Of a DNA stretch of 64,000 nt, positions 1 through 64,000 are shown in pieces; within the stretch, counting starts at the first letter, position 1, and the number at the start of each line of letters is the position of its first letter. The notes below the pieces were generated by a model. That model made no database searches, was not told the DNA's origin, and saw only the letters and a program-made list of their open reading frames with translations. A program made the position numbers and the translations under genes. This stretch comes from Azolla caroliniana. Its lineage: Eukaryota; Plantae; Polypodiophyta. The DNA is taken from contig JBHGNT010000020.1 in assembly GCA_043228905.1 (NCBI GenBank), positions 930,001 to 994,000 on the forward strand. Reading direction: 5' to 3'.

Positions 1-325
1 TTCTTGAAAGCATTAACCAACGTTTCAATATTCTGCAAGGGCAAGCTATGACCTTTAAAGTGATACTCGAATTGGATAGACAAAATGTATTCCATAGATT
101 CGAGAATATAAAATTGTTGAATGACTTTCATAATTAGATTGTAAGAACAAGAGATAAAAATGATTTAATCTGTTGAATAGCCTACATAGCTTGGTTTTGT
201 GGATTTCTTTCATTTGTATGCGAGAGGAAAGTATAGGACTCCCATAATTATATGACCACCCAACAATAATTTTATCTTGCCTATTTTAAGTTTCTGATAA
301 GCTTCCAAAGTAGTAGATTGAAATT

Positions 326-397
326 GCGCTTGTAGTCCAACGGTTAGGATAATTGGCTTCCAAGCAATAGACCCGAGTTCAACTCTCGGCAAGTGCA
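326..397 (+). tRNA. tRNA-Gly(TCC) variant (G3:U70, mismatch at the base of the anticodon stem); possible pseudogene
   Basis: GCGCTTG...ATTGG-CTTCCAA-GCAAT...CAAGTGCA. Confidence 0.55.
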
Positions 398-825
398 TAC
401 CATGTTATTTCAACCCTTTCGTAATGTTACGTTCTTCGAAAGTTTCACTAGAAGAGGTTAAAACGTCTCCAACAAATTGAAGTACAGATTGAAAGCAATT
501 ACCAACGTTTCAATATTCCGCAAGCGAATGTTATGTCCTTTAGTGCGATACTCGAATTGGATAGACAAAACGTATTCGATAGATTCGAGAATATAAAATT
601 GTTGAATGATTTTCATAATTAGATTATAAGAACAAGAGATAAAAATGAATTAATCTGTTGATTAGCTTACATAGCTTGGTTTTGTGGATTTCTTTCATTT
701 GTATGCGAAAAGAAAGTAAGGTTCAGTTTTTATTCGTACAGGTATAGGACTCCCATAAATATGCGACTACTCAACAATAATTTTATCTTGCCTATTTTAT
801 GTTTCACATAAGCACTAGAAGTATC

Positions 826-897
826 GCGCTTGTAGTCTAACGGTTAGGATAATTGCCTTCTAGGCAATAGACCCGAGTTCAACTCTCGGCAAGTGTA
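826..897 (+). pseudogene. tRNA-Gly-derived copy with anticodon TCT
   Basis: Anticodon loop CT-TCT-AG; acceptor 3' strand CAAGTGT gives two G:U pairs. Confidence 0.6.
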
Positions 898-3800
898 TAC
901 CATGTTATTTCAACCAGTACTCACGATCTAAAACAGAAATCTATTCAAGTCCCCTTCGTAATGTTACGTTCTTGCAGTTCTTGCAGAGTTTCATTGGCAG
1001 AGGTTAAACTGTTTCCAACAAATTGAAGTCCTATAAATAATTTGTCCAGAAACTGTTTTAATAAACTAGATACGTTTTTATCTTATAAGAAACTTAGAAT
1101 CACCTTTTGGTCACTCACATAAATCATAGAAAACATTAAGCACTCAGGTTTGATATGAGATATTTGTGCGACTTTAGAAGTATAATTAGAATATTTTTTT
1201 TCAATGCAATAAGCAACGTTTCAATATTCCGCAAGCGCATGCTATGTCCTTTAGAGCGGTACTCAAATTGGATAAAAAAAATGTATTCGATAGATTCGAG
1301 AATATAAAATTGTTCACTAACATTCATAAGTAGATTGTAAGAACAGGAGATCAAATTGAATTAATCTGATGAGTAGCTTACATATGTTGTTTAAGTGGAT
1401 TTCTTGCATTTTTATGCGAGAAGAAAGTAAGGTTCAGGTTTTATTCGTATAGGTATACGACTCCCATAATTATGCGACTACTCAACAATAATTTTATCTT
1501 GTGTATTTTATGTTTTTGATAATGTTCCACTGGAAGTAGGTGGAAATTGCGCTTGTAGGCCAACGGTTAGGTTAATTCCCTTCCAAGCAATAGACACGAG
1601 TTCAACTCTCGACAAGTGCATGCCATGTTATTTCAATCAGTACTCAGGATATAAAAGAGAAATCTATTGAAATCCGTTTTATAATGTTATGTTCTTCAAT
1701 AGTTTCATTAGCAATAAATTAAAGTCCTATAAATTGAAGTTCAAATTGAAAGCAATAACCAACGTTTGAATATTCCGCAAATGCATGTTTTGTCCTTTAG
1801 AGCGGTACTCGAATTGGATAAACAAAATCTATTCGATGACTTTCATAATTAGAGAGTTTCAATATTCCGAAGGCGCACGCTATGTCCTTTAGAGCGGTAC
1901 TTCAATTGGATAAACAAAATCTATTCGATTAGATTCGAGAATATAAAATTGTTGGATGAGTTTCATAACTACATTGTAGGAACAAGAGATCAAATTAAAT
2001 TATTCTGATGTTTAGCTTAAAAAGGCTATTTTTGTGGACTTGTTTCATGTGTATGCGAGAAGAAAGTAAGCCTCACTATTTGTTCGCTCAGGTATAGGAC
2101 TAACATTTACATGCGACTACTCAACAATAATTTTCTCTCCTATATTTTTTGTTTTTGACAAACTTCCCTTCGAAGCAAGGTTAAATTGTGCTTGTAGTCC
2201 AACGGTTAGGATAATTGCCTTCCAAGCAATAGATCCGAGTTCAACTCTAGCCCTACATTTACGATATTTTTCTTGAAAGCAATAGACTACGTTTCATAAC
2301 TAGATTCTAAGAACACGGGAAAAAATTGAATTAATAAGATATATTGCTCAAATAAGCTATTTTTAAGGACTTCTTTCATTTGTATGCTAGAAGAATGTAA
2401 GGCTTACTATTCGTTCACTTAAGTAACAATTGGTAAAGGTTAAGGACTAACATTGATATGCAAGTACTCCACAATACTTTTACCATGTATGTGTTTTGTT
2501 TGCGATGAAATTACGTTGGAAGTAGGCTCAAATTATGCTTGTAGTCCATAATAATCGTGAGTTCAACTCTCGGCAAGCGCACACCATGTTATTTCAAGCA
2601 CTACTTACTATCGAAAAGAGAAATATATTCAATTCCCTTCGACAATTTCACGTTATTGGAGAGTTTCATTAGCAGAGTTTAAAAACTCTCCAACAAATTG
2701 AATTCTTATAAATATTTGGTCATAAAACGGTCTCTCTAAACTAGTTTCGTTCTTATCTTATAAAGAATGTTAGAGTCACCCTTAGCTCTCTCTCATAAAA
2801 AAAGGTAAAGATCAAGGACTCAAGTTCATGTGAGATATTTGTGCGCCTGTAGGCCTAATTTTAGGATATTTTTCTTCCAAGAAATAGACCATGTTTGAAC
2901 ATTCCTCAACAACACGCTATGTGTTTTAGAGTAGTACTTCAATTGGACATGCAAAATCTATACGATTTGATTCGAGAATATAACATTGTTGGACGAGTTT
3001 CATAACTAGATTGCAAGAACATGGGAAAAGATTGAATTAATCTTATGTTTAAGTCAAAGAAGTTGTTTTTGTGGAATTGTTTGATTTATATGCGAGAAGA
3101 AAGTAAGGCTCAATATTTATTCGCATATGTGTAGGACACACATTTATATGCAACTACTCAACAATAATTTTATCTTTTCTATTTTTTGTTTTTAATAAAC
3201 TTCCATTGGAAGCAGGTGGAAATGGCGCTTGTCTATTCAAGTCCCTTTGATAATTTTATCTTGACTATTCAAGTCCATTTGATAATGTCACGTTCTTCGA
3301 GAGTTTCACAAGTAGAGGCTAAAAAGTCTCCAACAAATTGAATTCCTATAAATATTTGGTCGAAAAAGGGTTTCACTAAACTAGATTCGTTTTTATCTGA
3401 TAAGAAAGTTCGGGTCACCTCTTGCTCGCTCACATAAAACATGGTAAAGATTAAGGACTTAGGTTTGATATGAGATATTTGTGCGGCTTTAGCCGTACAA
3501 TTAGGATATTTTTGTTGAAAGCAATAACCAACGTTTCAATATTCCAAGCGCAAGCTATGTCCTATCGAGCGGTATTTCAATTCGATAAAAAAAATCTATT
3601 CAATTCGATTCGAGAATATAAAAGTGCTCTATAAGTTTCATAACTTGATTGTAAGAAGACAAGATCAAATTGAGTTAATCTGATGTTTCTCTTAAACAAG
3701 CTACTTATTCGCACATGTATAGGACACATTTATATGCGACTAATCAACTATAATTTTATCTTGTCCATTTTTTGCTTTTGATAAACTTCCCTCGGAAGCA

Positions 3801-5684
3801 AGTTTAAATTGCGCCTGTAGTCCAATAGTTAAGATAATTGCCTTCCAAGCAATAGACCTGAGTTCAACTGTCGACAAGCGTATACCATGTTATTTCAAAC
3901 AGTACTGGGGATCTAAAATAGAAATCTATTCAAGTTCCTTTGAGAATGTCACGTTCTTTCAAAGTTTCACTAGTAGAGGTTAAAAAGTCTCCAACAAATT
4001 AAATTCCTATAAATATTTGCTCCAAAAATGGTTTTACTAAACTAAATTCATTTTTATCTTATACGAAACTTACAGTCACCTTTTAGTTGGTCACATAAAA
4101 CATGCAGAAGATTTAAGACTCAGGTTTGATATGAGATATTTGTGCGGCTATAGCCCTACAATTAGGATATTTTTCTTGAAAGCAATAACTAACGTTTCAA
4201 TATTTCGCAAGCCTAAGCTATATCCTTTAGAGCGGTATTTTAATTGGATAAACAAAATCTATTCGATTAGATTCGAGAATATAAAATTGTTGGATGATTT
4301 GCATTACTAGATTGTAAGAACACGAGATCAAATTGAATTAATATGATGTTTAGCTTAAACAAGCTGTTTTTATGTACTTGTTTCATTTGTATGCAAGAAT
4401 AAAGTAAGGTTCACTATTTATTCGCTCAGGTATAGCACTCACATTTATATGCGACTACTCAACAATAATTTTATCTTGTGTATTTTTTGTTTTTGATAAA
4501 CTTCCAATCAACAATCAGGTTGAAATTGTGCTTGTAGTCCAACGGTTAGGATAATTGCCTTCCAAGCAATAGACCCGAGTTCAACTCTCTGCAGGCGGAT
4601 ACCACCTTATTGCAACCAGTACTCACGATCTAAAAGAGAAATCTATTCAAGTCTCGTTGATAATGTCACGTTCTTCGAGAGTTTCATTAGCAGAGGTTAA
4701 AAAGTCTCCAACAAATTGAAGTCCTATAAATATTTGGTCCAAAAACGGTTTTAATAAATTAGATTCGTTTTTATCTTATCAGAAACTTAGGGTCACCTTT
4801 TGGTCGCTCACATAAAACATAGAAAACATTAAGGACTCAAGTTTGATATGAGATATTTGTGTAGCTTTAGTCATACAATTAAGATATTTTTCTTGAAAGC
4901 AATAACCAACGTTTCAATATTCCGCAAGCGCAAGCTATATCCTTTAGAGCGGTATTTCAATTGGATAAACAAAATCTATTCGATTAGATACGAGAATATA
5001 GAATTGTTGGATAAGTTTCATAACTAGATTATAAGAACACAGGTATAGGAGTCACATTTATATGTGACTACTCAACCATAATTTTATTTTGTATATTTTT
5101 TATTTTTAACAAACTTCCCTTGGAAGTAGGTTTAAATTTTGCTTGTAGTCCAACGGTTAGGATAATTGCCTTCCAAGCCACACACCCGAGTTCAACTCTC
5201 GGCAAGCCCATACCATGTTATTTCATCCAATACTCACGATCTAAGAGAGAAATCTCGTCAAGTCCCTTTGATAATGTCACGTTCTTTGAGAGTTTCATTA
5301 CCAGATGTTAACAAGTCTCCAACAAATTGAATTCCTCTAAATATTTGGTCCAAAAACGGTTTCAATAAACTAGATTCGTTTTTATCTTTATAAGAAACTT
5401 CGGGTTAGCTTTTGCTCACTCACATAAAACATGGAAAAGATTAAGGACTCAGGTTTTATATGAGATATTTGTGCGGCTATTGCCGTATAATTAGGTTATT
5501 TTTCTTGAAAGCAATAACCCACGTTTCAATATTTCGCAAGCGCACCCTATGTGCTTTACAACGGTATTTCAATTGGATAAACAAAATCTATTCAAGTTTA
5601 TTCGAGAATATAAAATTGTTGGATGAGTTTCATAACTAGATTGTAAGAACATGAGATCAAATGGAATTAATCTGATGTTTAGCT

Positions 5685-6214
5685 TCGTGTGATAGGTTCA
5701 ATTGACCTCTTCTACCGCCGCGACCTCGTCCTCGATCACCGTCCGAATTCGAGAAGAACATTTGTCCTTCCGAATTCAAGAAGAACATTGATTGGAGTTC
5801 AAAGAATGAAGAATGGTTTTCTCTCGCCAAGATTGTCGTCTGGAATGGATCGAATTGTTGTGCGAGGCCGCCCAACCATACTTGGACCATCTCGTCTTCG
5901 TCGATGTTTATGTTGATGGAGCCAAGTGAGTTGCAAATGCTCTTAATCTGGGCGGTTTAGTCCAACAGGGACATGTCTTTTTGTAGAATGTTATTCAACT
6001 CTTGTCGGAGTTGAAGCTTGCGGGAGGTCGTGTTGGCGGCGAACATTTTCTTTAAGTTCTCCCACGCATCTTTGGGCGTCTTGGTGTCTGGAATGTTGCT
6101 AAGCATGTGGTCGTGGACACATGTTGCCAACCAATACATGACTTGACTCGCCGCTTGCTCCGATGTTGTCGGGTCAATTGTCTTGAACGCCGTTGATGTA
6201 GCTCCAATACCCAT
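5685..6214 (-). pseudogene. gag: Disrupted copia gag (Retrotran_gag_2/UBN2-like)
   Basis: ORF 5957-6214 (KTPKDAWENLKKMFAANTTSRKLQLRQELNNILQKDMS) and ORF 5657-5890 (LGGL...FQTTILARENHSSFFELQS...RGRGRGGRRG) are typical copia gag motifs broken by a frameshift/stop. Confidence 0.82.
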
Positions 6215-6470
6215 GGCTAACGAGGTATTGGGTCATCTTGTACTCCCAAGATGAATAATTGCTGCAGTCTTGCTTTTCACTAGGGAGCAAGCTACGCATT
6301 TGTGTGGTCATGTTGATTGTAGTGTCTTCTCTTCTTTTGCTTTTCTTCCTTCGATCATGTACACGTGCTACGTAGCGGCACTACGGTAGTCGATATCCGA
6401 ATTTTGTCGTTAGCGTCTCGAATACACAATCACAGAGTTGGGTGGGCTTAGGGGATTTTGTAAACCACAC

Positions 6471-6482
6471 GCTCTGATACCA
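6471..6482 (-). promoter_or_regulatory. Primer-binding site for initiator tRNA-Met
   Basis: Canonical TGGTATCAGAGC directly after the LTR terminal CA. Confidence 0.9.
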
Positions 6483-6592
6483 TGTTAAGAATTAGGTGAT
6501 TAATTAAGCAAGGGCTAATTAGTACCTAATTATGTGATTAGTTGATAGACGGAAGATTAAGTGATATGTGTGTGTTTATGTGTGTGAAAAGA

Positions 6593-6629
<37 letters not shown>

Positions 6630-6642
6630 TAGAGAGAGAGAG
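6593..6642. repeat. (GA)n microsatellite in the copia LTR
   Basis: Imperfect AG dinucleotide run, also present in copies 2 and 3. Confidence 0.9.
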
Positions 6643-9600
6643 ACCGAGATACGCTTATGAACAACACAAGATGGGGGATGAGTAACTATATTAGATTAGC
6701 ATCAACATCATCATCAAATACAAAAATACCTACAATGAGGTATATATAGATCTCATGTGCAAGGGTGCACATGTGTGAGGATAATATACGTACAAACGTG
6801 TAAGTCCTATATTAAATGTACTTGGGAGTGGAGGATCTAGAATATCCCACTTATGTACAAGGTACTATTTAAGGAGTTATAGTCAACACTTCTAACTAGA
6901 TTCTATCTAGGTAACTATGAAGTTACATGGTTGACTAACTAACTAAAGTAAGTTGAGCTTGATCTCTCAAGAAGCTCAAACAAGTTGTTTTTGTGGACTT
7001 TTTCATTTGTATGCTAGAATACAGTAGGGCTCACTATTCGTTCGCTTAGGTAACAATTGGTAACGGTTAAGGACTCACATTGATATGCAAGTAGTCCACA
7101 ATACTTTTATCTTGTATATTTTTTGTTTGTGATGAAATTCCATTGGATGTGGGCTCAAATTACGTTTGTAGTCTAACGGTTAGGATAATTGCCTTCCAAG
7201 CAATAAACCCGAGTTCGACTCTCGACAAGCGCACACCATGTTATTTCAACCACAACCTACGATCAGAAAGAGAAATCCATTCAATTCCCTTTGACAATGT
7301 GACATTGTTCAAGAGTTTCAGTAACAGCGTCTAAAAACTCTCCAACAAATTGAATTCCTATAAATATTTGGTCAAAAAACGGTTTCTCGAAACTAGTTTC
7401 ATTTTTATCTTATAAGTATGTTAGGGTCAACTTTTGCTCGCTCAGATAAAACATGGTAAAGATTAAGGACTCAGGTTCAAATGAGATATCTATGCCCTTG
7501 TACCCCTACAATTAGGATATTTCTCTAGAAAGCAATAGGCCAGGCTTCGACATTCCGCAAGCGCTTTTTGTGGAAAGCAATAGACTAGGTTCGTATAAGA
7601 TATCTATGCCCCTATATCTCTACAGTTAGGATATTTTTCTGGAAAGCAATAGACCAGGCTTCAACATTCTGCAATAGAGTAGGCTTCGACCACGCTATAT
7701 GCTTTAGTGTAGTACTTCAATTGGACAAGAAATATATATACGATTCGATTCAAGAATATGACATTGCATGACGAGTTTAATAACTAGATTGTAAGAACAC
7801 ACAAACAAATTGAATTAATCTGATGTTTAGCTCAAACAAGCAGTTTTTTGGACTTGTTTCATTTGTATGCTAGAAGAAAGTAAGGCTGACTATTCGTTCG
7901 CTCAGGTAACAATTGGTAAAGGTTCAGGATTCACATTGATATGCAACTGTTCCACAATAATTATATCTTGTATATTTGTTGTTTGTGATAAAATTCCCTT
8001 GTAAGTAGGCTCAGATTGCACTTGTAGTCCACCAGTCAGGATAATTGCCTTCCATGCAATAGACCCGAGTTCAACTCTCGGCAAGCACACACCATGTTAT
8101 TTACACCACTACTTCAGATAACCACTACTTAAGATGCAAAAGTGAAAACTTTACAATTCCCTTACACGGAGTGTAAAAAGTCTCCAACAAATTGAATTCC
8201 GATAAATCTTTCGTCAAACAATCGTTTCTATAAACTAGTTTCGTTTGTATCTTATAAGAACGTTATGGGCACCTTTTGCTCGCTCACATAAAAAATGTTA
8301 AAGATTATGGACTTAGGTTGATATGAGATATTTGTGAGGCTGTAGCCCTACATTTAGGATATTTTTCTTGAAAGCAATAGACCACGTTTCATAACTAGAT
8401 TCTAAGAACATGGGAACAAATTGAATTAATCAGATGTTTAGCTCAAACAAGCTATTTTGAAGAACTTGTTTTATTTGTATGCTAGAAGAAAGTAAGGCTC
8501 ACTATTAGTTCGCTCAGGTAACAATTGGTAAAGGTTAAGGACTGAGATTGATATGCAAGTACTCCACAATACTTTTATCTTGTATATTTTTTGTTTGTGA
8601 TGAAATTCTATTGGAAGTAGGCTCAAATTATGGTTGTATTCCAACGGTTTGGATAATTGCCTTCCAAGCAATAAACTCTAGTTCAACTCTCGGCAACTAC
8701 ACACTATGTTCTTTCAACCACTACTTACTATCGAAAAGAGAAATCTATTTGATTCCCTTCAACAATTTCACGTTGTTGGAGAGTTTCATTAGTAGAGTTT
8801 AAAAACTCTCCAAGAAATTGAATTCTTATAAATATTTTGTCATAAAACGGTTTCTCTAAACTAGTTTCGTTTTTATCTTATAAGAATGTTTGGGTCACCC
8901 TTTTCTCGCTCTCATAGAAAAAGGTAAAGATTAAGGACTGAGCTCGTATGAGATATTTGTGCGCCTGTAGGCCTAATTTTAGGATATTTTTCTTCAAAGC
9001 AATAGACCACGTTTGAACATTCCGCAAACGCACGCTATGTGCTTTAGAGCAGTACTTCATTTGGACATAGAAAATCTATACGATTTGATTCGAGAATATA
9101 ACATTGTTGGACGAGTTTCATAGCTAGATTGCAAGAACACGGGAATAGATTGAGTTAATCTTATGTTTAAGTCAAAGAAGTTGTTTTTGTGGACATGTTT
9201 CATTTGTATGCTAGAAGAAAGTAAGGCTCACTGTTCCTTTGCGCAAGTAACAATTGGTAAAGGTTAAGGACTCACATTGGTATGCATCTACTCCACAATA
9301 ATTTTATCTTGTATATTTTTTGTTTGTGATAAAATTTTATTGGAAGCAGGCTCAAATTGTGCTTGTAATTCAACGGTTAGGATAATTGTCATCCAATCAA
9401 TACACCCCAGTTCAACTCACGGCAAGAACACACCATGTTATTTCAACCATTACTTACTATTGAAAAGAGAAATATATTCAATTCCCTTCGATAATGTCAC
9501 GTTACTCAACAGTTTCATTAGCAGAGTATCAAAACTCTCCAACAAAATGAATTCCTATAAATATTTGGTCACCCTTTCGGTTTCTCAAAACCAATTTCAT

Positions 9601-11543
9601 TTTTATCTTATAAGAATGTTAAGTAACCCTTTGTTCACTCACATAAAAAAAGGTAAAGATTAAGAACTCAGGTTCATATCAAATATTTGTGTGCCTGTAG
9701 CCCAAATTTTAGGATATTTTTCTTGAAAGCAACTCTCCAGCAAATTGAATTCCTATAAATATTTGGTCAAAAAACAGTTTCTCAAAACTACTTTCGGTTT
9801 TATCTTATAAGAAGGTTAGGGTCGCCTTTTGCTCACTCACAGAAAACATGGTAAAGATTAAGGGCTCAGGTTTGATATGACATATATGTGCGCCTTTAGC
9901 CCTACAATTAGGATATTTTTCTATAAATCAATAGCCTACATTTCAACATTCCGCAAGCACACACTATGTCCTTTAGAGCGGTACTTCAATTGGATAAACA
10001 AAATCTATTCGATTTGATTCGAGAATATAAAATTGGTGGATGAGTTTCATAACTAGATTGTAAGAACACGAGAACACATTGAATTAATTTGATGTTTAGC
10101 TGAAAGAAGCTGTTTTGTTGGACTTGTTTCATTTGTATGCTAGAAGAAAGTAAGACTCAGTATTTGTTCGCTCAGGTCACAATTGGTAAAGGTTAAGGAA
10201 TGACATTCATATGCAACTACTGAGAAATAATTTTATCTTGTAAATTTTTTATTTTTGGTAAACATCGATTGAATGTAGGTTCAAATTGCGCTTGTAGTCC
10301 AATGGTTAGGGTCCAAGCAATAGACCCGAGTTCAACTCTCGGCAAGCGCATACCATGTTATTTCAAGCAATAATTTTATCTTGTCTATTTTTTGTTTTTG
10401 ACAAACTTCCATTGGAAGCAACTGGAAATGGCACTTGTAGTCCAATGGTTAGGATAATTGCCTTCCAAGCAATAGACCCGAGTTCAACTCTCTAGAAGCG
10501 CATACCATCTTACACACGATCTAAAAGGGAATTCTATTCAAGTCCCTTTGATAATGTTACGTTCTTCGTGGGTTTCATTAGCAGAGGTTACAGAGTCTCC
10601 AACAAATTGAAGTCCTATAAATATTTTCTCCAAAAACTGTTTTAATAAACTAGATTCGTTTTCATCTTATAGGAAACTTAGGGTTACCTTTTGGTTGCTG
10701 ACATAGAACATAGAAAATATTAAGGACTCAGGTTTGATATGAGATATTTGTGTGGCTTTAGCTGTACAATTAGGATATTTTTGTTGAAAGCAATAACTAA
10801 CGTTTCAATATTCCGCAATCTCAAGCTATGGGCTATAGAGTGGTACTCAAATTGGATAAACAAAATGTATTTCATAGATTCGAGAATATAAAATTGTTCA
10901 ATAACTTTCATAACTACATTATAAAATTCTGCAAGCACATGCTATGTCCTTTAGAGCGGTACTTCAATTGGATAAACAAAATCTATTCGATTCGATTCGA
11001 GAATAGAAATTTGGTGGATGAGTTTCATAACTAGATTGTAAGAACACGAGAACACATTGAATTAATTTGATGTTTAGCTAAAAGAAGCTGTTTTGTTGGA
11101 CTTGTTTCATTTGTATGCTAGAAGAAAGTAAGACTCAGTATTTGTTCGCTCAGGTCACAATTGGTAAAGGTTAAGGACTGACATTCATATGCAACTACTC
11201 AGAAATAATTTTATCTGGTAAATTTTTTATTTTTGGTAAAGATCGATTGAATGTAGGTTCAAATTGCGCTTGTAGTCCAACGGTTAGGGTAATTGCCTTC
11301 CAAGCAATGGACCCAAGTTCAACTCTTGGCAAGCGCATACCATGTTATTTCAATCACTACTTACAATCTAAAAGAGAAATCTAGTCAAGTCCCTTCGACA
11401 ATGGCACGTTCTTCAAGAGTTTCATAAGCAAGGTTTAAGAACTCTACAACAAATTGAATTCCTATAAATATTTAGTCAACAATAATTTAATGTTGTAACT
11501 TTTTTGTTATTGATAAACTTCCCATTCGAAGTAGGGTCAAATT

Positions 11544-11615
11544 GCGCTTGTAGTCCAACGGTTAGGATAATTGCTTTCCAAGCAATAGACCCGAGTTCAA
11601 CTCTTGGCAAGCGCA
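11544..11615 (+). tRNA. tRNA-Gly(TCC), near-intact
   Basis: Full cloverleaf with U32 and a G51:U63 wobble. Confidence 0.6.
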
Positions 11616-13690
11616 TACCATATTATTTCAACCACTACTAACGATCTAAAAGAGAAATCTATTCAAGTCCCTTCGACATTCTCACGTTCTTCGAGGGTTT
11701 TATTAGCAGAGTCTAAAAACTATCCAACAAATTGAATTCCTATAAATATTTAGTCAAAAAACTGTTTCTCTAAACTAGTTTCGTTTTTATCATGTAAGGG
11801 TCACCTTTTGCTCGCTGACATAAAAAATGGTACACATTATGGACTTAGCTTAATATGAGATATTTGTGTGCCTATTGCCCTACAATTAGGATATTTTTCT
11901 TGAATGCAATAGACCACATTTCAACATTCCGCAAGTGCACGCTATGTGCCTTAGAGCAGTACTTGCATTGGATAAAGAAGTCTATCCGATTCGATTCGAC
12001 AATATGACATTGGTCGATGAGTTTGGTAAGTAGATTGTAAGAATATGGGAACAAATTGAATTAATATGATGTTTAGCTCAAACAAGCTATTTTTGTAGGC
12101 TTGCTTCATTTGTATGCTAGAAGAAAGTAACACTCAATATTCGTTCACTCATGTAACAATTGGTAAAGGTTAAGGACTCACATTAATATGCAACTACTCA
12201 AAAATAATTTTATCTTGTATATTTTTTTGTTTTTGATAAACTTCGATCGAATGTAGGTTCAAATTGCTCTTGTAGTCCAACGATTAGGATAATTGCCTTA
12301 CAAGCAATAGACCCGAGTTCAACTCTCGGCACGCGGATACCATGTTAGCCCTACAATTAGGATATTTTTTGTTTTTGATAAATTTCCATTCGAGGCAGGG
12401 TCAAATTGCGCTTATAGTCCAACAGATAGGATAACTACCTTCCAAGAAATAGACCCGAGTTCAACACTCCGCAAGCGCACACCATGTTATTTCAAAAATT
12501 ACTCATGATATAAAAGAGAAATCTATTCAAGTCCCTTCGACAATGTAAAGTTCTTCGAGAGTTTCATTAGGAGAGTCTAAAAACTCTCCAACTAATTGAA
12601 TTCCTATAAATATTTGGTCAAAAAACGTTTTGTCTAAACTAGTTTCGTTTTTATCTTATAAGAAAGTTAGGGTCACCTTTTGCCCGCTCACGTAAAACAT
12701 GGTGAAGATTAAGTACTCAGGTTTGATATGAGATATTTGTGCGTGTTTAGCCCTAAAATTAGGATATTTTTCTTGAAAGCAATAGCCCACATTTCAACAA
12801 TCCACAAGGGCACGATATGTCCTGTAGAGTGGTACTTCAATTGGATAAACAACATCTATTCGATTCGATTTGAGAATATAAAATTGCTACATGAGTTTGA
12901 TAACTAGATTGTAAGAACACGAGAACAATTTGAATTAGTCTGATGCTTAGCTCAAACAAACTAATTTTGTGGACTTGTTTCATTTGTATGCAAGAAGAAA
13001 GTAAGGCTCACTATTTGGTCGCTTAGGTATAGGAGTCACATTTATATGCAGCTACTCAACAATAATTTTATCTCATATATTTTTTGTTTTTGATAAACTT
13101 CCCTTGGAAGCATGTTTAAATTTTGCTTGTAGTCCAATGGTTAGGATAATTGAATTAATCTGATGTTTAGCTCAAACAAATTGTTTTTGTAGGCTTGCTT
13201 CATTATTATGCTAAAAGAAAGTAACGGTCAGTATTCGTGCGCTCATGTAACATTTGGTAAACGTGAAGGACTCACATAGATATGCCATTACTCAACAATA
13301 ATTTTATCTTGTATATTTTTTATTTTTGACAAATTTCGATTATATGTATGTTCAAATTGCACTTGTAGTCCAACGGTTAGGATAATTGCAAACAATAGAC
13401 CCGACTTCAATTCTCGGCAAGCGCATACCATGTTAGCCCTACAATAAGGATATTTTTTTTGAAAGTAATAGCCCACGTTGTAATATTCTGCAAGCGTACG
13501 TTATGTCCTTTAGAGCGGTACTTCAATTGGATAAACAAAATCTATTCGATTAGATACGAGAATACAGAATTGCTGGAGGAGTTTCATAACTAGATTGTAA
13601 TAACACGAGATCTAATTGAATTAATATGATGTTTAGCTTAAACAAGTTGTTATTGTGGACTTGTTTCAGTTGTATGAGAGAAGAAAGTAA

Positions 13691-14488
13691 AAGAAGGAAT
13701 TAGTACTAAAAGAAGTATTAGTACTAAGAGAGTTGAAGAACTCTCGAGAGAAGGAAAGAGTGAGTGAGAGAGAGGGAGAGTGAGTGAGAGAGAGAGAGTG
13801 ATGATAAGAAAAGATATATATTATGTGAAGAAAATGTACAGTAGCTAGGAGGCTTAAGACTGGCATTGAAACGATTTGGTTCGAAATAATGCATTGTGCC
13901 TCCTTTTATAGTGTTCTAAGGAATACTCCTGAAGTTTCTAGAATGTTCTAGAGAAATCTAGAATATACATAGATTTTCTATAATAAAACATAAATGAAAA
14001 TAATATTCTACGTATTACAACGTATAGTCTAATGGTCAAGAGCTCGACCCATGTAGCATAAGGTCATGGCTTCGAGTCTTGCCATATCATGACATCAATC
14101 TTCCTATCACCAACTCATTTCCCCCTTTATCACCACCCCCCCTATCATCAAGATCTTCCACCTTAAATCCTTATAGCCTTCCGTCTATTTACACTCTTAT
14201 TACACCCCACTCACTATGATTATACTTTCCCTCTTTCTCCTCCCTTCCCCATTCTCAACATCCTATATAAACCACCATTTGTATTTCCATGACCTTTTGC
14301 ACTGATGAGCTCTAAGCGAGCGAAACTAGTTTGCTGCATAAGGTCTTTCCTTTCATTTTAATGAAAACTTCTTGAGTCTGTGTGTGTGTGTGTGTGTGCG
14401 CGCTTAGAATCTCTTCTTTTACTATTACATTATCTACTATCTCACAAAGTCGCATGCACTCCTTGCTACAACGGAACGGTTAATAACA
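13691..14488 (+). mobile_element. LTR-like insertion (5'-truncated solo LTR?)
   Basis: Non-satellite ~800-bp block interrupting a monomer at GAAAGTAA/AGGCTCA. Contains a GA tract, TATATAAA at ~14264 and (TG)n at 14379-14398, and ends TAATAACA. No clear 5' TG or clean TSD. Confidence 0.55.
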
Positions 14489-15691
14489 GAAAAGGCTCAG
14501 TATTTATTCGCACAGGTATAAAACACACATTTATATGCGACTACTCCATAATAATTTTATCTTATATATTTTTTGTTTTCAATGAACTTCCATTGTAACC
14601 AACTGGAAATGGCGCTTGTAGTTCAATTGTTAGGATAATTGCCTTCCAAGCAATAGACCCGAGTTCACCTCTCGGCAAGCGCATACCATCTTATTTTAAC
14701 CAGTACTCACAATCTAAAAGAAAAATCTATTCAAGTCCCTTTGATAATGTCATGGTCTTCGAGAGTTTCATTAGCAGAGGTTAAAAACTCTCCAACAAAT
14801 TGAAGTCCTATAAATATTTGGTCCAAAAACAGTTTTAATAAACTAGATTAGATTTTATCTTATAAGAAACTTAGGGTCAACTTTTGGTCGCTCACATAGA
14901 TCATAGAAAACATTAAGGACTCAGGTTTGATAAGAGATATTTGTACGGCTTTAGCCCTACATTTACGATATTTTTTTTGAAAGCAATAACCAACGTTTCA
15001 ATATTCCGCAAGCGCAAGCTATGTCCTTTAGAGCGGTACACGAATTGGATAAACAAAATGTATTCGATAGATTCGAGAATATAAAATTGTTCAATGACTT
15101 TCATAAGTAGATTGTAAGAACACGAGATCAAATTGAATTAATCTGATGATTAGCTTACATAGGTTGTTTTTGTGGATTTCTTTCATTTGTATGCGAGAAG
15201 AAAGTCAGGTTCAGTTTTTATTCACACAGGTATGGGACTCCCATAATTATGCGACTACTCAACAATAATTTTATCTTGCGTATTTTAAGTTTCTAATAAG
15301 CTTCCACTGGAAGTAGATGGAAATTGTGCTTGTAGTCCAACGGTTAGGATAATTGTCTTCCAAGCAATAAACCTGAGTTCAACTCTCGGCAAGTGCATAC
15401 CATGTTATTCAACCAGTACTCACGATCTAAAAGAGAAATCTATTCAAGTCCCTTTCATAATGTTACGTTCTTCGAGAGCTTCGTTACGTTCTTCGAGAGT
15501 TTCATTAGAAAAGGTTAAAACGTCTCCGACAAATTGAAGTCCCATAAATATTTGGCCCAAAAACGGTTTTTAGAAACTAGATTCGTTTTTATCTTATAAG
15601 AGACTCACATTTATATGCGACTACTCAACAATAATTTTATCTTGTGTATTTTTAGTTTTTGATAAACTTCCATTAGAATCAAGTTAAAATT

Positions 15692-15763
15692 GCGCTTGTA
15701 GTCCAACGGTTAGGATAATTGCCTTCCATGCAATATACCCGAGTTCAACTCTCGGCAGGCGCA
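15692..15763 (+). tRNA. tRNA-Gly(TCC), near-intact
   Basis: Cloverleaf kept, with U5:G68, U38 and a variable-loop change. Confidence 0.55.
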
Positions 15764-16324
15764 TACCATGTTATTCCAACCAGTACTCATCTAAAAGAGA
15801 AATCTATTCAAGTCACATTCATAATGTTACGTTCTCGAGAGTTTCGTTACGTTCTTCGAGAGTTTCATTAGAAGAGGTTAAAATGTCTCCACCAAATTGA
15901 TGTCCCATAAATATTTGGCCCAAAAACCGTTTTTAGAAACTAGATTCGTTTTTATCTTATAAGAGACTCACATTTATATGCGACTACTCAACAATAAGTT
16001 TATCTTGTGTATTTTTTGTTTTTGATAAACTTCCATTAGAATCAGGTTGAAATTGCGCTTGGAGTTCAATAGTTAGGATAATTGCCTTCCAAGCAATAGC
16101 CTTGAGTTCAACTCTCGGCAGGCGCATACCATGTTATTGCAACCAGTACTCACAATCTAAAAGAGAAATCTATTCAACTCCCGTTCATAATGTCACGTTC
16201 TTCGAGAGTTTCATTAGCAAAGGTTAAAAATTCTCCAAAAATTGAAGTGCTATAAATATTTCGTCCAAAGACAATTTTAATAAATGTGATTCGTTTTTAT
16301 CTTATCAGAAACTTGGCCTCACGT

Positions 16325-17072
16325 TGTCGTGCCTTTCGGCTCCGGATCGTTTGCGTGAGTCGGGTGGGAACCACCGGGGTTTTGGACTAGGAGGAGGAAG
16401 AATTTGAGACTATTATAATTATGAGTAGATTATTAGAAACTTGTGAATCCCACAAGTATAATGTATTTTATTGATTAATATTTATGTAAGAATATGTATT
16501 TAGATTGATAGAGAAAGATATAGAAATCTCGTGAATCCCACGAGTATAGTTTGTTAATTGGTGTTTTAGGAAATATATCCAATTTCCCAAATATTTCACA
16601 CACCTATTACATTGTGCTCCCCATCCTTATGTAGTGATGGGAGAGACTAAGCATAGCTACATGCTTTTTTTCTAATATGTTCATGCACACTAAATGTGCA
16701 TGTGATGCTTTTCTAATCCTTGCTTTTATTTGCTAAATATAGTGCTCATGCACGCTAGATGTGCATGAGTCACTTTTTAGTTGCTTGCGTTTTTCTATAA
16801 AATATTCACGCACTCTAAAAATGCATGGTTTACCTTTTAATAAAGGTAGGCGCAAATAAAGCACTTATAGTTATTAAATCTATTTATAGAGCACTAAAGA
16901 TAAGGTAGCATAATGGTAAAGTTGAGGTTTGGCTACGTGGAGGTACAAGGTTTGAATCTTGCCCTATGCACGTGATAAATACTTTGATATTCTTATTTTA
17001 TTTATTTATATGTAATTAAATCGTTTATATTATTTTTACTTTTTCACGTAGTGTACGAAATACACTACGACA
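16325..17072 (-). repeat. 3' LTR
   Basis: TG...CA with 6-bp terminal inverted repeat; one visible mismatch (16894 vs 19693) to the other LTR. Confidence 0.95.
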
Positions 17073-19085
17073 CTCGCCCCCTCCGAACCCGCACATCCTC
17101 CGGTATGTGCCGAAGTTGCCGATGCTTGTTGTCTCCCCTTCATCCTCCGTTTGTCCCGCTATGTCAACTTTGTCTCTCCATTTTGAGTAGACCCATTCTT
17201 TCCACCCGAACCATTGTCGCCATCCGATCCACCATATTCTTTGTTCTCTCTCGTCATATTCTTGGCCCTTGTCATTCGTGGTAGTGTCTTTTACTGACCT
17301 CTTTCTTGTCTTCATCAACCTTGACTTTTTTCCGAATCGCTCTCGTCCGATCGACTTTCGGTTTGATCGGCTTCCGATCGGATTCGTACTCGGCTGAATC
17401 GGAATCGGTTGTTCGGTTTCGATTGAGTCGGTCTCCTTCCGGCCCGGTTTCGATCTATCGGTTTCGGTTTTGGTTGGCTTTCTTTTCCTCGTTTTCACCA
17501 GCCTCGACCGGTCCAACCTCCGGTTGAGTCGGATTAGCTTCTTTTCGGATCGGTTTCGTCCGATCGGCTTTCGGCTAGGTCGGCTTCCATCCATATTCGC
17601 GTTCGGCCAAGTCAGACTCAGTCGATCGGTTTTGGCCGAGTCGACCCCTTTTCGGGTCGGCTTTCTTTTGGGTCGTCTTTCGGCTGAATCCTCATTTGCC
17701 TGGTTCGGCTTTCGTTTGTATCGTCTTTCGGCCGAATTCTCTTCCTTTCGGTTCGGCTTTCTTTCGGGTCGACTTTTGGTCGAATCCTCTTTTACCCGGT
17801 TCGGCTTTCTTTCGGATCGGAATCCCGTCCGGATCACCTTCCATCCAAACCGGCTTCCGACTTTACCTTTCTTGCTGCCACCTCCCGTCTCTCCGGTCTC
17901 ACGTTGGTTCTCAGACACAACCGCCGAAGTCTCTAGGATTAGTGGGCAGGAATCCTCAGTATTATCATCCTCCATTGTTTCACCCATAGCCATATTCTCG
18001 GCTATCTCTCTGTCGTATGCATCGACTTCGACCTTTGTTTTCTCTCCGCCACCTTCCGTCTCTTCGGTCTCACGTTGCCTTTCGAACGCAACCGCCGGAG
18101 TCTCTGGAATTAGTGGTGGGGAAGTCTCGATATGGCCATCCGTCGTTGATTCGTCCATAGCCACCTTCAATTCGATGTCATCTTTCGTGGTGACCTCCTC
18201 AATCAAGTCCTCTGTGCTCTCTTTCATTGCATCAATTATGCTTACCCCTTTTTCACCCGATGTTTCAGACACTTGTATTCTGAAATCTTCTTCTACACTT
18301 GGGTTATCGGCCTTATCCTTCGTCGTTGTTCTTTCGCAAGACAAGAGGGTAGCTTGTTTTACACCCTCTTCCGTCGCACCATCATGTTGTATTTCGGCCT
18401 TCATATCGGCTCCATCATTTGTCTTCAATCGACCATCCTTCATTGGCCATGTCGTTGACAAGATTCTCATCTTCCTCTCATCATGTCTCCGGCATACCCT
18501 TTGGACTTTGGCCCAATCTTCGGTAAGACCATTCGTACCTTCATCGTCTTCGAGTTCGATCCCGATGTCCATCCTTTCTTTTCGATCGATCGATTTTACG
18601 AACATTAGGACTTTATCCTCCCCCACCAACCGTTGTTCTCGCTCCAAGAGTCGAGCAAAACGATTCTCGAACTCTAGGAATGCTTGTGTTGCACTTCGGT
18701 GGGTCTTCTCCGATGCCACCCATTCGTCGAATTCTCGCCGATCTTTTCCCTTCGATCTCTTGTAATCATATGCCTCTCGTAAAGCTTCTTCGAATGACCC
18801 CCATGTCGAGTTTTGTTGCCGTATCTTGTGGATTCTCTCTTGTAGCTCATCCGTGGCCACCCGATTGAAGGATGTCACTTGCAATCCTTCCGGTATCCCA
18901 CATCGTATCATCTCCGCCTTGTAGTCACGTAGATAGCGTGACACATCGTTTCCGTTGAATTGTCCGTTTCGTTGTACGAGCCGCTTTACTGCCCCCGTGA
19001 TCTCCGACATCACTCGTTGTTCTTGTAGCATCCGCTCGAACATCATCATCATCGTTATGCTCATTGCCTCTTGTTGATTCTCCAT
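17025..19085 (-). CDS. gag: Gag-like protein with acidic and Lys/Arg-rich low-complexity C-terminal regions (~686 aa from first ATG)
   Basis: Uninterrupted ORF fills the internal domain. N-terminal FNGNDVSRYLRDY...TWGSFEEALREAY resembles Ty3/gypsy capsid. First ATG is at 19085; the ORF-track GTG at 19106 lies in the PBS. Stop lies inside the 3' LTR. Confidence 0.75.
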   Translation of the reverse strand: MENQQEAMSITMMMMFERMLQEQRVMSEITGAVKRLVQRNGQFNGNDVSRYLRDYKAEMIRCGIPEGLQVTSFNRVATDELQERIHKIRQQNSTWGSFEEALREAYDYKRSKGKDRREFDEWVASEKTHRSATQAFLEFENRFARLLEREQRLVGEDKVLMFVKSIDRKERMDIGIELEDDEGTNGLTEDWAKVQRVCRRHDERKMRILSTTWPMKDGRLKTNDGADMKAEIQHDGATEEGVKQATLLSCERTTTKDKADNPSVEEDFRIQVSETSGEKGVSIIDAMKESTEDLIEEVTTKDDIELKVAMDESTTDGHIETSPPLIPETPAVAFERQRETEETEGGGEKTKVEVDAYDREIAENMAMGETMEDDNTEDSCPLILETSAVVSENQRETGETGGGSKKGKVGSRFGWKVIRTGFRSERKPNRVKEDSTKSRPERKPNRKEENSAERRYKRKPNQANEDSAERRPKRKPTRKGVDSAKTDRLSLTWPNANMDGSRPSRKPIGRNRSEKKLIRLNRRLDRSRLVKTRKRKPTKTETDRSKPGRKETDSIETEQPIPIQPSTNPIGSRSNRKSIGRERFGKKSRLMKTRKRSVKDTTTNDKGQEYDEREQRIWWIGWRQWFGWKEWVYSKWRDKVDIAGQTEDEGETTSIGNFGTYRRMCGFGGGECRSVFRTLREKVKII
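17073..17092 (-). promoter_or_regulatory. Polypurine tract
   Basis: rc GCGGGTTCGGAGGGGGCGAG immediately precedes the 3' LTR. Confidence 0.75.
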
Positions 19086-19101
19086 CTCCTTGCCACCCGC
19101 C

Positions 19102-19119
19102 TTCACGTCGGGTTCACCA
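19102..19119 (-). promoter_or_regulatory. Primer-binding site complementary to tRNA-Trp 3' end
   Basis: + strand TTCACGTCGGGTTCACCA matches the 3' 18 nt of plant cytosolic tRNA-Trp plus CCA (recalled sequence); 4 nt from the 5' LTR. Confidence 0.85.
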
Positions 19120-19123
19120 ACTG

Positions 19124-19871
19124 TGTCGTGCCTTTCGGCTCCGGATCGTTTGCGTGAGTCGGGTGGGAACCACCGGGGTTTTGGACTAGGAGGAGGAAGA
19201 ATTTGAGACTATTATAATTATGAGTAGATTATTAGAAACTTGTGAATCCCACAAGTATAATGTATTTTATTGATTAATATTTATGTAAGAATATGTATTT
19301 AGATTGATAGAGAAAGATATAGAAATCTCGTGAATCCCACGAGTATAGTTTGTTAATTGGTGTTTTAGGAAATATATCCAATTTCCCAAATATTTCACAC
19401 ACCTATTACATTGTGCTCCCCATCCTTATGTAGTGATGGGAGAGACTAAGCATAGCTACATGCTTTTTTTCTAATATGTTCATGCACACTAAATGTGCAT
19501 GTGATGCTTTTCTAATCCTTGCTTTTATTTGCTAAATATAGTGCTCATGCACGCTAGATGTGCATGAGTCACTTTTTAGTTGCTTGCGTTTTTCTATAAA
19601 ATATTCACGCACTCTAAAAATGCATGGTTTACCTTTTAATAAAGGTAGGCGCAAATAAAGCACTTATAGTTATTAAATCTATTTATAGAGCATTAAAGAT
19701 AAGGTAGCATAATGGTAAAGTTGAGGTTTGGCTACGTGGAGGTACAAGGTTTGAATCTTGCCCTATGCACGTGATAAATACTTTGATATTCTTATTTTAT
19801 TTATTTATATGTAATTAAATCGTTTATATTATTTTTACTTTTTCACGTAGTGTACGAAATACACTACGACA
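19124..19871 (-). repeat. 5' LTR
   Basis: 748-bp direct repeat of 16325-17072. Confidence 0.95.
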
Positions 19872-22800
19872 ACGTTTTGGTCGCTCACATAAAACATAGA
19901 AAACATTCAGGACTCAAGTTTGATATGAGATATTTGTGCGGCTTTACCCGTACAATTAGAATATTTTTCTTGAAAGGAATCACCAACGTTTCAATATTCC
20001 GCACGCGCAAACTATGTCCTGTAGAGCGGTACTCGAATTGGATAAACAAAACGTATTCGATAGATTCAAGAATATAAAATTATTCAATCACTTTCATAAG
20101 TAGATTGTAAGAACAGGAGATCAAATTGAATTAATCTGATGATTAGCTTACATATGTTGTTTTTGTGGTATTCTTTCATTTGTTTGCGAGAAGAAAGTAT
20201 TGTTCACCCTTTATTTGCACAAGTATAGGACTCCCATAATTATGCGATTACTCAACAATAATATTATCTTGCGTATTTTAAGTTTCTGATAAGCTTCCAC
20301 TGGAAGTAGATGGAAATTGTGCTTGTAGTCCAATGGTTATGATATTTGGCTTCCAAGCAATAGACCCGAGTTCAATTCTAACCAAGCGCATACCATGTTA
20401 TTCAACCATTACTCACGATCTAAAAGAGAAATCTATTCAAGTCGCTTTCATAATGTTATGTTCTATGAGTGTTTCGTTACGTTCATCCATAGTTTCAATA
20501 GAAGAGGTTAAAATGTCTCCAACAAATTGAAGTCCCATAAATATGTGGCCCAAAAACCGTTTTTAGAAACTAGATTCGTTTTTATCTTATAAGAGACTCA
20601 AATTTATATGGGACTACTAACCAATAAATTTATCTTCTGTATTTTATGTTTTTGATAAACTTCCATTAGAATAAGGTTGAAATTGCTTGTAGTCAAAACA
20701 TAGAAAACATTAAGCAGTCGGGTTTGATATGAGATATTTGTGCGGCTTTAGCCGTACAATTAGGATATTTTTCTTGAAAGCAATCACCAACATTTCAATA
20801 TTCCGCAAGCACAACCAATGTCCTTTAGAGCGGTACTCGAATTGGATAAACAAAATGTATTCGATAGATTCGAGAATATATCGTAATTGAATTACTTTCA
20901 TAATTAGATTGTAAGAACACGAGATAAAAATGAATTAATCTATTGATTAGCTTACATAGCTTGGTTTTATGGATTTCTTTCATTTGTATGCGAGAAGAAA
21001 GTAATGTTCAGTTTTTATTCACACAGCTATAGGACTCCCATAATTATGCGACCACCCTACAATAATTTTATCTTCCCTATTTCAAGTTTCTAATAAGCTT
21101 CTACTGGAAGTAGATGGAAATTGCGCTTGTAGTCCAACGGTTAGGATAATTGCGCTTGTAGTCCAACGGGTTTTAGAAACTAGATTCCTTTTTATGTTTT
21201 AAGAGACTCACATTTATATGCGACTACACAACAATAAATTTATTTTGTGTATTTTATGTTTTTGATAAACTTCCATTAGAATCAAGTTGAAATTGCGCTT
21301 GTAGTCTAACGGTTAGGGTAATTGCCTTCCAAGGAATAAACCCGAGTTCAACTCTCGGCATGCGCATACCATGTTATTGCAACCAGTACTCACGATCTAA
21401 AAGAGAAATCTATTCAAGTCCCGTTTATAATGTCACGTTCTTCGAGAGTTTCATTAGCAGAGGTTAAAAAGTATCCAACAAATTGAAGTCCTATAAATAT
21501 TTGGTCAAAAAACAGTTTTAATAAACTAGATTCGTTTTTATCATTTCAGAAACTTAGGGTTACGTTTTGGTCGCTCACATAAAACGTAGAAAACATTAAG
21601 GACTCGGATTTGATATGAGATATTTGTACGGCTTTAGCCGTACAATTAGGATATTTTTCTTGAAAGCAATCACCAACATTTCAATATTCCGCAAGCGCAA
21701 CCAATGTCCTTTACAGCGGTACTCGAACTGGATAAACAAAATGTATTCGATAGGACTCCCGTAAATATGCGACTACCCAATAATAATTTTATCTTCCCTA
21801 TTTTAAGTTTCTGATAAGCTTCCACTGGAAGTAGATGGAAATTGCGCTTGTAGTCCAACGGTTAGGATAATTTCCTTCCACGAAATAGACCCGACTTCAA
21901 CTCTCCGCAAGCGCATACAATGTTATTTCAACTAGTACTAACGATCCAAAAGAAAAATATATTCAAGTCCGTTCATAATGTTACGTTCTTCCAGAGTTTC
22001 ATTAGCAGAGGTTAAAATGTCTCCAACAAATTGAAGTCCCATAAATATTTTGTCCAAAAACGGTTTTAATTAAAATGTCTCCAACAAATTGAAGTCCCAT
22101 CAATGTTTTGCTCAAAAACGTTTTTAATAAAGTAGATACGTTTTTATCTTATAAGATACATAGGATCACCTTCTGGTAGCTCACATAAAACGTAGAAAAA
22201 ACATTAAGGACTCAGGTTCGATATGAGATATTTGTGTGGCTTTAGCCGTACAATTAGGATATTTTTTCGTGAAAGAAATAACCAACGTTTCAATATTCCG
22301 CACGCGCAAACTATGTCCTTTACAGCGGTACTCTAATTGGATAAACAAAGAGTATTCGATAGATTCGAGAATATAAAATTATTCAATCACTTTCATTAGT
22401 AGATTGTAAGAACATGAGATCAAATTGAATTAATTTGATGATTAGCTTACATAGGTTGTTTTTGTGGATTTCTTTCATTTGTATGCGAGAAGAAAGTATT
22501 GTTCAGTTTTTATTCGCACATGTATAGGACGCCCATAATTATGCGATTACCCAACAATAATTTTATCTTGCGTATGTTAGGTGTTTGATAAGCTTCCACT
22601 GAAACTAGATGGAAATTGCGGTTGTAGTCCAACGGTTAGGATAATTCCCTTCCAAGGAATAGACCCGAGTTCAACTCTCGGCAAACGCATACCATGTTAT
22701 TCAACCAATACTCACGATCTAAAAGAGAAATCTATTCAAGCCCCGTTCATAATGTTACGTTCTTCCAGAGTTTCAGTAGAAGAGGTTAAAATGTCTCCAA

Positions 22801-23674
22801 CAAATTAAAGTCCCATAAATATTTAGCCCAAAAACGAGTTTTAAAAACTAGATTCGTTTTACGTTTTAAGAGACTCACATTTATATGCGACTACACAACA
22901 ATAAATTTATTTTGTGTATTTTATGTTTTTGATAAACTTCCATTCGAATCAGGTTGAAATTGCGCTTGTAGTCTAACGGTTAGGATAATTGCCTTCCAAG
23001 GAATAGACCCGAGTTTAACTTTCGGCATGCGCATACCATGTTATTGCAACCAGTACTCACTATCTAAAAGAGAAATCTATTCAACTCCCGTTCATAATGT
23101 CATGTTCTTCGAGAGTTTCATTAGTAGATGTTGAAAAGTCTCCAACAAATTGAAGTCCTATAAATATTTGGTCCAAAAACGGTTTTAATAAACTTGATTC
23201 GTTTTTATGTTATCAGAAACTTAGGGTTACGTTTTGGTCTCTCATATAAAACATAGAAAACATTAAGGACTCGGGTTTTATATGACATATTTGTGCGGCT
23301 TTAGCCGTACAATTAGGATATTTTTCTTGAAAGCAATCACCAACATTTCAATATTCTGCAAGCGCAACCAATGTCCTTTAGAGCAGTACTCGAATTGGAT
23401 AAACAAAATGTATTCGATAGATTCGAGAATATATCATTATTGAATGACTTTCATAATTAGATTGTACGAACACAAGATAAAAATGAATTAATATGTAGAT
23501 TAGCTTACATAGGTTGTTTAAGTGGATTTCTTTCATTTGTATGCGAGAAGAAAAGTAAGGTTCAGTTTTTATTCGCATAGGTATAGGACTCCCATAATTA
23601 TGCGACTACTCAACAATAATTTTATCTTGCCGATTTTAAGTTTCTGATAAGCTTCCATAAAAGAGGAGGAAATT

Positions 23675-23746
23675 GCGCTTGTAGCCCAACGGTTAGGATA
23701 ATTGCCTTCCAAGCAATAGACCCGAGTTCAACTCTCGGCAAGCGCA
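23675..23746 (+). tRNA. tRNA-Gly(TCC), one D-stem mismatch
   Basis: GCGCTTGTAGCCCAACGG...CAAGCGCA. Confidence 0.6.
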
Positions 23747-24369
23747 TACCATGTTATTTTAACTAGTACTCATGATCTAAAATAGAAATCTATTCAAGTC
23801 CCGTTCCTAATGTTACGTTCTTCGAGAGTTTGATTACCAGAGATTAAAATGTATCCAACAAATTAAAGTCCTATACATATTTTGTGCAAAAACGGTTTTA
23901 ATAAACTAGGTTCCTTTTTATCTTATAAGAAACTTAGAGTCACTATTTGGTCGCTCACATAAAACATAGAAAACATTAAGAACTCAGGTTTGATATGAGA
24001 TATTTGTGCGGCTTTAGCCGCACAATTAGCATATTTTTCTTGAAAGCAATAACCAACGTTTGAATATTACGCAAGCATAAGCTATGTCCTTTAGAGCGGT
24101 ACTCGAATAAGATAGATTTGAGAATATAAAATTGTTCAATGACTTTCATAAGTAGATTGTAAGAACACGAGATCAAATTGAATTAATCTGATGATTAGCT
24201 TACCTGGATTGTTTTTGTGGATTTCTTTCATTTGTATGCGAGAAGAAAGTAAGGTTCAGTTTTTATTCGTACAGGTATAGGACTCCCATAATTATGCGAC
24301 TACTCAACAATAATTTTATCTTGCCTATTTTATGTTTCTCATAAGATTCCACAGAAGTGGATGGAAATT

Positions 24370-24441
24370 GCGCTTGTAGTCCAACGGTTAGGATAATTGC
24401 CTTCCAAGCAGTAGACCCGAGTTCAACTCTCGGCAAGCGCA
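24370..24441 (+). tRNA. tRNA-Gly(TCC), type A with U28:G42
   Basis: Full cloverleaf. Confidence 0.75.
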
Positions 24442-25065
24442 TACCATGTTATTTCAACCAGTACTCACGATCTACAATAGAAATCTATTGAAGTCCCTGT
24501 CGTAATGTTACGTTCTTCGACAGTTTCATTAGCAAAGGTTTAAATGTCTCCAACAAATTGATGTCCTATAAATATTTTGTGCAAAAACCGTTTTAATAAA
24601 CTAGTTTCCTTTTTATCTTATACGAAACATAGTGTCACCTTTTGGTCGCTCACATAAAACATTGAAAACATTAATGACTCAGGTTTGATATGAGCCGTAC
24701 AAATCAGGATATTTTCCTTCAATGCAATAACCAATATTTCAATATTCCGCAAGTGCAAGCTATGTCCTTTAGAGCGATTATCGAATTGGATAGAGAAAAT
24801 GTATTCGATAGATTCGAGAATATAAGATTGTTGAATGATTTTCATAATTAGATTGTAAGAACAAGAGATAAAAATGAATTAATTTGTTGATTAGCTTACA
24901 AAGCTTGGTTTTGTGGATTTCTTTCATTTGTATGCGAGAAGGAAGTAAGGTGCAGTTTTTATTCGTACAAGTATAGGACTCCCATAATTATGCGACTACT
25001 CAACAATAATTTTATCTTGCCTATTTTATGTTTCTCATAAGATTCCACAGAAGTGGATGGAAATT

Positions 25066-25137
25066 GCGCTTGTAGTCCAACGGTTAGGATAATTGCTTTC
25101 CAAGCAATAGACCTGAGTTCAACTCTCGGCAAGCGCA
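25066..25137 (+). tRNA. tRNA-Gly(TCC), type B (U32, U50:G64)
   Basis: Full cloverleaf; loop TT-TCC-AA; T stem CTGAG/CTCGG. Confidence 0.75.
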
Positions 25138-25398
25138 TACCATGTTATTTCAACCAGTACTCACGATCTACAACAGAAATTTGTTGAAGTCCCTATCGTA
25201 ATGTTACGTTCTTCGACAATTTCATTAGCAGAGGTTTAAATGTCTCCAACTAATTGATGTCCTATAAATATTTTGTGCAAAAACCGTTTGAATAAACAAG
25301 ATTCCTTTTTATCTTATAAGAAACAAAGCGTCACCGTCTGGTCGCTCACATAGAACATAGAAAACATCAAGGAGTCAGGTTTGATATGAGATATTTGT

Positions 25399-25470
25399 GC
25401 GGCTTTAGCCTTACAAATAGGATATTTTTCTTGAAAGCAATAACCAACATTTCAATATTCCGCAAGCGCA
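25399..25470 (+). pseudogene. Decayed tRNA-Gly relic in the second half of the monomer (representative copy)
   Basis: 72-nt ungapped alignment to the tRNA (GCGGCTTTAGCC...TAGGATATTTTTCTTGAAAGCAATA...TTCAATATTCCGCAAGCGCA); stems no longer pair. Confidence 0.85.
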
Positions 25471-25778
25471 AGCTATGTCCTTTACAGCGATACTCGAATT
25501 GGATAGACAAAATGTATTCGAAAGATTCGAGAATATAAAATTGTTGAATGACTCTCATAATTAGTTATTAAGAACAAGAGATAAAAATAAATTAATCTGT
25601 TGATTAGCTTACATAGCTTGGTTTTGTTGATTTCTTTCATTTGTATGCGAGAAGAAACTAAGGTTCAGTTTTTATTCGTACAGGTATAGGACTCCCATAA
25701 TTATGCGACTACTCAACAATAATTTTATCTTGCCTATTTTATGTTTCTCATAAGATTCCACAGAAGTGGATGGAAATT

Positions 25779-25850
25779 GCGCTTGTAGTCCAACGGTTAG
25801 GATAATTGCCTTCCAAGCAATAGACCCGAGTTCAACTCTCGGCAAGCGCA
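25779..25850 (+). tRNA. tRNA-Gly(TCC), type A consensus
   Basis: Acceptor GCGCTTG/CAAGCGC; D stem GTCC/GGAT; anticodon stem ATTGC/GCAAT with loop CT-TCC-AA; T stem CCGAG/CTCGG with loop TTCAACT. Confidence 0.85.
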
Positions 25851-26474
25851 TACCATGTTATTTCAACCAGTACTCACGATCTACAATAGAAATCTATTGA
25901 AGTCCCTGTCGTAATGTTACGTTCTTCGACAGTTTCATTAGCAAAGGTTTAAATGTCTCCAACAAATTGATGTCCTATAAATATTTTGTGCAAAAACCGT
26001 TTTAATAAACTAGTTTCCTTTTTATCTTATACGAAACATAGTGTCACCTTTTGGTCGCTCACATAAAACATTGAAAACATTAATGACTCAGGTTTGATAT
26101 GAGCCGTACAAATCAGGATATTTTCCTTCAATGCAATAACCAATATTTCAATATTCCGCAAGTGCAAGCTATGTCCTTTAGAGCGATTATCGAATTGGAT
26201 AGAGAAAATGTATTCGATAGATTCGAGAATATAAGATTGTTGAATGATTTTCATAATTAGATTGTAAGAACAAGAGATAAAAATGAATTAATTTGTTGAT
26301 TAGCTTACAAAGCTTGGTTTTGTGGATTTCTTTCATTTGTATGCGAGAAGGAAGTAAGGTGCAGTTTTTATTCGTACAAGTATAGGACTCCCATAATTAT
26401 GCGACTACTCAACAATAATTTTATCTTGCCTATTTTATGTTTCTCATAAGATTCCACAGAAGTGGATGGAAATT

Positions 26475-26546
26475 GCGCTTGTAGTCCAACGGTTAGGATA
26501 ATTGCTTTCCAAGCAATAGACCTGAGTTCAACTCTCGGCAAGCGCA
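26475..26546 (+). tRNA. tRNA-Gly(TCC), type B
   Basis: Same as 25066. Confidence 0.75.
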
Positions 26547-27187
26547 TACCATGTTATTTCAACCAGTACTCACGATCTACAACAGAAATTTGTTGAAGTC
26601 CCTATCGTAATGTTACGTTCTTCGACAATTTCATTAGCAGAGGTTTAAATGTCTCCAACTAATTGATGTCCTATAAATATTTTGTGCAAAAACCGTTTGA
26701 ATAAACAAGATTCCTTTTTATCTTATAAGAAACAAAGCGTCACCGTCTGGTCGCTCACATAGAACATAGAAAACATCAAGGAGTCAGGTTTGATATGAGA
26801 TATTTGTGCGGCTTTAGCCTTACAAATAGGATATTTTTCTTGAAAGCAATAACCAACATTTCAATATTCCGCAAGCGCAAGCTATGTCCTTTACAGCGAT
26901 ACTCGAATTGGATAGACAAAATGTATTCGAAAGATTCGAGAATATAAAATTGTTCAATGACTTTCATAAGTAGATTGTAAGAACACGAGATCAAATTGAA
27001 TTAATCTGATGATTAGCTTACATGGATTGTTTTTGTGGATTTCTTTCATTTGTATGCGAGAAGAAAGTAAGGTTCAGTTTTTATTCGTACAGGTATAGGA
27101 CTCCCATAATTATGCGACTACTCAACAATAATTTTATCTTGCCTATTTTATGTTTCTCATAAGATTCCACAGAAGTGGATGGAAATT

Positions 27188-27259
27188 GCGCTTGTAGTCC
27201 AACGGTTAGGATAATTGCCTTCCAAGCAATAGACCCGAGTTCAACTCTCGGCAAGCGCA
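27188..27259 (+). tRNA. tRNA-Gly(TCC), type A
   Basis: Same as 25779. Confidence 0.85.
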
Positions 27260-27883
27260 TACCATGTTATTTCAACCAGTACTCACGATCTACAATAGAA
27301 ATCTATTGAAGTCCCTGTCATAATGTTACGTTCTTCGACAGTTTCATTAGCAAAGGTTTAAATGTCTCCAACAAATTGATGTCCTATAAATATTTTGTGC
27401 AAAAACCGTTTTAATAAACTAGTTTCCTTTTTATCTTATACGAAACATAGTGTCACCTTTTGGTCGCTCACATAAAACATTGAAAACATTAATGACTCAG
27501 GTTTGATATGAGCCGTACAAATCAGGATATTTTCCTTCAATGCAATAACCAATATTTCAATATTCCGCAAGTGCAAGCTATGTCCTTTAGAGCGATTATC
27601 GAATTGGATAGAGAAAATGTATTCGATAGATTCGAGAATATAAGATTGTTGAATGATTTTCATAATTAGATTGTAAGAACAAGAGATAAAAATGAATTAA
27701 TTTGTTGATTAGCTTACAAAGCTTGGTTTTGTGGATTTCTTTCATTTGTATGCGAGAAGGAAGTAAGGTGCAGTTTTTATTCGTACAAGTATAGGACTCC
27801 CATAATTATGCGACTACTCAACAATAATTTTATCTTGCCTATTTTATGTTTCTCATAAGATTCCACAGAAGTGGATGGAAATT

Positions 27884-27955
27884 GCGCTTGTAGTCCAACG
27901 GTTAGGATAATTGCTTTCCAAGCAATAGACCTGAGTTCAACTCTCGGCAAGCGCA
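27884..27955 (+). tRNA. tRNA-Gly(TCC), type B
   Basis: Same as 25066. Confidence 0.75.
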
Positions 27956-28596
27956 TACCATGTTATTTCAACCAGTACTCACGATCTACAACAGAAATTT
28001 GTTGAAGTCCCTATCGTAATGTTACGTTCTTCGACAATTTCATTAGCAGAGGTTTAAATGTCTCCAACTAATTGATGTCCTATAAATATTTTGTGCAAAA
28101 ACCGTTTGAATAAACAAGATTCCTTTTTATCTTATAAGAAACAAAGCGTCACCGTCTGGTCGCTCACATAGAACATAGAAAACATCAAGGAGTCAGGTTT
28201 GATATGAGATATTTGTGCGGCTTTAGCCTTACAAATAGGATATTTTTCTTGAAAGCAATAACCAACATTTCAATATTCCGCAAGCGCAAGCTATGTCCTT
28301 TACAGCGATACTCGAATTGGATAGACAAAATGTATTCGAAAGATTCGAGAATATAAAATTGTTGAATGACTCTCATAATTAGTTATTAAGAACAAGAGAT
28401 AAAAATAAATTAATCTGTTGATTAGCTTACATAGCTTGGTTTTGTTGATTTCTTTCATTTGTATGCGAGAAGAAACTAAGGTTCAGTTTTTATTCGTACA
28501 GGTATAGGACTCCCATAATTATGCGACTACTCAACAATAATTTTATCTTGCCTATTTTATGTTTCTCATAAGATTCCACAGAAGTGGATGGAAATT

Positions 28597-28668
28597 GCGC
28601 TTGTAGTCCAACGGTTAGGATAATTGCCTTCCAAGCAATAGACCCGAGTTCAACTCTCGGCAAGCGCA
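28597..28668 (+). tRNA. tRNA-Gly(TCC), type A
   Basis: Same as 25779. Confidence 0.85.
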
Positions 28669-29292
28669 TACCATGTTATTTCAACCAGTACTCACGATCT
28701 ACAATAGAAATCTATTGAAGTCCCTGTCGTAATGTTACGTTCTTCGACAGTTTCATTAGCAAAGGTTTAAATGTCTCCAACAAATTGATGTCCTATAAAT
28801 ATTTTGTGCAAAAACCGTTTTAATAAACTAGTTTCCTTTTTATCTTATACGAAACATAGTGTCACCTTTTGGTCGCTCACATAAAACATTGAAAACATTA
28901 ATGACTCAGGTTTGATATGAGCCGTACAAATCAGGATATTTTCCTTCAATGCAATAACCAATATTTCAATATTCCGCAAGTGCAAGCTATGTCCTTTAGA
29001 GCGATTATCGAATTGGATAGAGAAAATGTATTCGATAGATTCGAGAATATAAGATTGTTGAATGATTTTCATAATTAGATTGTAAGAACAAGAGATAAAA
29101 ATGAATTAATTTGTTGATTAGCTTACAAAGCTTGGTTTTGTGGATTTCTTTCATTTGTATGCGAGAAGGAAGTAAGGTGCAGTTTTTATTCGTACAAGTA
29201 TAGGACTCCCATAATTATGCGACTACTCAACAATAATTTTATCTTGCCTATTTTATGTTTCTCATAAGATTCCACAGAAGTGGATGGAAATT

Positions 29293-29364
29293 GCGCTTGT
29301 AGTCCAACGGTTAGGATAATTGCTTTCCAAGCAATAGACCTGAGTTCAACTCTCGGCAAGCGCA
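29293..29364 (+). tRNA. tRNA-Gly(TCC), type B
   Basis: Same as 25066. Confidence 0.75.
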
Positions 29365-30005
29365 TACCATGTTATTTCAACCAGTACTCACGATCTACAA
29401 CAGAAATTTGTTGAAGTCCCTATCGTAATGTTACGTTCTTCGACAATTTCATTAGCAGAGGTTTAAATGTCTCCAACTAATTGATGTCCTATAAATATTT
29501 TGTGCAAAAACCGTTTGAATAAACAAGATTCCTTTTTATCTTATAAGAAACAAAGCGTCACCGTCTGGTCGCTCACATAGAACATAGAAAACATCAAGGA
29601 GTCAGGTTTGATATGAGATATTTGTGCGGCTTTAGCCTTACAAATAGGATATTTTTCTTGAAAGCAATAACCAACATTTCAATATTCCGCAAGCGCAAGC
29701 TATGTCCTTTACAGCGATACTCGAATTGGATAGACAAAATGTATTCGAAAGATTCGAGAATATAAAATTGTTCAATGACTTTCATAAGTAGATTGTAAGA
29801 ACACGAGATCAAATTGAATTAATCTGATGATTAGCTTACATGGATTGTTTTTGTGGATTTCTTTCATTTGTATGCGAGAAGAAAGTAAGGTTCAGTTTTT
29901 ATTCGTACAGGTATAGGACTCCCATAATTATGCGACTACTCAACAATAATTTTATCTTGCCTATTTTATGTTTCTCATAAGATTCCACAGAAGTGGATGG
30001 AAATT

Positions 30006-30077
30006 GCGCTTGTAGTCCAACGGTTAGGATAATTGCCTTCCAAGCAATAGACCCGAGTTCAACTCTCGGCAAGCGCA
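30006..30077 (+). tRNA. tRNA-Gly(TCC), type A
   Basis: Same as 25779. Confidence 0.85.
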
Positions 30078-30701
30078 TACCATGTTATTTCAACCAGTAC
30101 TCACGATCTACAATAGAAATCTATTGAAGTCCCTGTCATAATGTTACGTTCTTCGACAGTTTCATTAGCAAAGGTTTAAATGTCTCCAACAAATTGATGT
30201 CCTATAAATATTTTGTGCAAAAACCGTTTTAATAAACTAGTTTCCTTTTTATCTTATACGAAACATAGTGTCACCTTTTGGTCGCTCACATAAAACATTG
30301 AAAACATTAATGACTCAGGTTTGATATGAGCCGTACAAATCAGGATATTTTCCTTCAATGCAATAACCAATATTTCAATATTCCGCAAGTGCAAGCTATG
30401 TCCTTTAGAGCGATTATCGAATTGGATAGAGAAAATGTATTCGATAGATTCGAGAATATAAGATTGTTGAATGATTTTCATAATTAGATTGTAAGAACAA
30501 GAGATAAAAATGAATTAATTTGTTGATTAGCTTACAAAGCTTGGTTTTGTGGATTTCTTTCATTTGTATGCGAGAAGGAAGTAAGGTGCAGTTTTTATTC
30601 GTACAAGTATAGGACTCCCATAATTATGCGACTACTCAACAATAATTTTATCTTGCCTATTTTATGTTTCTCATAAGATTCCACAGAAGTGGATGGAAAT
30701 T

Positions 30702-30773
30702 GCGCTTGTAGTCCAACGGTTAGGATAATTGCTTTCCAAGCAATAGACCTGAGTTCAACTCTCGGCAAGCGCA
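30702..30773 (+). tRNA. tRNA-Gly(TCC), type B
   Basis: Same as 25066. Confidence 0.75.
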
Positions 30774-31414
30774 TACCATGTTATTTCAACCAGTACTCAC
30801 GATCTACAACAGAAATTTGTTGAAGTCCCTATCGTAATGTTACGTTCTTCGACAATTTCATTAGCAGAGGTTTAAATGTCTCCAACTAATTGATGTCCTA
30901 TAAATATTTTGTGCAAAAACCGTTTGAATAAACAAGATTCCTTTTTATCTTATAAGAAACAAAGCGTCACCGTCTGGTCGCTCACATAGAACATAGAAAA
31001 CATCAAGGAGTCAGGTTTGATATGAGATATTTGTGCGGCTTTAGCCTTACAAATAGGATATTTTTCTTGAAAGCAATAACCAACATTTCAATATTCCGCA
31101 AGCGCAAGCTATGTCCTTTACAGCGATACTCGAATTGGATAGACAAAATGTATTCGAAAGATTCGAGAATATAAAATTGTTGAATGACTCTCATAATTAG
31201 TTATTAAGAACAAGAGATAAAAATAAATTAATCTGTTGATTAGCTTACATAGCTTGGTTTTGTTGATTTCTTTCATTTGTATGCGAGAAGAAACTAAGGT
31301 TCAGTTTTTATTCGTACAGGTATAGGACTCCCATAATTATGCGACTACTCAACAATAATTTTATCTTGCCTATTTTATGTTTCTCATAAGATTCCACAGA
31401 AGTGGATGGAAATT

Positions 31415-31486
31415 GCGCTTGTAGTCCAACGGTTAGGATAATTGCCTTCCAAGCAATAGACCCGAGTTCAACTCTCGGCAAGCGCA
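31415..31486 (+). tRNA. tRNA-Gly(TCC), type A
   Basis: Same as 25779. Confidence 0.85.
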
Positions 31487-32110
31487 TACCATGTTATTTC
31501 AACCAGTACTCACGATCTACAATAGAAATCTATTGAAGTCCCTGTCGTAATGTTACGTTCTTCGACAGTTTCATTAGCAAAGGTTTAAATGTCTCCAACA
31601 AATTGATGTCCTATAAATATTTTGTGCAAAAACCGTTTTAATAAACTAGTTTCCTTTTTATCTTATACGAAACATAGTGTCACCTTTTGGTCGCTCACAT
31701 AAAACATTGAAAACATTAATGACTCAGGTTTGATATGAGCCGTACAAATCAGGATATTTTCCTTCAATGCAATAACCAATATTTCAATATTCCGCAAGTG
31801 CAAGCTATGTCCTTTAGAGCGATTATCGAATTGGATAGAGAAAATGTATTCGATAGATTCGAGAATATAAGATTGTTGAATGATTTTCATAATTAGATTG
31901 TAAGAACAAGAGATAAAAATGAATTAATTTGTTGATTAGCTTACAAAGCTTGGTTTTGTGGATTTCTTTCATTTGTATGCGAGAAGGAAGTAAGGTGCAG
32001 TTTTTATTCGTACAAGTATAGGACTCCCATAATTATGCGACTACTCAACAATAATTTTATCTTGCCTATTTTATGTTTCTCATAAGATTCCACAGAAGTG
32101 GATGGAAATT

Positions 32111-32182
32111 GCGCTTGTAGTCCAACGGTTAGGATAATTGCTTTCCAAGCAATAGACCTGAGTTCAACTCTCGGCAAGCGCA
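32111..32182 (+). tRNA. tRNA-Gly(TCC), type B
   Basis: Same as 25066. Confidence 0.75.
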
Positions 32183-32823
32183 TACCATGTTATTTCAACC
32201 AGTACTCACGATCTACAACAGAAATTTGTTGAAGTCCCTATCGTAATGTTACGTTCTTCGACAATTTCATTAGCAGAGGTTTAAATGTCTCCAACTAATT
32301 GATGTCCTATAAATATTTTGTGCAAAAACCGTTTGAATAAACAAGATTCCTTTTTATCTTATAAGAAACAAAGCGTCACCGTCTGGTCGCTCACATAGAA
32401 CATAGAAAACATCAAGGAGTCAGGTTTGATATGAGATATTTGTGCGGCTTTAGCCTTACAAATAGGATATTTTTCTTGAAAGCAATAACCAACATTTCAA
32501 TATTCCGCAAGCGCAAGCTATGTCCTTTACAGCGATACTCGAATTGGATAGACAAAATGTATTCGAAAGATTCGAGAATATAAAATTGTTGAATGACTCT
32601 CATAATTAGTTATTAAGAACAAGAGATAAAAATAAATTAATCTGTTGATTAGCTTACATAGCTTGGTTTTGTTGATTTCTTTCATTTGTATGCGAGAAGA
32701 AACTAAGGTTCAGTTTTTATTCGTACAGGTATAGGACTCCCATAATTATGCGACTACTCAACAATAATTTTATCTTGCCTATTTTATGTTTCTCATAAGA
32801 TTCCACAGAAGTGGATGGAAATT

Positions 32824-32895
32824 GCGCTTGTAGTCCAACGGTTAGGATAATTGCCTTCCAAGCAATAGACCCGAGTTCAACTCTCGGCAAGCGCA
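32824..32895 (+). tRNA. tRNA-Gly(TCC), type A
   Basis: Same as 25779. Confidence 0.85.
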
Positions 32896-33519
32896 TACCA
32901 TGTTATTTCAACCAGTACTCACGATCTACAATAGAAATCTATTGAAGTCCCTGTCGTAATGTTACGTTCTTCGACAGTTTCATTAGCAAAGGTTTAAATG
33001 TCTCCAACAAATTGATGTCCTATAAATATTTTGTGCAAAAACCGTTTTAATAAACTAGTTTCCTTTTTATCTTATACGAAACATAGTGTCACCTTTTGGT
33101 CGCTCACATAAAACATTGAAAACATTAATGACTCAGGTTTGATATGAGCCGTACAAATCAGGATATTTTCCTTCAATGCAATAACCAATATTTCAATATT
33201 CCGCAAGTGCAAGCTATGTCCTTTAGAGCGATTATCGAATTGGATAGAGAAAATGTATTCGATAGATTCGAGAATATAAGATTGTTGAATGATTTTCATA
33301 ATTAGATTGTAAGAACAAGAGATAAAAATGAATTAATTTGTTGATTAGCTTACAAAGCTTGGTTTTGTGGATTTCTTTCATTTGTATGCGAGAAGGAAGT
33401 AAGGTGCAGTTTTTATTCGTACAAGTATAGGACTCCCATAATTATGCGACTACTCAACAATAATTTTATCTTGCCTATTTTATGTTTCTCATAAGATTCC
33501 ACAGAAGTGGATGGAAATT

Positions 33520-33591
33520 GCGCTTGTAGTCCAACGGTTAGGATAATTGCTTTCCAAGCAATAGACCTGAGTTCAACTCTCGGCAAGCGCA
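33520..33591 (+). tRNA. tRNA-Gly(TCC), type B
   Basis: Same as 25066. Confidence 0.75.
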
Positions 33592-34232
33592 TACCATGTT
33601 ATTTCAACCAGTACTCACGATCTACAACAGAAATTTGTTGAAGTCCCTATCGTAATGTTACGTTCTTCGACAATTTCATTAGCAGAGGTTTAAATGTCTC
33701 CAACTAATTGATGTCCTATAAATATTTTGTGCAAAAACCGTTTGAATAAACAAGATTCCTTTTTATCTTATAAGAAACAAAGCGTCACCGTCTGGTCGCT
33801 CACATAGAACATAGAAAACATCAAGGAGTCAGGTTTGATATGAGATATTTGTGCGGCTTTAGCCTTACAAATAGGATATTTTTCTTGAAAGCAATAACCA
33901 ACATTTCAATATTCCGCAAGCGCAAGCTATGTCCTTTACAGCGATACTCGAATTGGATAGACAAAATGTATTCGAAAGATTCGAGAATATAAAATTGTTG
34001 AATGACTCTCATAATTAGTTATTAAGAACAAGAGATAAAAATAAATTAATCTGTTGATTAGCTTACATAGCTTGGTTTTGTTGATTTCTTTCATTTGTAT
34101 GCGAGAAGAAACTAAGGTTCAGTTTTTATTCGTACAGGTATAGGACTCCCATAATTATGCGACTACTCAACAATAATTTTATCTTGCCTATTTTATGTTT
34201 CTCATAAGATTCCACAGAAGTGGATGGAAATT

Positions 34233-34304
34233 GCGCTTGTAGTCCAACGGTTAGGATAATTGCCTTCCAAGCAATAGACCCGAGTTCAACTCTCGGCAAG
34301 CGCA
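34233..34304 (+). tRNA. tRNA-Gly(TCC), type A
   Basis: Same as 25779. Confidence 0.85.
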
Positions 34305-34928
34305 TACCATGTTATTTCAACCAGTACTCACGATCTACAATAGAAATCTATTGAAGTCCCTGTCGTAATGTTACGTTCTTCGACAGTTTCATTAGCAAAG
34401 GTTTAAATGTCTCCAACAAATTGATGTCCTATAAATATTTTGTGCAAAAACCGTTTTAATAAACTAGTTTCCTTTTTATCTTATACGAAACATAGTGTCA
34501 CCTTTTGGTCGCTCACATAAAACATTGAAAACATTAATGACTCAGGTTTGATATGAGCCGTACAAATCAGGATATTTTCCTTCAATGCAATAACCAATAT
34601 TTCAATATTCCGCAAGTGCAAGCTATGTCCTTTAGAGCGATTATCGAATTGGATAGAGAAAATGTATTCGATAGATTCGAGAATATAAGATTGTTGAATG
34701 ATTTTCATAATTAGATTGTAAGAACAAGAGATAAAAATGAATTAATTTGTTGATTAGCTTACAAAGCTTGGTTTTGTGGATTTCTTTCATTTGTATGCGA
34801 GAAGGAAGTAAGGTGCAGTTTTTATTCGTACAAGTATAGGACTCCCATAATTATGCGACTACTCAACAATAATTTTATCTTGCCTATTTTATGTTTCTCA
34901 TAAGATTCCACAGAAGTGGATGGAAATT

Positions 34929-35000
34929 GCGCTTGTAGTCCAACGGTTAGGATAATTGCTTTCCAAGCAATAGACCTGAGTTCAACTCTCGGCAAGCGCA
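34929..35000 (+). tRNA. tRNA-Gly(TCC), type B
   Basis: Same as 25066. Confidence 0.75.
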
Positions 35001-35641
35001 TACCATGTTATTTCAACCAGTACTCACGATCTACAACAGAAATTTGTTGAAGTCCCTATCGTAATGTTACGTTCTTCGACAATTTCATTAGCAGAGGTTT
35101 AAATGTCTCCAACTAATTGATGTCCTATAAATATTTTGTGCAAAAACCGTTTGAATAAACAAGATTCCTTTTTATCTTATAAGAAACAAAGCGTCACCGT
35201 CTGGTCGCTCACATAGAACATAGAAAACATCAAGGAGTCAGGTTTGATATGAGATATTTGTGCGGCTTTAGCCTTACAAATAGGATATTTTTCTTGAAAG
35301 CAATAACCAACATTTCAATATTCCGCAAGCGCAAGCTATGTCCTTTACAGCGATACTCGAATTGGATAGACAAAATGTATTCGAAAGATTCGAGAATATA
35401 AAATTGTTGAATGACTCTCATAATTAGTTATTAAGAACAAGAGATAAAAATAAATTAATCTGTTGATTAGCTTACATAGCTTGGTTTTGTTGATTTCTTT
35501 CATTTGTATGCGAGAAGAAACTAAGGTTCAGTTTTTATTCGTACAGGTATAGGACTCCCATAATTATGCGACTACTCAACAATAATTTTATCTTGCCTAT
35601 TTTATGTTTCTCATAAGATTCCACAGAAGTGGATGGAAATT

Positions 35642-35713
35642 GCGCTTGTAGTCCAACGGTTAGGATAATTGCCTTCCAAGCAATAGACCCGAGTTCAACT
35701 CTCGGCAAGCGCA
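35642..35713 (+). tRNA. tRNA-Gly(TCC), type A
   Basis: Same as 25779. Confidence 0.85.
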
Positions 35714-36337
35714 TACCATGTTATTTCAACCAGTACTCACGATCTACAATAGAAATCTATTGAAGTCCCTGTCGTAATGTTACGTTCTTCGACAGTTTCA
35801 TTAGCAAAGGTTTAAATGTCTCCAACAAATTGATGTCCTATAAATATTTTGTGCAAAAACCGTTTTAATAAACTAGTTTCCTTTTTATCTTATACGAAAC
35901 ATAGTGTCACCTTTTGGTCGCTCACATAAAACATTGAAAACATTAATGACTCAGGTTTGATATGAGCCGTACAAATCAGGATATTTTCCTTCAATGCAAT
36001 AACCAATATTTCAATATTCCGCAAGTGCAAGCTATGTCCTTTAGAGCGATTATCGAATTGGATAGAGAAAATGTATTCGATAGATTCGAGAATATAAGAT
36101 TGTTGAATGATTTTCATAATTAGATTGTAAGAACAAGAGATAAAAATGAATTAATTTGTTGATTAGCTTACAAAGCTTGGTTTTGTGGATTTCTTTCATT
36201 TGTATGCGAGAAGGAAGTAAGGTGCAGTTTTTATTCGTACAAGTATAGGACTCCCATAATTATGCGACTACTCAACAATAATTTTATCTTGCCTATTTTA
36301 TGTTTCTCATAAGATTCCACAGAAGTGGATGGAAATT

Positions 36338-36409
36338 GCGCTTGTAGTCCAACGGTTAGGATAATTGCTTTCCAAGCAATAGACCTGAGTTCAACTCTCG
36401 GCAAGCGCA
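36338..36409 (+). tRNA. tRNA-Gly(TCC), type B
   Basis: Same as 25066. Confidence 0.75.
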
Positions 36410-37050
36410 TACCATGTTATTTCAACCAGTACTCACGATCTACAACAGAAATTTGTTGAAGTCCCTATCGTAATGTTACGTTCTTCGACAATTTCATTAG
36501 CAGAGGTTTAAATGTCTCCAACTAATTGATGTCCTATAAATATTTTGTGCAAAAACCGTTTGAATAAACAAGATTCCTTTTTATCTTATAAGAAACAAAG
36601 CGTCACCGTCTGGTCGCTCACATAGAACATAGAAAACATCAAGGAGTCAGGTTTGATATGAGATATTTGTGCGGCTTTAGCCTTACAAATAGGATATTTT
36701 TCTTGAAAGCAATAACCAACATTTCAATATTCCGCAAGGGCAAGCTATGTCCTTTACAGCGATACTCGAATTGGATAGACAAAATGTATTCGAAAGATTC
36801 GAGAATATAAAATTGTTGAATGACTCTCATAATTAGTTATTAAGAACAAGAGATAAAAATAAATTAATCTGTTGATTAGCTTACATAGCTTGGTTTTGTT
36901 GATTTCTTTCATTTGTATGCGAGAAGAAACTAAGGTTCAGTTTTTATTCGTACAGGTATAGGACTCCCATAATTATGCGACTACTCAACAATAATTTTAT
37001 CTTGCCTATTGTAAGTTTCTCATAAGCTTCGACTCAAGAAGATGGAAATT

Positions 37051-37122
37051 GCGCTTGTAGTCCAACGGTTAGGATAATTGCCTTCCAAGCAATGGACCCG
37101 AGTTCAACTCTCGGCAAGCGCA
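37051..37122 (+). tRNA. tRNA-Gly(TCC), variable-loop variant GGAC
   Basis: All stems intact. Confidence 0.8.
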
Positions 37123-37763
37123 TATCATGTTATTTCAACCAGTACTCACGATCTAAAATAGAAATTTGTTGAAGTCCCTATCGTAATTTTACGTTCTTCG
37201 AGAGTTTCATTAGCAGAAGTTTAAATGTCTCCAACAAATTGATGTCCTATAAATATTTTGTGCAAAAACGGTTTGAATAAACTAGATTCCTTTTTATCTT
37301 ATAAGAAACATAGCGTCACCTTCTGGTTGCTCACATAATACATTTATAATATTAAGGAGTCAGGTTTGATATGAGATATTTGTACGGCTTTCGCCGTACA
37401 ATTAGGATATTTTTCTTGAATGCAATAACCAATGTTTCAATATTCCGCAAGTGCAAGCTATGTCCTTTAGAGCGATTATCGAATTGGATAGACAAAATGT
37501 ATTCGATAGATTCGAGAATATAAAATTGTTGAATGAATTTCATAATTAGATTGTAAGAACAAGAGATAAAAATGAATTAATCTGTTGATTAGCTTACATA
37601 GCTTGGTTTTGTTGATTTCTTTCATTTGTATGTGAGAGAAAAGTAAGGTTCAGTTTTTATTCGTACAGGTATAGGACTCCTATAATTATGCGACTACTCA
37701 ACAATAATTTTATTTTTCCTATTTCAAGTTTCTCATAAGCTTCGACTCAAGAAGATGGAAATT

Positions 37764-37835
37764 GCGCTTGTAGTCCAACGGTTAGGATAATTGCCTTCCA
37801 AGCAATAGACCCGAGTTCAACTCTCGGCAAGCGCA
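37764..37835 (+). tRNA. tRNA-Gly(TCC), consensus
   Basis: Same as 25779. Confidence 0.85.
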
Positions 37836-40753
37836 TACCATGTTATTTCAACCAGGACTCACGATCTACAATAGAAATCTATTGAAGACCCTGTCGTAAT
37901 GTTACTTTCTTCGACAGTTTCATTAGCAGAGGTTTAAATGTCTCCAACAAATTCATGTCCTATAAATATTTTGTGCAAAAACCGTCTGAATAAACTAGAT
38001 TCCTTTTTATCTTATAAGAAACATAGCGTCACCTTCTGGTCGCTCACATAATACATAGAAAACATCAAGGAGTCAGGTTTGATATGAGATATTTGTGCGG
38101 CTTTAGCCGTACAAATAGGATATTTTTCTGGAAAGCAATATCCAACGTTTCAATATTCCGCAAGCGCAAGCTATGTCCTTTACAGCGATACTCGAATTGG
38201 ATAGACAAAATGTATTCGAAAGATTCGAGAATATAAAATTGTTGAATGACTCTCATAATTAGATTGTAAGAATAAGAGATAAAAATGAATTAATCTGTTG
38301 ATTAGATTACATAGCTTGGTTTTCTTGATTTCTTTCATTTGTATGCGAGAAGAAAGTAAGGTTCAGTTTTTATTCGATTGTTGAATGACTTTCATAATTA
38401 GATTGTAAGAACAAGAGATAAAAATGAATTAATTTGTTGATTAGCTTACAAAGCTTGGTTTTGTGGATTTCTTTCATTTGTATGCGAGAAGAAAGTAAGG
38501 TGCAGTTTTTATTCGTACAGGTATAGGACTCCCTCAATTATGCGACTACTCAACAATAATTTTATCTTGCCTATTTCAAGTTTCTCATAAGATACCACAG
38601 AAGTAGATGGAAATTGCGCTTGTAGTCCAACGGTTAGGATAATTGCCTTCCAAGCAATAGACCCGAGTTCAATTTTCGGCAAGCGCATACCATGTTATTT
38701 CAACCAGTACTCACGATCTACAACAGAAATTTATTGAAGTCCCTGTCGTAATGTTACGTTCTTCGACAGTTTCATTAGCAGAGGTTTAAATGTCTCCAAC
38801 AAATTCATGTCCGATAAATATTTTGTGCAAAAACCGTTTGAATAAACTAGATTCCTTTTTATCTTATAAGAAACATAGCGTCACCTTCTGGTCGCTCACA
38901 TAAAACATAGAAAACATCAAGGAGTCAGGTTTGATATGAGATATTTGTGTGGCTTTAGCCGTACAAATAGGATATTTTTTTGAAATCAATAACCAACGTT
39001 TCAATATTCCGCAAGCGCAAGCTATGTCCTTTACAGCGATACTCGAATTGGATAGACAAAATGTATTCGAAAGATTCGAGAATATAAAATTGTTGAATGA
39101 CTCTCATAATTAGATTGTAAGAACAAGAGATAAAAATGAATTAATCTGTTGACTAGCTTACATAGCTTGGTTTTGTTGATTTCTTTCATTTGTATGCGAG
39201 AAGAAAGTAAGGTTCAGTTTTTATTCGTACAGGTATAGGACTCCCATAATTATGCGACTACTCAACAATAATTTTATCTTGCGTATTTTAAGTTTCTCAT
39301 AAGCTTCGACTGAAGAAGATGGAAATTGCGCTTGTAGTTCAACGGTTAGGATAATTGCCTTCCAAGTAATAGACCCGACTTCAACTCTCGGCAAGCGCAT
39401 ACCATGTTATTTCAACCAGTACTCACAATCTAAAATAGAAATCTATTGAAGTCCCTGTCGTAATGTTACGTTCATCGACAGTTTCATTAGCAGAGGTTTA
39501 AATGTGTCCAACAAATTCATGTCCTATAAATATTTTGTGTAAAAACGGTTTTAATAAACTAGATTCCCTTTTATCTTATAATAAACATAGCGTCACCTTA
39601 TGGTCGCTCACATAAAACATAGAAAACATCATGGAGTCAGGATTGATATGAGATATTTGTGCGGCTTTAGTCGTACAAATAGGATATTTTTCTTGAAAGC
39701 AATAACCAACGTTTCAATATTCCGCAAGCGCAAGCTATGTCCTTTACAGCGATACTCGAATTGGATAGACAAAATGTATTCGATAGATTCGAGAATATAA
39801 AATTGTTGAATGACTCTCATAATTAGATTATAAGAACAAGAGATAAAAATGAATTAATCTGTTGATTAGCTTACGTAGCTTGGTTTTGTTGATTTCTTTC
39901 ATTTGTATGCGAGAAAAAAGTAAGGTTCAGTTTTTGTTCGTACAGGTATAGGACTCCCATAATTATGCGACTACTCAACAATAATTTTATCTTGCGTATT
40001 TTAAGTTTCTCATAAGCTTCGACTCAAGAAGATGGAAATTACGCTTGTAGTCCAACGGCTAGGATAATTGCCTTCCAAGCAATGGACCCGAGTTCAACTC
40101 TCCGCAAGCGCATACCATGTTATTTCAACCAGTACTCACGATCTAAAATAGAAATTTGTTGAAGTCCCTGTCGTAATGTTACGTTCTTCGACAGTTTCAT
40201 TAGCAGAGGTTTAAATGTCTCCAACAAATTGATGTCCTATAAATATTTTGTGCAAAAACGGTTATAATAAACTAGATTCCTTCTTATCTTATAAGAAACA
40301 TAACGTCACCTTCTTGTCGCTGACATAAAACATAGAAAACATTAACGACTTGGGTTTGATATTAGATATTTGTGCGGCTTTAGCCGTACAATTAGGATAT
40401 TTTTCTTGAAAGCATTAACCAACGTTTCAATATTCCGCAAGGGCAAGCTATGACCTTTAAAGTGATACTCGAATTGGATAGAAAAAATGTATTCCATAGA
40501 TTCGAGAATATAAAATTGTTGAATGACTTTCATAATTAGATTGTAAGAACAAGAGATAAAAATGATTTAATCTGTTGAATAGCCTACATAGCTTGGTTTT
40601 GTGGATTTCTTTCATTTGTATGCGAGAAGAAAGTAAGTTGCAGTTTTTATTCGTACAGGTATAGGACTCCCTTAATTATGCGACTACTCAACAATAATTT
40701 TATCTTGCCTATTTTAAGTTTCTCATCAAATTCCACAGAAGTAGATGAAAATT

Positions 40754-40825
40754 GCGCTTGTAGTCCAACGGTTAGGATAATTGCCTTCCAAGCAATAGAC
40801 CCGAGTTCAACTCTCGGCAAGCGCA
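40754..40825 (+). tRNA. tRNA-Gly(TCC), consensus
   Basis: Same as 25779. Confidence 0.85.
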
Positions 40826-42178
40826 TACCATGTTATTTCAACCAGTACTCACGATCTACAACAGAAATTTGTTGAAGTCCCTGTCGTAATTTTACGTTCT
40901 TCGAGAGTTTCATTAGCAGAGGTTTAAATGTCTCCAACAAATTGATGTCCTATAAATATTTTGTGCAAAAACCGTTTGAATAAACTAGATTCCTTTTAAT
41001 CTTATAAGAAACATAGCGTCACCTTCTCGTCGCTCACATAATACATTTATAATATTAAGGAGTCAGGTTTGAATTGAGGTATTTGTACGGCTTTAGCCGT
41101 ACAATCAGGATATTTTCCTTGAATGCAATAACCAATGTTTCAATATTCCGCAAGTGCAAGCTATGTCCTTTAGAGCGATTATCGAATTGGATAGAGAAAA
41201 TGTATTCGATAGATTCGAGAATATAAGATTGTTGAATGACTTTCATAATTAGATTGTAAGAACAAGAGATAAAAATGAATTAATATGTTGATTAGCTTAC
41301 AAAGCTTGGTTTTGTGGATTTCTTTCATTTGTATGCGAGAAGAAAGTAAGGTGCAATTTTTATCCGTACAGGTATAGGACTCCCTCAATTATGCGACTAC
41401 TCAACAATAATTTTATCTTGCCTATTTCAAGTTTCTCATAAGATACCACAGAAGTAGATGGAAATTGCGCTTGTAGTCCAACGGTTAGGATAATTGCCTT
41501 CCAAGCAATAGACCAGAGTTCAATTCTCGGCAAGCGCATACCATGTTATTTCAACCAGTACTCACGATCTACAACAGAAATTTATTGAAGTCCCTGTCGT
41601 AATGTTACGTTCTTCGACAGTTTCATTAGCAGAGGTTTAAATGTCTCCAACAAATTCATGTCCTAGAAATATTTTGTGCAAAAACCGTTTGAATAAACTA
41701 GATTCCTTTTTATCTTATAAGAAACATAGCGTCACCTTCTGGTCGCTCACATAGAACATAGAAAACATCAAGGAGTCAAGTTTGATATGAGATATTTGTG
41801 TGGCTTTAGCCGTACAAATAGGATATTTTCTTGAAAGCAATAACCAACGTTTCAATATTCCGCAAGCGCAAGCTATGTCCTTTACAGCGATACTCGAATT
41901 GGATAGACAAAATGTATTCGAAAGATTCGAGAATATAAAATTGTTGAATGACTTTCATAATTAGATTGTAAGAACAAGAGATAAAAATGAATTAATCTGT
42001 TGACTAGCTTACATAGCTTGGTTTTGTTGATTTCTTTCATTTGTATGCGAGAAGAAAGTAAGGTTCAGTTTTTATTCGTACAGGTATAGGACTCCCATAA
42101 TTATGTGACTACTCAACAATAATTTTATCTTGCCTATTTTAAGTTTCTCATAAGTTTCGACTCAAAAAGATGGAAATT

Positions 42179-42250
42179 GCGCTTGTAGTCCAACGGTTAG
42201 GATAATTGCCTTCCAAGTAATAGACCCGAGTTCAACTCTCGGCAAGCGCA
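42179..42250 (+). tRNA. tRNA-Gly(TCC) with G30:U40
   Basis: Anticodon stem ATTGC/GTAAT; otherwise consensus. Confidence 0.65.
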
Positions 42251-43578
42251 TACCATGTTATTTCAACCAGTACTCACAATCTAAAATAGTAATTTGTTGA
42301 AGTCCCTGTCGTAATGTTACGTTCTTCGACAGTTTCATTAGCAGAAGTTTAAATGTCTCCAACAAATTGATGTCCTATAAATATTTTGTGCAAAACCCGT
42401 TTTAATAAACTAGTTCCCTTTTTATCTTATAAGAAACATAGCGTCACCTTTTGGTCGCTCACATAAACCATAGAAAATATCATGGAGTCAGGTCTGATAT
42501 GCGATATTTGTGCGGCTTTAGCCGTACAAACAGGATATTTTTCTTGAAAGCAATAACCAACGTTTCAATATTCCGCAAGCGTAAGCTATGTCCTTTAAAA
42601 CGATATTCGAATTGGATAGACAAAATGTATTCGAAAGATTCGAGAATATAAAATTGTTGAATGACTCTCATAATTAGATTGTAAGAACAAGAGATAAAAA
42701 TGAATTAATCTGTTGATTAGCTTACATAGCTTGGTTTTGTTGATTTCTTTCATTTGTATGCGAGAAGAAAGTAAGGTTCAGTTTTTATTCGTACAGGTAT
42801 AGGACTCCCATAATTATGCGACTACTCAACAATAATTTTATCTTGCCTATTTTAAGTTTCTCATAAGCTTCGACTCAAGAAGATGGAAATTGCGCTTGTA
42901 GTCCAACGGTTAGGATAATTGCCTTCCAAGTAATAGACCCGACTTCAACTCTCGGCAAGCGCATACCATGTTATTTCAACCAGTACTCACAATCTACAAT
43001 AGAAATCTATTGAAGTCCCTGTCGTAATGTTACGTTCTTCGACAGTTTCATTAGCAGAGGTTTTAATGTCTCCAACAAATTGATGTCCTATAAATATTTT
43101 GTGCAAAAACGGTTATAATAAACTAGATTCCTTCTTATCTTATAAGAAACATAACGTCACCTTCTTGTCGCTGACATAAAACATAGAAAACATTAACGAC
43201 TTGGGTTTGATATTAGATATTTGTGCGGCTTTAGCCGTACAATTAGGATATTTTTCTTGAAAGCATTAACCAACGTTTCAATATTCCGCAAGGGCAAGCT
43301 ATGACCTTTAAAGTGATACTCGAATTGGATAGACAAAATGTATTCCATAGATTCGAGAATATAAAATTGTTGAATGACTTTCATAATTAGATTGTAAGAA
43401 CAAGAGATAAAAATGATTTAATCTGTTGAATAGCCTACATAGCTTGGTTTTGTGGATTTCTTTCATTTGTATGCGAGGGGAAAGTATAGGACTCCCATAA
43501 TTATATGACCACCCAACAATAATTTTATCTTGCCTATTTTAAGTTTCTGATAAGCTTCCAAAGTAGTAGATTGAAATT

Positions 43579-43650
43579 GCGCTTGTAGTCCAACGGTTAG
43601 GATAATTGGCTTCCAAGCAATAGACCCGAGTTCAACTCTCGGCAAGTGCA
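43579..43650 (+). tRNA. tRNA-Gly(TCC) variant (duplicate of 326-397)
   Basis: Identical to 326-397. Confidence 0.55.
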
Positions 43651-46600
43651 TACCATGTTATTTCAACCCTTTCGTAATGTTACGTTCTTCGAAAGTTTCA
43701 CTAGAAGAGGTTAAAACGTCTCCAACAAATTGAAGTACAGATTGAAAGCAATTACCAACGTTTCAATATTCCGCAAGCGAATGTTATGTCCTTTAGTGCG
43801 ATACTCGAATTGGATAGACAAAACGTATTCGATAGATTCGAGAATATAAAATTGTTGAATGATTTTCATAATTAGATTATAAGAACAAGAGATAAAAATG
43901 AATTAATCTGTTGATTAGCTTACATAGCTTGGTTTTGTGGATTTCTTTCATTTGTATGCGAAAAGAAAGTAAGGTTCAGTTTTTATTCGTACAGGTATAG
44001 GACTCCCATAAATATGCGACTACTCAACAATAATTTTATCTTGCCTATTTTATGTTTCACATAAGCACTAGAAGTATCGCGCTTGTAGTCTAACGGTTAG
44101 GATAATTGCCTTCTAGGCAATAGACCCGAGTTCAACTCTCGGCAAGTGTATACCATGTTATTTCAACCAGTACTCACGATCTAAAACAGAAATCTATTCA
44201 AGTCCCCTTCGTAATGTTACGTTCTTGCAGTTCTTGCAGAGTTTCATTGGCAGAGGTTAAACTGTTTCCAACAAATTGAAGTCCTATAAATAATTTGTCC
44301 AAAAACTGTTTTAATAAACTAGATACGTTTTTATCTTATAAGAAACTTAGAATCACCTTTTGGTCACTCACATAAATCATAGAAAACATTAAGCACTCAG
44401 GTTTGATATGAGATATTTGTGCGACTTTAGAAGTATAATTAGAATATTTTTTTTCAATGCAATAAGCAACGTTTCAATATTCCGCAAGCGCATGCTATGT
44501 CCTTTAGAGCGGTACTCAAATTGGATAAAAAAAATGTATTCGATAGATTCGAGAATATAAAATTGTTCACTAACATTCATAAGTAGATTGTAAGAACAGG
44601 AGATCAAATTGAATTAATCTGATGAGTAGCTTACATATGTTGTTTAAGTGGATTTCTTGCATTTTTATGCGAGAAGAAAGTAAGGTTCAGGTTTTATTCG
44701 TATAGGTATACGACTCCCATAATTATGCGACTACTCAACAATAATTTTATCTTGTGTATTTTATGTTTTTGATAATGTTCCACTGGAAGTAGGTGGAAAT
44801 TGCGCTTGTAGGCCAACGGTTAGGTTAATTCCCTTCCAAGCAATAGACACGAGTTCAACTCTCGACAAGTGCATGCCATGTTATTTCAATCAGTACTCAG
44901 GATATAAAAGAGAAATCTATTGAAATCCGTTTTATAATGTTATGTTCTTCAATAGTTTCATTAGCAATAAATTAAAGTCCTATAAATTGAAGTTCAAATT
45001 GAAAGCAATAACCAACGTTTGAATATTCCGCAAATGCATGTTTTGTCCTTTAGAGCGGTACTCGAATTGGATAAACAAAATCTATTCGATGACTTTCATA
45101 ATTAGAGAGTTTCAATATTCCGAAGGCGCACGCTATGTCCTTTAGAGCGGTACTTCAATTGGATAAACAAAATCTATTCGATTAGATTCGAGAATATAAA
45201 ATTGTTGGATGAGTTTCATAACTACATTGTAGAAACAAGAGATCAAATTAAATTATTCTGATGTTTAGCTTAAAAAGGCTATTTTTGTGGACTTGTTTCA
45301 TGTGTATGCGAGAAGAAAGTAAGCCTCACTATTTGTTCGCTCAGGTATAGGACTAACATTTACATGCGACTACTCAACAATAATTTTCTCTCCTATATTT
45401 TTTGTTTTTGACAAACTTCCCTTCGAAGCAAGGTTAAATTGTGCTTGTAGTCCAACGGTTAGGATAATTGCCTTCCAAGCAATAGATCCGAGTTCAACTC
45501 TAGCCCTAGCTACTTGTGAGCCTCTAGCCCTACATTTACGATATTTTTCTTGAAAGCAATAGACTACGTTTCATAACTAGATTCTAAGAACACGGGAAAA
45601 AATTGAATTAATAAGATATATTGCTCAAATAAGCTATTTTTAAGGACTTCTTTCATTTGTATGCTAGAAGAATGTAAGGCTTACTATTCGTTCACTTAAG
45701 TAACAATTGGTAAAGGTTAAGGACTAACATTGATATGCAAGTACTCCACAATACTTTTACCATGTATGTGTTTTGTTTGCGATGAAATTACGTTGGAAGT
45801 AGGCTCAAATTATGCTTGTAGTCCATAATAATCGTGAGTTCAACTCTCGGCAAGCGCACACCATGTTATTTCAAGCACTACTTACTATCGAAAAGAGAAA
45901 TATATTCAATTCCCTTCGACAATTTCACGTTGTTGGAGAGTTTCATTAGCAGAGTTTAAAAACTCTCCAACAAATTGAATTCTTATAAATATTTGGTCAT
46001 AAAACGGTCTCTCTAAACTAGTTTCGTTCTTATCTTATAAAGAATGTTAGAGTCACCCTTAGCTCTCTCTCATAAAAAAAGGTAAAGATCAAGGACTCAA
46101 GTTCATGTGAGATATTTGTGCGCCTGTAGGCCTAATTTTAGGATATTTTTCTTCCAAGAAATAGACCATGTTTGAACATTCCTCAACAACACGCTATGTG
46201 TTTTAGAGTAGTACTTCAATTGGACATGCAAAATCTATACGATTTGATTCGAGAATATAACATTGTTGGACGAGTTTCATAACTAGATTGCAAGAACATG
46301 GGAAAAGATTGAATTAATCTTATGTTTAAGTCAAAGAAGTTGTTTTTGTGGAATTGTTTGATTTATATGCGAGAAGAAAGTAAGGCTCAATATTTATTCG
46401 CATATGTGTAGGACACACATTTATATGCAACTACTCAACAATAATTTTATCTTTTCTATTTTTTGTTTTTAATAAACTTCCATTGGAAGCAGGTGGAAAT
46501 GGCGCTTGTCTATTCAAGTCCCTTTGATAATTTTATCTTGACTATTCAAGTCCATTTGATAATGTCACGTTCTTCGAGAGTTTCACAAGTAGAGGCTAAA

Positions 46601-48961
46601 AAGTCTCCAACAAATTGAATTCCTATAAATATTTGGTCGAAAAAGGGTTTCACTAAACTAGATTCGTTTTTATCTGATAAGAAAGTTCGGGTCACTTCTT
46701 GCTCGCTCACATAAAACATGGTAAAGATTAAGGACTTAGGTTTGATATGAGATATTTGTGCGGCTTTAGCCGTACAATTAGGATATTTTTGTTGAAAGCA
46801 ATAACCAACGTTTCAATATTCCAAGCGCAAGCTATGTCCTATCGAGCGGTATTTCAATTCGATAAAAAAAATCTATTCAATTCGATTCGAGAATATAAAA
46901 GTGCTCTATAAGTTTCATAACTTGATTGTAAGAAGACAAGATCAAATTGAGTTAATCTGATGTTTCTCTTAAACAAGCTACTTATTCGCACATGTATAGG
47001 ACACATTTATATGCGACTAATCAACTATAATTTTATCTTGTCCATTTTTTGCTTTTGATAAACTTCCCTCGGAAGCAAGTTTAAATTGCGCCTGTAGTCC
47101 AATAGTTAAGATAATTGCCTTCCAAGCAATAGACCTGAGTTCAACTGTCGACAAGCGTATACCATGTTATTTCAAACAGTACTGGGGATCTAAAATAGAA
47201 ATCTATTCAAGTTCCTTTGAGAATGTCACGTTCTTTCAAAGTTTCACTAGTAGAGGTTAAAAAGTCTCCAACAAATTAAATTCCTATAAATATTTGCTCC
47301 AAAAATGGTTTTACTAAACTAAATTCATTTTTATCTTATACGAAACTTACAGTCACCTTTTAGTTGGTCACATAAAACATGCAGAAGATTTAGGACTCAG
47401 GTTTGATATGAGATATTTGTGCGGCTATAGCCCTACAATTAGGATATTTTTCTTGAAAGCAATAACTAACGTTTCAATATTTCGCAAGCCTAAGCTATAT
47501 CCTTTAGAGCGGTATTTTAATTGGATAAACAAAATCTATTCGATTAGATTCGAGAATATAAAATTGCTGGATGATTTGCATTACTAGATTGTAAGAACAC
47601 GAGATCAAATTGAATTAATATGATGTTTAGCTTAAACAAGCTGTTTTTATGGACTTGTTTCATTTGTATGCAAGAATAAAGTAAGGTTCACTATTTATTC
47701 GCTCAGGTATAGCACTCACATTTATATGCGACTACTCAACAATAATTTTATCTTGTGTATTTTTTGTTTTTGATAAACTTCCAATCAACAATCAGGTTGA
47801 AATTGTGCTTGTAGTCCAACGGTTAGGATAATTGCCTTCCAAGCAATAGACCCGAGTTCAACTCTCTGCAGGCGGATACCACCTTATTGCAACCAGTACT
47901 CACGATCTAAAAGAGAAATCTATTCAAGTCTCGTTGATAATGTCACGTTCTTCGAGAGTTTCATTAGCAGAGGTTAAAAAGTCTCCAACAAATTGAAGTC
48001 CTATAAATATTTGGTCCAAAAACGGTTTTAATAAATTAGATTCGTTTTTATCTTATCAGAAACTTAGGGTCACCTTTTGGTCGCTCACATAAAACATAGA
48101 AAACATTAAGGACTCAAGTTTGATATGAGATATTTGTGTAGCTTTAGTCATACAATTAAGATATTTTTCTTGAAAGCAATAACCAACGTTTCAATATTCC
48201 GCAAGCGCAAGCTATATCCTTTAGAGCGGTATTTCAATTGGATAAACAAAATCTATTCGATTAGATACGAGAATATAAAATTGTTGGATAAGTTTCATAA
48301 CTAGATTATAAGAACACAGGTATAGGAGTCACATTTATATGTGACTACTCAACCATAATTTTATTTTGTATATTTTTTATTTTTAACAAACTTCCCTTGG
48401 AAGTAGGTTTAAATTTTGCTTGTAGTCCAACGGTTAGAATAATTGCCTTCCAAGTCACACACCCGAGTTCAACTCTCGGCAAGCCCATACCATGTTATTT
48501 CATCCAATACTCACGATCTAAGAGAGAAATCTCGTCAAGTCCCTTTGATAATGTTACGTTCTTTGAGAGTTTCATTACCACAGGTTAAAAAGTCTCCAAC
48601 AAATTGAATTCCTCTAAATATTTGGTCCAAAAACGGTTTCAATAAACTAGATTCGTTTTTATCTTTATAAGAAACTTCGGGTTAGCTTTTGCTCGCTCAC
48701 ATAAAACATGGAAAAGATTAAGGACTCAGGTTTTATATGAGATATTTGTGCGGCTATTGCCGTATAATTAGGTTATTTTTCTTGAAAGCAATAACCCACG
48801 TTTCAATATTTCGCAAGCGCACCCTATGTGCTTTACAACGGTATTTCAATTGGATAAACAAAATCTATTCAAGTTTATTCGAGAATATAAAATTGTTGGA
48901 TGAGTTTCATAACTAGATTGTAAGAACATGAGATCAAATGGAATTAATCTGATGTTTAGCT

Positions 48962-49869
48962 TCGTGTGATAGGGCCAATTGACCTCTTCTACCGCCGCGA
49001 CCTCGTCCTCGATCACCGTCCGAATTCGAGAAGAACATTTGTCCTTCCGAACTCAAGAAGAACATTGATTGGAGTTCAAAGAATGAAGAATGGTTTTCTC
49101 TCGCCAAGATTGTCGTCTGGAATGGATCGAATTGTTCTGCGAGGCCGCCCAACCATACTTGGACCATCTCGTCTTCGTCGATGTTTATGTTGATGGAGCC
49201 AAGTGAGTTGCAAATGCTCTTAATTTGGGCGGTTTAGTCCAACAGGGACATGTCTTTTTGTAGAATGTTATTCAACTCTTGTCGGAGTTGAAGCTTGCGG
49301 GAGGTCGTGTTGGCGGCGAACATTTTCTTTAAGTTCTCCCACGCATCTTTGGGCGTCTTGGTGTCTGGAATGTTGCTAAGCATGTGGTCGTGGACACATG
49401 TTGCCAACCAATACATGACTTGACTCGCCGCTTGCTCCGATGTTGTCGGGTCAATTGTCTTGAACGCCGTTGATGTAGCTCCAATACCCATGGCTAACGA
49501 GGTATTGGGTCATCTTGTACTCCCAAGATGAATAATTGCTGCAGTCTTGCTTTTCACTAGGGAGCAAGCTACGCATTTGTGTGGTCATGTTGATTGTAGT
49601 GTCTTCTCTTCTTTTGCTTTTCTTCCTTCGATCATGTACACGTGCTACGTAGCGGCACTACGGTAGTCGATATCCGAATTTTGTCGTTAGCGTCTCGAAT
49701 ACACAATCACAGAGTTGGGTGGGCTTAGGGGATTTTGTAAACCACACGCTCTGATACCATGTTAAGAATTAGGTGATTAATTAAGCAAGGGCTAATTAGT
49801 ACCTAATTATGTGATTAGTTGATAGACGGAAGATTAAGTGATATGTGTGTGTTTATGTGTGTGAAAAGA

Positions 49870-49904
<35 letters not shown>

Positions 49905-50247
49905 TAGAGAGAGAGAGACCGAGATACGCTTATGAACAACACAAGATGGGGGATGAGTAACTATATTAGATTAGCATTAACATCATCATCAAATACAAAA
50001 ATACCTACAATGAGGTATATATAGATCTCATGTGCAAGGGTGCACATGTGTGAGGATAATATACGTACAAACGTGTAAGTCCTATATTAAATGTACTTGG
50101 GAGTGGAGGATCTAGAATATCCCACTTATGTACAACGTATTATTTAAGGCGTTATAGTCAACACTTCTAACTCGATTCTGTCTAGGTAACTACGAAGTTA
50201 CATGGTTGAATAACTAACTAAAGTAAGTTTAGCTTGATCTCTCAAGA
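48962..50247 (-). mobile_element. Truncated Ty1/copia fragment, copy 2
   Basis: Same junctions as copy 1; PBS 49748-49759; gag fragments 49234-49491 and 48934-49167. Confidence 0.9.
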
Positions 50248-51308
50248 AGCTCAAACAAGTTGTTTTTGTGGACTTGTTTCATTTGTATGCTAGAATACAG
50301 TAGGGCTCACTATTCGTTCGCTTAGGTAACAATTGGTAACGGTTAAGGACTCACATTGATATGCAAGTAGTCCACAATACTTTTATCTTCTATATTTTTT
50401 GTTTGTGATGAAATTCCACTGGAAGTGGGCTCAAATTACGCTTGTAGTCTAACGGTTAGGATAATTACCTTCCAAGCAATAAACCCGAGTTCAACTCTCG
50501 ACAAGTGCACACCATGTTAATTCAACCACAACCTATGATTGGAAAGAGAACTCCATTCAAATCCCTTTGACAATGTGACATTGTTCAAGAGTTTCAGTAA
50601 CAGAGTCTAAAAACTCTCCAAAAAATTGAATTCCTATAAATATTTGGTCCAAAAACGGTTTCAATAAACTAGATTCGTTTTTATCTTATAGGAAACGTAG
50701 GGTCAACTTTTGCGCGCTAACATACAACATGGAAAAGATTAAGGACTCAGGTTTTATATGAGATATTTGTGCGGCTTTAGCCGTACAATTAGGTTATTTT
50801 TCTTGAAAACAATAACCCACGTTTCAATATTTCGCAAGCGCACCATATGTCCTTTACAACGGTATTTCAATTGGATAAACAAAATCTATTTAATTTTATT
50901 CGAGAATATAAAATTGTTGGATGAGTTTCATAACTAGATTGTAAGAACATAGGTATAAGAGTCACATTTATATGTGACTACTCAACCATAATTTTATCTT
51001 CTGTATTTTTTGTTCTTAACAAACTTCCCTTAAAAGTAGGTTGAAATTTTGCTTGTAGTCCAACGGTTAGAATAATTGCCATCCAAGCGATAGACCCGAG
51101 TTCAACTTTCGGCACGCGCATACCATGTTATTTCATCCAGTACTCACGATCTAAGAGAGAAATCTATTCAAGTCCCTTTGATAATGTCACGTTCTTCGAG
51201 AGTTTCATTAGAAAAGGTTAAAAAGTCTCCAACAAATTGAATTCCTCTAAATATTTGCTCCAAAAACGGTTTCAATAAACTAGATTCATATTTATCTTTA
51301 TAAGAAAC

Positions 51309-52055
51309 TGTTGGGAAACAGGTCCCTCCGGATGGGAAGGAAGAAGATCAGTGACGATGAACAAACCCGGTGAAGACCGGATGAGGAGTACCTGGCTACG
51401 GAGAGCCGGATGATACAGACCCGGTGTGAACCGGATGAGGAGTACCCGGCTACGGAGAGCCGGATGGTGCAGGCCCAGTATGAACCGGATGAGGAGTACC
51501 CGGCTACGGAGAGCCGGATGGTGCAGGCCCGGTATGAACCGGATGAGGAGTACCCCGCTACGGAGAGCCGGATGGTGCAGACCCGGTATGAACCGGAGGA
51601 AGAGACATATTCGTAAATATGTTTCGGAGAGCCCATTCTGGCTATATTTGTAAATAGCCGAAAAGTCATATTAGTATAAATATGACTTAGGGCAAACTAA
51701 TATTGGGTTGTTGTCAATTTTTCTGTATTACACGATATTAGTGTGCGTAACGTTGTACACAAAAAGAGAGAGAGAGAAAGAGGTCGCTGCCTCTGTTGTA
51801 ACCGCCGCCTGTGGCGAAGAGCGTGAGTCCGAGGTCGTTGCCTCCGTGAACTCACTGTTTTGTACATTCATACATAGTGACAGTTTGCAGCCTGTGGGCT
51901 GCCGTGGTTTTTCCTCTAGTTTGGGGTTTTCCACGTAAACCTCCTGTGTACCATTTCTCTTCTTTGTGTCGCGTTTCATTACCTGTTTTTCTGTGTATGA
52001 AAAGAATCTCGGTTGTGGCCGAGTCTTGCGCATAAGGAACGACAAGTTCCTGTTA
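51309..52055 (+). mobile_element. Solo LTR (copia-like), 747 bp
   Basis: TGTTGG...CCTGTTA (terminal CA read as TA); TSD GAAAC at 51304-51308 and 52056-52060; TATAAATA near 51675; GTGGTTTTTCC...GGGTTTTCCACGTAAA motif; empty paralogous sites at 5394 and 48671. Confidence 0.88.
51377..51598 (+). repeat. 4 x 54-bp CCGG-rich tandem repeat in LTR U3
   Basis: CCGGATGAGGAGTACC recurs at 51377, 51431, 51485 and 51539. Confidence 0.92.
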
Positions 52056-52350
52056 GAAACTTAGGGTCAGCTTTTGCTCGCTCACATAAAACATGGAAAA
52101 GATTAAGGACTCAGGTTTTATATGAGATATTTGTGCGGCTTTTGTCGTATAACTAGGTTATTTTTCTTGAAAGCAATAACCGACGTTTCAATATTTCGCA
52201 AGCGCACCCACCCTATGTCCTTTACAACGGTATTTCAATTGGATAAACAAAATCTATTCAATTTTATTCGGGAATATAAAATTGTTGGATGAGTTTCATA
52301 ACTAGATTGTAAGAACATGAGATCAAATGGAATTAATCTTATGTTTAGCT

Positions 52351-53609
52351 TCGTGTGATAGGTCCAATTGACCTCTTCTACTGCCGCAACCTCGTCCTCG
52401 ATCACCGTCCGAATTCGAGAAGAACATTGATAGGAGTTCGAAGAATGAAGAAGGGTTTTCTCTCGCCAAGATTGTCGTCCGTAATGGATCGAATCGTTGT
52501 GCGAGGCCGCCCAACCATACTTGGACCATCTCGTCTTCGTCGATGTTTATGTTGATGGAGCCAAATGGGTTACAAATGCTCTTAATCTGGGCGGTTTAGT
52601 CCAACAGGGACATGTCTTTTTGTAGAATGTTATTCAACTCTTGTCGGAGTTGAAGCTTGCGGGAGGTCGTGTTGGCGGCGAATATTTTCTTTAAGTTCTC
52701 CCACGCATCTTTGGGCGTCTTGGTGTCTGGAATGTGGCTAAGCATGTGGTCGTGGACACATGTTGCCAACCAATACATGACTCGACTCGCCGCTTGCTCC
52801 GATGTTGTCGGGTCAATTGTCTTGAGCGCCGTTGATGTAGCTCCAATACCCATGGCTAACGAGGTATTGGGTCATCTTGTACTCCCAAGATGAATAATTG
52901 CTGCAATCTTGCTTTTCACTAGGGAGCAAGCTACGCATTTGTGTGGTCATGTTGATTGTAGTGTCTTCTCTTCTTTTGCTTTTCTTCCTTCGATCATGTA
53001 CACGTGCTACGTAGCGGCACTACGGTAGTCGATATCCGAATTTTGTCGTTAGCGTCTCGAATACACAATCACAGAGTTGGGTGGGCTTAGGGGATTTTGT
53101 AAACCACACGCTCTGATACCATGTTAAGAATTAGGTGATTAATTAAGCAAGGGCTAATTAGTACCTAATTATGTGATTAGTTGATAGACGGAAGATTAAG
53201 TGATATGTGTGTGTTTATGTGTGTGAAAAGAAGAGAGAGAAAGAGAGAAAGAGAGAGAGAGAGAGATAGAGATAGAGAGACCGAGATACGCTTATGAACA
53301 ACACAAGATGGGGGATGAGTAACTATATTAGATTAGCATCAACATCATCATCAAATACAAAAATACCTACAATGAGGTATATATAGATCTCATGTGCAAG
53401 GGTGCACATGTGTGAGGATAATATACGTACAAACGTGTAAGTCCTATATTAAATGTACTTGGGAGTGGAGGATCTAGAATATCCCACTTATGTACAACGT
53501 ATTATTTAAGGCGTTATAGTCAACACTTCTAACTAGATTCTGTCTAGGTAACTACGAAGTTACATGGTTGAATAACTAACTAAAGTAAGTTTAGCTTGAT
53601 CTCTCAAGA
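52351..53609 (-). mobile_element. Truncated Ty1/copia fragment, copy 3 (27 bp shorter in gag)
   Basis: Same junctions as copy 1; PBS 53110-53121; gag fragments 52596-52853 and 52323-52529. Confidence 0.9.
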
Positions 53610-55739
53610 AGCTCAAACAAGTTGTTTTTGTGGACTTGTTTCATTTGTATGCTAGAATACAGTAGGGCTCACTATTCGTTCTCTTAGGTAACAATTGGTA
53701 ACGGTTAAGGACTCACATTGATATGCAAGTAGTCCACAATACTTTTATCTTCTATATTTTTTGTTTGTGATGAAACTCCACTGGAAGTGGGCTCAAATTA
53801 CGCTTGTAGTCTAACGGTTAGGATAATTGCCTTCCAAGCAATAAACCCGAGTTCAACTCTCGACAAGCGCACACCATGTTATTTCAACCACAACCTATGA
53901 TTGGAAAGAGAACTCCATTCAAATCCCTTTGAGAATGTGACATTGTTCAAGAGTTTCAGTAACAGAGTCTAAAAACTCTCCAACAAATTGAATTCCTATA
54001 AATATTTGGTCTTAAAATGGTTTCTCAAAACTACTTTCGGTTTTAGGGTAAGAACACGGAAACAAATTGAATTAATCTAATATTTAGCTCAAACAAGCTG
54101 TTTTTATGGACTCGTTTCATTTGTATGCTAGAAGAAAGTAAGCCTCACTATTCGTTCGCTCAGGTAACAATTGGTAAAGGTTAAGGACTCACATTGATAT
54201 GCAAGTTCTCTAGAATACTTTTATCTTGTATATTTTTTGTTTGTGATGAAATTCCACTGGAAGTAGGCTCAAATTACGCTTCAGGTCCAACGGTAAGGAT
54301 AATTGCCTTCCAAACAATAAAACCGAGTTCAACTCTCGGCAAGCGCACACCATGTTATTTCAAGCACTACTTATTATCGATTCAATTCCTTTCGATAATG
54401 TCACGTTGTTGGAGAGTTTCATTAGCAGAGTTTAAAAATCTATACCACGTTTAAAAAGCAATAGACCACGTTTGAACAGACCGGAAGCGCACGTTATGTG
54501 CTTTAGAGCAGTACTTCAATTGGACACGCAAAATCTATACGATTTGATTCGAGACTATAACGTTGTTGGACGAGTTTCATAACTAAATTGCAAGAACACG
54601 GGAATAGATTGAATTAATTTGATGTTTAGGTCAAACAAGCTGTTTTTGTGGACGTGATTCATTTGTATGCTAGAAGAAAGTAAGGCTCACTATTTCTTCG
54701 CTCAGGTAACAATTGGTAAAGGTTAAGGACTCACATTGATATATAACTCGTATACAATAATTTTATCTTGTATATTTTTTGTTTGTGATAAAAATCCATT
54801 GGAAGGAGGCTCATATTGCGCTTGTATTCCAATGGTTAGTATAATTTCCTTACATGAAATAGACCTGAGTTCAACTCTCGGTAAGCGCACATCATCTTAT
54901 TTCAACCACTACTTACGATCGAGAAGAGAAATCTATTTAATTCCCTTCGACAATGTCACGTTGTTCGAGAGTTTCATTAGTAGAGTCTAGAAACTCTCCA
55001 ACAAATTAAGTTCTGATAAATATTTGGTCAAAAACGGTTCCTAAAACTAGCTTCATTTTATCTTATAAGAATGTTACGGTCACCTTATGCTCGCTCACAT
55101 TAAAAATGGTAAAGATTAAGGACTTAGGTTCATATGAAATATTTGTGCGCCTGTAGTCCTACAATAGACCACATTTCAACATTCCGCAAGCGCACTCTAT
55201 TTACTTTAGTGCAGTACTTCAATTGGATAAACAAAATCTATTCGATTGGATTCAAGAATATGACATTGTTCGATGAGTTTCATAACTAGATTTCAAGAAC
55301 ATGGGAACAAATTGAATTAATCTGATGTTTAGTTGAAACAAGTTGTTTTTGTGGACTTTTTTCATTTGTATGCTACAAGAAGGTAAGGCTCACTTTTCGT
55401 TCACTCATGTAATGATAGGTAAAGGTTAAGGACTAAAATTGATATCCAACTACTCAACAATAACTTTATCTTGTATATTGTTTGTTTGTGATAAAACTCC
55501 CTTGTGCGTACGTTCATATTGTGCTTGTAATCCAACGGTTAGGATAATCTCCTTCCAAGGAATAGAACTGATTTCAACTCTCAGCAAGCGCACACCATGT
55601 TATTTACAACACTACTTTAGATGGAAAAGCAAAAAAAATTCCAATTCCCTTCGACAAAGTCACGTTGTTGGAGAATTTCATTAGCGCAGTGTAAAAACTC
55701 TCCAGCAAATTGAATTCCTATAAATATTTGGTCAAAAAA

Positions 55740-56497
55740 TGACAGGAACTACACGCATTAATCTCCGGAAACAACCGAAACAAAATCACTAAGTACTACA
55801 CGCTCTGCTAAATCAATGCTCAGTCACAACCGAGTCTAGGATCAAACAGAGAAAAAATGGGAATGAAATGCACGACACAGAGAAGAGAAGAGTGCATAGG
55901 ATGGTTAATGTGGAAAACCCTAAGAGGGAAAAACCACGGCAGCCCACAGACTGCAAACTATCACTATATCACAATGATTACAACAGTGAGCTCACGGAGG
56001 CAGCGACCTCGCGCTCACGATCTTCGCCACAAGCGGCGGTTACAACAGAGGCAACGACCTCTTCCTCTCTCTCTCTCTCTCTCTCTGTACACTGTTACGC
56101 GCTCTCTGATCTAGCGCCAACAAGAATGACAACAACAAAATAAAAGAGTTTGCCCTAAGTCATATTTATACTAATATGACTTTCCGGCTATTTACAAATA
56201 TAGCCCCGATGGACTCTCATAAACATATTTACGAATATGTCCCTTCATCCGGTGAGCACTCCTCACCGGGCTTGCATCATCCGGCACTTGCCGGGCACAT
56301 GTCATCCGGTTCTCACCGGGTCTTCACCTTCCGGCTCTTGCCGGGTACTCGTCATCCGGTTCTCACCGGGTCTTCTGTTGCCAGGTACTTGTCATCCGGT
56401 TCTCACCGGGTCTTCCGTAGCCGGGTCTTCCACATCTGGTTTGCTTATCAGTACTGTTCCTTATCACTTCCCATCCGGAGGGACATGTTTCCTAACA
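55740..56497 (-). mobile_element. Solo LTR, 758 bp, related to 51309-52055 in opposite orientation
   Basis: TGACAGGAACT...CCTAACA; TSD AAAAA; reverse complement shares TATA region and U5 motifs with the 51309 LTR; empty paralogous site at ~9769. Confidence 0.88.
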
Positions 56498-58562
56498 AAA
56501 AACAGTTTCTCAAAACTACTTTCGGTTTTATCCTATAAGAAAGTTAGGGTCGCCCTTTGCTCACTCACAAAAAACATGGTAAAGATTAAGGACTCAGGTT
56601 TGATATGACATATATGTGCACCTTTAGCCCTACAATTAGGATATTTTTCTATAAAGCAATAGCCTACATTTCAACATTCCACAAGCACAAGCTATGTCCT
56701 TTAGAGCGGTACTTCAATTGGATAAACAAAATCTATTCGATTTGAGTCGAGAATATAAAATTGGTGGATGAGTTTCATAACTAGATTGTAAGAACACGAG
56801 AACAAATTGAATTAATTTGATGTTTAGCTGAAAGAAGTTGTTTTGTTGGACTTGTTTCATTTGTATACTAGAAGAAAGTAAGACTTAGTATTTGTTCGCT
56901 CAGGTAACAATTGGTAAAGGTTAAGGACTGACATTCATATGCAACTACTCAAAAATAATTTTATCTTGTAAGTTTTTTAATTTTGGTAAAGATCGATTGA
57001 ATGTAAATTCAAATTGCGCTTGTAGTCCAACCGTTAGGCTAACTGTCTTCCAAGCAATAGACCCAAGTTCAACTCTCGGCAAGCGCATACCATGTTATTT
57101 TAACCACTATTCACAATCTAAAACAGAAATCTATTCAAGTCCCTTCGACAATGGCATGTTCTTCAAGAGTTTCATAAGCAAGGTTTAAGAACTCTCCAAC
57201 AAATTGAATTCCTATAAATATTTAGTCAACAATAATTTTATGTTGTATCTTTTTTGTTATTGATAAACTTCCCATTCAAAGTAGGGTCAAATTGCACTTG
57301 TAGTCCCTACTTACGATCTATAAGAGAAATCTATTCAAGTCCCTTCGACATTCTCACGTTCTTCGAGGGTTTCATTACCAGAGTCTAAAAACTCTCCAAC
57401 AAATTGAATTGCTATAAATATTTAGTCAAAAAACGGTTTCTCTAAACTAGTTTCGTTTTTATCGTATAAGAATGTAAGGGTCACCTTTTGCTCGCTAACA
57501 TAAAAAATGGTACACATTATGGACTCAGCTTGATATGAGATATTTGTGTGCCTATTGCCCTACAATTAGGATATTTTTCTTGAATGCAATAGACCACATT
57601 TCAACATTCCGCAAGTGCACACTATGTGCCTTAGCGCAGTACTTGCATCAGATAAACGAACTCTATCCGATTCGATTTGACAATATGACATTGGTGGATG
57701 AGTTTGGTAACTAGATTGTAAGAATATGGGAACAAATTGAACTAATATGAGAATATAATATTGTTCACTGACTTTCATAAGAAGATTGTAAGAACACGAG
57801 ATCAAATTGAATTAATCTGATGAGTAGCTTACATAGGTTGTTTAAGTAGATTTCTTTCATTTTTATGAGAGAAGAAAGTAAGGTTCAGTTTGTATTCGTA
57901 CAGGTATACGACTCCCATAATTATGCGACTACTGAACAATAATTTTATCTGGCGTATTTTATGTTTTTGATAATGTTCCACTAGAAGTAGGTGGAAATTG
58001 CGCTTGTAGGCCAACCGTTAGGATAATTCCCTTCCAAGCAATACACCCGAGTTCAACTCTCGGGAAGTGCATACCATGTTATTTCAACCAGTACTCACGA
58101 TATAAAAGACAAATCTATTGAAGTCCCTTTTATAATGTTATGTTCTTTGAGAGTTTCATTAGCGGAGGTTAAAATGTCTCCAACAAATTGAAGTCCTATA
58201 AATTGAAGTCCTATTGAAAGCAATAACCAACGTTTCAATATTCCGCAAGCTCATCTTTTTTCCTTTAGTGTGGTACTCGAATTGGATAAACAAAATCTAT
58301 TCGATGACATTGGAGAATCTAAAATTGTTGGATGACTTTCATAACTAGATTGTAATAACACGAGATCAAATTGAATTAATCTGATGATTAGCTTACATAG
58401 GTTGTTTTTGTGGATTTCTTTCATTTGTATGCGAGAAGAAAGTAAGGTTCAGTTTTTATTCGCACAGGTATAGGACTCCCATAATTATGCGACTACTCAA
58501 CAATAATTTTTTCTTGCCTATTTTAAGTTTCTGATAAGCTTCCACAGAAGTAGATGGAAATT

Positions 58563-58634
58563 GCGCTTATAGTCCAACGGTTAGGATAATTGCCTTCCAA
58601 GCAATAGACCCGAGTTCAACTCTCGGCAAGCGCA
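58563..58634 (+). tRNA. tRNA-Gly(TCC), A7/C66 mismatch
   Basis: GCGCTTATAG...; otherwise consensus. Confidence 0.55.
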
Positions 58635-59686
58635 TACCATGTTATTTCAACTAGTACTCATGATCTAAAACAGAAATCTATTCAAGTCCCTTTCGTAATG
58701 TTACGTTCTTCGAGAGTTTCATTAGCAGAGGTTAAAATGTCTCCAACAAATTGATGTCCTATAAATATTTTGTGCAGAAACGGTTTTAATAAACTAGATT
58801 CCTTTTTATCTTATAAGAAACTTAGGGTCACCTTTTGGTCGCTCACATAAAACATAGAAAACATTCAAGACTCAGGTTTGATATGAGATATTTGTGCGGC
58901 TTTAGCCGTACAATTAGGATATTTTTGTTGAAAGCAATAACAAACGTTTCAATATTCCGCAAGCTCAAGCTATGGGCTTTAGAGCTGTACTCGAATTGGA
59001 TAAACAAAATGTATTTGATAGATTCGAGAATATAAAATTGTTCAATAACTTTCATAACTACAATATAAAATTCTACAAGCACATGCTATGTCCTTTAGAG
59101 CGGTACTTCAATGGGATAAACAAAATCTATTCGATTCGATTCGAGAATAGAAATTTGGTGTCTGAGTTTCATAACTAGATTGTAAGAACACGAAAACAAA
59201 TTGAATTAATTTGATGTTTAGCTAAAACAAGCTGTTTTGTTGGACTTTTTCATTTGTATGCTAGAAGAAAGAAAGACTCAGTATTTGTTCGTTTAGGTAA
59301 CAATTGGTAAAGGTTAAGGACTGACATTCATATGCAACTACTCAACAATAATTTTATCTTGTAAATTTTTTATTTTTGGTAAAGATCGATTGAATGTAGG
59401 TTCAAATTGCGCTTGTAGTCCAACGATTAGGGTAGCTGCCTTCCAAGCAATAGACCCAAGTTCAACTCTCGGCAAGCACATACCATGTTATTTCAACCAC
59501 TACTCACAATCTAAAAGAGAAATCTATTCAAGTCCCTTCGACAATGGCACGTTCTTCAAGAGTTTCATAAGCAAGGTTTAAGAACTCTCCAAGAAACTGA
59601 ATTCCTATAAATATTTAGTCAACAATAATTTTATGTTGTATCTTTTTTGTTATTGATAAACTTCCCATTCGAAGTAGGGTCAAATT

Positions 59687-59758
59687 GCGCTTGTAGTCCA
59701 ATGGTTAGGATAATTGCCTTCCAAGCAATAGACCCGAGTTCAACTCTCAGCAAGCGCA
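59687..59758 (+). tRNA. tRNA-Gly(TCC), one T-stem mismatch
   Basis: CTCAG instead of CTCGG. Confidence 0.5.
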
Positions 59759-62218
59759 TACCATATTATTTGAACCACTACTTACGATCTAAAAGAGAAA
59801 TCTATTCAAGTCCGTTCGACATTCTCACGTTCTTCGAGGGTTTCATTACCAGAGTCTAAAAACTCTCCAACAAATTGAATTGCTATAAATATTTAGTCCA
59901 AAAATGGTTTCTCTAAACTAGTTTCGTTTTTATCATGTAAGGGTCACCTTTTGCTCACTGACATACAAAATGGTATAGATTATGGACTCACCTTGATATG
60001 AGATATGTGTGTGCCTATTGCCCTACAATTAGGATATTTTTCTTGAATGCAATAGACCACATTTCAACATTCCGCAAGTGCACGCTATGTGCCTTAGAGC
60101 AGTACTTGCATTGGATAAACGAACTCTATCCGATTGGATTCGACAATATGACATTGGTGGATGAGTTTGGTAACTAGATTGTAAGAACATGGGAACAAAT
60201 TGAATTAATATGATGTTTAGCTCAAACAAGTTTTTTTTGTAGGCATGCTTCATTTGTATGCTAGAAGAAAGTAACGCTCAATATTCGTTCGCTCAGGTAA
60301 CAATTCGTGAAGGTTAAGGACTCACATTAATATGCAACTACTCAAAAATAATTTTATCTTGTATATTTTTTTATTTATTCTGATAAACTTCGATTGAATG
60401 TAGGTTCAAATTGCTGTTGTAGTCCAATGATTAGGATACTTTCCTTCTATGCAATAGATCCGAGTTCAACTCTCAGCAAGCGGATACTATGTTAGCCCTA
60501 CAATTAGGATATTTTTTGTTTTTGATAAATTTCCATTCAGGGCAGGGTCAAATTGCGCTTGTAGTCCAACGGTTAGGATAACTGCCTTCCAAGCAATAGA
60601 CCCGAGTTCAACTCTCAGCAAGGGCATACCATGTTATTTCAACAATTACTCATGATATAAAAGAGAAATCTATTCAAGTCCCTTCGAAAATGTAAAGTTC
60701 TTCGAGAGTGTCATTAGGAGAGTCTAAAAACTCTCCAACTAATTGAATTCCTATAAATATTTGGTCAAAAAACATTTTGTCTAAACTAGTTTCGTTTTTA
60801 TCTTATAAGAAAGTTAAGGTCACCTTTTGCTCGCTCACGTAAAACATGGTGAAGATTAAGTACTCAGGTTTGATATGAGATATTTGTGCGCGTTTAGCCC
60901 TACAATTAGGATATTTTTCTTGAAAGCAATAGCCCACGTTTCAACAATCCACAAGGGCACGATACGTCCTGTAGAGTGACACTTCAATTCGATAAACAAC
61001 ATCTATTCGATTCGATTTGAGAATATAAAATTGCTACATGAGTTTGATAACTAGATTGTAAGAACACTAGAACAAATTGAATTAGTCTGATGCTTAGCTC
61101 AAACAAACTAATTTTGTGGACTTGTTTCATTTGTATGCAAGAAGAAAGTAAGGCTCACTATTTGTTCGCTCAGGTATAGGATTCACATTTATATGCAGCT
61201 ACTCAACAATAATTTTATCTCGTATATTTTTTGTTTTTGATAAACTTCCCTTGGAAGCATGTTTAAATTTTGCTTGTAGACCAACAGTTAGGATAATTGA
61301 ATTAATCTGATGTTTAGCTCAAACAAGTTGTTTTTGTAGGCTTGCTTCATTAGTATGCTCAAGGAAAGTAACGGTCAATATTCGTGCGCTCATGTAACAT
61401 TTGGTAAAGGTTAAGGACGCACATAGATATGCAATTACTCAAAAATAATTTTTTCTTGTATATTTTTAATTTTTGATAAATTTCGATTGAATGTATGTTC
61501 AAATTGCACTTGTAGTCCAACGGTTAGGATAATTGCCTTACAAACAATAGACCTGAGTTCAACTCTCGGCAAGCGCATACCATGTTATTTCAACCAGTAC
61601 TCACGATCTACAACAGAAATTTGTTGAAGTTTCTATCGTAATGTTACGTTCTTCGACAATTTCATTAGCAGAGGTTTAAATGTCTCCAACTAATTGATGT
61701 CCTATAAATATTTTGTGCAAAAACCGTTTGAATAAACAAGATTCCTTTTTATCTTATAAGAAACAAAGCGTCACCGTCTGGTCGCTCACATAGAACATAG
61801 AAAACATCAAGGAGTCAGGTTTGATATGAGATATTTGTGCGGCTTTAGCCTTACAAATAGGATATTTTTCTTGAAAGCAATAACCAACATTTCAATATTC
61901 CGCAAGCGCAAGCTATGTCCTTTACAGCGATACTCGAATTGGATAGACAAAATGTATTCGAAAGATTCGAGAATATAAAATTGTTGAATGACTCTCATAA
62001 TTAGTTATTAAGAACAAGAGATAAAAATAAATTAATCTGTTGATTAGCTTACATAGCTTGGTTTTGTTGATTTCTTTCATTTGTATGCGAGAAGAAACTA
62101 AGGTTCAGTTTTTATTCGTACAGGTATAGGACTCCCATAATTATGCGACTACTCAACAATAATTTTATCTTGCCTATTTTATGTTTCTCATAAGATTCCA
62201 CAGAAGTGGATGGAAATT

Positions 62219-62290
62219 GCGCTTGTAGTCCAACGGTTAGGATAATTGCCTTCCAAGCAATAGACCCGAGTTCAACTCTCGGCAAGCGCA
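62219..62290 (+). tRNA. tRNA-Gly(TCC), type A
   Basis: Same as 25779. Confidence 0.85.
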
Positions 62291-62914
62291 TACCATGTTA
62301 TTTCAACCAGTACTCACGATCTACAATAGAAATCTATTGAAGTCCCTGTCGTAATGTTACGTTCTTCGACAGTTTCATTAGCAAAGGTTTAAATGTCTCC
62401 AACAAATTGATGTCCTATAAATATTTTGTGCAAAAACCGTTTTAATAAACTAGTTTCCTTTTTATCTTATACGAAACATAGTGTCACCTTTTGGTCGCTC
62501 ACATAAAACATTGAAAACATTAATGACTCAGGTTTGATATGAGCCGTACAAATCAGGATATTTTCCTTCAATGCAATAACCAATATTTCAATATTCCGCA
62601 AGTGCAAGCTATGTCCTTTAGAGCGATTATCGAATTGGATAGAGAAAATGTATTCGATAGATTCGAGAATATAAGATTGTTGAATGATTTTCATAATTAG
62701 ATTGTAAGAACAAGAGATAAAAATGAATTAATTTGTTGATTAGCTTACAAAGCTTGGTTTTGTGGATTTCTTTCATTTGTATGCGAGAAGGAAGTAAGGT
62801 GCAGTTTTTATTCGTACAAGTATAGGACTCCCATAATTATGCGACTACTCAACAATAATTTTATCTTGCCTATTTTATGTTTCTCATAAGATTCCACAGA
62901 AGTGGATGGAAATT

Positions 62915-62986
62915 GCGCTTGTAGTCCAACGGTTAGGATAATTGCTTTCCAAGCAATAGACCTGAGTTCAACTCTCGGCAAGCGCA
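62915..62986 (+). tRNA. tRNA-Gly(TCC), type B
   Basis: Same as 25066. Confidence 0.75.
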
Positions 62987-63627
62987 TACCATGTTATTTC
63001 AACCAGTACTCACGATCTACAACAGAAATTTGTTGAAGTCCCTATCGTAATGTTACGTTCTTCGACAATTTCATTAGCAGAGGTTTAAATGTCTCCAACT
63101 AATTGATGTCCTATAAATATTTTGTGCAAAAACCGTTTGAATAAACAAGATTCCTTTTTATCTTATAAGAAACAAAGCGTCACCGTCTGGTCGCTCACAT
63201 AGAACATAGAAAACATCAAGGAGTCAGGTTTGATATGAGATATTTGTGCGGCTTTAGCCTTACAAATAGGATATTTTTCTTGAAAGCAATAACCAACATT
63301 TCAATATTCCGCAAGCGCAAGCTATGTCCTTTACAGCGATACTCGAATTGGATAGACAAAATGTATTCGAAAGATTCGAGAATATAAAATTGTTGAATGA
63401 CTCTCATAATTAGTTATTAAGAACAAGAGATAAAAATAAATTAATCTGTTGATTAGCTTACATAGCTTGGTTTTGTTGATTTCTTTCATTTGTATGCGAG
63501 AAGAAACTAAGGTTCAGTTTTTATTCGTACAGGTATAGGACTCCCATAATTATGCGACTACTCAACAATAATTTTATCTTGCCTATTGTAAGTTTCTCAT
63601 AAGCTTCGACTCAAGAAGATGGAAATT

Positions 63628-63699
63628 GCGCTTGTAGTCCAACGGTTAGGATAATTGCCTTCCAAGCAATGGACCCGAGTTCAACTCTCGGCAAGCGCA
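63628..63699 (+). tRNA. tRNA-Gly(TCC), GGAC variant
   Basis: Same as 37051. Confidence 0.8.
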
Positions 63700-64000
63700 T
63701 ACCATGTTATTTCAACCAGTACTCACGATCTAAAATAGAAATTTGTTGAAGTCCCTATCGTAATTTTACGTTCTTCGAGAGTTTCATTAGCAGAAGTTTA
63801 AATGTCTCCAACAAATTGATGTCCTATAAATATTTTGTGCAAAAACGGTTTGAATAAACTAGATTCCTTTTTATCTTATAAGAAACATAGCGTCACCTTC
63901 TGGTTGCTCACATAATACATTTATAATATTAAGGAGTCAGGTTTGATATGAGATATTTGTACGGCTTTCGCCGTACAATTAGGATATTTTTCTTGAATGC

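What the first reader, a model, noticed from the sequence alone, without database searches (positions are those of the whole stretch)
1..64000. A satellite DNA built from a tRNA-Gly(TCC) gene: about 85-90 copies in 64 kb, running off both ends
Seen: nearly every ~700-bp monomer holds a 72-nt tRNA-Gly(TCC) or a fragment of it, all on one strand, and more than 20 copies fold into a complete cloverleaf with A and B boxes. Known: plant tandem tRNA clusters exist (Arabidopsis chr1 Pro and Tyr-Tyr-Ser arrays, largely methylation-silenced), and tDNAs act as TFIIIC/condensin barriers (S. pombe centromeres). Inference: this array has satellite-style higher-order structure, so it could be a tRNA dosage locus, a tDNA-based structural domain (centromere or knob), or a neutral amplification.
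Basis: partly seen in the sequence, partly recalled or inferred. Interest (0 to 1): 0.85.

Follow-up and report, generated by a model that had tools for sequence, protein, structure and literature searches.

The report
Satellite-like glycine tRNA gene array
A plant (likely a fern) carries a tandem array of at least 85 copies of one glycine tRNA gene, most of them decaying, in which the tRNA stayed unchanged along the lineages that multiplied while the spacer drifted, so it is likely a real tRNA gene cluster renewed from working copies rather than junk satellite DNA, although expression is untested.

Summary
In detail: 85 tRNA-Gly(TCC) copies or fragments, all on the + strand, in a ~713-bp head-to-tail repeat open at both window ends; 29 of 79 near-full copies pass a strict cloverleaf check, 20 of them in a row in a homogenised core with a 696+713-bp higher-order unit. 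The live tRNA differs from the common plant gene at 5 sites, 4 of them two compensatory stem pairs. It mutates at spacer rate on terminal branches but hardly at all on internal branches (0.05 vs 0.39 +/- 0.08; 0 of 68 vs 58 of 444 fixed differences between subfamilies); the dead half behaves like spacer. So copies that seeded expansions were kept intact while most single copies decay: a birth-and-death tDNA cluster like the Arabidopsis Ser-Tyr-Tyr array, but larger, Gly-specific and satellite-like. Against current activity: no T4 terminator near the gene, and young copies lack the CAA motif. Expression, extent and centromere role are untested.

The parts
1..64000 (+). Tandem tRNA-Gly(TCC) array, ~713-bp monomer, open at both ends
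24370..37835 (+). Homogenised core: 20 consecutive intact tDNAs; alternating 696-bp (A) and 713-bp (B) monomers (1,409-bp unit, locally 2,818 bp) up to 37050
   Evidence: A monomers differ by 0-1 base; A vs B 39/559 in spacer, 2/72 in tRNA
25779..25850 (+). Reference intact tRNA-Gly(TCC) gene (72 nt, no intron, no encoded CCA); variant pairs C4:G68 and A51:T61 plus A56 (positions in the 72-mer)
25851..25868 (+). Conserved 18-nt trailer holding an interrupted T-run (T2-A-T3, 25858-25863), predicted weak Pol III terminator
   Evidence: 0 of 16 fixed differences; motif class from PMC3141230 section 14 (human Pol III)
26808..26879 (+). Decayed second tRNA-Gly of the monomer (monomer positions 334-405), 48/72 identical to the live gene in the consensus; does not fold
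61506..64000 (+). Start of a second copy of the core (3 intact tDNAs)
1..7564 (+). Degenerate block duplicated 43,253 bp downstream (43254-50841, 98.6% identical)
6985..13690 (+). Old monomer subfamily (75-80% to core), CAA upstream of the tRNA, spacer halves more alike; sister block at about 53622-61479
16325..19871 (-). Inserted LTR element: 748-bp LTRs 99.9% identical, 4-bp target duplication, one gag-like ORF (17025-19208), no pol
5686..6984 (-). Truncated LTR-element insert (LTR, primer site, start of gag; copia-like by eye only); copies at 48963-50259 and 52352-53621
13691..14491 (.). 801-bp insert with a hammerhead-ribozyme-like core (14289-14353, below Rfam threshold)
51309..52055 (.). 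Solo LTR with 5-bp target duplication
55739..56497 (.). Related solo LTR (75% identical, opposite orientation) with 5-bp target duplication

Best explanation
This is a tandem tRNA-Gly(TCC) gene cluster that likely grows by unequal crossing-over from copies whose tRNA gene was likely kept working by selection, while most single copies decay as pseudogenes. Shown: repeat structure, a nested history (a ~350-bp one-tRNA unit doubled to 713 bp with one half dying, then 713 bp doubled to a 1,409-bp unit, then 43-kb block duplication), near-zero tRNA change on internal branches, spacer-like change on terminal branches, and compensatory stem changes. Inferred: Pol III transcribes intact core copies from the internal A and B boxes, stops partly at the conserved T2-A-T3 trailer or reads on to the T4 at +134, and yields a variant tRNA-Gly(UCC), probably in a restricted or partly silenced way as for the Arabidopsis Ser-Tyr-Tyr cluster.
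For: tRNA is the least diverged 72-nt window of the monomer, observed/expected 0.41 after context correction, below all 570 non-tRNA windows. On trees built from spacer only, tRNA branch lengths are 1.25 terminal and 0.05 internal, against 1.13 +/- 0.16 and 0.39 +/- 0.08 (minimum 0.23) for 60 random held-out spacer sets; the dead half gives 1.16 and 0.32 (22 monomers; one search agrees: ratio 0.087 vs 0.26-0.48 in 9 windows, 25 monomers). Old vs young subfamily: 0 of 68 tRNA sites differ, 58 of 444 spacer, 6 of 59 dead half (Fisher P 0.0003 and 0.009). The dead half is an internal control of equal age (spacer halves homologous, E 4.5e-17). Four of five differences from the commonest plant gene form two compensatory pairs, one in the acceptor stem outside the promoter boxes. 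A second array with unrelated spacers shares the A51:T61 pair (L084). Head-to-tail structure recurs in two other runs and in L114.
Against: No expression data. 50 of 79 near-full copies are damaged and private mutations hit the tRNA at neutral rate (observed/expected 1.1). Only 6 of 77 copies have T4 within 30 nt (110 of 115 in control loci) and 16 of 77 have CAA within 10 nt upstream (88 of 115), none of them in the core; the controls are probably mostly flowering plants, where these motifs are enriched (PMC13437025). Core B copies carry two C-to-T changes and their lowest-energy fold is not a cloverleaf. The dead half is also somewhat under-diverged in the crude count (0.66). Recombination among monomers weakens any single tree, and the two subfamilies of 11 were picked by me from the tree.
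Confidence: 0.62

Rival explanations
1. Now-silent relic: selection acted in the past or on source copies elsewhere in the genome, and the array in this window, core included, is a methylated satellite that drifts in copy number.
For: Neutral private mutation rate in the tRNA; CAA lost and no nearby T4 in the young subfamily; CG sites mutate 2.7 times faster than A/T sites (0.264 vs 0.099); at least five retroelement insertions; Arabidopsis clusters are silent in most tissues (PMC7544208, passages) and were modelled as drifting in copy number (PMC2886086, abstract).
Against: The newest expansion is again of intact genes (20 of 20 in the core, against 9 of 59 elsewhere), and no tRNA change was fixed while the spacers diverged 13%. 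Non-CG C/G sites also mutate fast (0.19), so the methylation signal is weak.
Confidence: 0.2
2. Amplification bias: copies that still bind TFIIIC/Pol III stall forks or open chromatin and so recombine and expand more often; the DNA element, not the RNA, is what is conserved.
For: It predicts the same internal-branch pattern and needs no good terminator or CAA. tDNA clusters are described as fragile (PMC11700998, passages).
Against: Conservation covers the anticodon arm, acceptor stem and trailer, outside A and B boxes, and the 4:68 compensatory pair matters only in RNA.
Confidence: 0.1
3. Structural locus: a centromeric or knob satellite, or a TFIIIC barrier array.
For: Higher-order repeats and LTR insertions resemble (peri)centromeric DNA.
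Against: No direct evidence; plant tDNAs are depleted from centromeres (PMC13437025, passages); RNA-level conservation is not needed for this role.
Confidence: 0.08

Closest known systems
Arabidopsis Ser-Tyr-Tyr tDNA cluster (PMC12308677 abstract and section 7; PMC7544208 passages; PMC2886086 abstract)
   Same: Head-to-tail tDNA units, cluster-specific isodecoder, uniform core flanked by variable pseudogene-rich regions plus a second core block, one position of the unit decaying faster than the other, unequal crossing-over model.
   Different: SYY has 27 units in about 40 kb with canonical cis-elements; here one isotype (Gly-TCC), at least 85 units with both ends open, a fully dead second gene per unit, satellite-type higher-order repeats, retroelement inserts, and no canonical terminator.
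Plant tDNA homoclusters: Pro (dicots), Ile and Ala (maize), Gln (barley), Ile/Cys and mixed arrays of Ceratodon purpureus (PMC13437025 sections 10-12; PMC12652284 and PMC11700998 passages)
   Same: Single-isotype tandem clusters with homogeneous flanks.
   Different: No Gly-TCC homocluster among the plant rows I saw in Table S3 of PMC13437025 (places 1-32 of 86; plant TCC rows were Pro-dominated heteroclusters); reported identical-gene clusters reach 26-28 genes.
Entamoeba tRNA arrays (PMC2652664, abstract)
   Same: tRNA genes kept in tandem arrays whose spacers turn over between species, as between this array and L084.
   Different: Protist; nearly all tRNA genes arrayed, units uniform with microsatellite-like spacers; no comparable mass of dead copies described in the abstract.
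5S rDNA arrays under mixed concerted and birth-and-death evolution (PMC3123226, PMC3215682; search listing only)
   Same: Pol III gene conserved, spacer free, homogenised blocks beside pseudogenes.
   Different: Different gene and promoter type.
Azolla filiculoides tDNA expansion, 7,848 nuclear tRNA genes (PMC13437025 Table S1 row; PMC13578239 passages)
   Same: If the host is this or a related fern, arrays like this would account for the record count.
   Different: Host identity is a guess; the papers read attribute the count to duplication and repeats and do not describe such an array.

Membership tests
Plant tandem tDNA homocluster | At least 5 tDNAs of one isotype within 5 kb (definition of PMC13437025) | tested here: met
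   7 intact Gly-TCC genes per 5 kb in the core
Plant tandem tDNA homocluster | Same orientation and homogeneous flanks | tested here: met
   0 minus-strand copies; core monomers 92-100% identical
Plant tandem tDNA homocluster | Methylation-dependent silencing with conditional expression (shown for Arabidopsis) | not testable with these tools
   Only indirect: CG sites 0.264, CHG 0.228, CHH 0.192, A/T 0.099 divergence
Functional cytosolic tRNA-Gly(UCC) gene | Complete cloverleaf with TCC anticodon | tested here: met
   29 of 79 copies; up to 71.4 bits
Functional cytosolic tRNA-Gly(UCC) gene | GlyRS identity elements G1:C72, C2:G71, G3:C70, C35, C36, A73 (list recalled) | tested here: met
   Identical to the common plant gene at these sites
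Functional cytosolic tRNA-Gly(UCC) gene | Internal A and B boxes | tested here: met
   A box identical to the common gene; B box keeps its invariant bases but has three variant sites whose effect is untested
Functional cytosolic tRNA-Gly(UCC) gene | T4+ terminator close downstream and upstream CAA | tested here: not met
   6 of 77 and 16 of 77; an interrupted or full T-run within 30 nt in 65 of 77
Functional cytosolic tRNA-Gly(UCC) gene | Purifying selection | tested here: met
   Met on internal branches, not on terminal ones
Functional cytosolic tRNA-Gly(UCC) gene | Transcribed, processed, charged | not testable with these tools
   No raw RNA reads were on hand
Satellite DNA | Long head-to-tail array with higher-order repeats | tested here: met
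   1,409-bp and 2,818-bp units, 43-kb duplication; full extent unknown
Satellite DNA | Monomer free of gene-level constraint | tested here: not met
Centromeric satellite | CENH3 occupancy and centromeric position | not testable with these tools
tRNA-derived SINE | Dispersed copies with A- or T-rich tail and target duplications | tested here: not met
   Copies are head to tail with no tail or duplication seen (by inspection)

The most novel reading that the evidence does not exclude
In this fern lineage tRNA-Gly(UCC) is supplied rDNA-style from very large tandem arrays of a lineage-specific isodecoder that renew themselves in nested rounds (double the unit, let one gene die, re-expand from the working one). 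Such arrays would explain the record tDNA counts of water ferns, and, if the host is Azolla, whose plastid is reported to lack tRNA-Gly(TCC) (PMC13578239), the array could be the dosage source for tRNA imported into the plastid.
Probability: 0.15. Interest if true: 0.78.

Novelty: new variant of a known kind. Interest (0 to 1): 0.5.

Why it matters
Whether plant tDNA clusters are selected or drift is stated as open (PMC11700998, PMC13578239 passages). This array carries its own equal-age control, a dead tRNA copy inside every unit, and shows constraint on expanding lineages with neutral decay of single copies. Its five diagnostic bases make expression, charging and organelle import directly testable by tRNA-seq. 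It also blurs gene cluster and satellite, and warns that raw tDNA counts in such genomes are mostly pseudogenes (29 intact of about 160 tRNA-derived units here).

Tried and rejected
Run search: no RNA holder listed; the one run guessed to be RNA laid 0 contigs; neither is evidence on expression. Summed contig depth over the tRNA (7,000-11,000 in X1) far exceeds that over the spacer (220-1,900), which hints at many more copies with other spacers, but the tool states depth is no copy number. The variant table lists only central positions, so it could not show whether the host has the common form; one depth-2 contig in X14 looked like the common form. Homology of L084 spacers to this array's spacers: not detected (z at most 1.9). 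Global alignment of the two spacer halves was weak (z 2.2); local and profile tests were clear. Poisson P values on copy counts are inflated by shared ancestry and are not relied on. Retroelement targeting of tDNAs: five independent inserts all lie in spacer, which chance gives about one time in three; rejected as uninformative. Pfam found nothing in the 727-aa ORF; the other ORFs were treated as chance or antisense frames. A moss host was my first guess; earlier notes point to a fern. Earlier-finding look-ups by sequence, words and nearby place returned nothing on this array.
Full report
1. The observation. The window is a tandem array of a 72-nt tRNA-Gly(TCC) gene. ARAGORN finds 57 genes, Rfam 77 hits above threshold, and BLAST clustering 85 copies, 79 near-full and 6 fragments, none on the minus strand. 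The repeat covers 52,741 of 64,000 bases and is cut inside a monomer at both ends. Of the 79, 29 keep all tested stem pairs, invariant bases and the anticodon, 48 are damaged and 2 have indels. It is not an assembly artefact: an independent metagenome contig holds the same monomer (L114, 95-96%), and contigs of two runs with different organism labels show the 696-bp head-to-tail joint. Twelve listed runs from 7 studies hold the stretch or part of it; one of them may be the source of the window.

2. Anatomy. The monomer is 713 bp. A core (24370-37835) has 20 intact genes in a row, in alternating 696-bp A and 713-bp B monomers; ten A monomers differ by 0-1 base, six of ten B monomers are identical, and A differs from B at 39 of 559 spacer sites and 2 of 72 tRNA sites. 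Flanks are 75-90% identical to the core and often truncated. Bases 1-7564 recur 43,253 bp downstream at 98.6%, and the core starts again at about 61.5 kb. Seven inserts, 9.7 kb in all, are retroelement pieces from five independent insertions: a gag-only LTR element with 99.9% identical LTRs, a truncated element present three times through block duplication, two solo LTRs, and an 801-bp piece with a hammerhead-like core.

3. The tRNA. The three commonest forms (105 of 124) have T4, G51, G56, C61 and A68. The array gene has C4, A51, A56, T61, G68: two compensatory pairs and one purine swap. A51 with T61 occurred only in L114 (this satellite) and L084, a different tandem array with unrelated spacers. 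Among 77 window copies the common alleles are almost absent (G51 0, C61 0, T4 1, G56 1, A68 3), so conversion from common-type genes does not explain the conservation. Cis-elements are weaker than in the control loci: T4 within 30 nt in 6 of 77 against 110 of 115, CAA in 16 of 77 against 88 of 115, with CAA only in the old subfamily. An 18-nt trailer with T2-A-T3 is as conserved as the gene; motifs of this class are partial terminators for human Pol III (PMC3141230, section 14 read), and applying that to a plant is inference. CAA and poly(T) enrichment is reported as specific to flowering plants (PMC13437025, discussion), so the control is imperfect.

4. Selection. After removing segments at least 97% alike and correcting for CG, CHG, CHH and A/T context, the tRNA has 0.41 of expected divergence, below all 570 non-tRNA windows; singleton alleles are at 1.1 of expectation, distinct shared alleles at 0.53-0.57 (two rotations). 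With trees built from spacer only, tRNA branch lengths are 1.25 terminal and 0.05 internal; 60 random held-out spacer sets give 1.13 +/- 0.16 and 0.39 +/- 0.08 (minimum 0.23); the dead half gives 1.16 and 0.32 (22 of 31 long segments kept for coverage). Nine contiguous held-out windows agree (25 of 31). Between old and young subfamilies (11 segments each, picked from the tree) 0 of 68 tRNA sites, 0 of 16 trailer sites, 6 of 59 dead-half sites and 58 of 444 spacer sites differ. Reading: single copies decay neutrally once born, but the copies that founded expansions had intact genes. Caveats: recombination between monomers, one window only, and the dead half is itself at 0.66 in the crude count.

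5. Mechanism. Shown: nested duplication history, constraint on founding lineages, decay of the rest. Inferred: unequal crossing-over as the expansion route (modelled for the Arabidopsis array, PMC2886086 abstract); Pol III transcription from the internal boxes of core copies; partial or conditional silencing. The two changes in core B copies may be the start of a new round in which one gene of the doubled unit decays, but 2 against 0 is too few to claim. Confidence 0.62; rivals are a now-silent relic (0.2), recombination bias for TFIIIC-bound copies (0.1) and a structural locus (0.08).

6. Host. The gene is the land-plant nuclear type and the gag homologue clusters with Streptophyta proteins. 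Unreviewed earlier notes on this genome call it likely a fern and describe Sola-like transposons; I did not test that. Azolla filiculoides is rich in SOLA elements (PMC6786969, passage), has 7,848 nuclear tDNAs and is reported to lack plastid tRNA-Gly(TCC) (PMC13578239, passage). Azolla is therefore a guess at about even odds, and the plastid link is speculation; the missing plastid gene could also be an annotation gap (my own knowledge: it has an intron).

7. Known systems and novelty. It meets the definition of a plant tDNA homocluster and closely parallels the Arabidopsis Ser-Tyr-Tyr cluster, with a uniform core, pseudogene-rich flanks and a second core (PMC12308677, section 7). It works like 5S-type arrays under birth-and-death evolution. 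It has satellite architecture but fails the test of freedom from gene-level constraint; centromere membership is untestable here. Ten library searches returned no description of a plant Gly-TCC array or this repeat; I saw 32 of 86 TCC places in Table S3 of PMC13437025, and could not see the supplement of PMC12652284 or the Supplementary Discussion of PMC6786969, both of which may bear on novelty. Papers as seen: PMC13437025 abstract, passages, sections 10, 11, first part of 12, supplement rows; PMC13578239, PMC12652284, PMC11700998, PMC7544208, PMC6786969 and bioRxiv 10.64898/2026.09.17.752431 passages; PMC3141230 abstract and first part of section 14; PMC12308677 abstract and section 7; PMC2886086 and PMC2652664 abstracts; PlantRNA 2.0 preprint first part; others listing only.

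8. Verdict. Real, and more than a neutral satellite: a new variant of the plant tandem tDNA cluster, notable for isotype, size, satellite-like nesting and a built-in dead control. Interest 0.5; the most novel reading has probability 0.15 and would deserve 0.78.

Noticed in passing
window 14289-14353: Hammerhead-ribozyme catalytic core in an 801-bp insert (Rfam HH9, 20 bits, below the 52-bit threshold, E 0.3); resembles the terminal repeat of a Penelope-like element or retrozyme (label recalled).
   Followed up: partly
window 14018-14090 and about 16903-16968 / 19702-19767: A-box/B-box-like, tRNA-like stretches inside two different inserts, one within both LTRs of the gag-only element; not scored by Rfam at E 1.
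   Followed up: partly
window 16325-19871: Very young gag-only LTR element with a 4-bp target duplication and a primer site that looks like tRNA-Trp (recalled); homologues carry DUF4100.
   Followed up: partly
L084 1-741: A different tandem tRNA-Gly(TCC) array (3 copies, 299 and 369 bp apart) with the same A51:T61 T-stem but T4:A68 and unrelated spacers; the contig name gives coverage 57.
   Followed up: partly
run X1, tables 5 and 5c: Contigs with tRNA copies only about 100 bp apart, so the family also forms much shorter units.
   Followed up: no
window 826, 44079, 60413 (TCT); 12266, 54818, 61506 (TAC): Anticodon-shifted copies; the one at 826/44079 keeps all tested stems and would be a Gly-backbone tRNA reading AGA if expressed.
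   Followed up: no
monomer positions -60 to -51 before the tRNA: A 10-nt AT-rich block as conserved as the tRNA (mean divergence 0.03); possible TATA-like element.
   Followed up: no
L006, L027: Pairs of tRNA-Gly(TCC) genes 152 bp apart in two plant contigs.
   Followed up: no

What the first reader, a model, noticed from the sequence alone, without database searches (positions are those of the whole stretch)
25066..25778. The 713-bp monomer is an ancient dimer: one intact tRNA half and one decayed tRNA half
Seen: 333 bp after the tRNA start lies a 72-nt ungapped homolog (25399-25470) with broken stems. The downstream flanks also align, e.g. TTTCGTTTTTATCTTATAAGAATGTTAGGGTCACCTTTTGCTCGCTCACATAAAA...AAGGACTCAGG vs TTTCATTTGTATGCTAGAAGAAAGTAAGGCTCACTATTCGTTCGCTCAGGTAACA...AAGGACTCAC. 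The relic lacks the ~60-bp 5' flank (CAACAATAATTTTATCTTG...) that precedes the intact gene. Inference: the two halves are the same age yet only one stayed a perfect tRNA. This internal control suggests long purifying selection on the copy that kept its upstream region.
Basis: partly seen in the sequence, partly recalled or inferred. Interest (0 to 1): 0.75.

Follow-up and report, generated by a model that had tools for sequence, protein, structure and literature searches.

The report
tRNA array pairing gene with pseudogene
A plant tandem repeat carries in each 700-base unit one intact glycine tRNA gene and its decayed twin from an old duplication; single copies of the gene mutate as fast as the surrounding DNA, yet the units that gave rise to many copies show no change in it, which likely means natural selection filters which units get multiplied.

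Summary
Confirmed: 25399-25470 is an ungapped relic of the tRNA-Gly(TCC) gene at 25066 (47 of 72; shuffles at most 34), and the flanks of the two halves are homologous (69% in ancestral-type units). The window is a land-plant tRNA-Gly array; this copy sits in a young 1409-bp higher-order repeat. Against other plants' genes the relic took 16-23 changes, the gene 0-1. New here: on a tree of 35 units the gene mutates at the flank rate on terminal branches (134 changes) but shows 0 changes on deep branches (about 18 expected; control blocks 8-19). Constraint acts on units that amplify, not on each copy; selection is the likeliest cause, conversion from other arrays the main rival. Expression untested. 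Closest known: Arabidopsis tRNA clusters and the Xenopus 5S gene-plus-pseudogene unit. New variant of a known kind; moderate interest.

The parts
25066..25137 (+). tRNA-Gly(TCC) gene, intact half; two tolerated changes from the array consensus
   Evidence: ARAGORN; Rfam RF00005 68.1 bits; copy table
25138..25156 (+). Trailer with a TTATTT run, little changed between subfamilies, absent behind relics; possible weak Pol III stop (inferred)
   Evidence: no deep-branch change at monomer positions 140-157; TTATTT within 22 nt behind 35 of 49 distinct gene copies and 0 of 35 relics
25138..25398 (+). Downstream flank of the gene half (A flank); first T4 at +134, first T5 at +169
25389..25398 (+). 10-nt remnant that stands where the gene has a 73-nt upstream block (about 63 nt lost)
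   Evidence: half-to-half alignment; sequence
25399..25470 (+). Decayed tRNA-Gly pseudogene: A box, B box, anticodon and stems broken
   Evidence: 47 of 72; no Rfam match; lesions shared by nearly all relics
25471..25705 (+). Downstream flank of the relic half (B flank), homologous to the A flank
   Evidence: 160 of 231 aligned columns in ancestral-type consensus, 130 of 231 in young consensus
25706..25778 (+). Upstream block of the next gene; ancestral-type units carry a TATA-like TGATAAAA near -30 and CAA at -6, young units have TCATAAG and GAA
25779..25850 (+). Next tRNA-Gly(TCC) gene, equal to the array consensus
   Evidence: Rfam 71.4 bits; cloverleaf is the minimum-energy fold, z -3.6
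24304..36984 (+). Young higher-order repeat, nine copies of 1409 bp (696+713), 0-2 or 16-17 differences between copies
1..64000 (+). The array as a whole: monomer matches cover 52,515 of 64,000 bases; 57 ARAGORN genes; 77 gene-type and about 62 relic-type copies, all on the + strand
8563..9230 (+). Example of an ancestral-type unit (relic 53 of 72 to the gene)

Best explanation
This is a tandem array of tRNA-Gly(TCC) genes whose repeat unit arose by duplication of a roughly 350-bp gene unit, one half of which became a pseudogene, and the intact gene is likely kept by purifying selection that acts on which units spread through the array rather than on each copy. Shown: dimer origin; dead internal promoter in the relic; neutral-rate decay of the relic and of single gene copies; no change of the gene on lineages that left four or more descendant units. 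Inferred: units multiply by unequal exchange; one damaged copy among many costs nothing, but an amplified damaged copy would cut the supply of tRNA-Gly(UCC) or add faulty tRNA and is removed; some array copies are therefore transcribed by RNA polymerase III from their internal A and B boxes at some stage. The relic rides along as neutral spacer.
For: Dimer. Relative rate against the commonest tRNA-Gly(TCC) in 125 plant-type loci: 16 relic-only against 1 gene-only change for the ancestral-type relic, 23 against 0 for 25399; the array's five differences from that form are two compensated pairs and a T-loop purine swap. Tree of 35 of 68 distinct segments built without the tRNA: tRNA 134 terminal / 11 small-clade / 0 deep changes, A-half flanks 515 / 112 / 69, p=4e-7; expected 18 deep and 28 small-clade; eight control blocks left out of tree building show 8-19 deep changes each, the tRNA 0. 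Tree-free: 0 of 72 tRNA columns against 67 of 569 flank columns with a minor allele of 25% or more; ancestral against young consensus 0 of 72 against 81 of 569, p=5e-5. The invariance covers all 72 nt, anticodon arm and acceptor stem included, not only the boxes. Contigs of four DNA runs show the same gene joined to more distant flank variants.
Against: No evidence of transcription was obtained. Only 29 of 77 gene-type copies keep all stems and invariant bases, 4 of 46 outside the young blocks. A T4 run lies within 30 nt behind 6 of 49 distinct copies against 63 of 67 control loci from other plants, and CAA before 16 of 49 against 52 of 67 (the controls are of other, undetermined plant lineages, and PMC13437025 section 7 reports both signals weaker outside angiosperms). 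Arabidopsis clusters are methylated and mostly silent (PMC7544208) and their size was judged neutral (PMC2886086). The ratio of flank to tRNA-relic distance is 1.4-1.5 where the simple model predicts 2 (interval 0.8-2.7). Per-copy tRNA changes are overdispersed (p=0.0005). In the young block alone the test has little power (shared alleles 1 in 72 columns, p=0.08). Recombination between units makes one tree an approximation.
Confidence: 0.62

Rival explanations
1. Ectopic gene conversion: the 72-nt gene is repeatedly overwritten from working tRNA-Gly(TCC) genes elsewhere; the relic has diverged too far to be converted. The array copies need not be used.
For: The zero-change block is the gene plus 5 nt upstream (monomer 62-138), the extent of near-identity with donors; summed contig depth over the gene is roughly tenfold that over the flanks and loose ends show other flank families (not a copy number); overdispersion of per-copy changes; one position (52) where most relics keep the common plant base and the gene does not.
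Against: Conversion blind to a copy's fate would erase terminal-branch mutations too, yet these stand at the flank rate (53 against 45-55 per 1000 cells) while deep ones are absent; diverged peripheral copies are not reset. It still needs selection on the donors.
Confidence: 0.2
2. Amplification bias without benefit to the plant: a unit with an active Pol III gene recombines or re-replicates more often (fork pausing, open chromatin), so intact genes spread for mechanical reasons.
For: Gives the same terminal-against-deep asymmetry; intact copies are concentrated in the most recently amplified blocks (25 of 31). That tRNA genes pause forks is recalled, not from a call.
Against: It predicts constraint on the A and B boxes only; the anticodon arm and acceptor stem show no deep change either, and the lineage-specific stem changes are compensated.
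Confidence: 0.12
3. Neutral satellite: the gene half looks intact only because it was added recently or by chance.
For: Single copies decay at the flank rate; canonical terminator missing.
Against: Both halves share flank homology and four derived tRNA positions; the flanks and the relic kept changing from ancestral to young units (7 of 7 relic changes lead away from the gene, four of them used to define the groups; flanks 14:3 and 26:3) while the gene did not.
Confidence: 0.03

Closest known systems
Xenopus laevis 5S DNA repeat (Jacq et al. 1977; seen only as the opening of the abstract of PMC9274356)
   Same: Tandem unit that pairs a Pol III gene with a pseudogene copy of it.
   Different: 5S rRNA in a frog, with a pseudogene described as nearly identical; here a tRNA gene in a plant, with a relic 24-35% diverged and a higher-order repeat on top.
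Arabidopsis Ser-Tyr-Tyr tRNA cluster (PMC2886086 passages; PMC7544208 passages; PMC13437025 passages)
   Same: Tens of kb of tandem tRNA units with an internal duplication (TyrA/TyrB), unequal crossing-over, damaged copies at the array ends.
   Different: Both Tyr copies are genes; terminators are near the gene; no pseudogene fixed in every unit in the passages read; judged neutral in size. Here one half is dead in all units and founder lineages show a measured absence of change.
Arabidopsis tRNA-Cys cluster, chromosome 5 (PMC10701932 passages)
   Same: Single-isotype units of about 0.4 kb with a tRNA pseudogene that tRNAscan-SE mostly misses.
   Different: Four to six units and one flanking pseudogene, against more than 60 kb with a pseudogene in each unit.
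Very large tRNA gene sets of ferns (Azolla filiculoides, more than 7500 genes; PMC13578239 passages; 7848 in Table S1 of PMC13437025)
   Different: The species of this window was not determined; the passages read ascribe the number to duplication and repeat content and describe no array anatomy.
tRNA-derived SINEs and tRNA-derived satellites (recalled, no call)
   Same: tRNA-like sequence multiplied with its flanks.
   Different: Copies are head-to-tail on one strand, and the whole cloverleaf with anticodon is kept.

Membership tests
Tandem tRNA gene homocluster (PMC13437025 definition) | Five or more tRNA genes of one isotype within 5 kb | tested here: met
   Genes every 696-713 bp from 23674 to 43651
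Tandem tRNA gene homocluster (PMC13437025 definition) | Genes score as true tRNAs | tested here: met
   Rfam 68.1 and 71.4 bits against a gathering score of 29; 29 of 77 copies structurally clean
Functional plant nuclear tRNA gene | Intact A and B boxes and cloverleaf | tested here: met
   for the consensus gene
Functional plant nuclear tRNA gene | CAA motif upstream and T4 or longer run just downstream | tested here: inconclusive
   CAA in ancestral-type units, lost in young ones; first T4 at +134; controls from other lineages
Functional plant nuclear tRNA gene | Transcribed, processed and charged | not testable with these tools
   needs raw small-RNA or tRNA sequencing of this species
Duplicated tRNA pseudogene | Homology to a gene including flanks, with inactivating lesions | tested here: met
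Duplicated tRNA pseudogene | Evolves at the neutral rate | tested here: met
   8 deep against 95 terminal changes, not different from all flanks (p=0.09), though lower than the B flank alone (p=0.006)
Gene-plus-pseudogene tandem unit (Xenopus 5S type) | Pseudogene carried in each repeat unit beside the gene | tested here: met
   an analogy of layout, not membership of the 5S family
tRNA-derived SINE | Dispersed copies with target-site duplications and a simple tail | tested here: not met
   all copies tandem and on one strand within the window; the rest of the genome was not available
Satellite DNA with higher-order repeat | Diverged monomers repeated as a near-identical multimer | tested here: met
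   monomers 90.7% alike, 1409-bp units 0-17 differences

The most novel reading that the evidence does not exclude
In this plant lineage tRNA-Gly(UCC) is supplied mainly by satellite-like arrays run like rDNA, with a lineage-specific isodecoder, no nearby canonical terminator, and selection working only at the step where a unit is amplified; the pseudogene in every unit is a built-in neutral clock that makes this filter measurable, and such arrays would account for the extreme tRNA gene counts of some ferns.
Probability: 0.3. Interest if true: 0.65.

Novelty: new variant of a known kind. Interest (0 to 1): 0.42.

Why it matters
How tandem gene arrays stay functional when each copy is redundant is a standing question for rDNA, 5S and tRNA clusters; plant tRNA clusters are described as mostly silent and neutral in size. 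This array gives a direct contrast inside one unit (gene, same-age pseudogene, flanks) and shows constraint on founder lineages but not on single copies. Trailer sequences differ between subfamilies, so expression of each subfamily can be tested. It also warns that tRNA gene counts in repeat-rich plant genomes include many damaged array copies (48 of 77 here).

Tried and rejected
No whole genome is held, so the comparison with this genome's own dispersed tRNA-Gly(TCC) genes could not be run; other plants' genes served as outgroup. Single-copy flank alignment at the finding's coordinates: not significant. Expression: no RNA holder listed; two runs guessed to be RNA gave 0 contigs laid; this is no evidence either way. 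Two sediment runs with a small share: one laid, 2 contigs only, no conclusion drawn. L084 (three Gly-TCC genes 299 and 369 bp apart with the same T-arm change): flanks do not align to this array (scores 24-32, shuffle maxima 36-45); its record is not held for further reading. A position matrix from 67 control upstream regions did not separate gene flanks from random array DNA (-6.2 against -6.0; relics -10.4). Relic as a different tRNA or structured RNA: rejected. Selection to switch the relic off: 7 of 17 relic changes hit 16 invariant or anticodon sites (p=0.046, post hoc, clustered changes), not accepted. Wobble bias at CpG in the gene (22 C>T against 13 G>A; flank 13 against 17): not tested for significance, not used. 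The insert ORF gave no Pfam match and 80 unnamed homologues, so no lineage from it. Paper searches with no plant Gly array found: 1 unrelated paper; 0; 0; first 30 of 86 'TCC' places in Table S3 of PMC13437025 showed no Gly-only plant cluster, and Azolla's code did not occur in that table. The held supplements of PMC6786969 gave no tRNA gene discussion; text that is not held may bear on the fern comparison.

Full report
Setting. ARAGORN finds 57 tRNA genes in the window, all on the + strand, 53 of them Gly(TCC). A 713-bp monomer matches 52,515 of 64,000 bases. From 24304 to 36984 two monomers (696 and 713 bp, 90.7% alike) form a 1409-bp higher-order repeat; its nine copies differ by 0-2 or 16-17 bases. 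The rest holds older, rearranged units and a few inserts. No genome is held. The index held no note on this array.

Observation. 25399-25470 matches the gene at 25066 at 47 of 72 positions ungapped (shuffles 20.2 +/- 3.7, max 34 of 5000). It has no Rfam tRNA match where the genes score 68 and 71 bits and folds no better than shuffles. I projected 101 matches of 140 bp or more on the monomer and collapsed those 97% or more alike to 68 segments. Of these, 39 could be sorted by four relic columns into 14 ancestral-type and 25 young segments. In the ancestral-type consensus the two downstream flanks align at score 130 against 23 +/- 3 (0 of 1000 shuffles reach it); in the young consensus at 36 (10 of 1000). 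Identity is 160 of 231 columns (ancestral) and 130 of 231 (young). The other half as outgroup shows that the ancestral-type state is the older one (14 to 3 in the A flank, 26 to 3 in the B flank). The relic lacks about 63 nt of the block before the gene. So the monomer is an old dimer. A date cannot be given; flank distances are 0.40 and 0.66 substitutions per site.

Which half changed. Among 124 complete tRNA copies in the fetched loci, the commonest form differs from the array gene at five sites: pairs 4-69 and 52-62 changed on both sides, and G57 to A; one copy (L114) equals the array gene and is a unit of this array. With that form as outgroup the ancestral-type relic has 16 changes of its own and the gene 1 (chi-square 13.2); the relic at 25399 has 23 and the gene 0; four derived sites are shared, so the duplication came after most of them. 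None of 39 relics keeps A14 or G18, 1 of 40 keeps G19, none of 45 keeps G53 or C61: the internal promoter is gone. The flank distance is 1.4-1.5 times the gene-relic distance; the simple model predicts 2 and the interval (0.8-2.7) includes both 1 and 2.

Where the constraint acts. Private changes are as frequent in the gene as around it: 15.0 singletons per 1000 cells against 11-15 in the other four regions; 13.9 against 16-19 in the eight distinct young units, and 26 against 22-27 in 27 peripheral ones. Of 134 terminal changes 56 break a stem. Only 29 of 77 gene-type copies are clean, 25 of 31 in the young blocks (many of them identical repeat copies) and 4 of 46 elsewhere. Shared changes behave differently. 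No tRNA column has a minor allele at 25% or more, against 6 of 72 in the relic and 67 of 569 in the flanks. Ancestral and young consensus differ at 0 of 72 gene sites, 7 of 72 relic sites (four used for sorting) and 81 of 569 flank sites (p=5e-5). On a tree of the 35 segments (of 68) that span the gene, built without the gene, it has 134 terminal, 11 small-clade and 0 deep changes against 515, 112 and 69 in the A-half flanks (p=4e-7); 18 deep changes are expected. To remove circularity, eight other blocks were each left out of tree building; they show 8-19 deep changes, the gene 0. The unchanged stretch is the gene plus 5 nt upstream; an 18-nt trailer with TTATTT is also unchanged. Recombination among units makes the tree approximate, which is why the tree-free counts matter.

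The upstream block. Twelve of 41 proximal positions differ between subfamilies, the highest rate in the unit. Ancestral-type units have a TATA-like motif near -30 and CAA at -6; young units, this copy included, have lost CAA and still show an unchanged gene. A T4 run lies within 30 nt behind 63 of 67 distinct control loci but only 6 of 49 distinct array copies. This weighs against efficient transcription, but PMC13437025 (section 7 read) reports both signals weaker outside angiosperms.

Other data. Twelve of 15 listed runs hold the stretch, under two organism labels and two metagenome labels. In four DNA runs the summed contig depth over the gene is roughly ten times that over the flanks, and loose ends show the same gene with more distant, still similar flanks. 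With the consensus copy as reference, none of the 40 best-supported differences in run X1 lies inside the gene; 100 more were not shown. Depth is not a copy number; this is a hint that more such arrays exist and that conversion donors are available.

Mechanism. Most likely (0.62): birth and death of units by unequal exchange, with purifying selection on the tRNA felt only when a unit is amplified; transcription of some copies is inferred, not shown. Conversion from genes elsewhere (0.2) explains the sharp edges but not why terminal changes stand at the full rate. Amplification favoured by an active Pol III gene (0.12) explains the asymmetry but not constraint outside the boxes. A neutral satellite (0.03) is contradicted.

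Comparison. The layout repeats the Xenopus 5S gene-plus-pseudogene unit (opening of the abstract of PMC9274356 in a search listing). Plant parallels are the Arabidopsis Ser-Tyr-Tyr array (PMC2886086, passages: unequal crossing-over, damaged copies at the ends, size judged neutral), the Cys cluster (PMC10701932, passages) and their silencing (PMC7544208, passages). PMC13437025 (abstract, passages, sections 7 and 10, supplement hits) names Pro, Ser-Tyr, Gln, Ala and Ile clusters and no Gly-only plant cluster in what I saw. PMC13578239 (abstract, passages) gives Azolla more than 7500 tRNA genes without anatomy. PMC12652284, PMC6786969 and PMC8386757 (passages) added nothing on this. Ten searches found no plant tRNA array with a pseudogene in every unit; the library lacks most subscription papers.

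Verdict. Observation confirmed; interpretation partly supported. A new variant of a known kind, with a clean measurable signal of constraint on amplifying units and no proof of expression. Interest 0.42.

Noticed in passing
window 16325-19871: Young LTR retroelement inside the array: 748-bp terminal repeats 99.9% identical, one 727-codon open frame on the minus strand whose homologue P0001 resembles retrotransposon gag clusters (score 0.93); no polymerase frame seen.
   Followed up: partly
window 16313 and 51309: Two different inserts begin at the same monomer position (325 of the reference phase), where several gene-only units also break; a possible hot spot.
   Followed up: no
window 11204-11757, 15259-16312, 22552-22895, 59342-59618: Gene-only units (periods 278, 344, 363-366 bp) that have lost the relic half; similar joints occur in contigs of other runs. 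They arise repeatedly but have not spread, so the persistence of the dimer is unexplained.
   Followed up: partly
window 1-7564 and 43254-50841: A 7.6-kb segment is duplicated at 98.6% identity; a 1.3-kb non-array insert occurs three times (5686, 48963, 52352).
   Followed up: no
window 826, 44079, 54818, 61506: ARAGORN calls tRNA-Arg(TCT) and tRNA-Val(TAC) here; these are Gly copies with point changes in the anticodon.
   Followed up: yes
L084:1-741: A second tandem array of tRNA-Gly(TCC) with three genes 299 and 369 bp apart, sharing the array's A52-U62 T-stem pair but not its acceptor stem.
   Followed up: partly
L114:1-643: An independent copy of this array's unit: identical tRNA, flanks 96% and 91% alike.
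   Followed up: yes
window 51309-52054 and 55739-56497: Two related inserts (75% alike, opposite orientation) with 48-54 bp internal repeats.
   Followed up: no
literature: PMC13578239 states that the Azolla filiculoides plastid lacks tRNA-Gly(TCC); if this genome is of a similar fern, import into plastids could raise demand for the nuclear tRNA. Speculative; species not determined.
   Followed up: no
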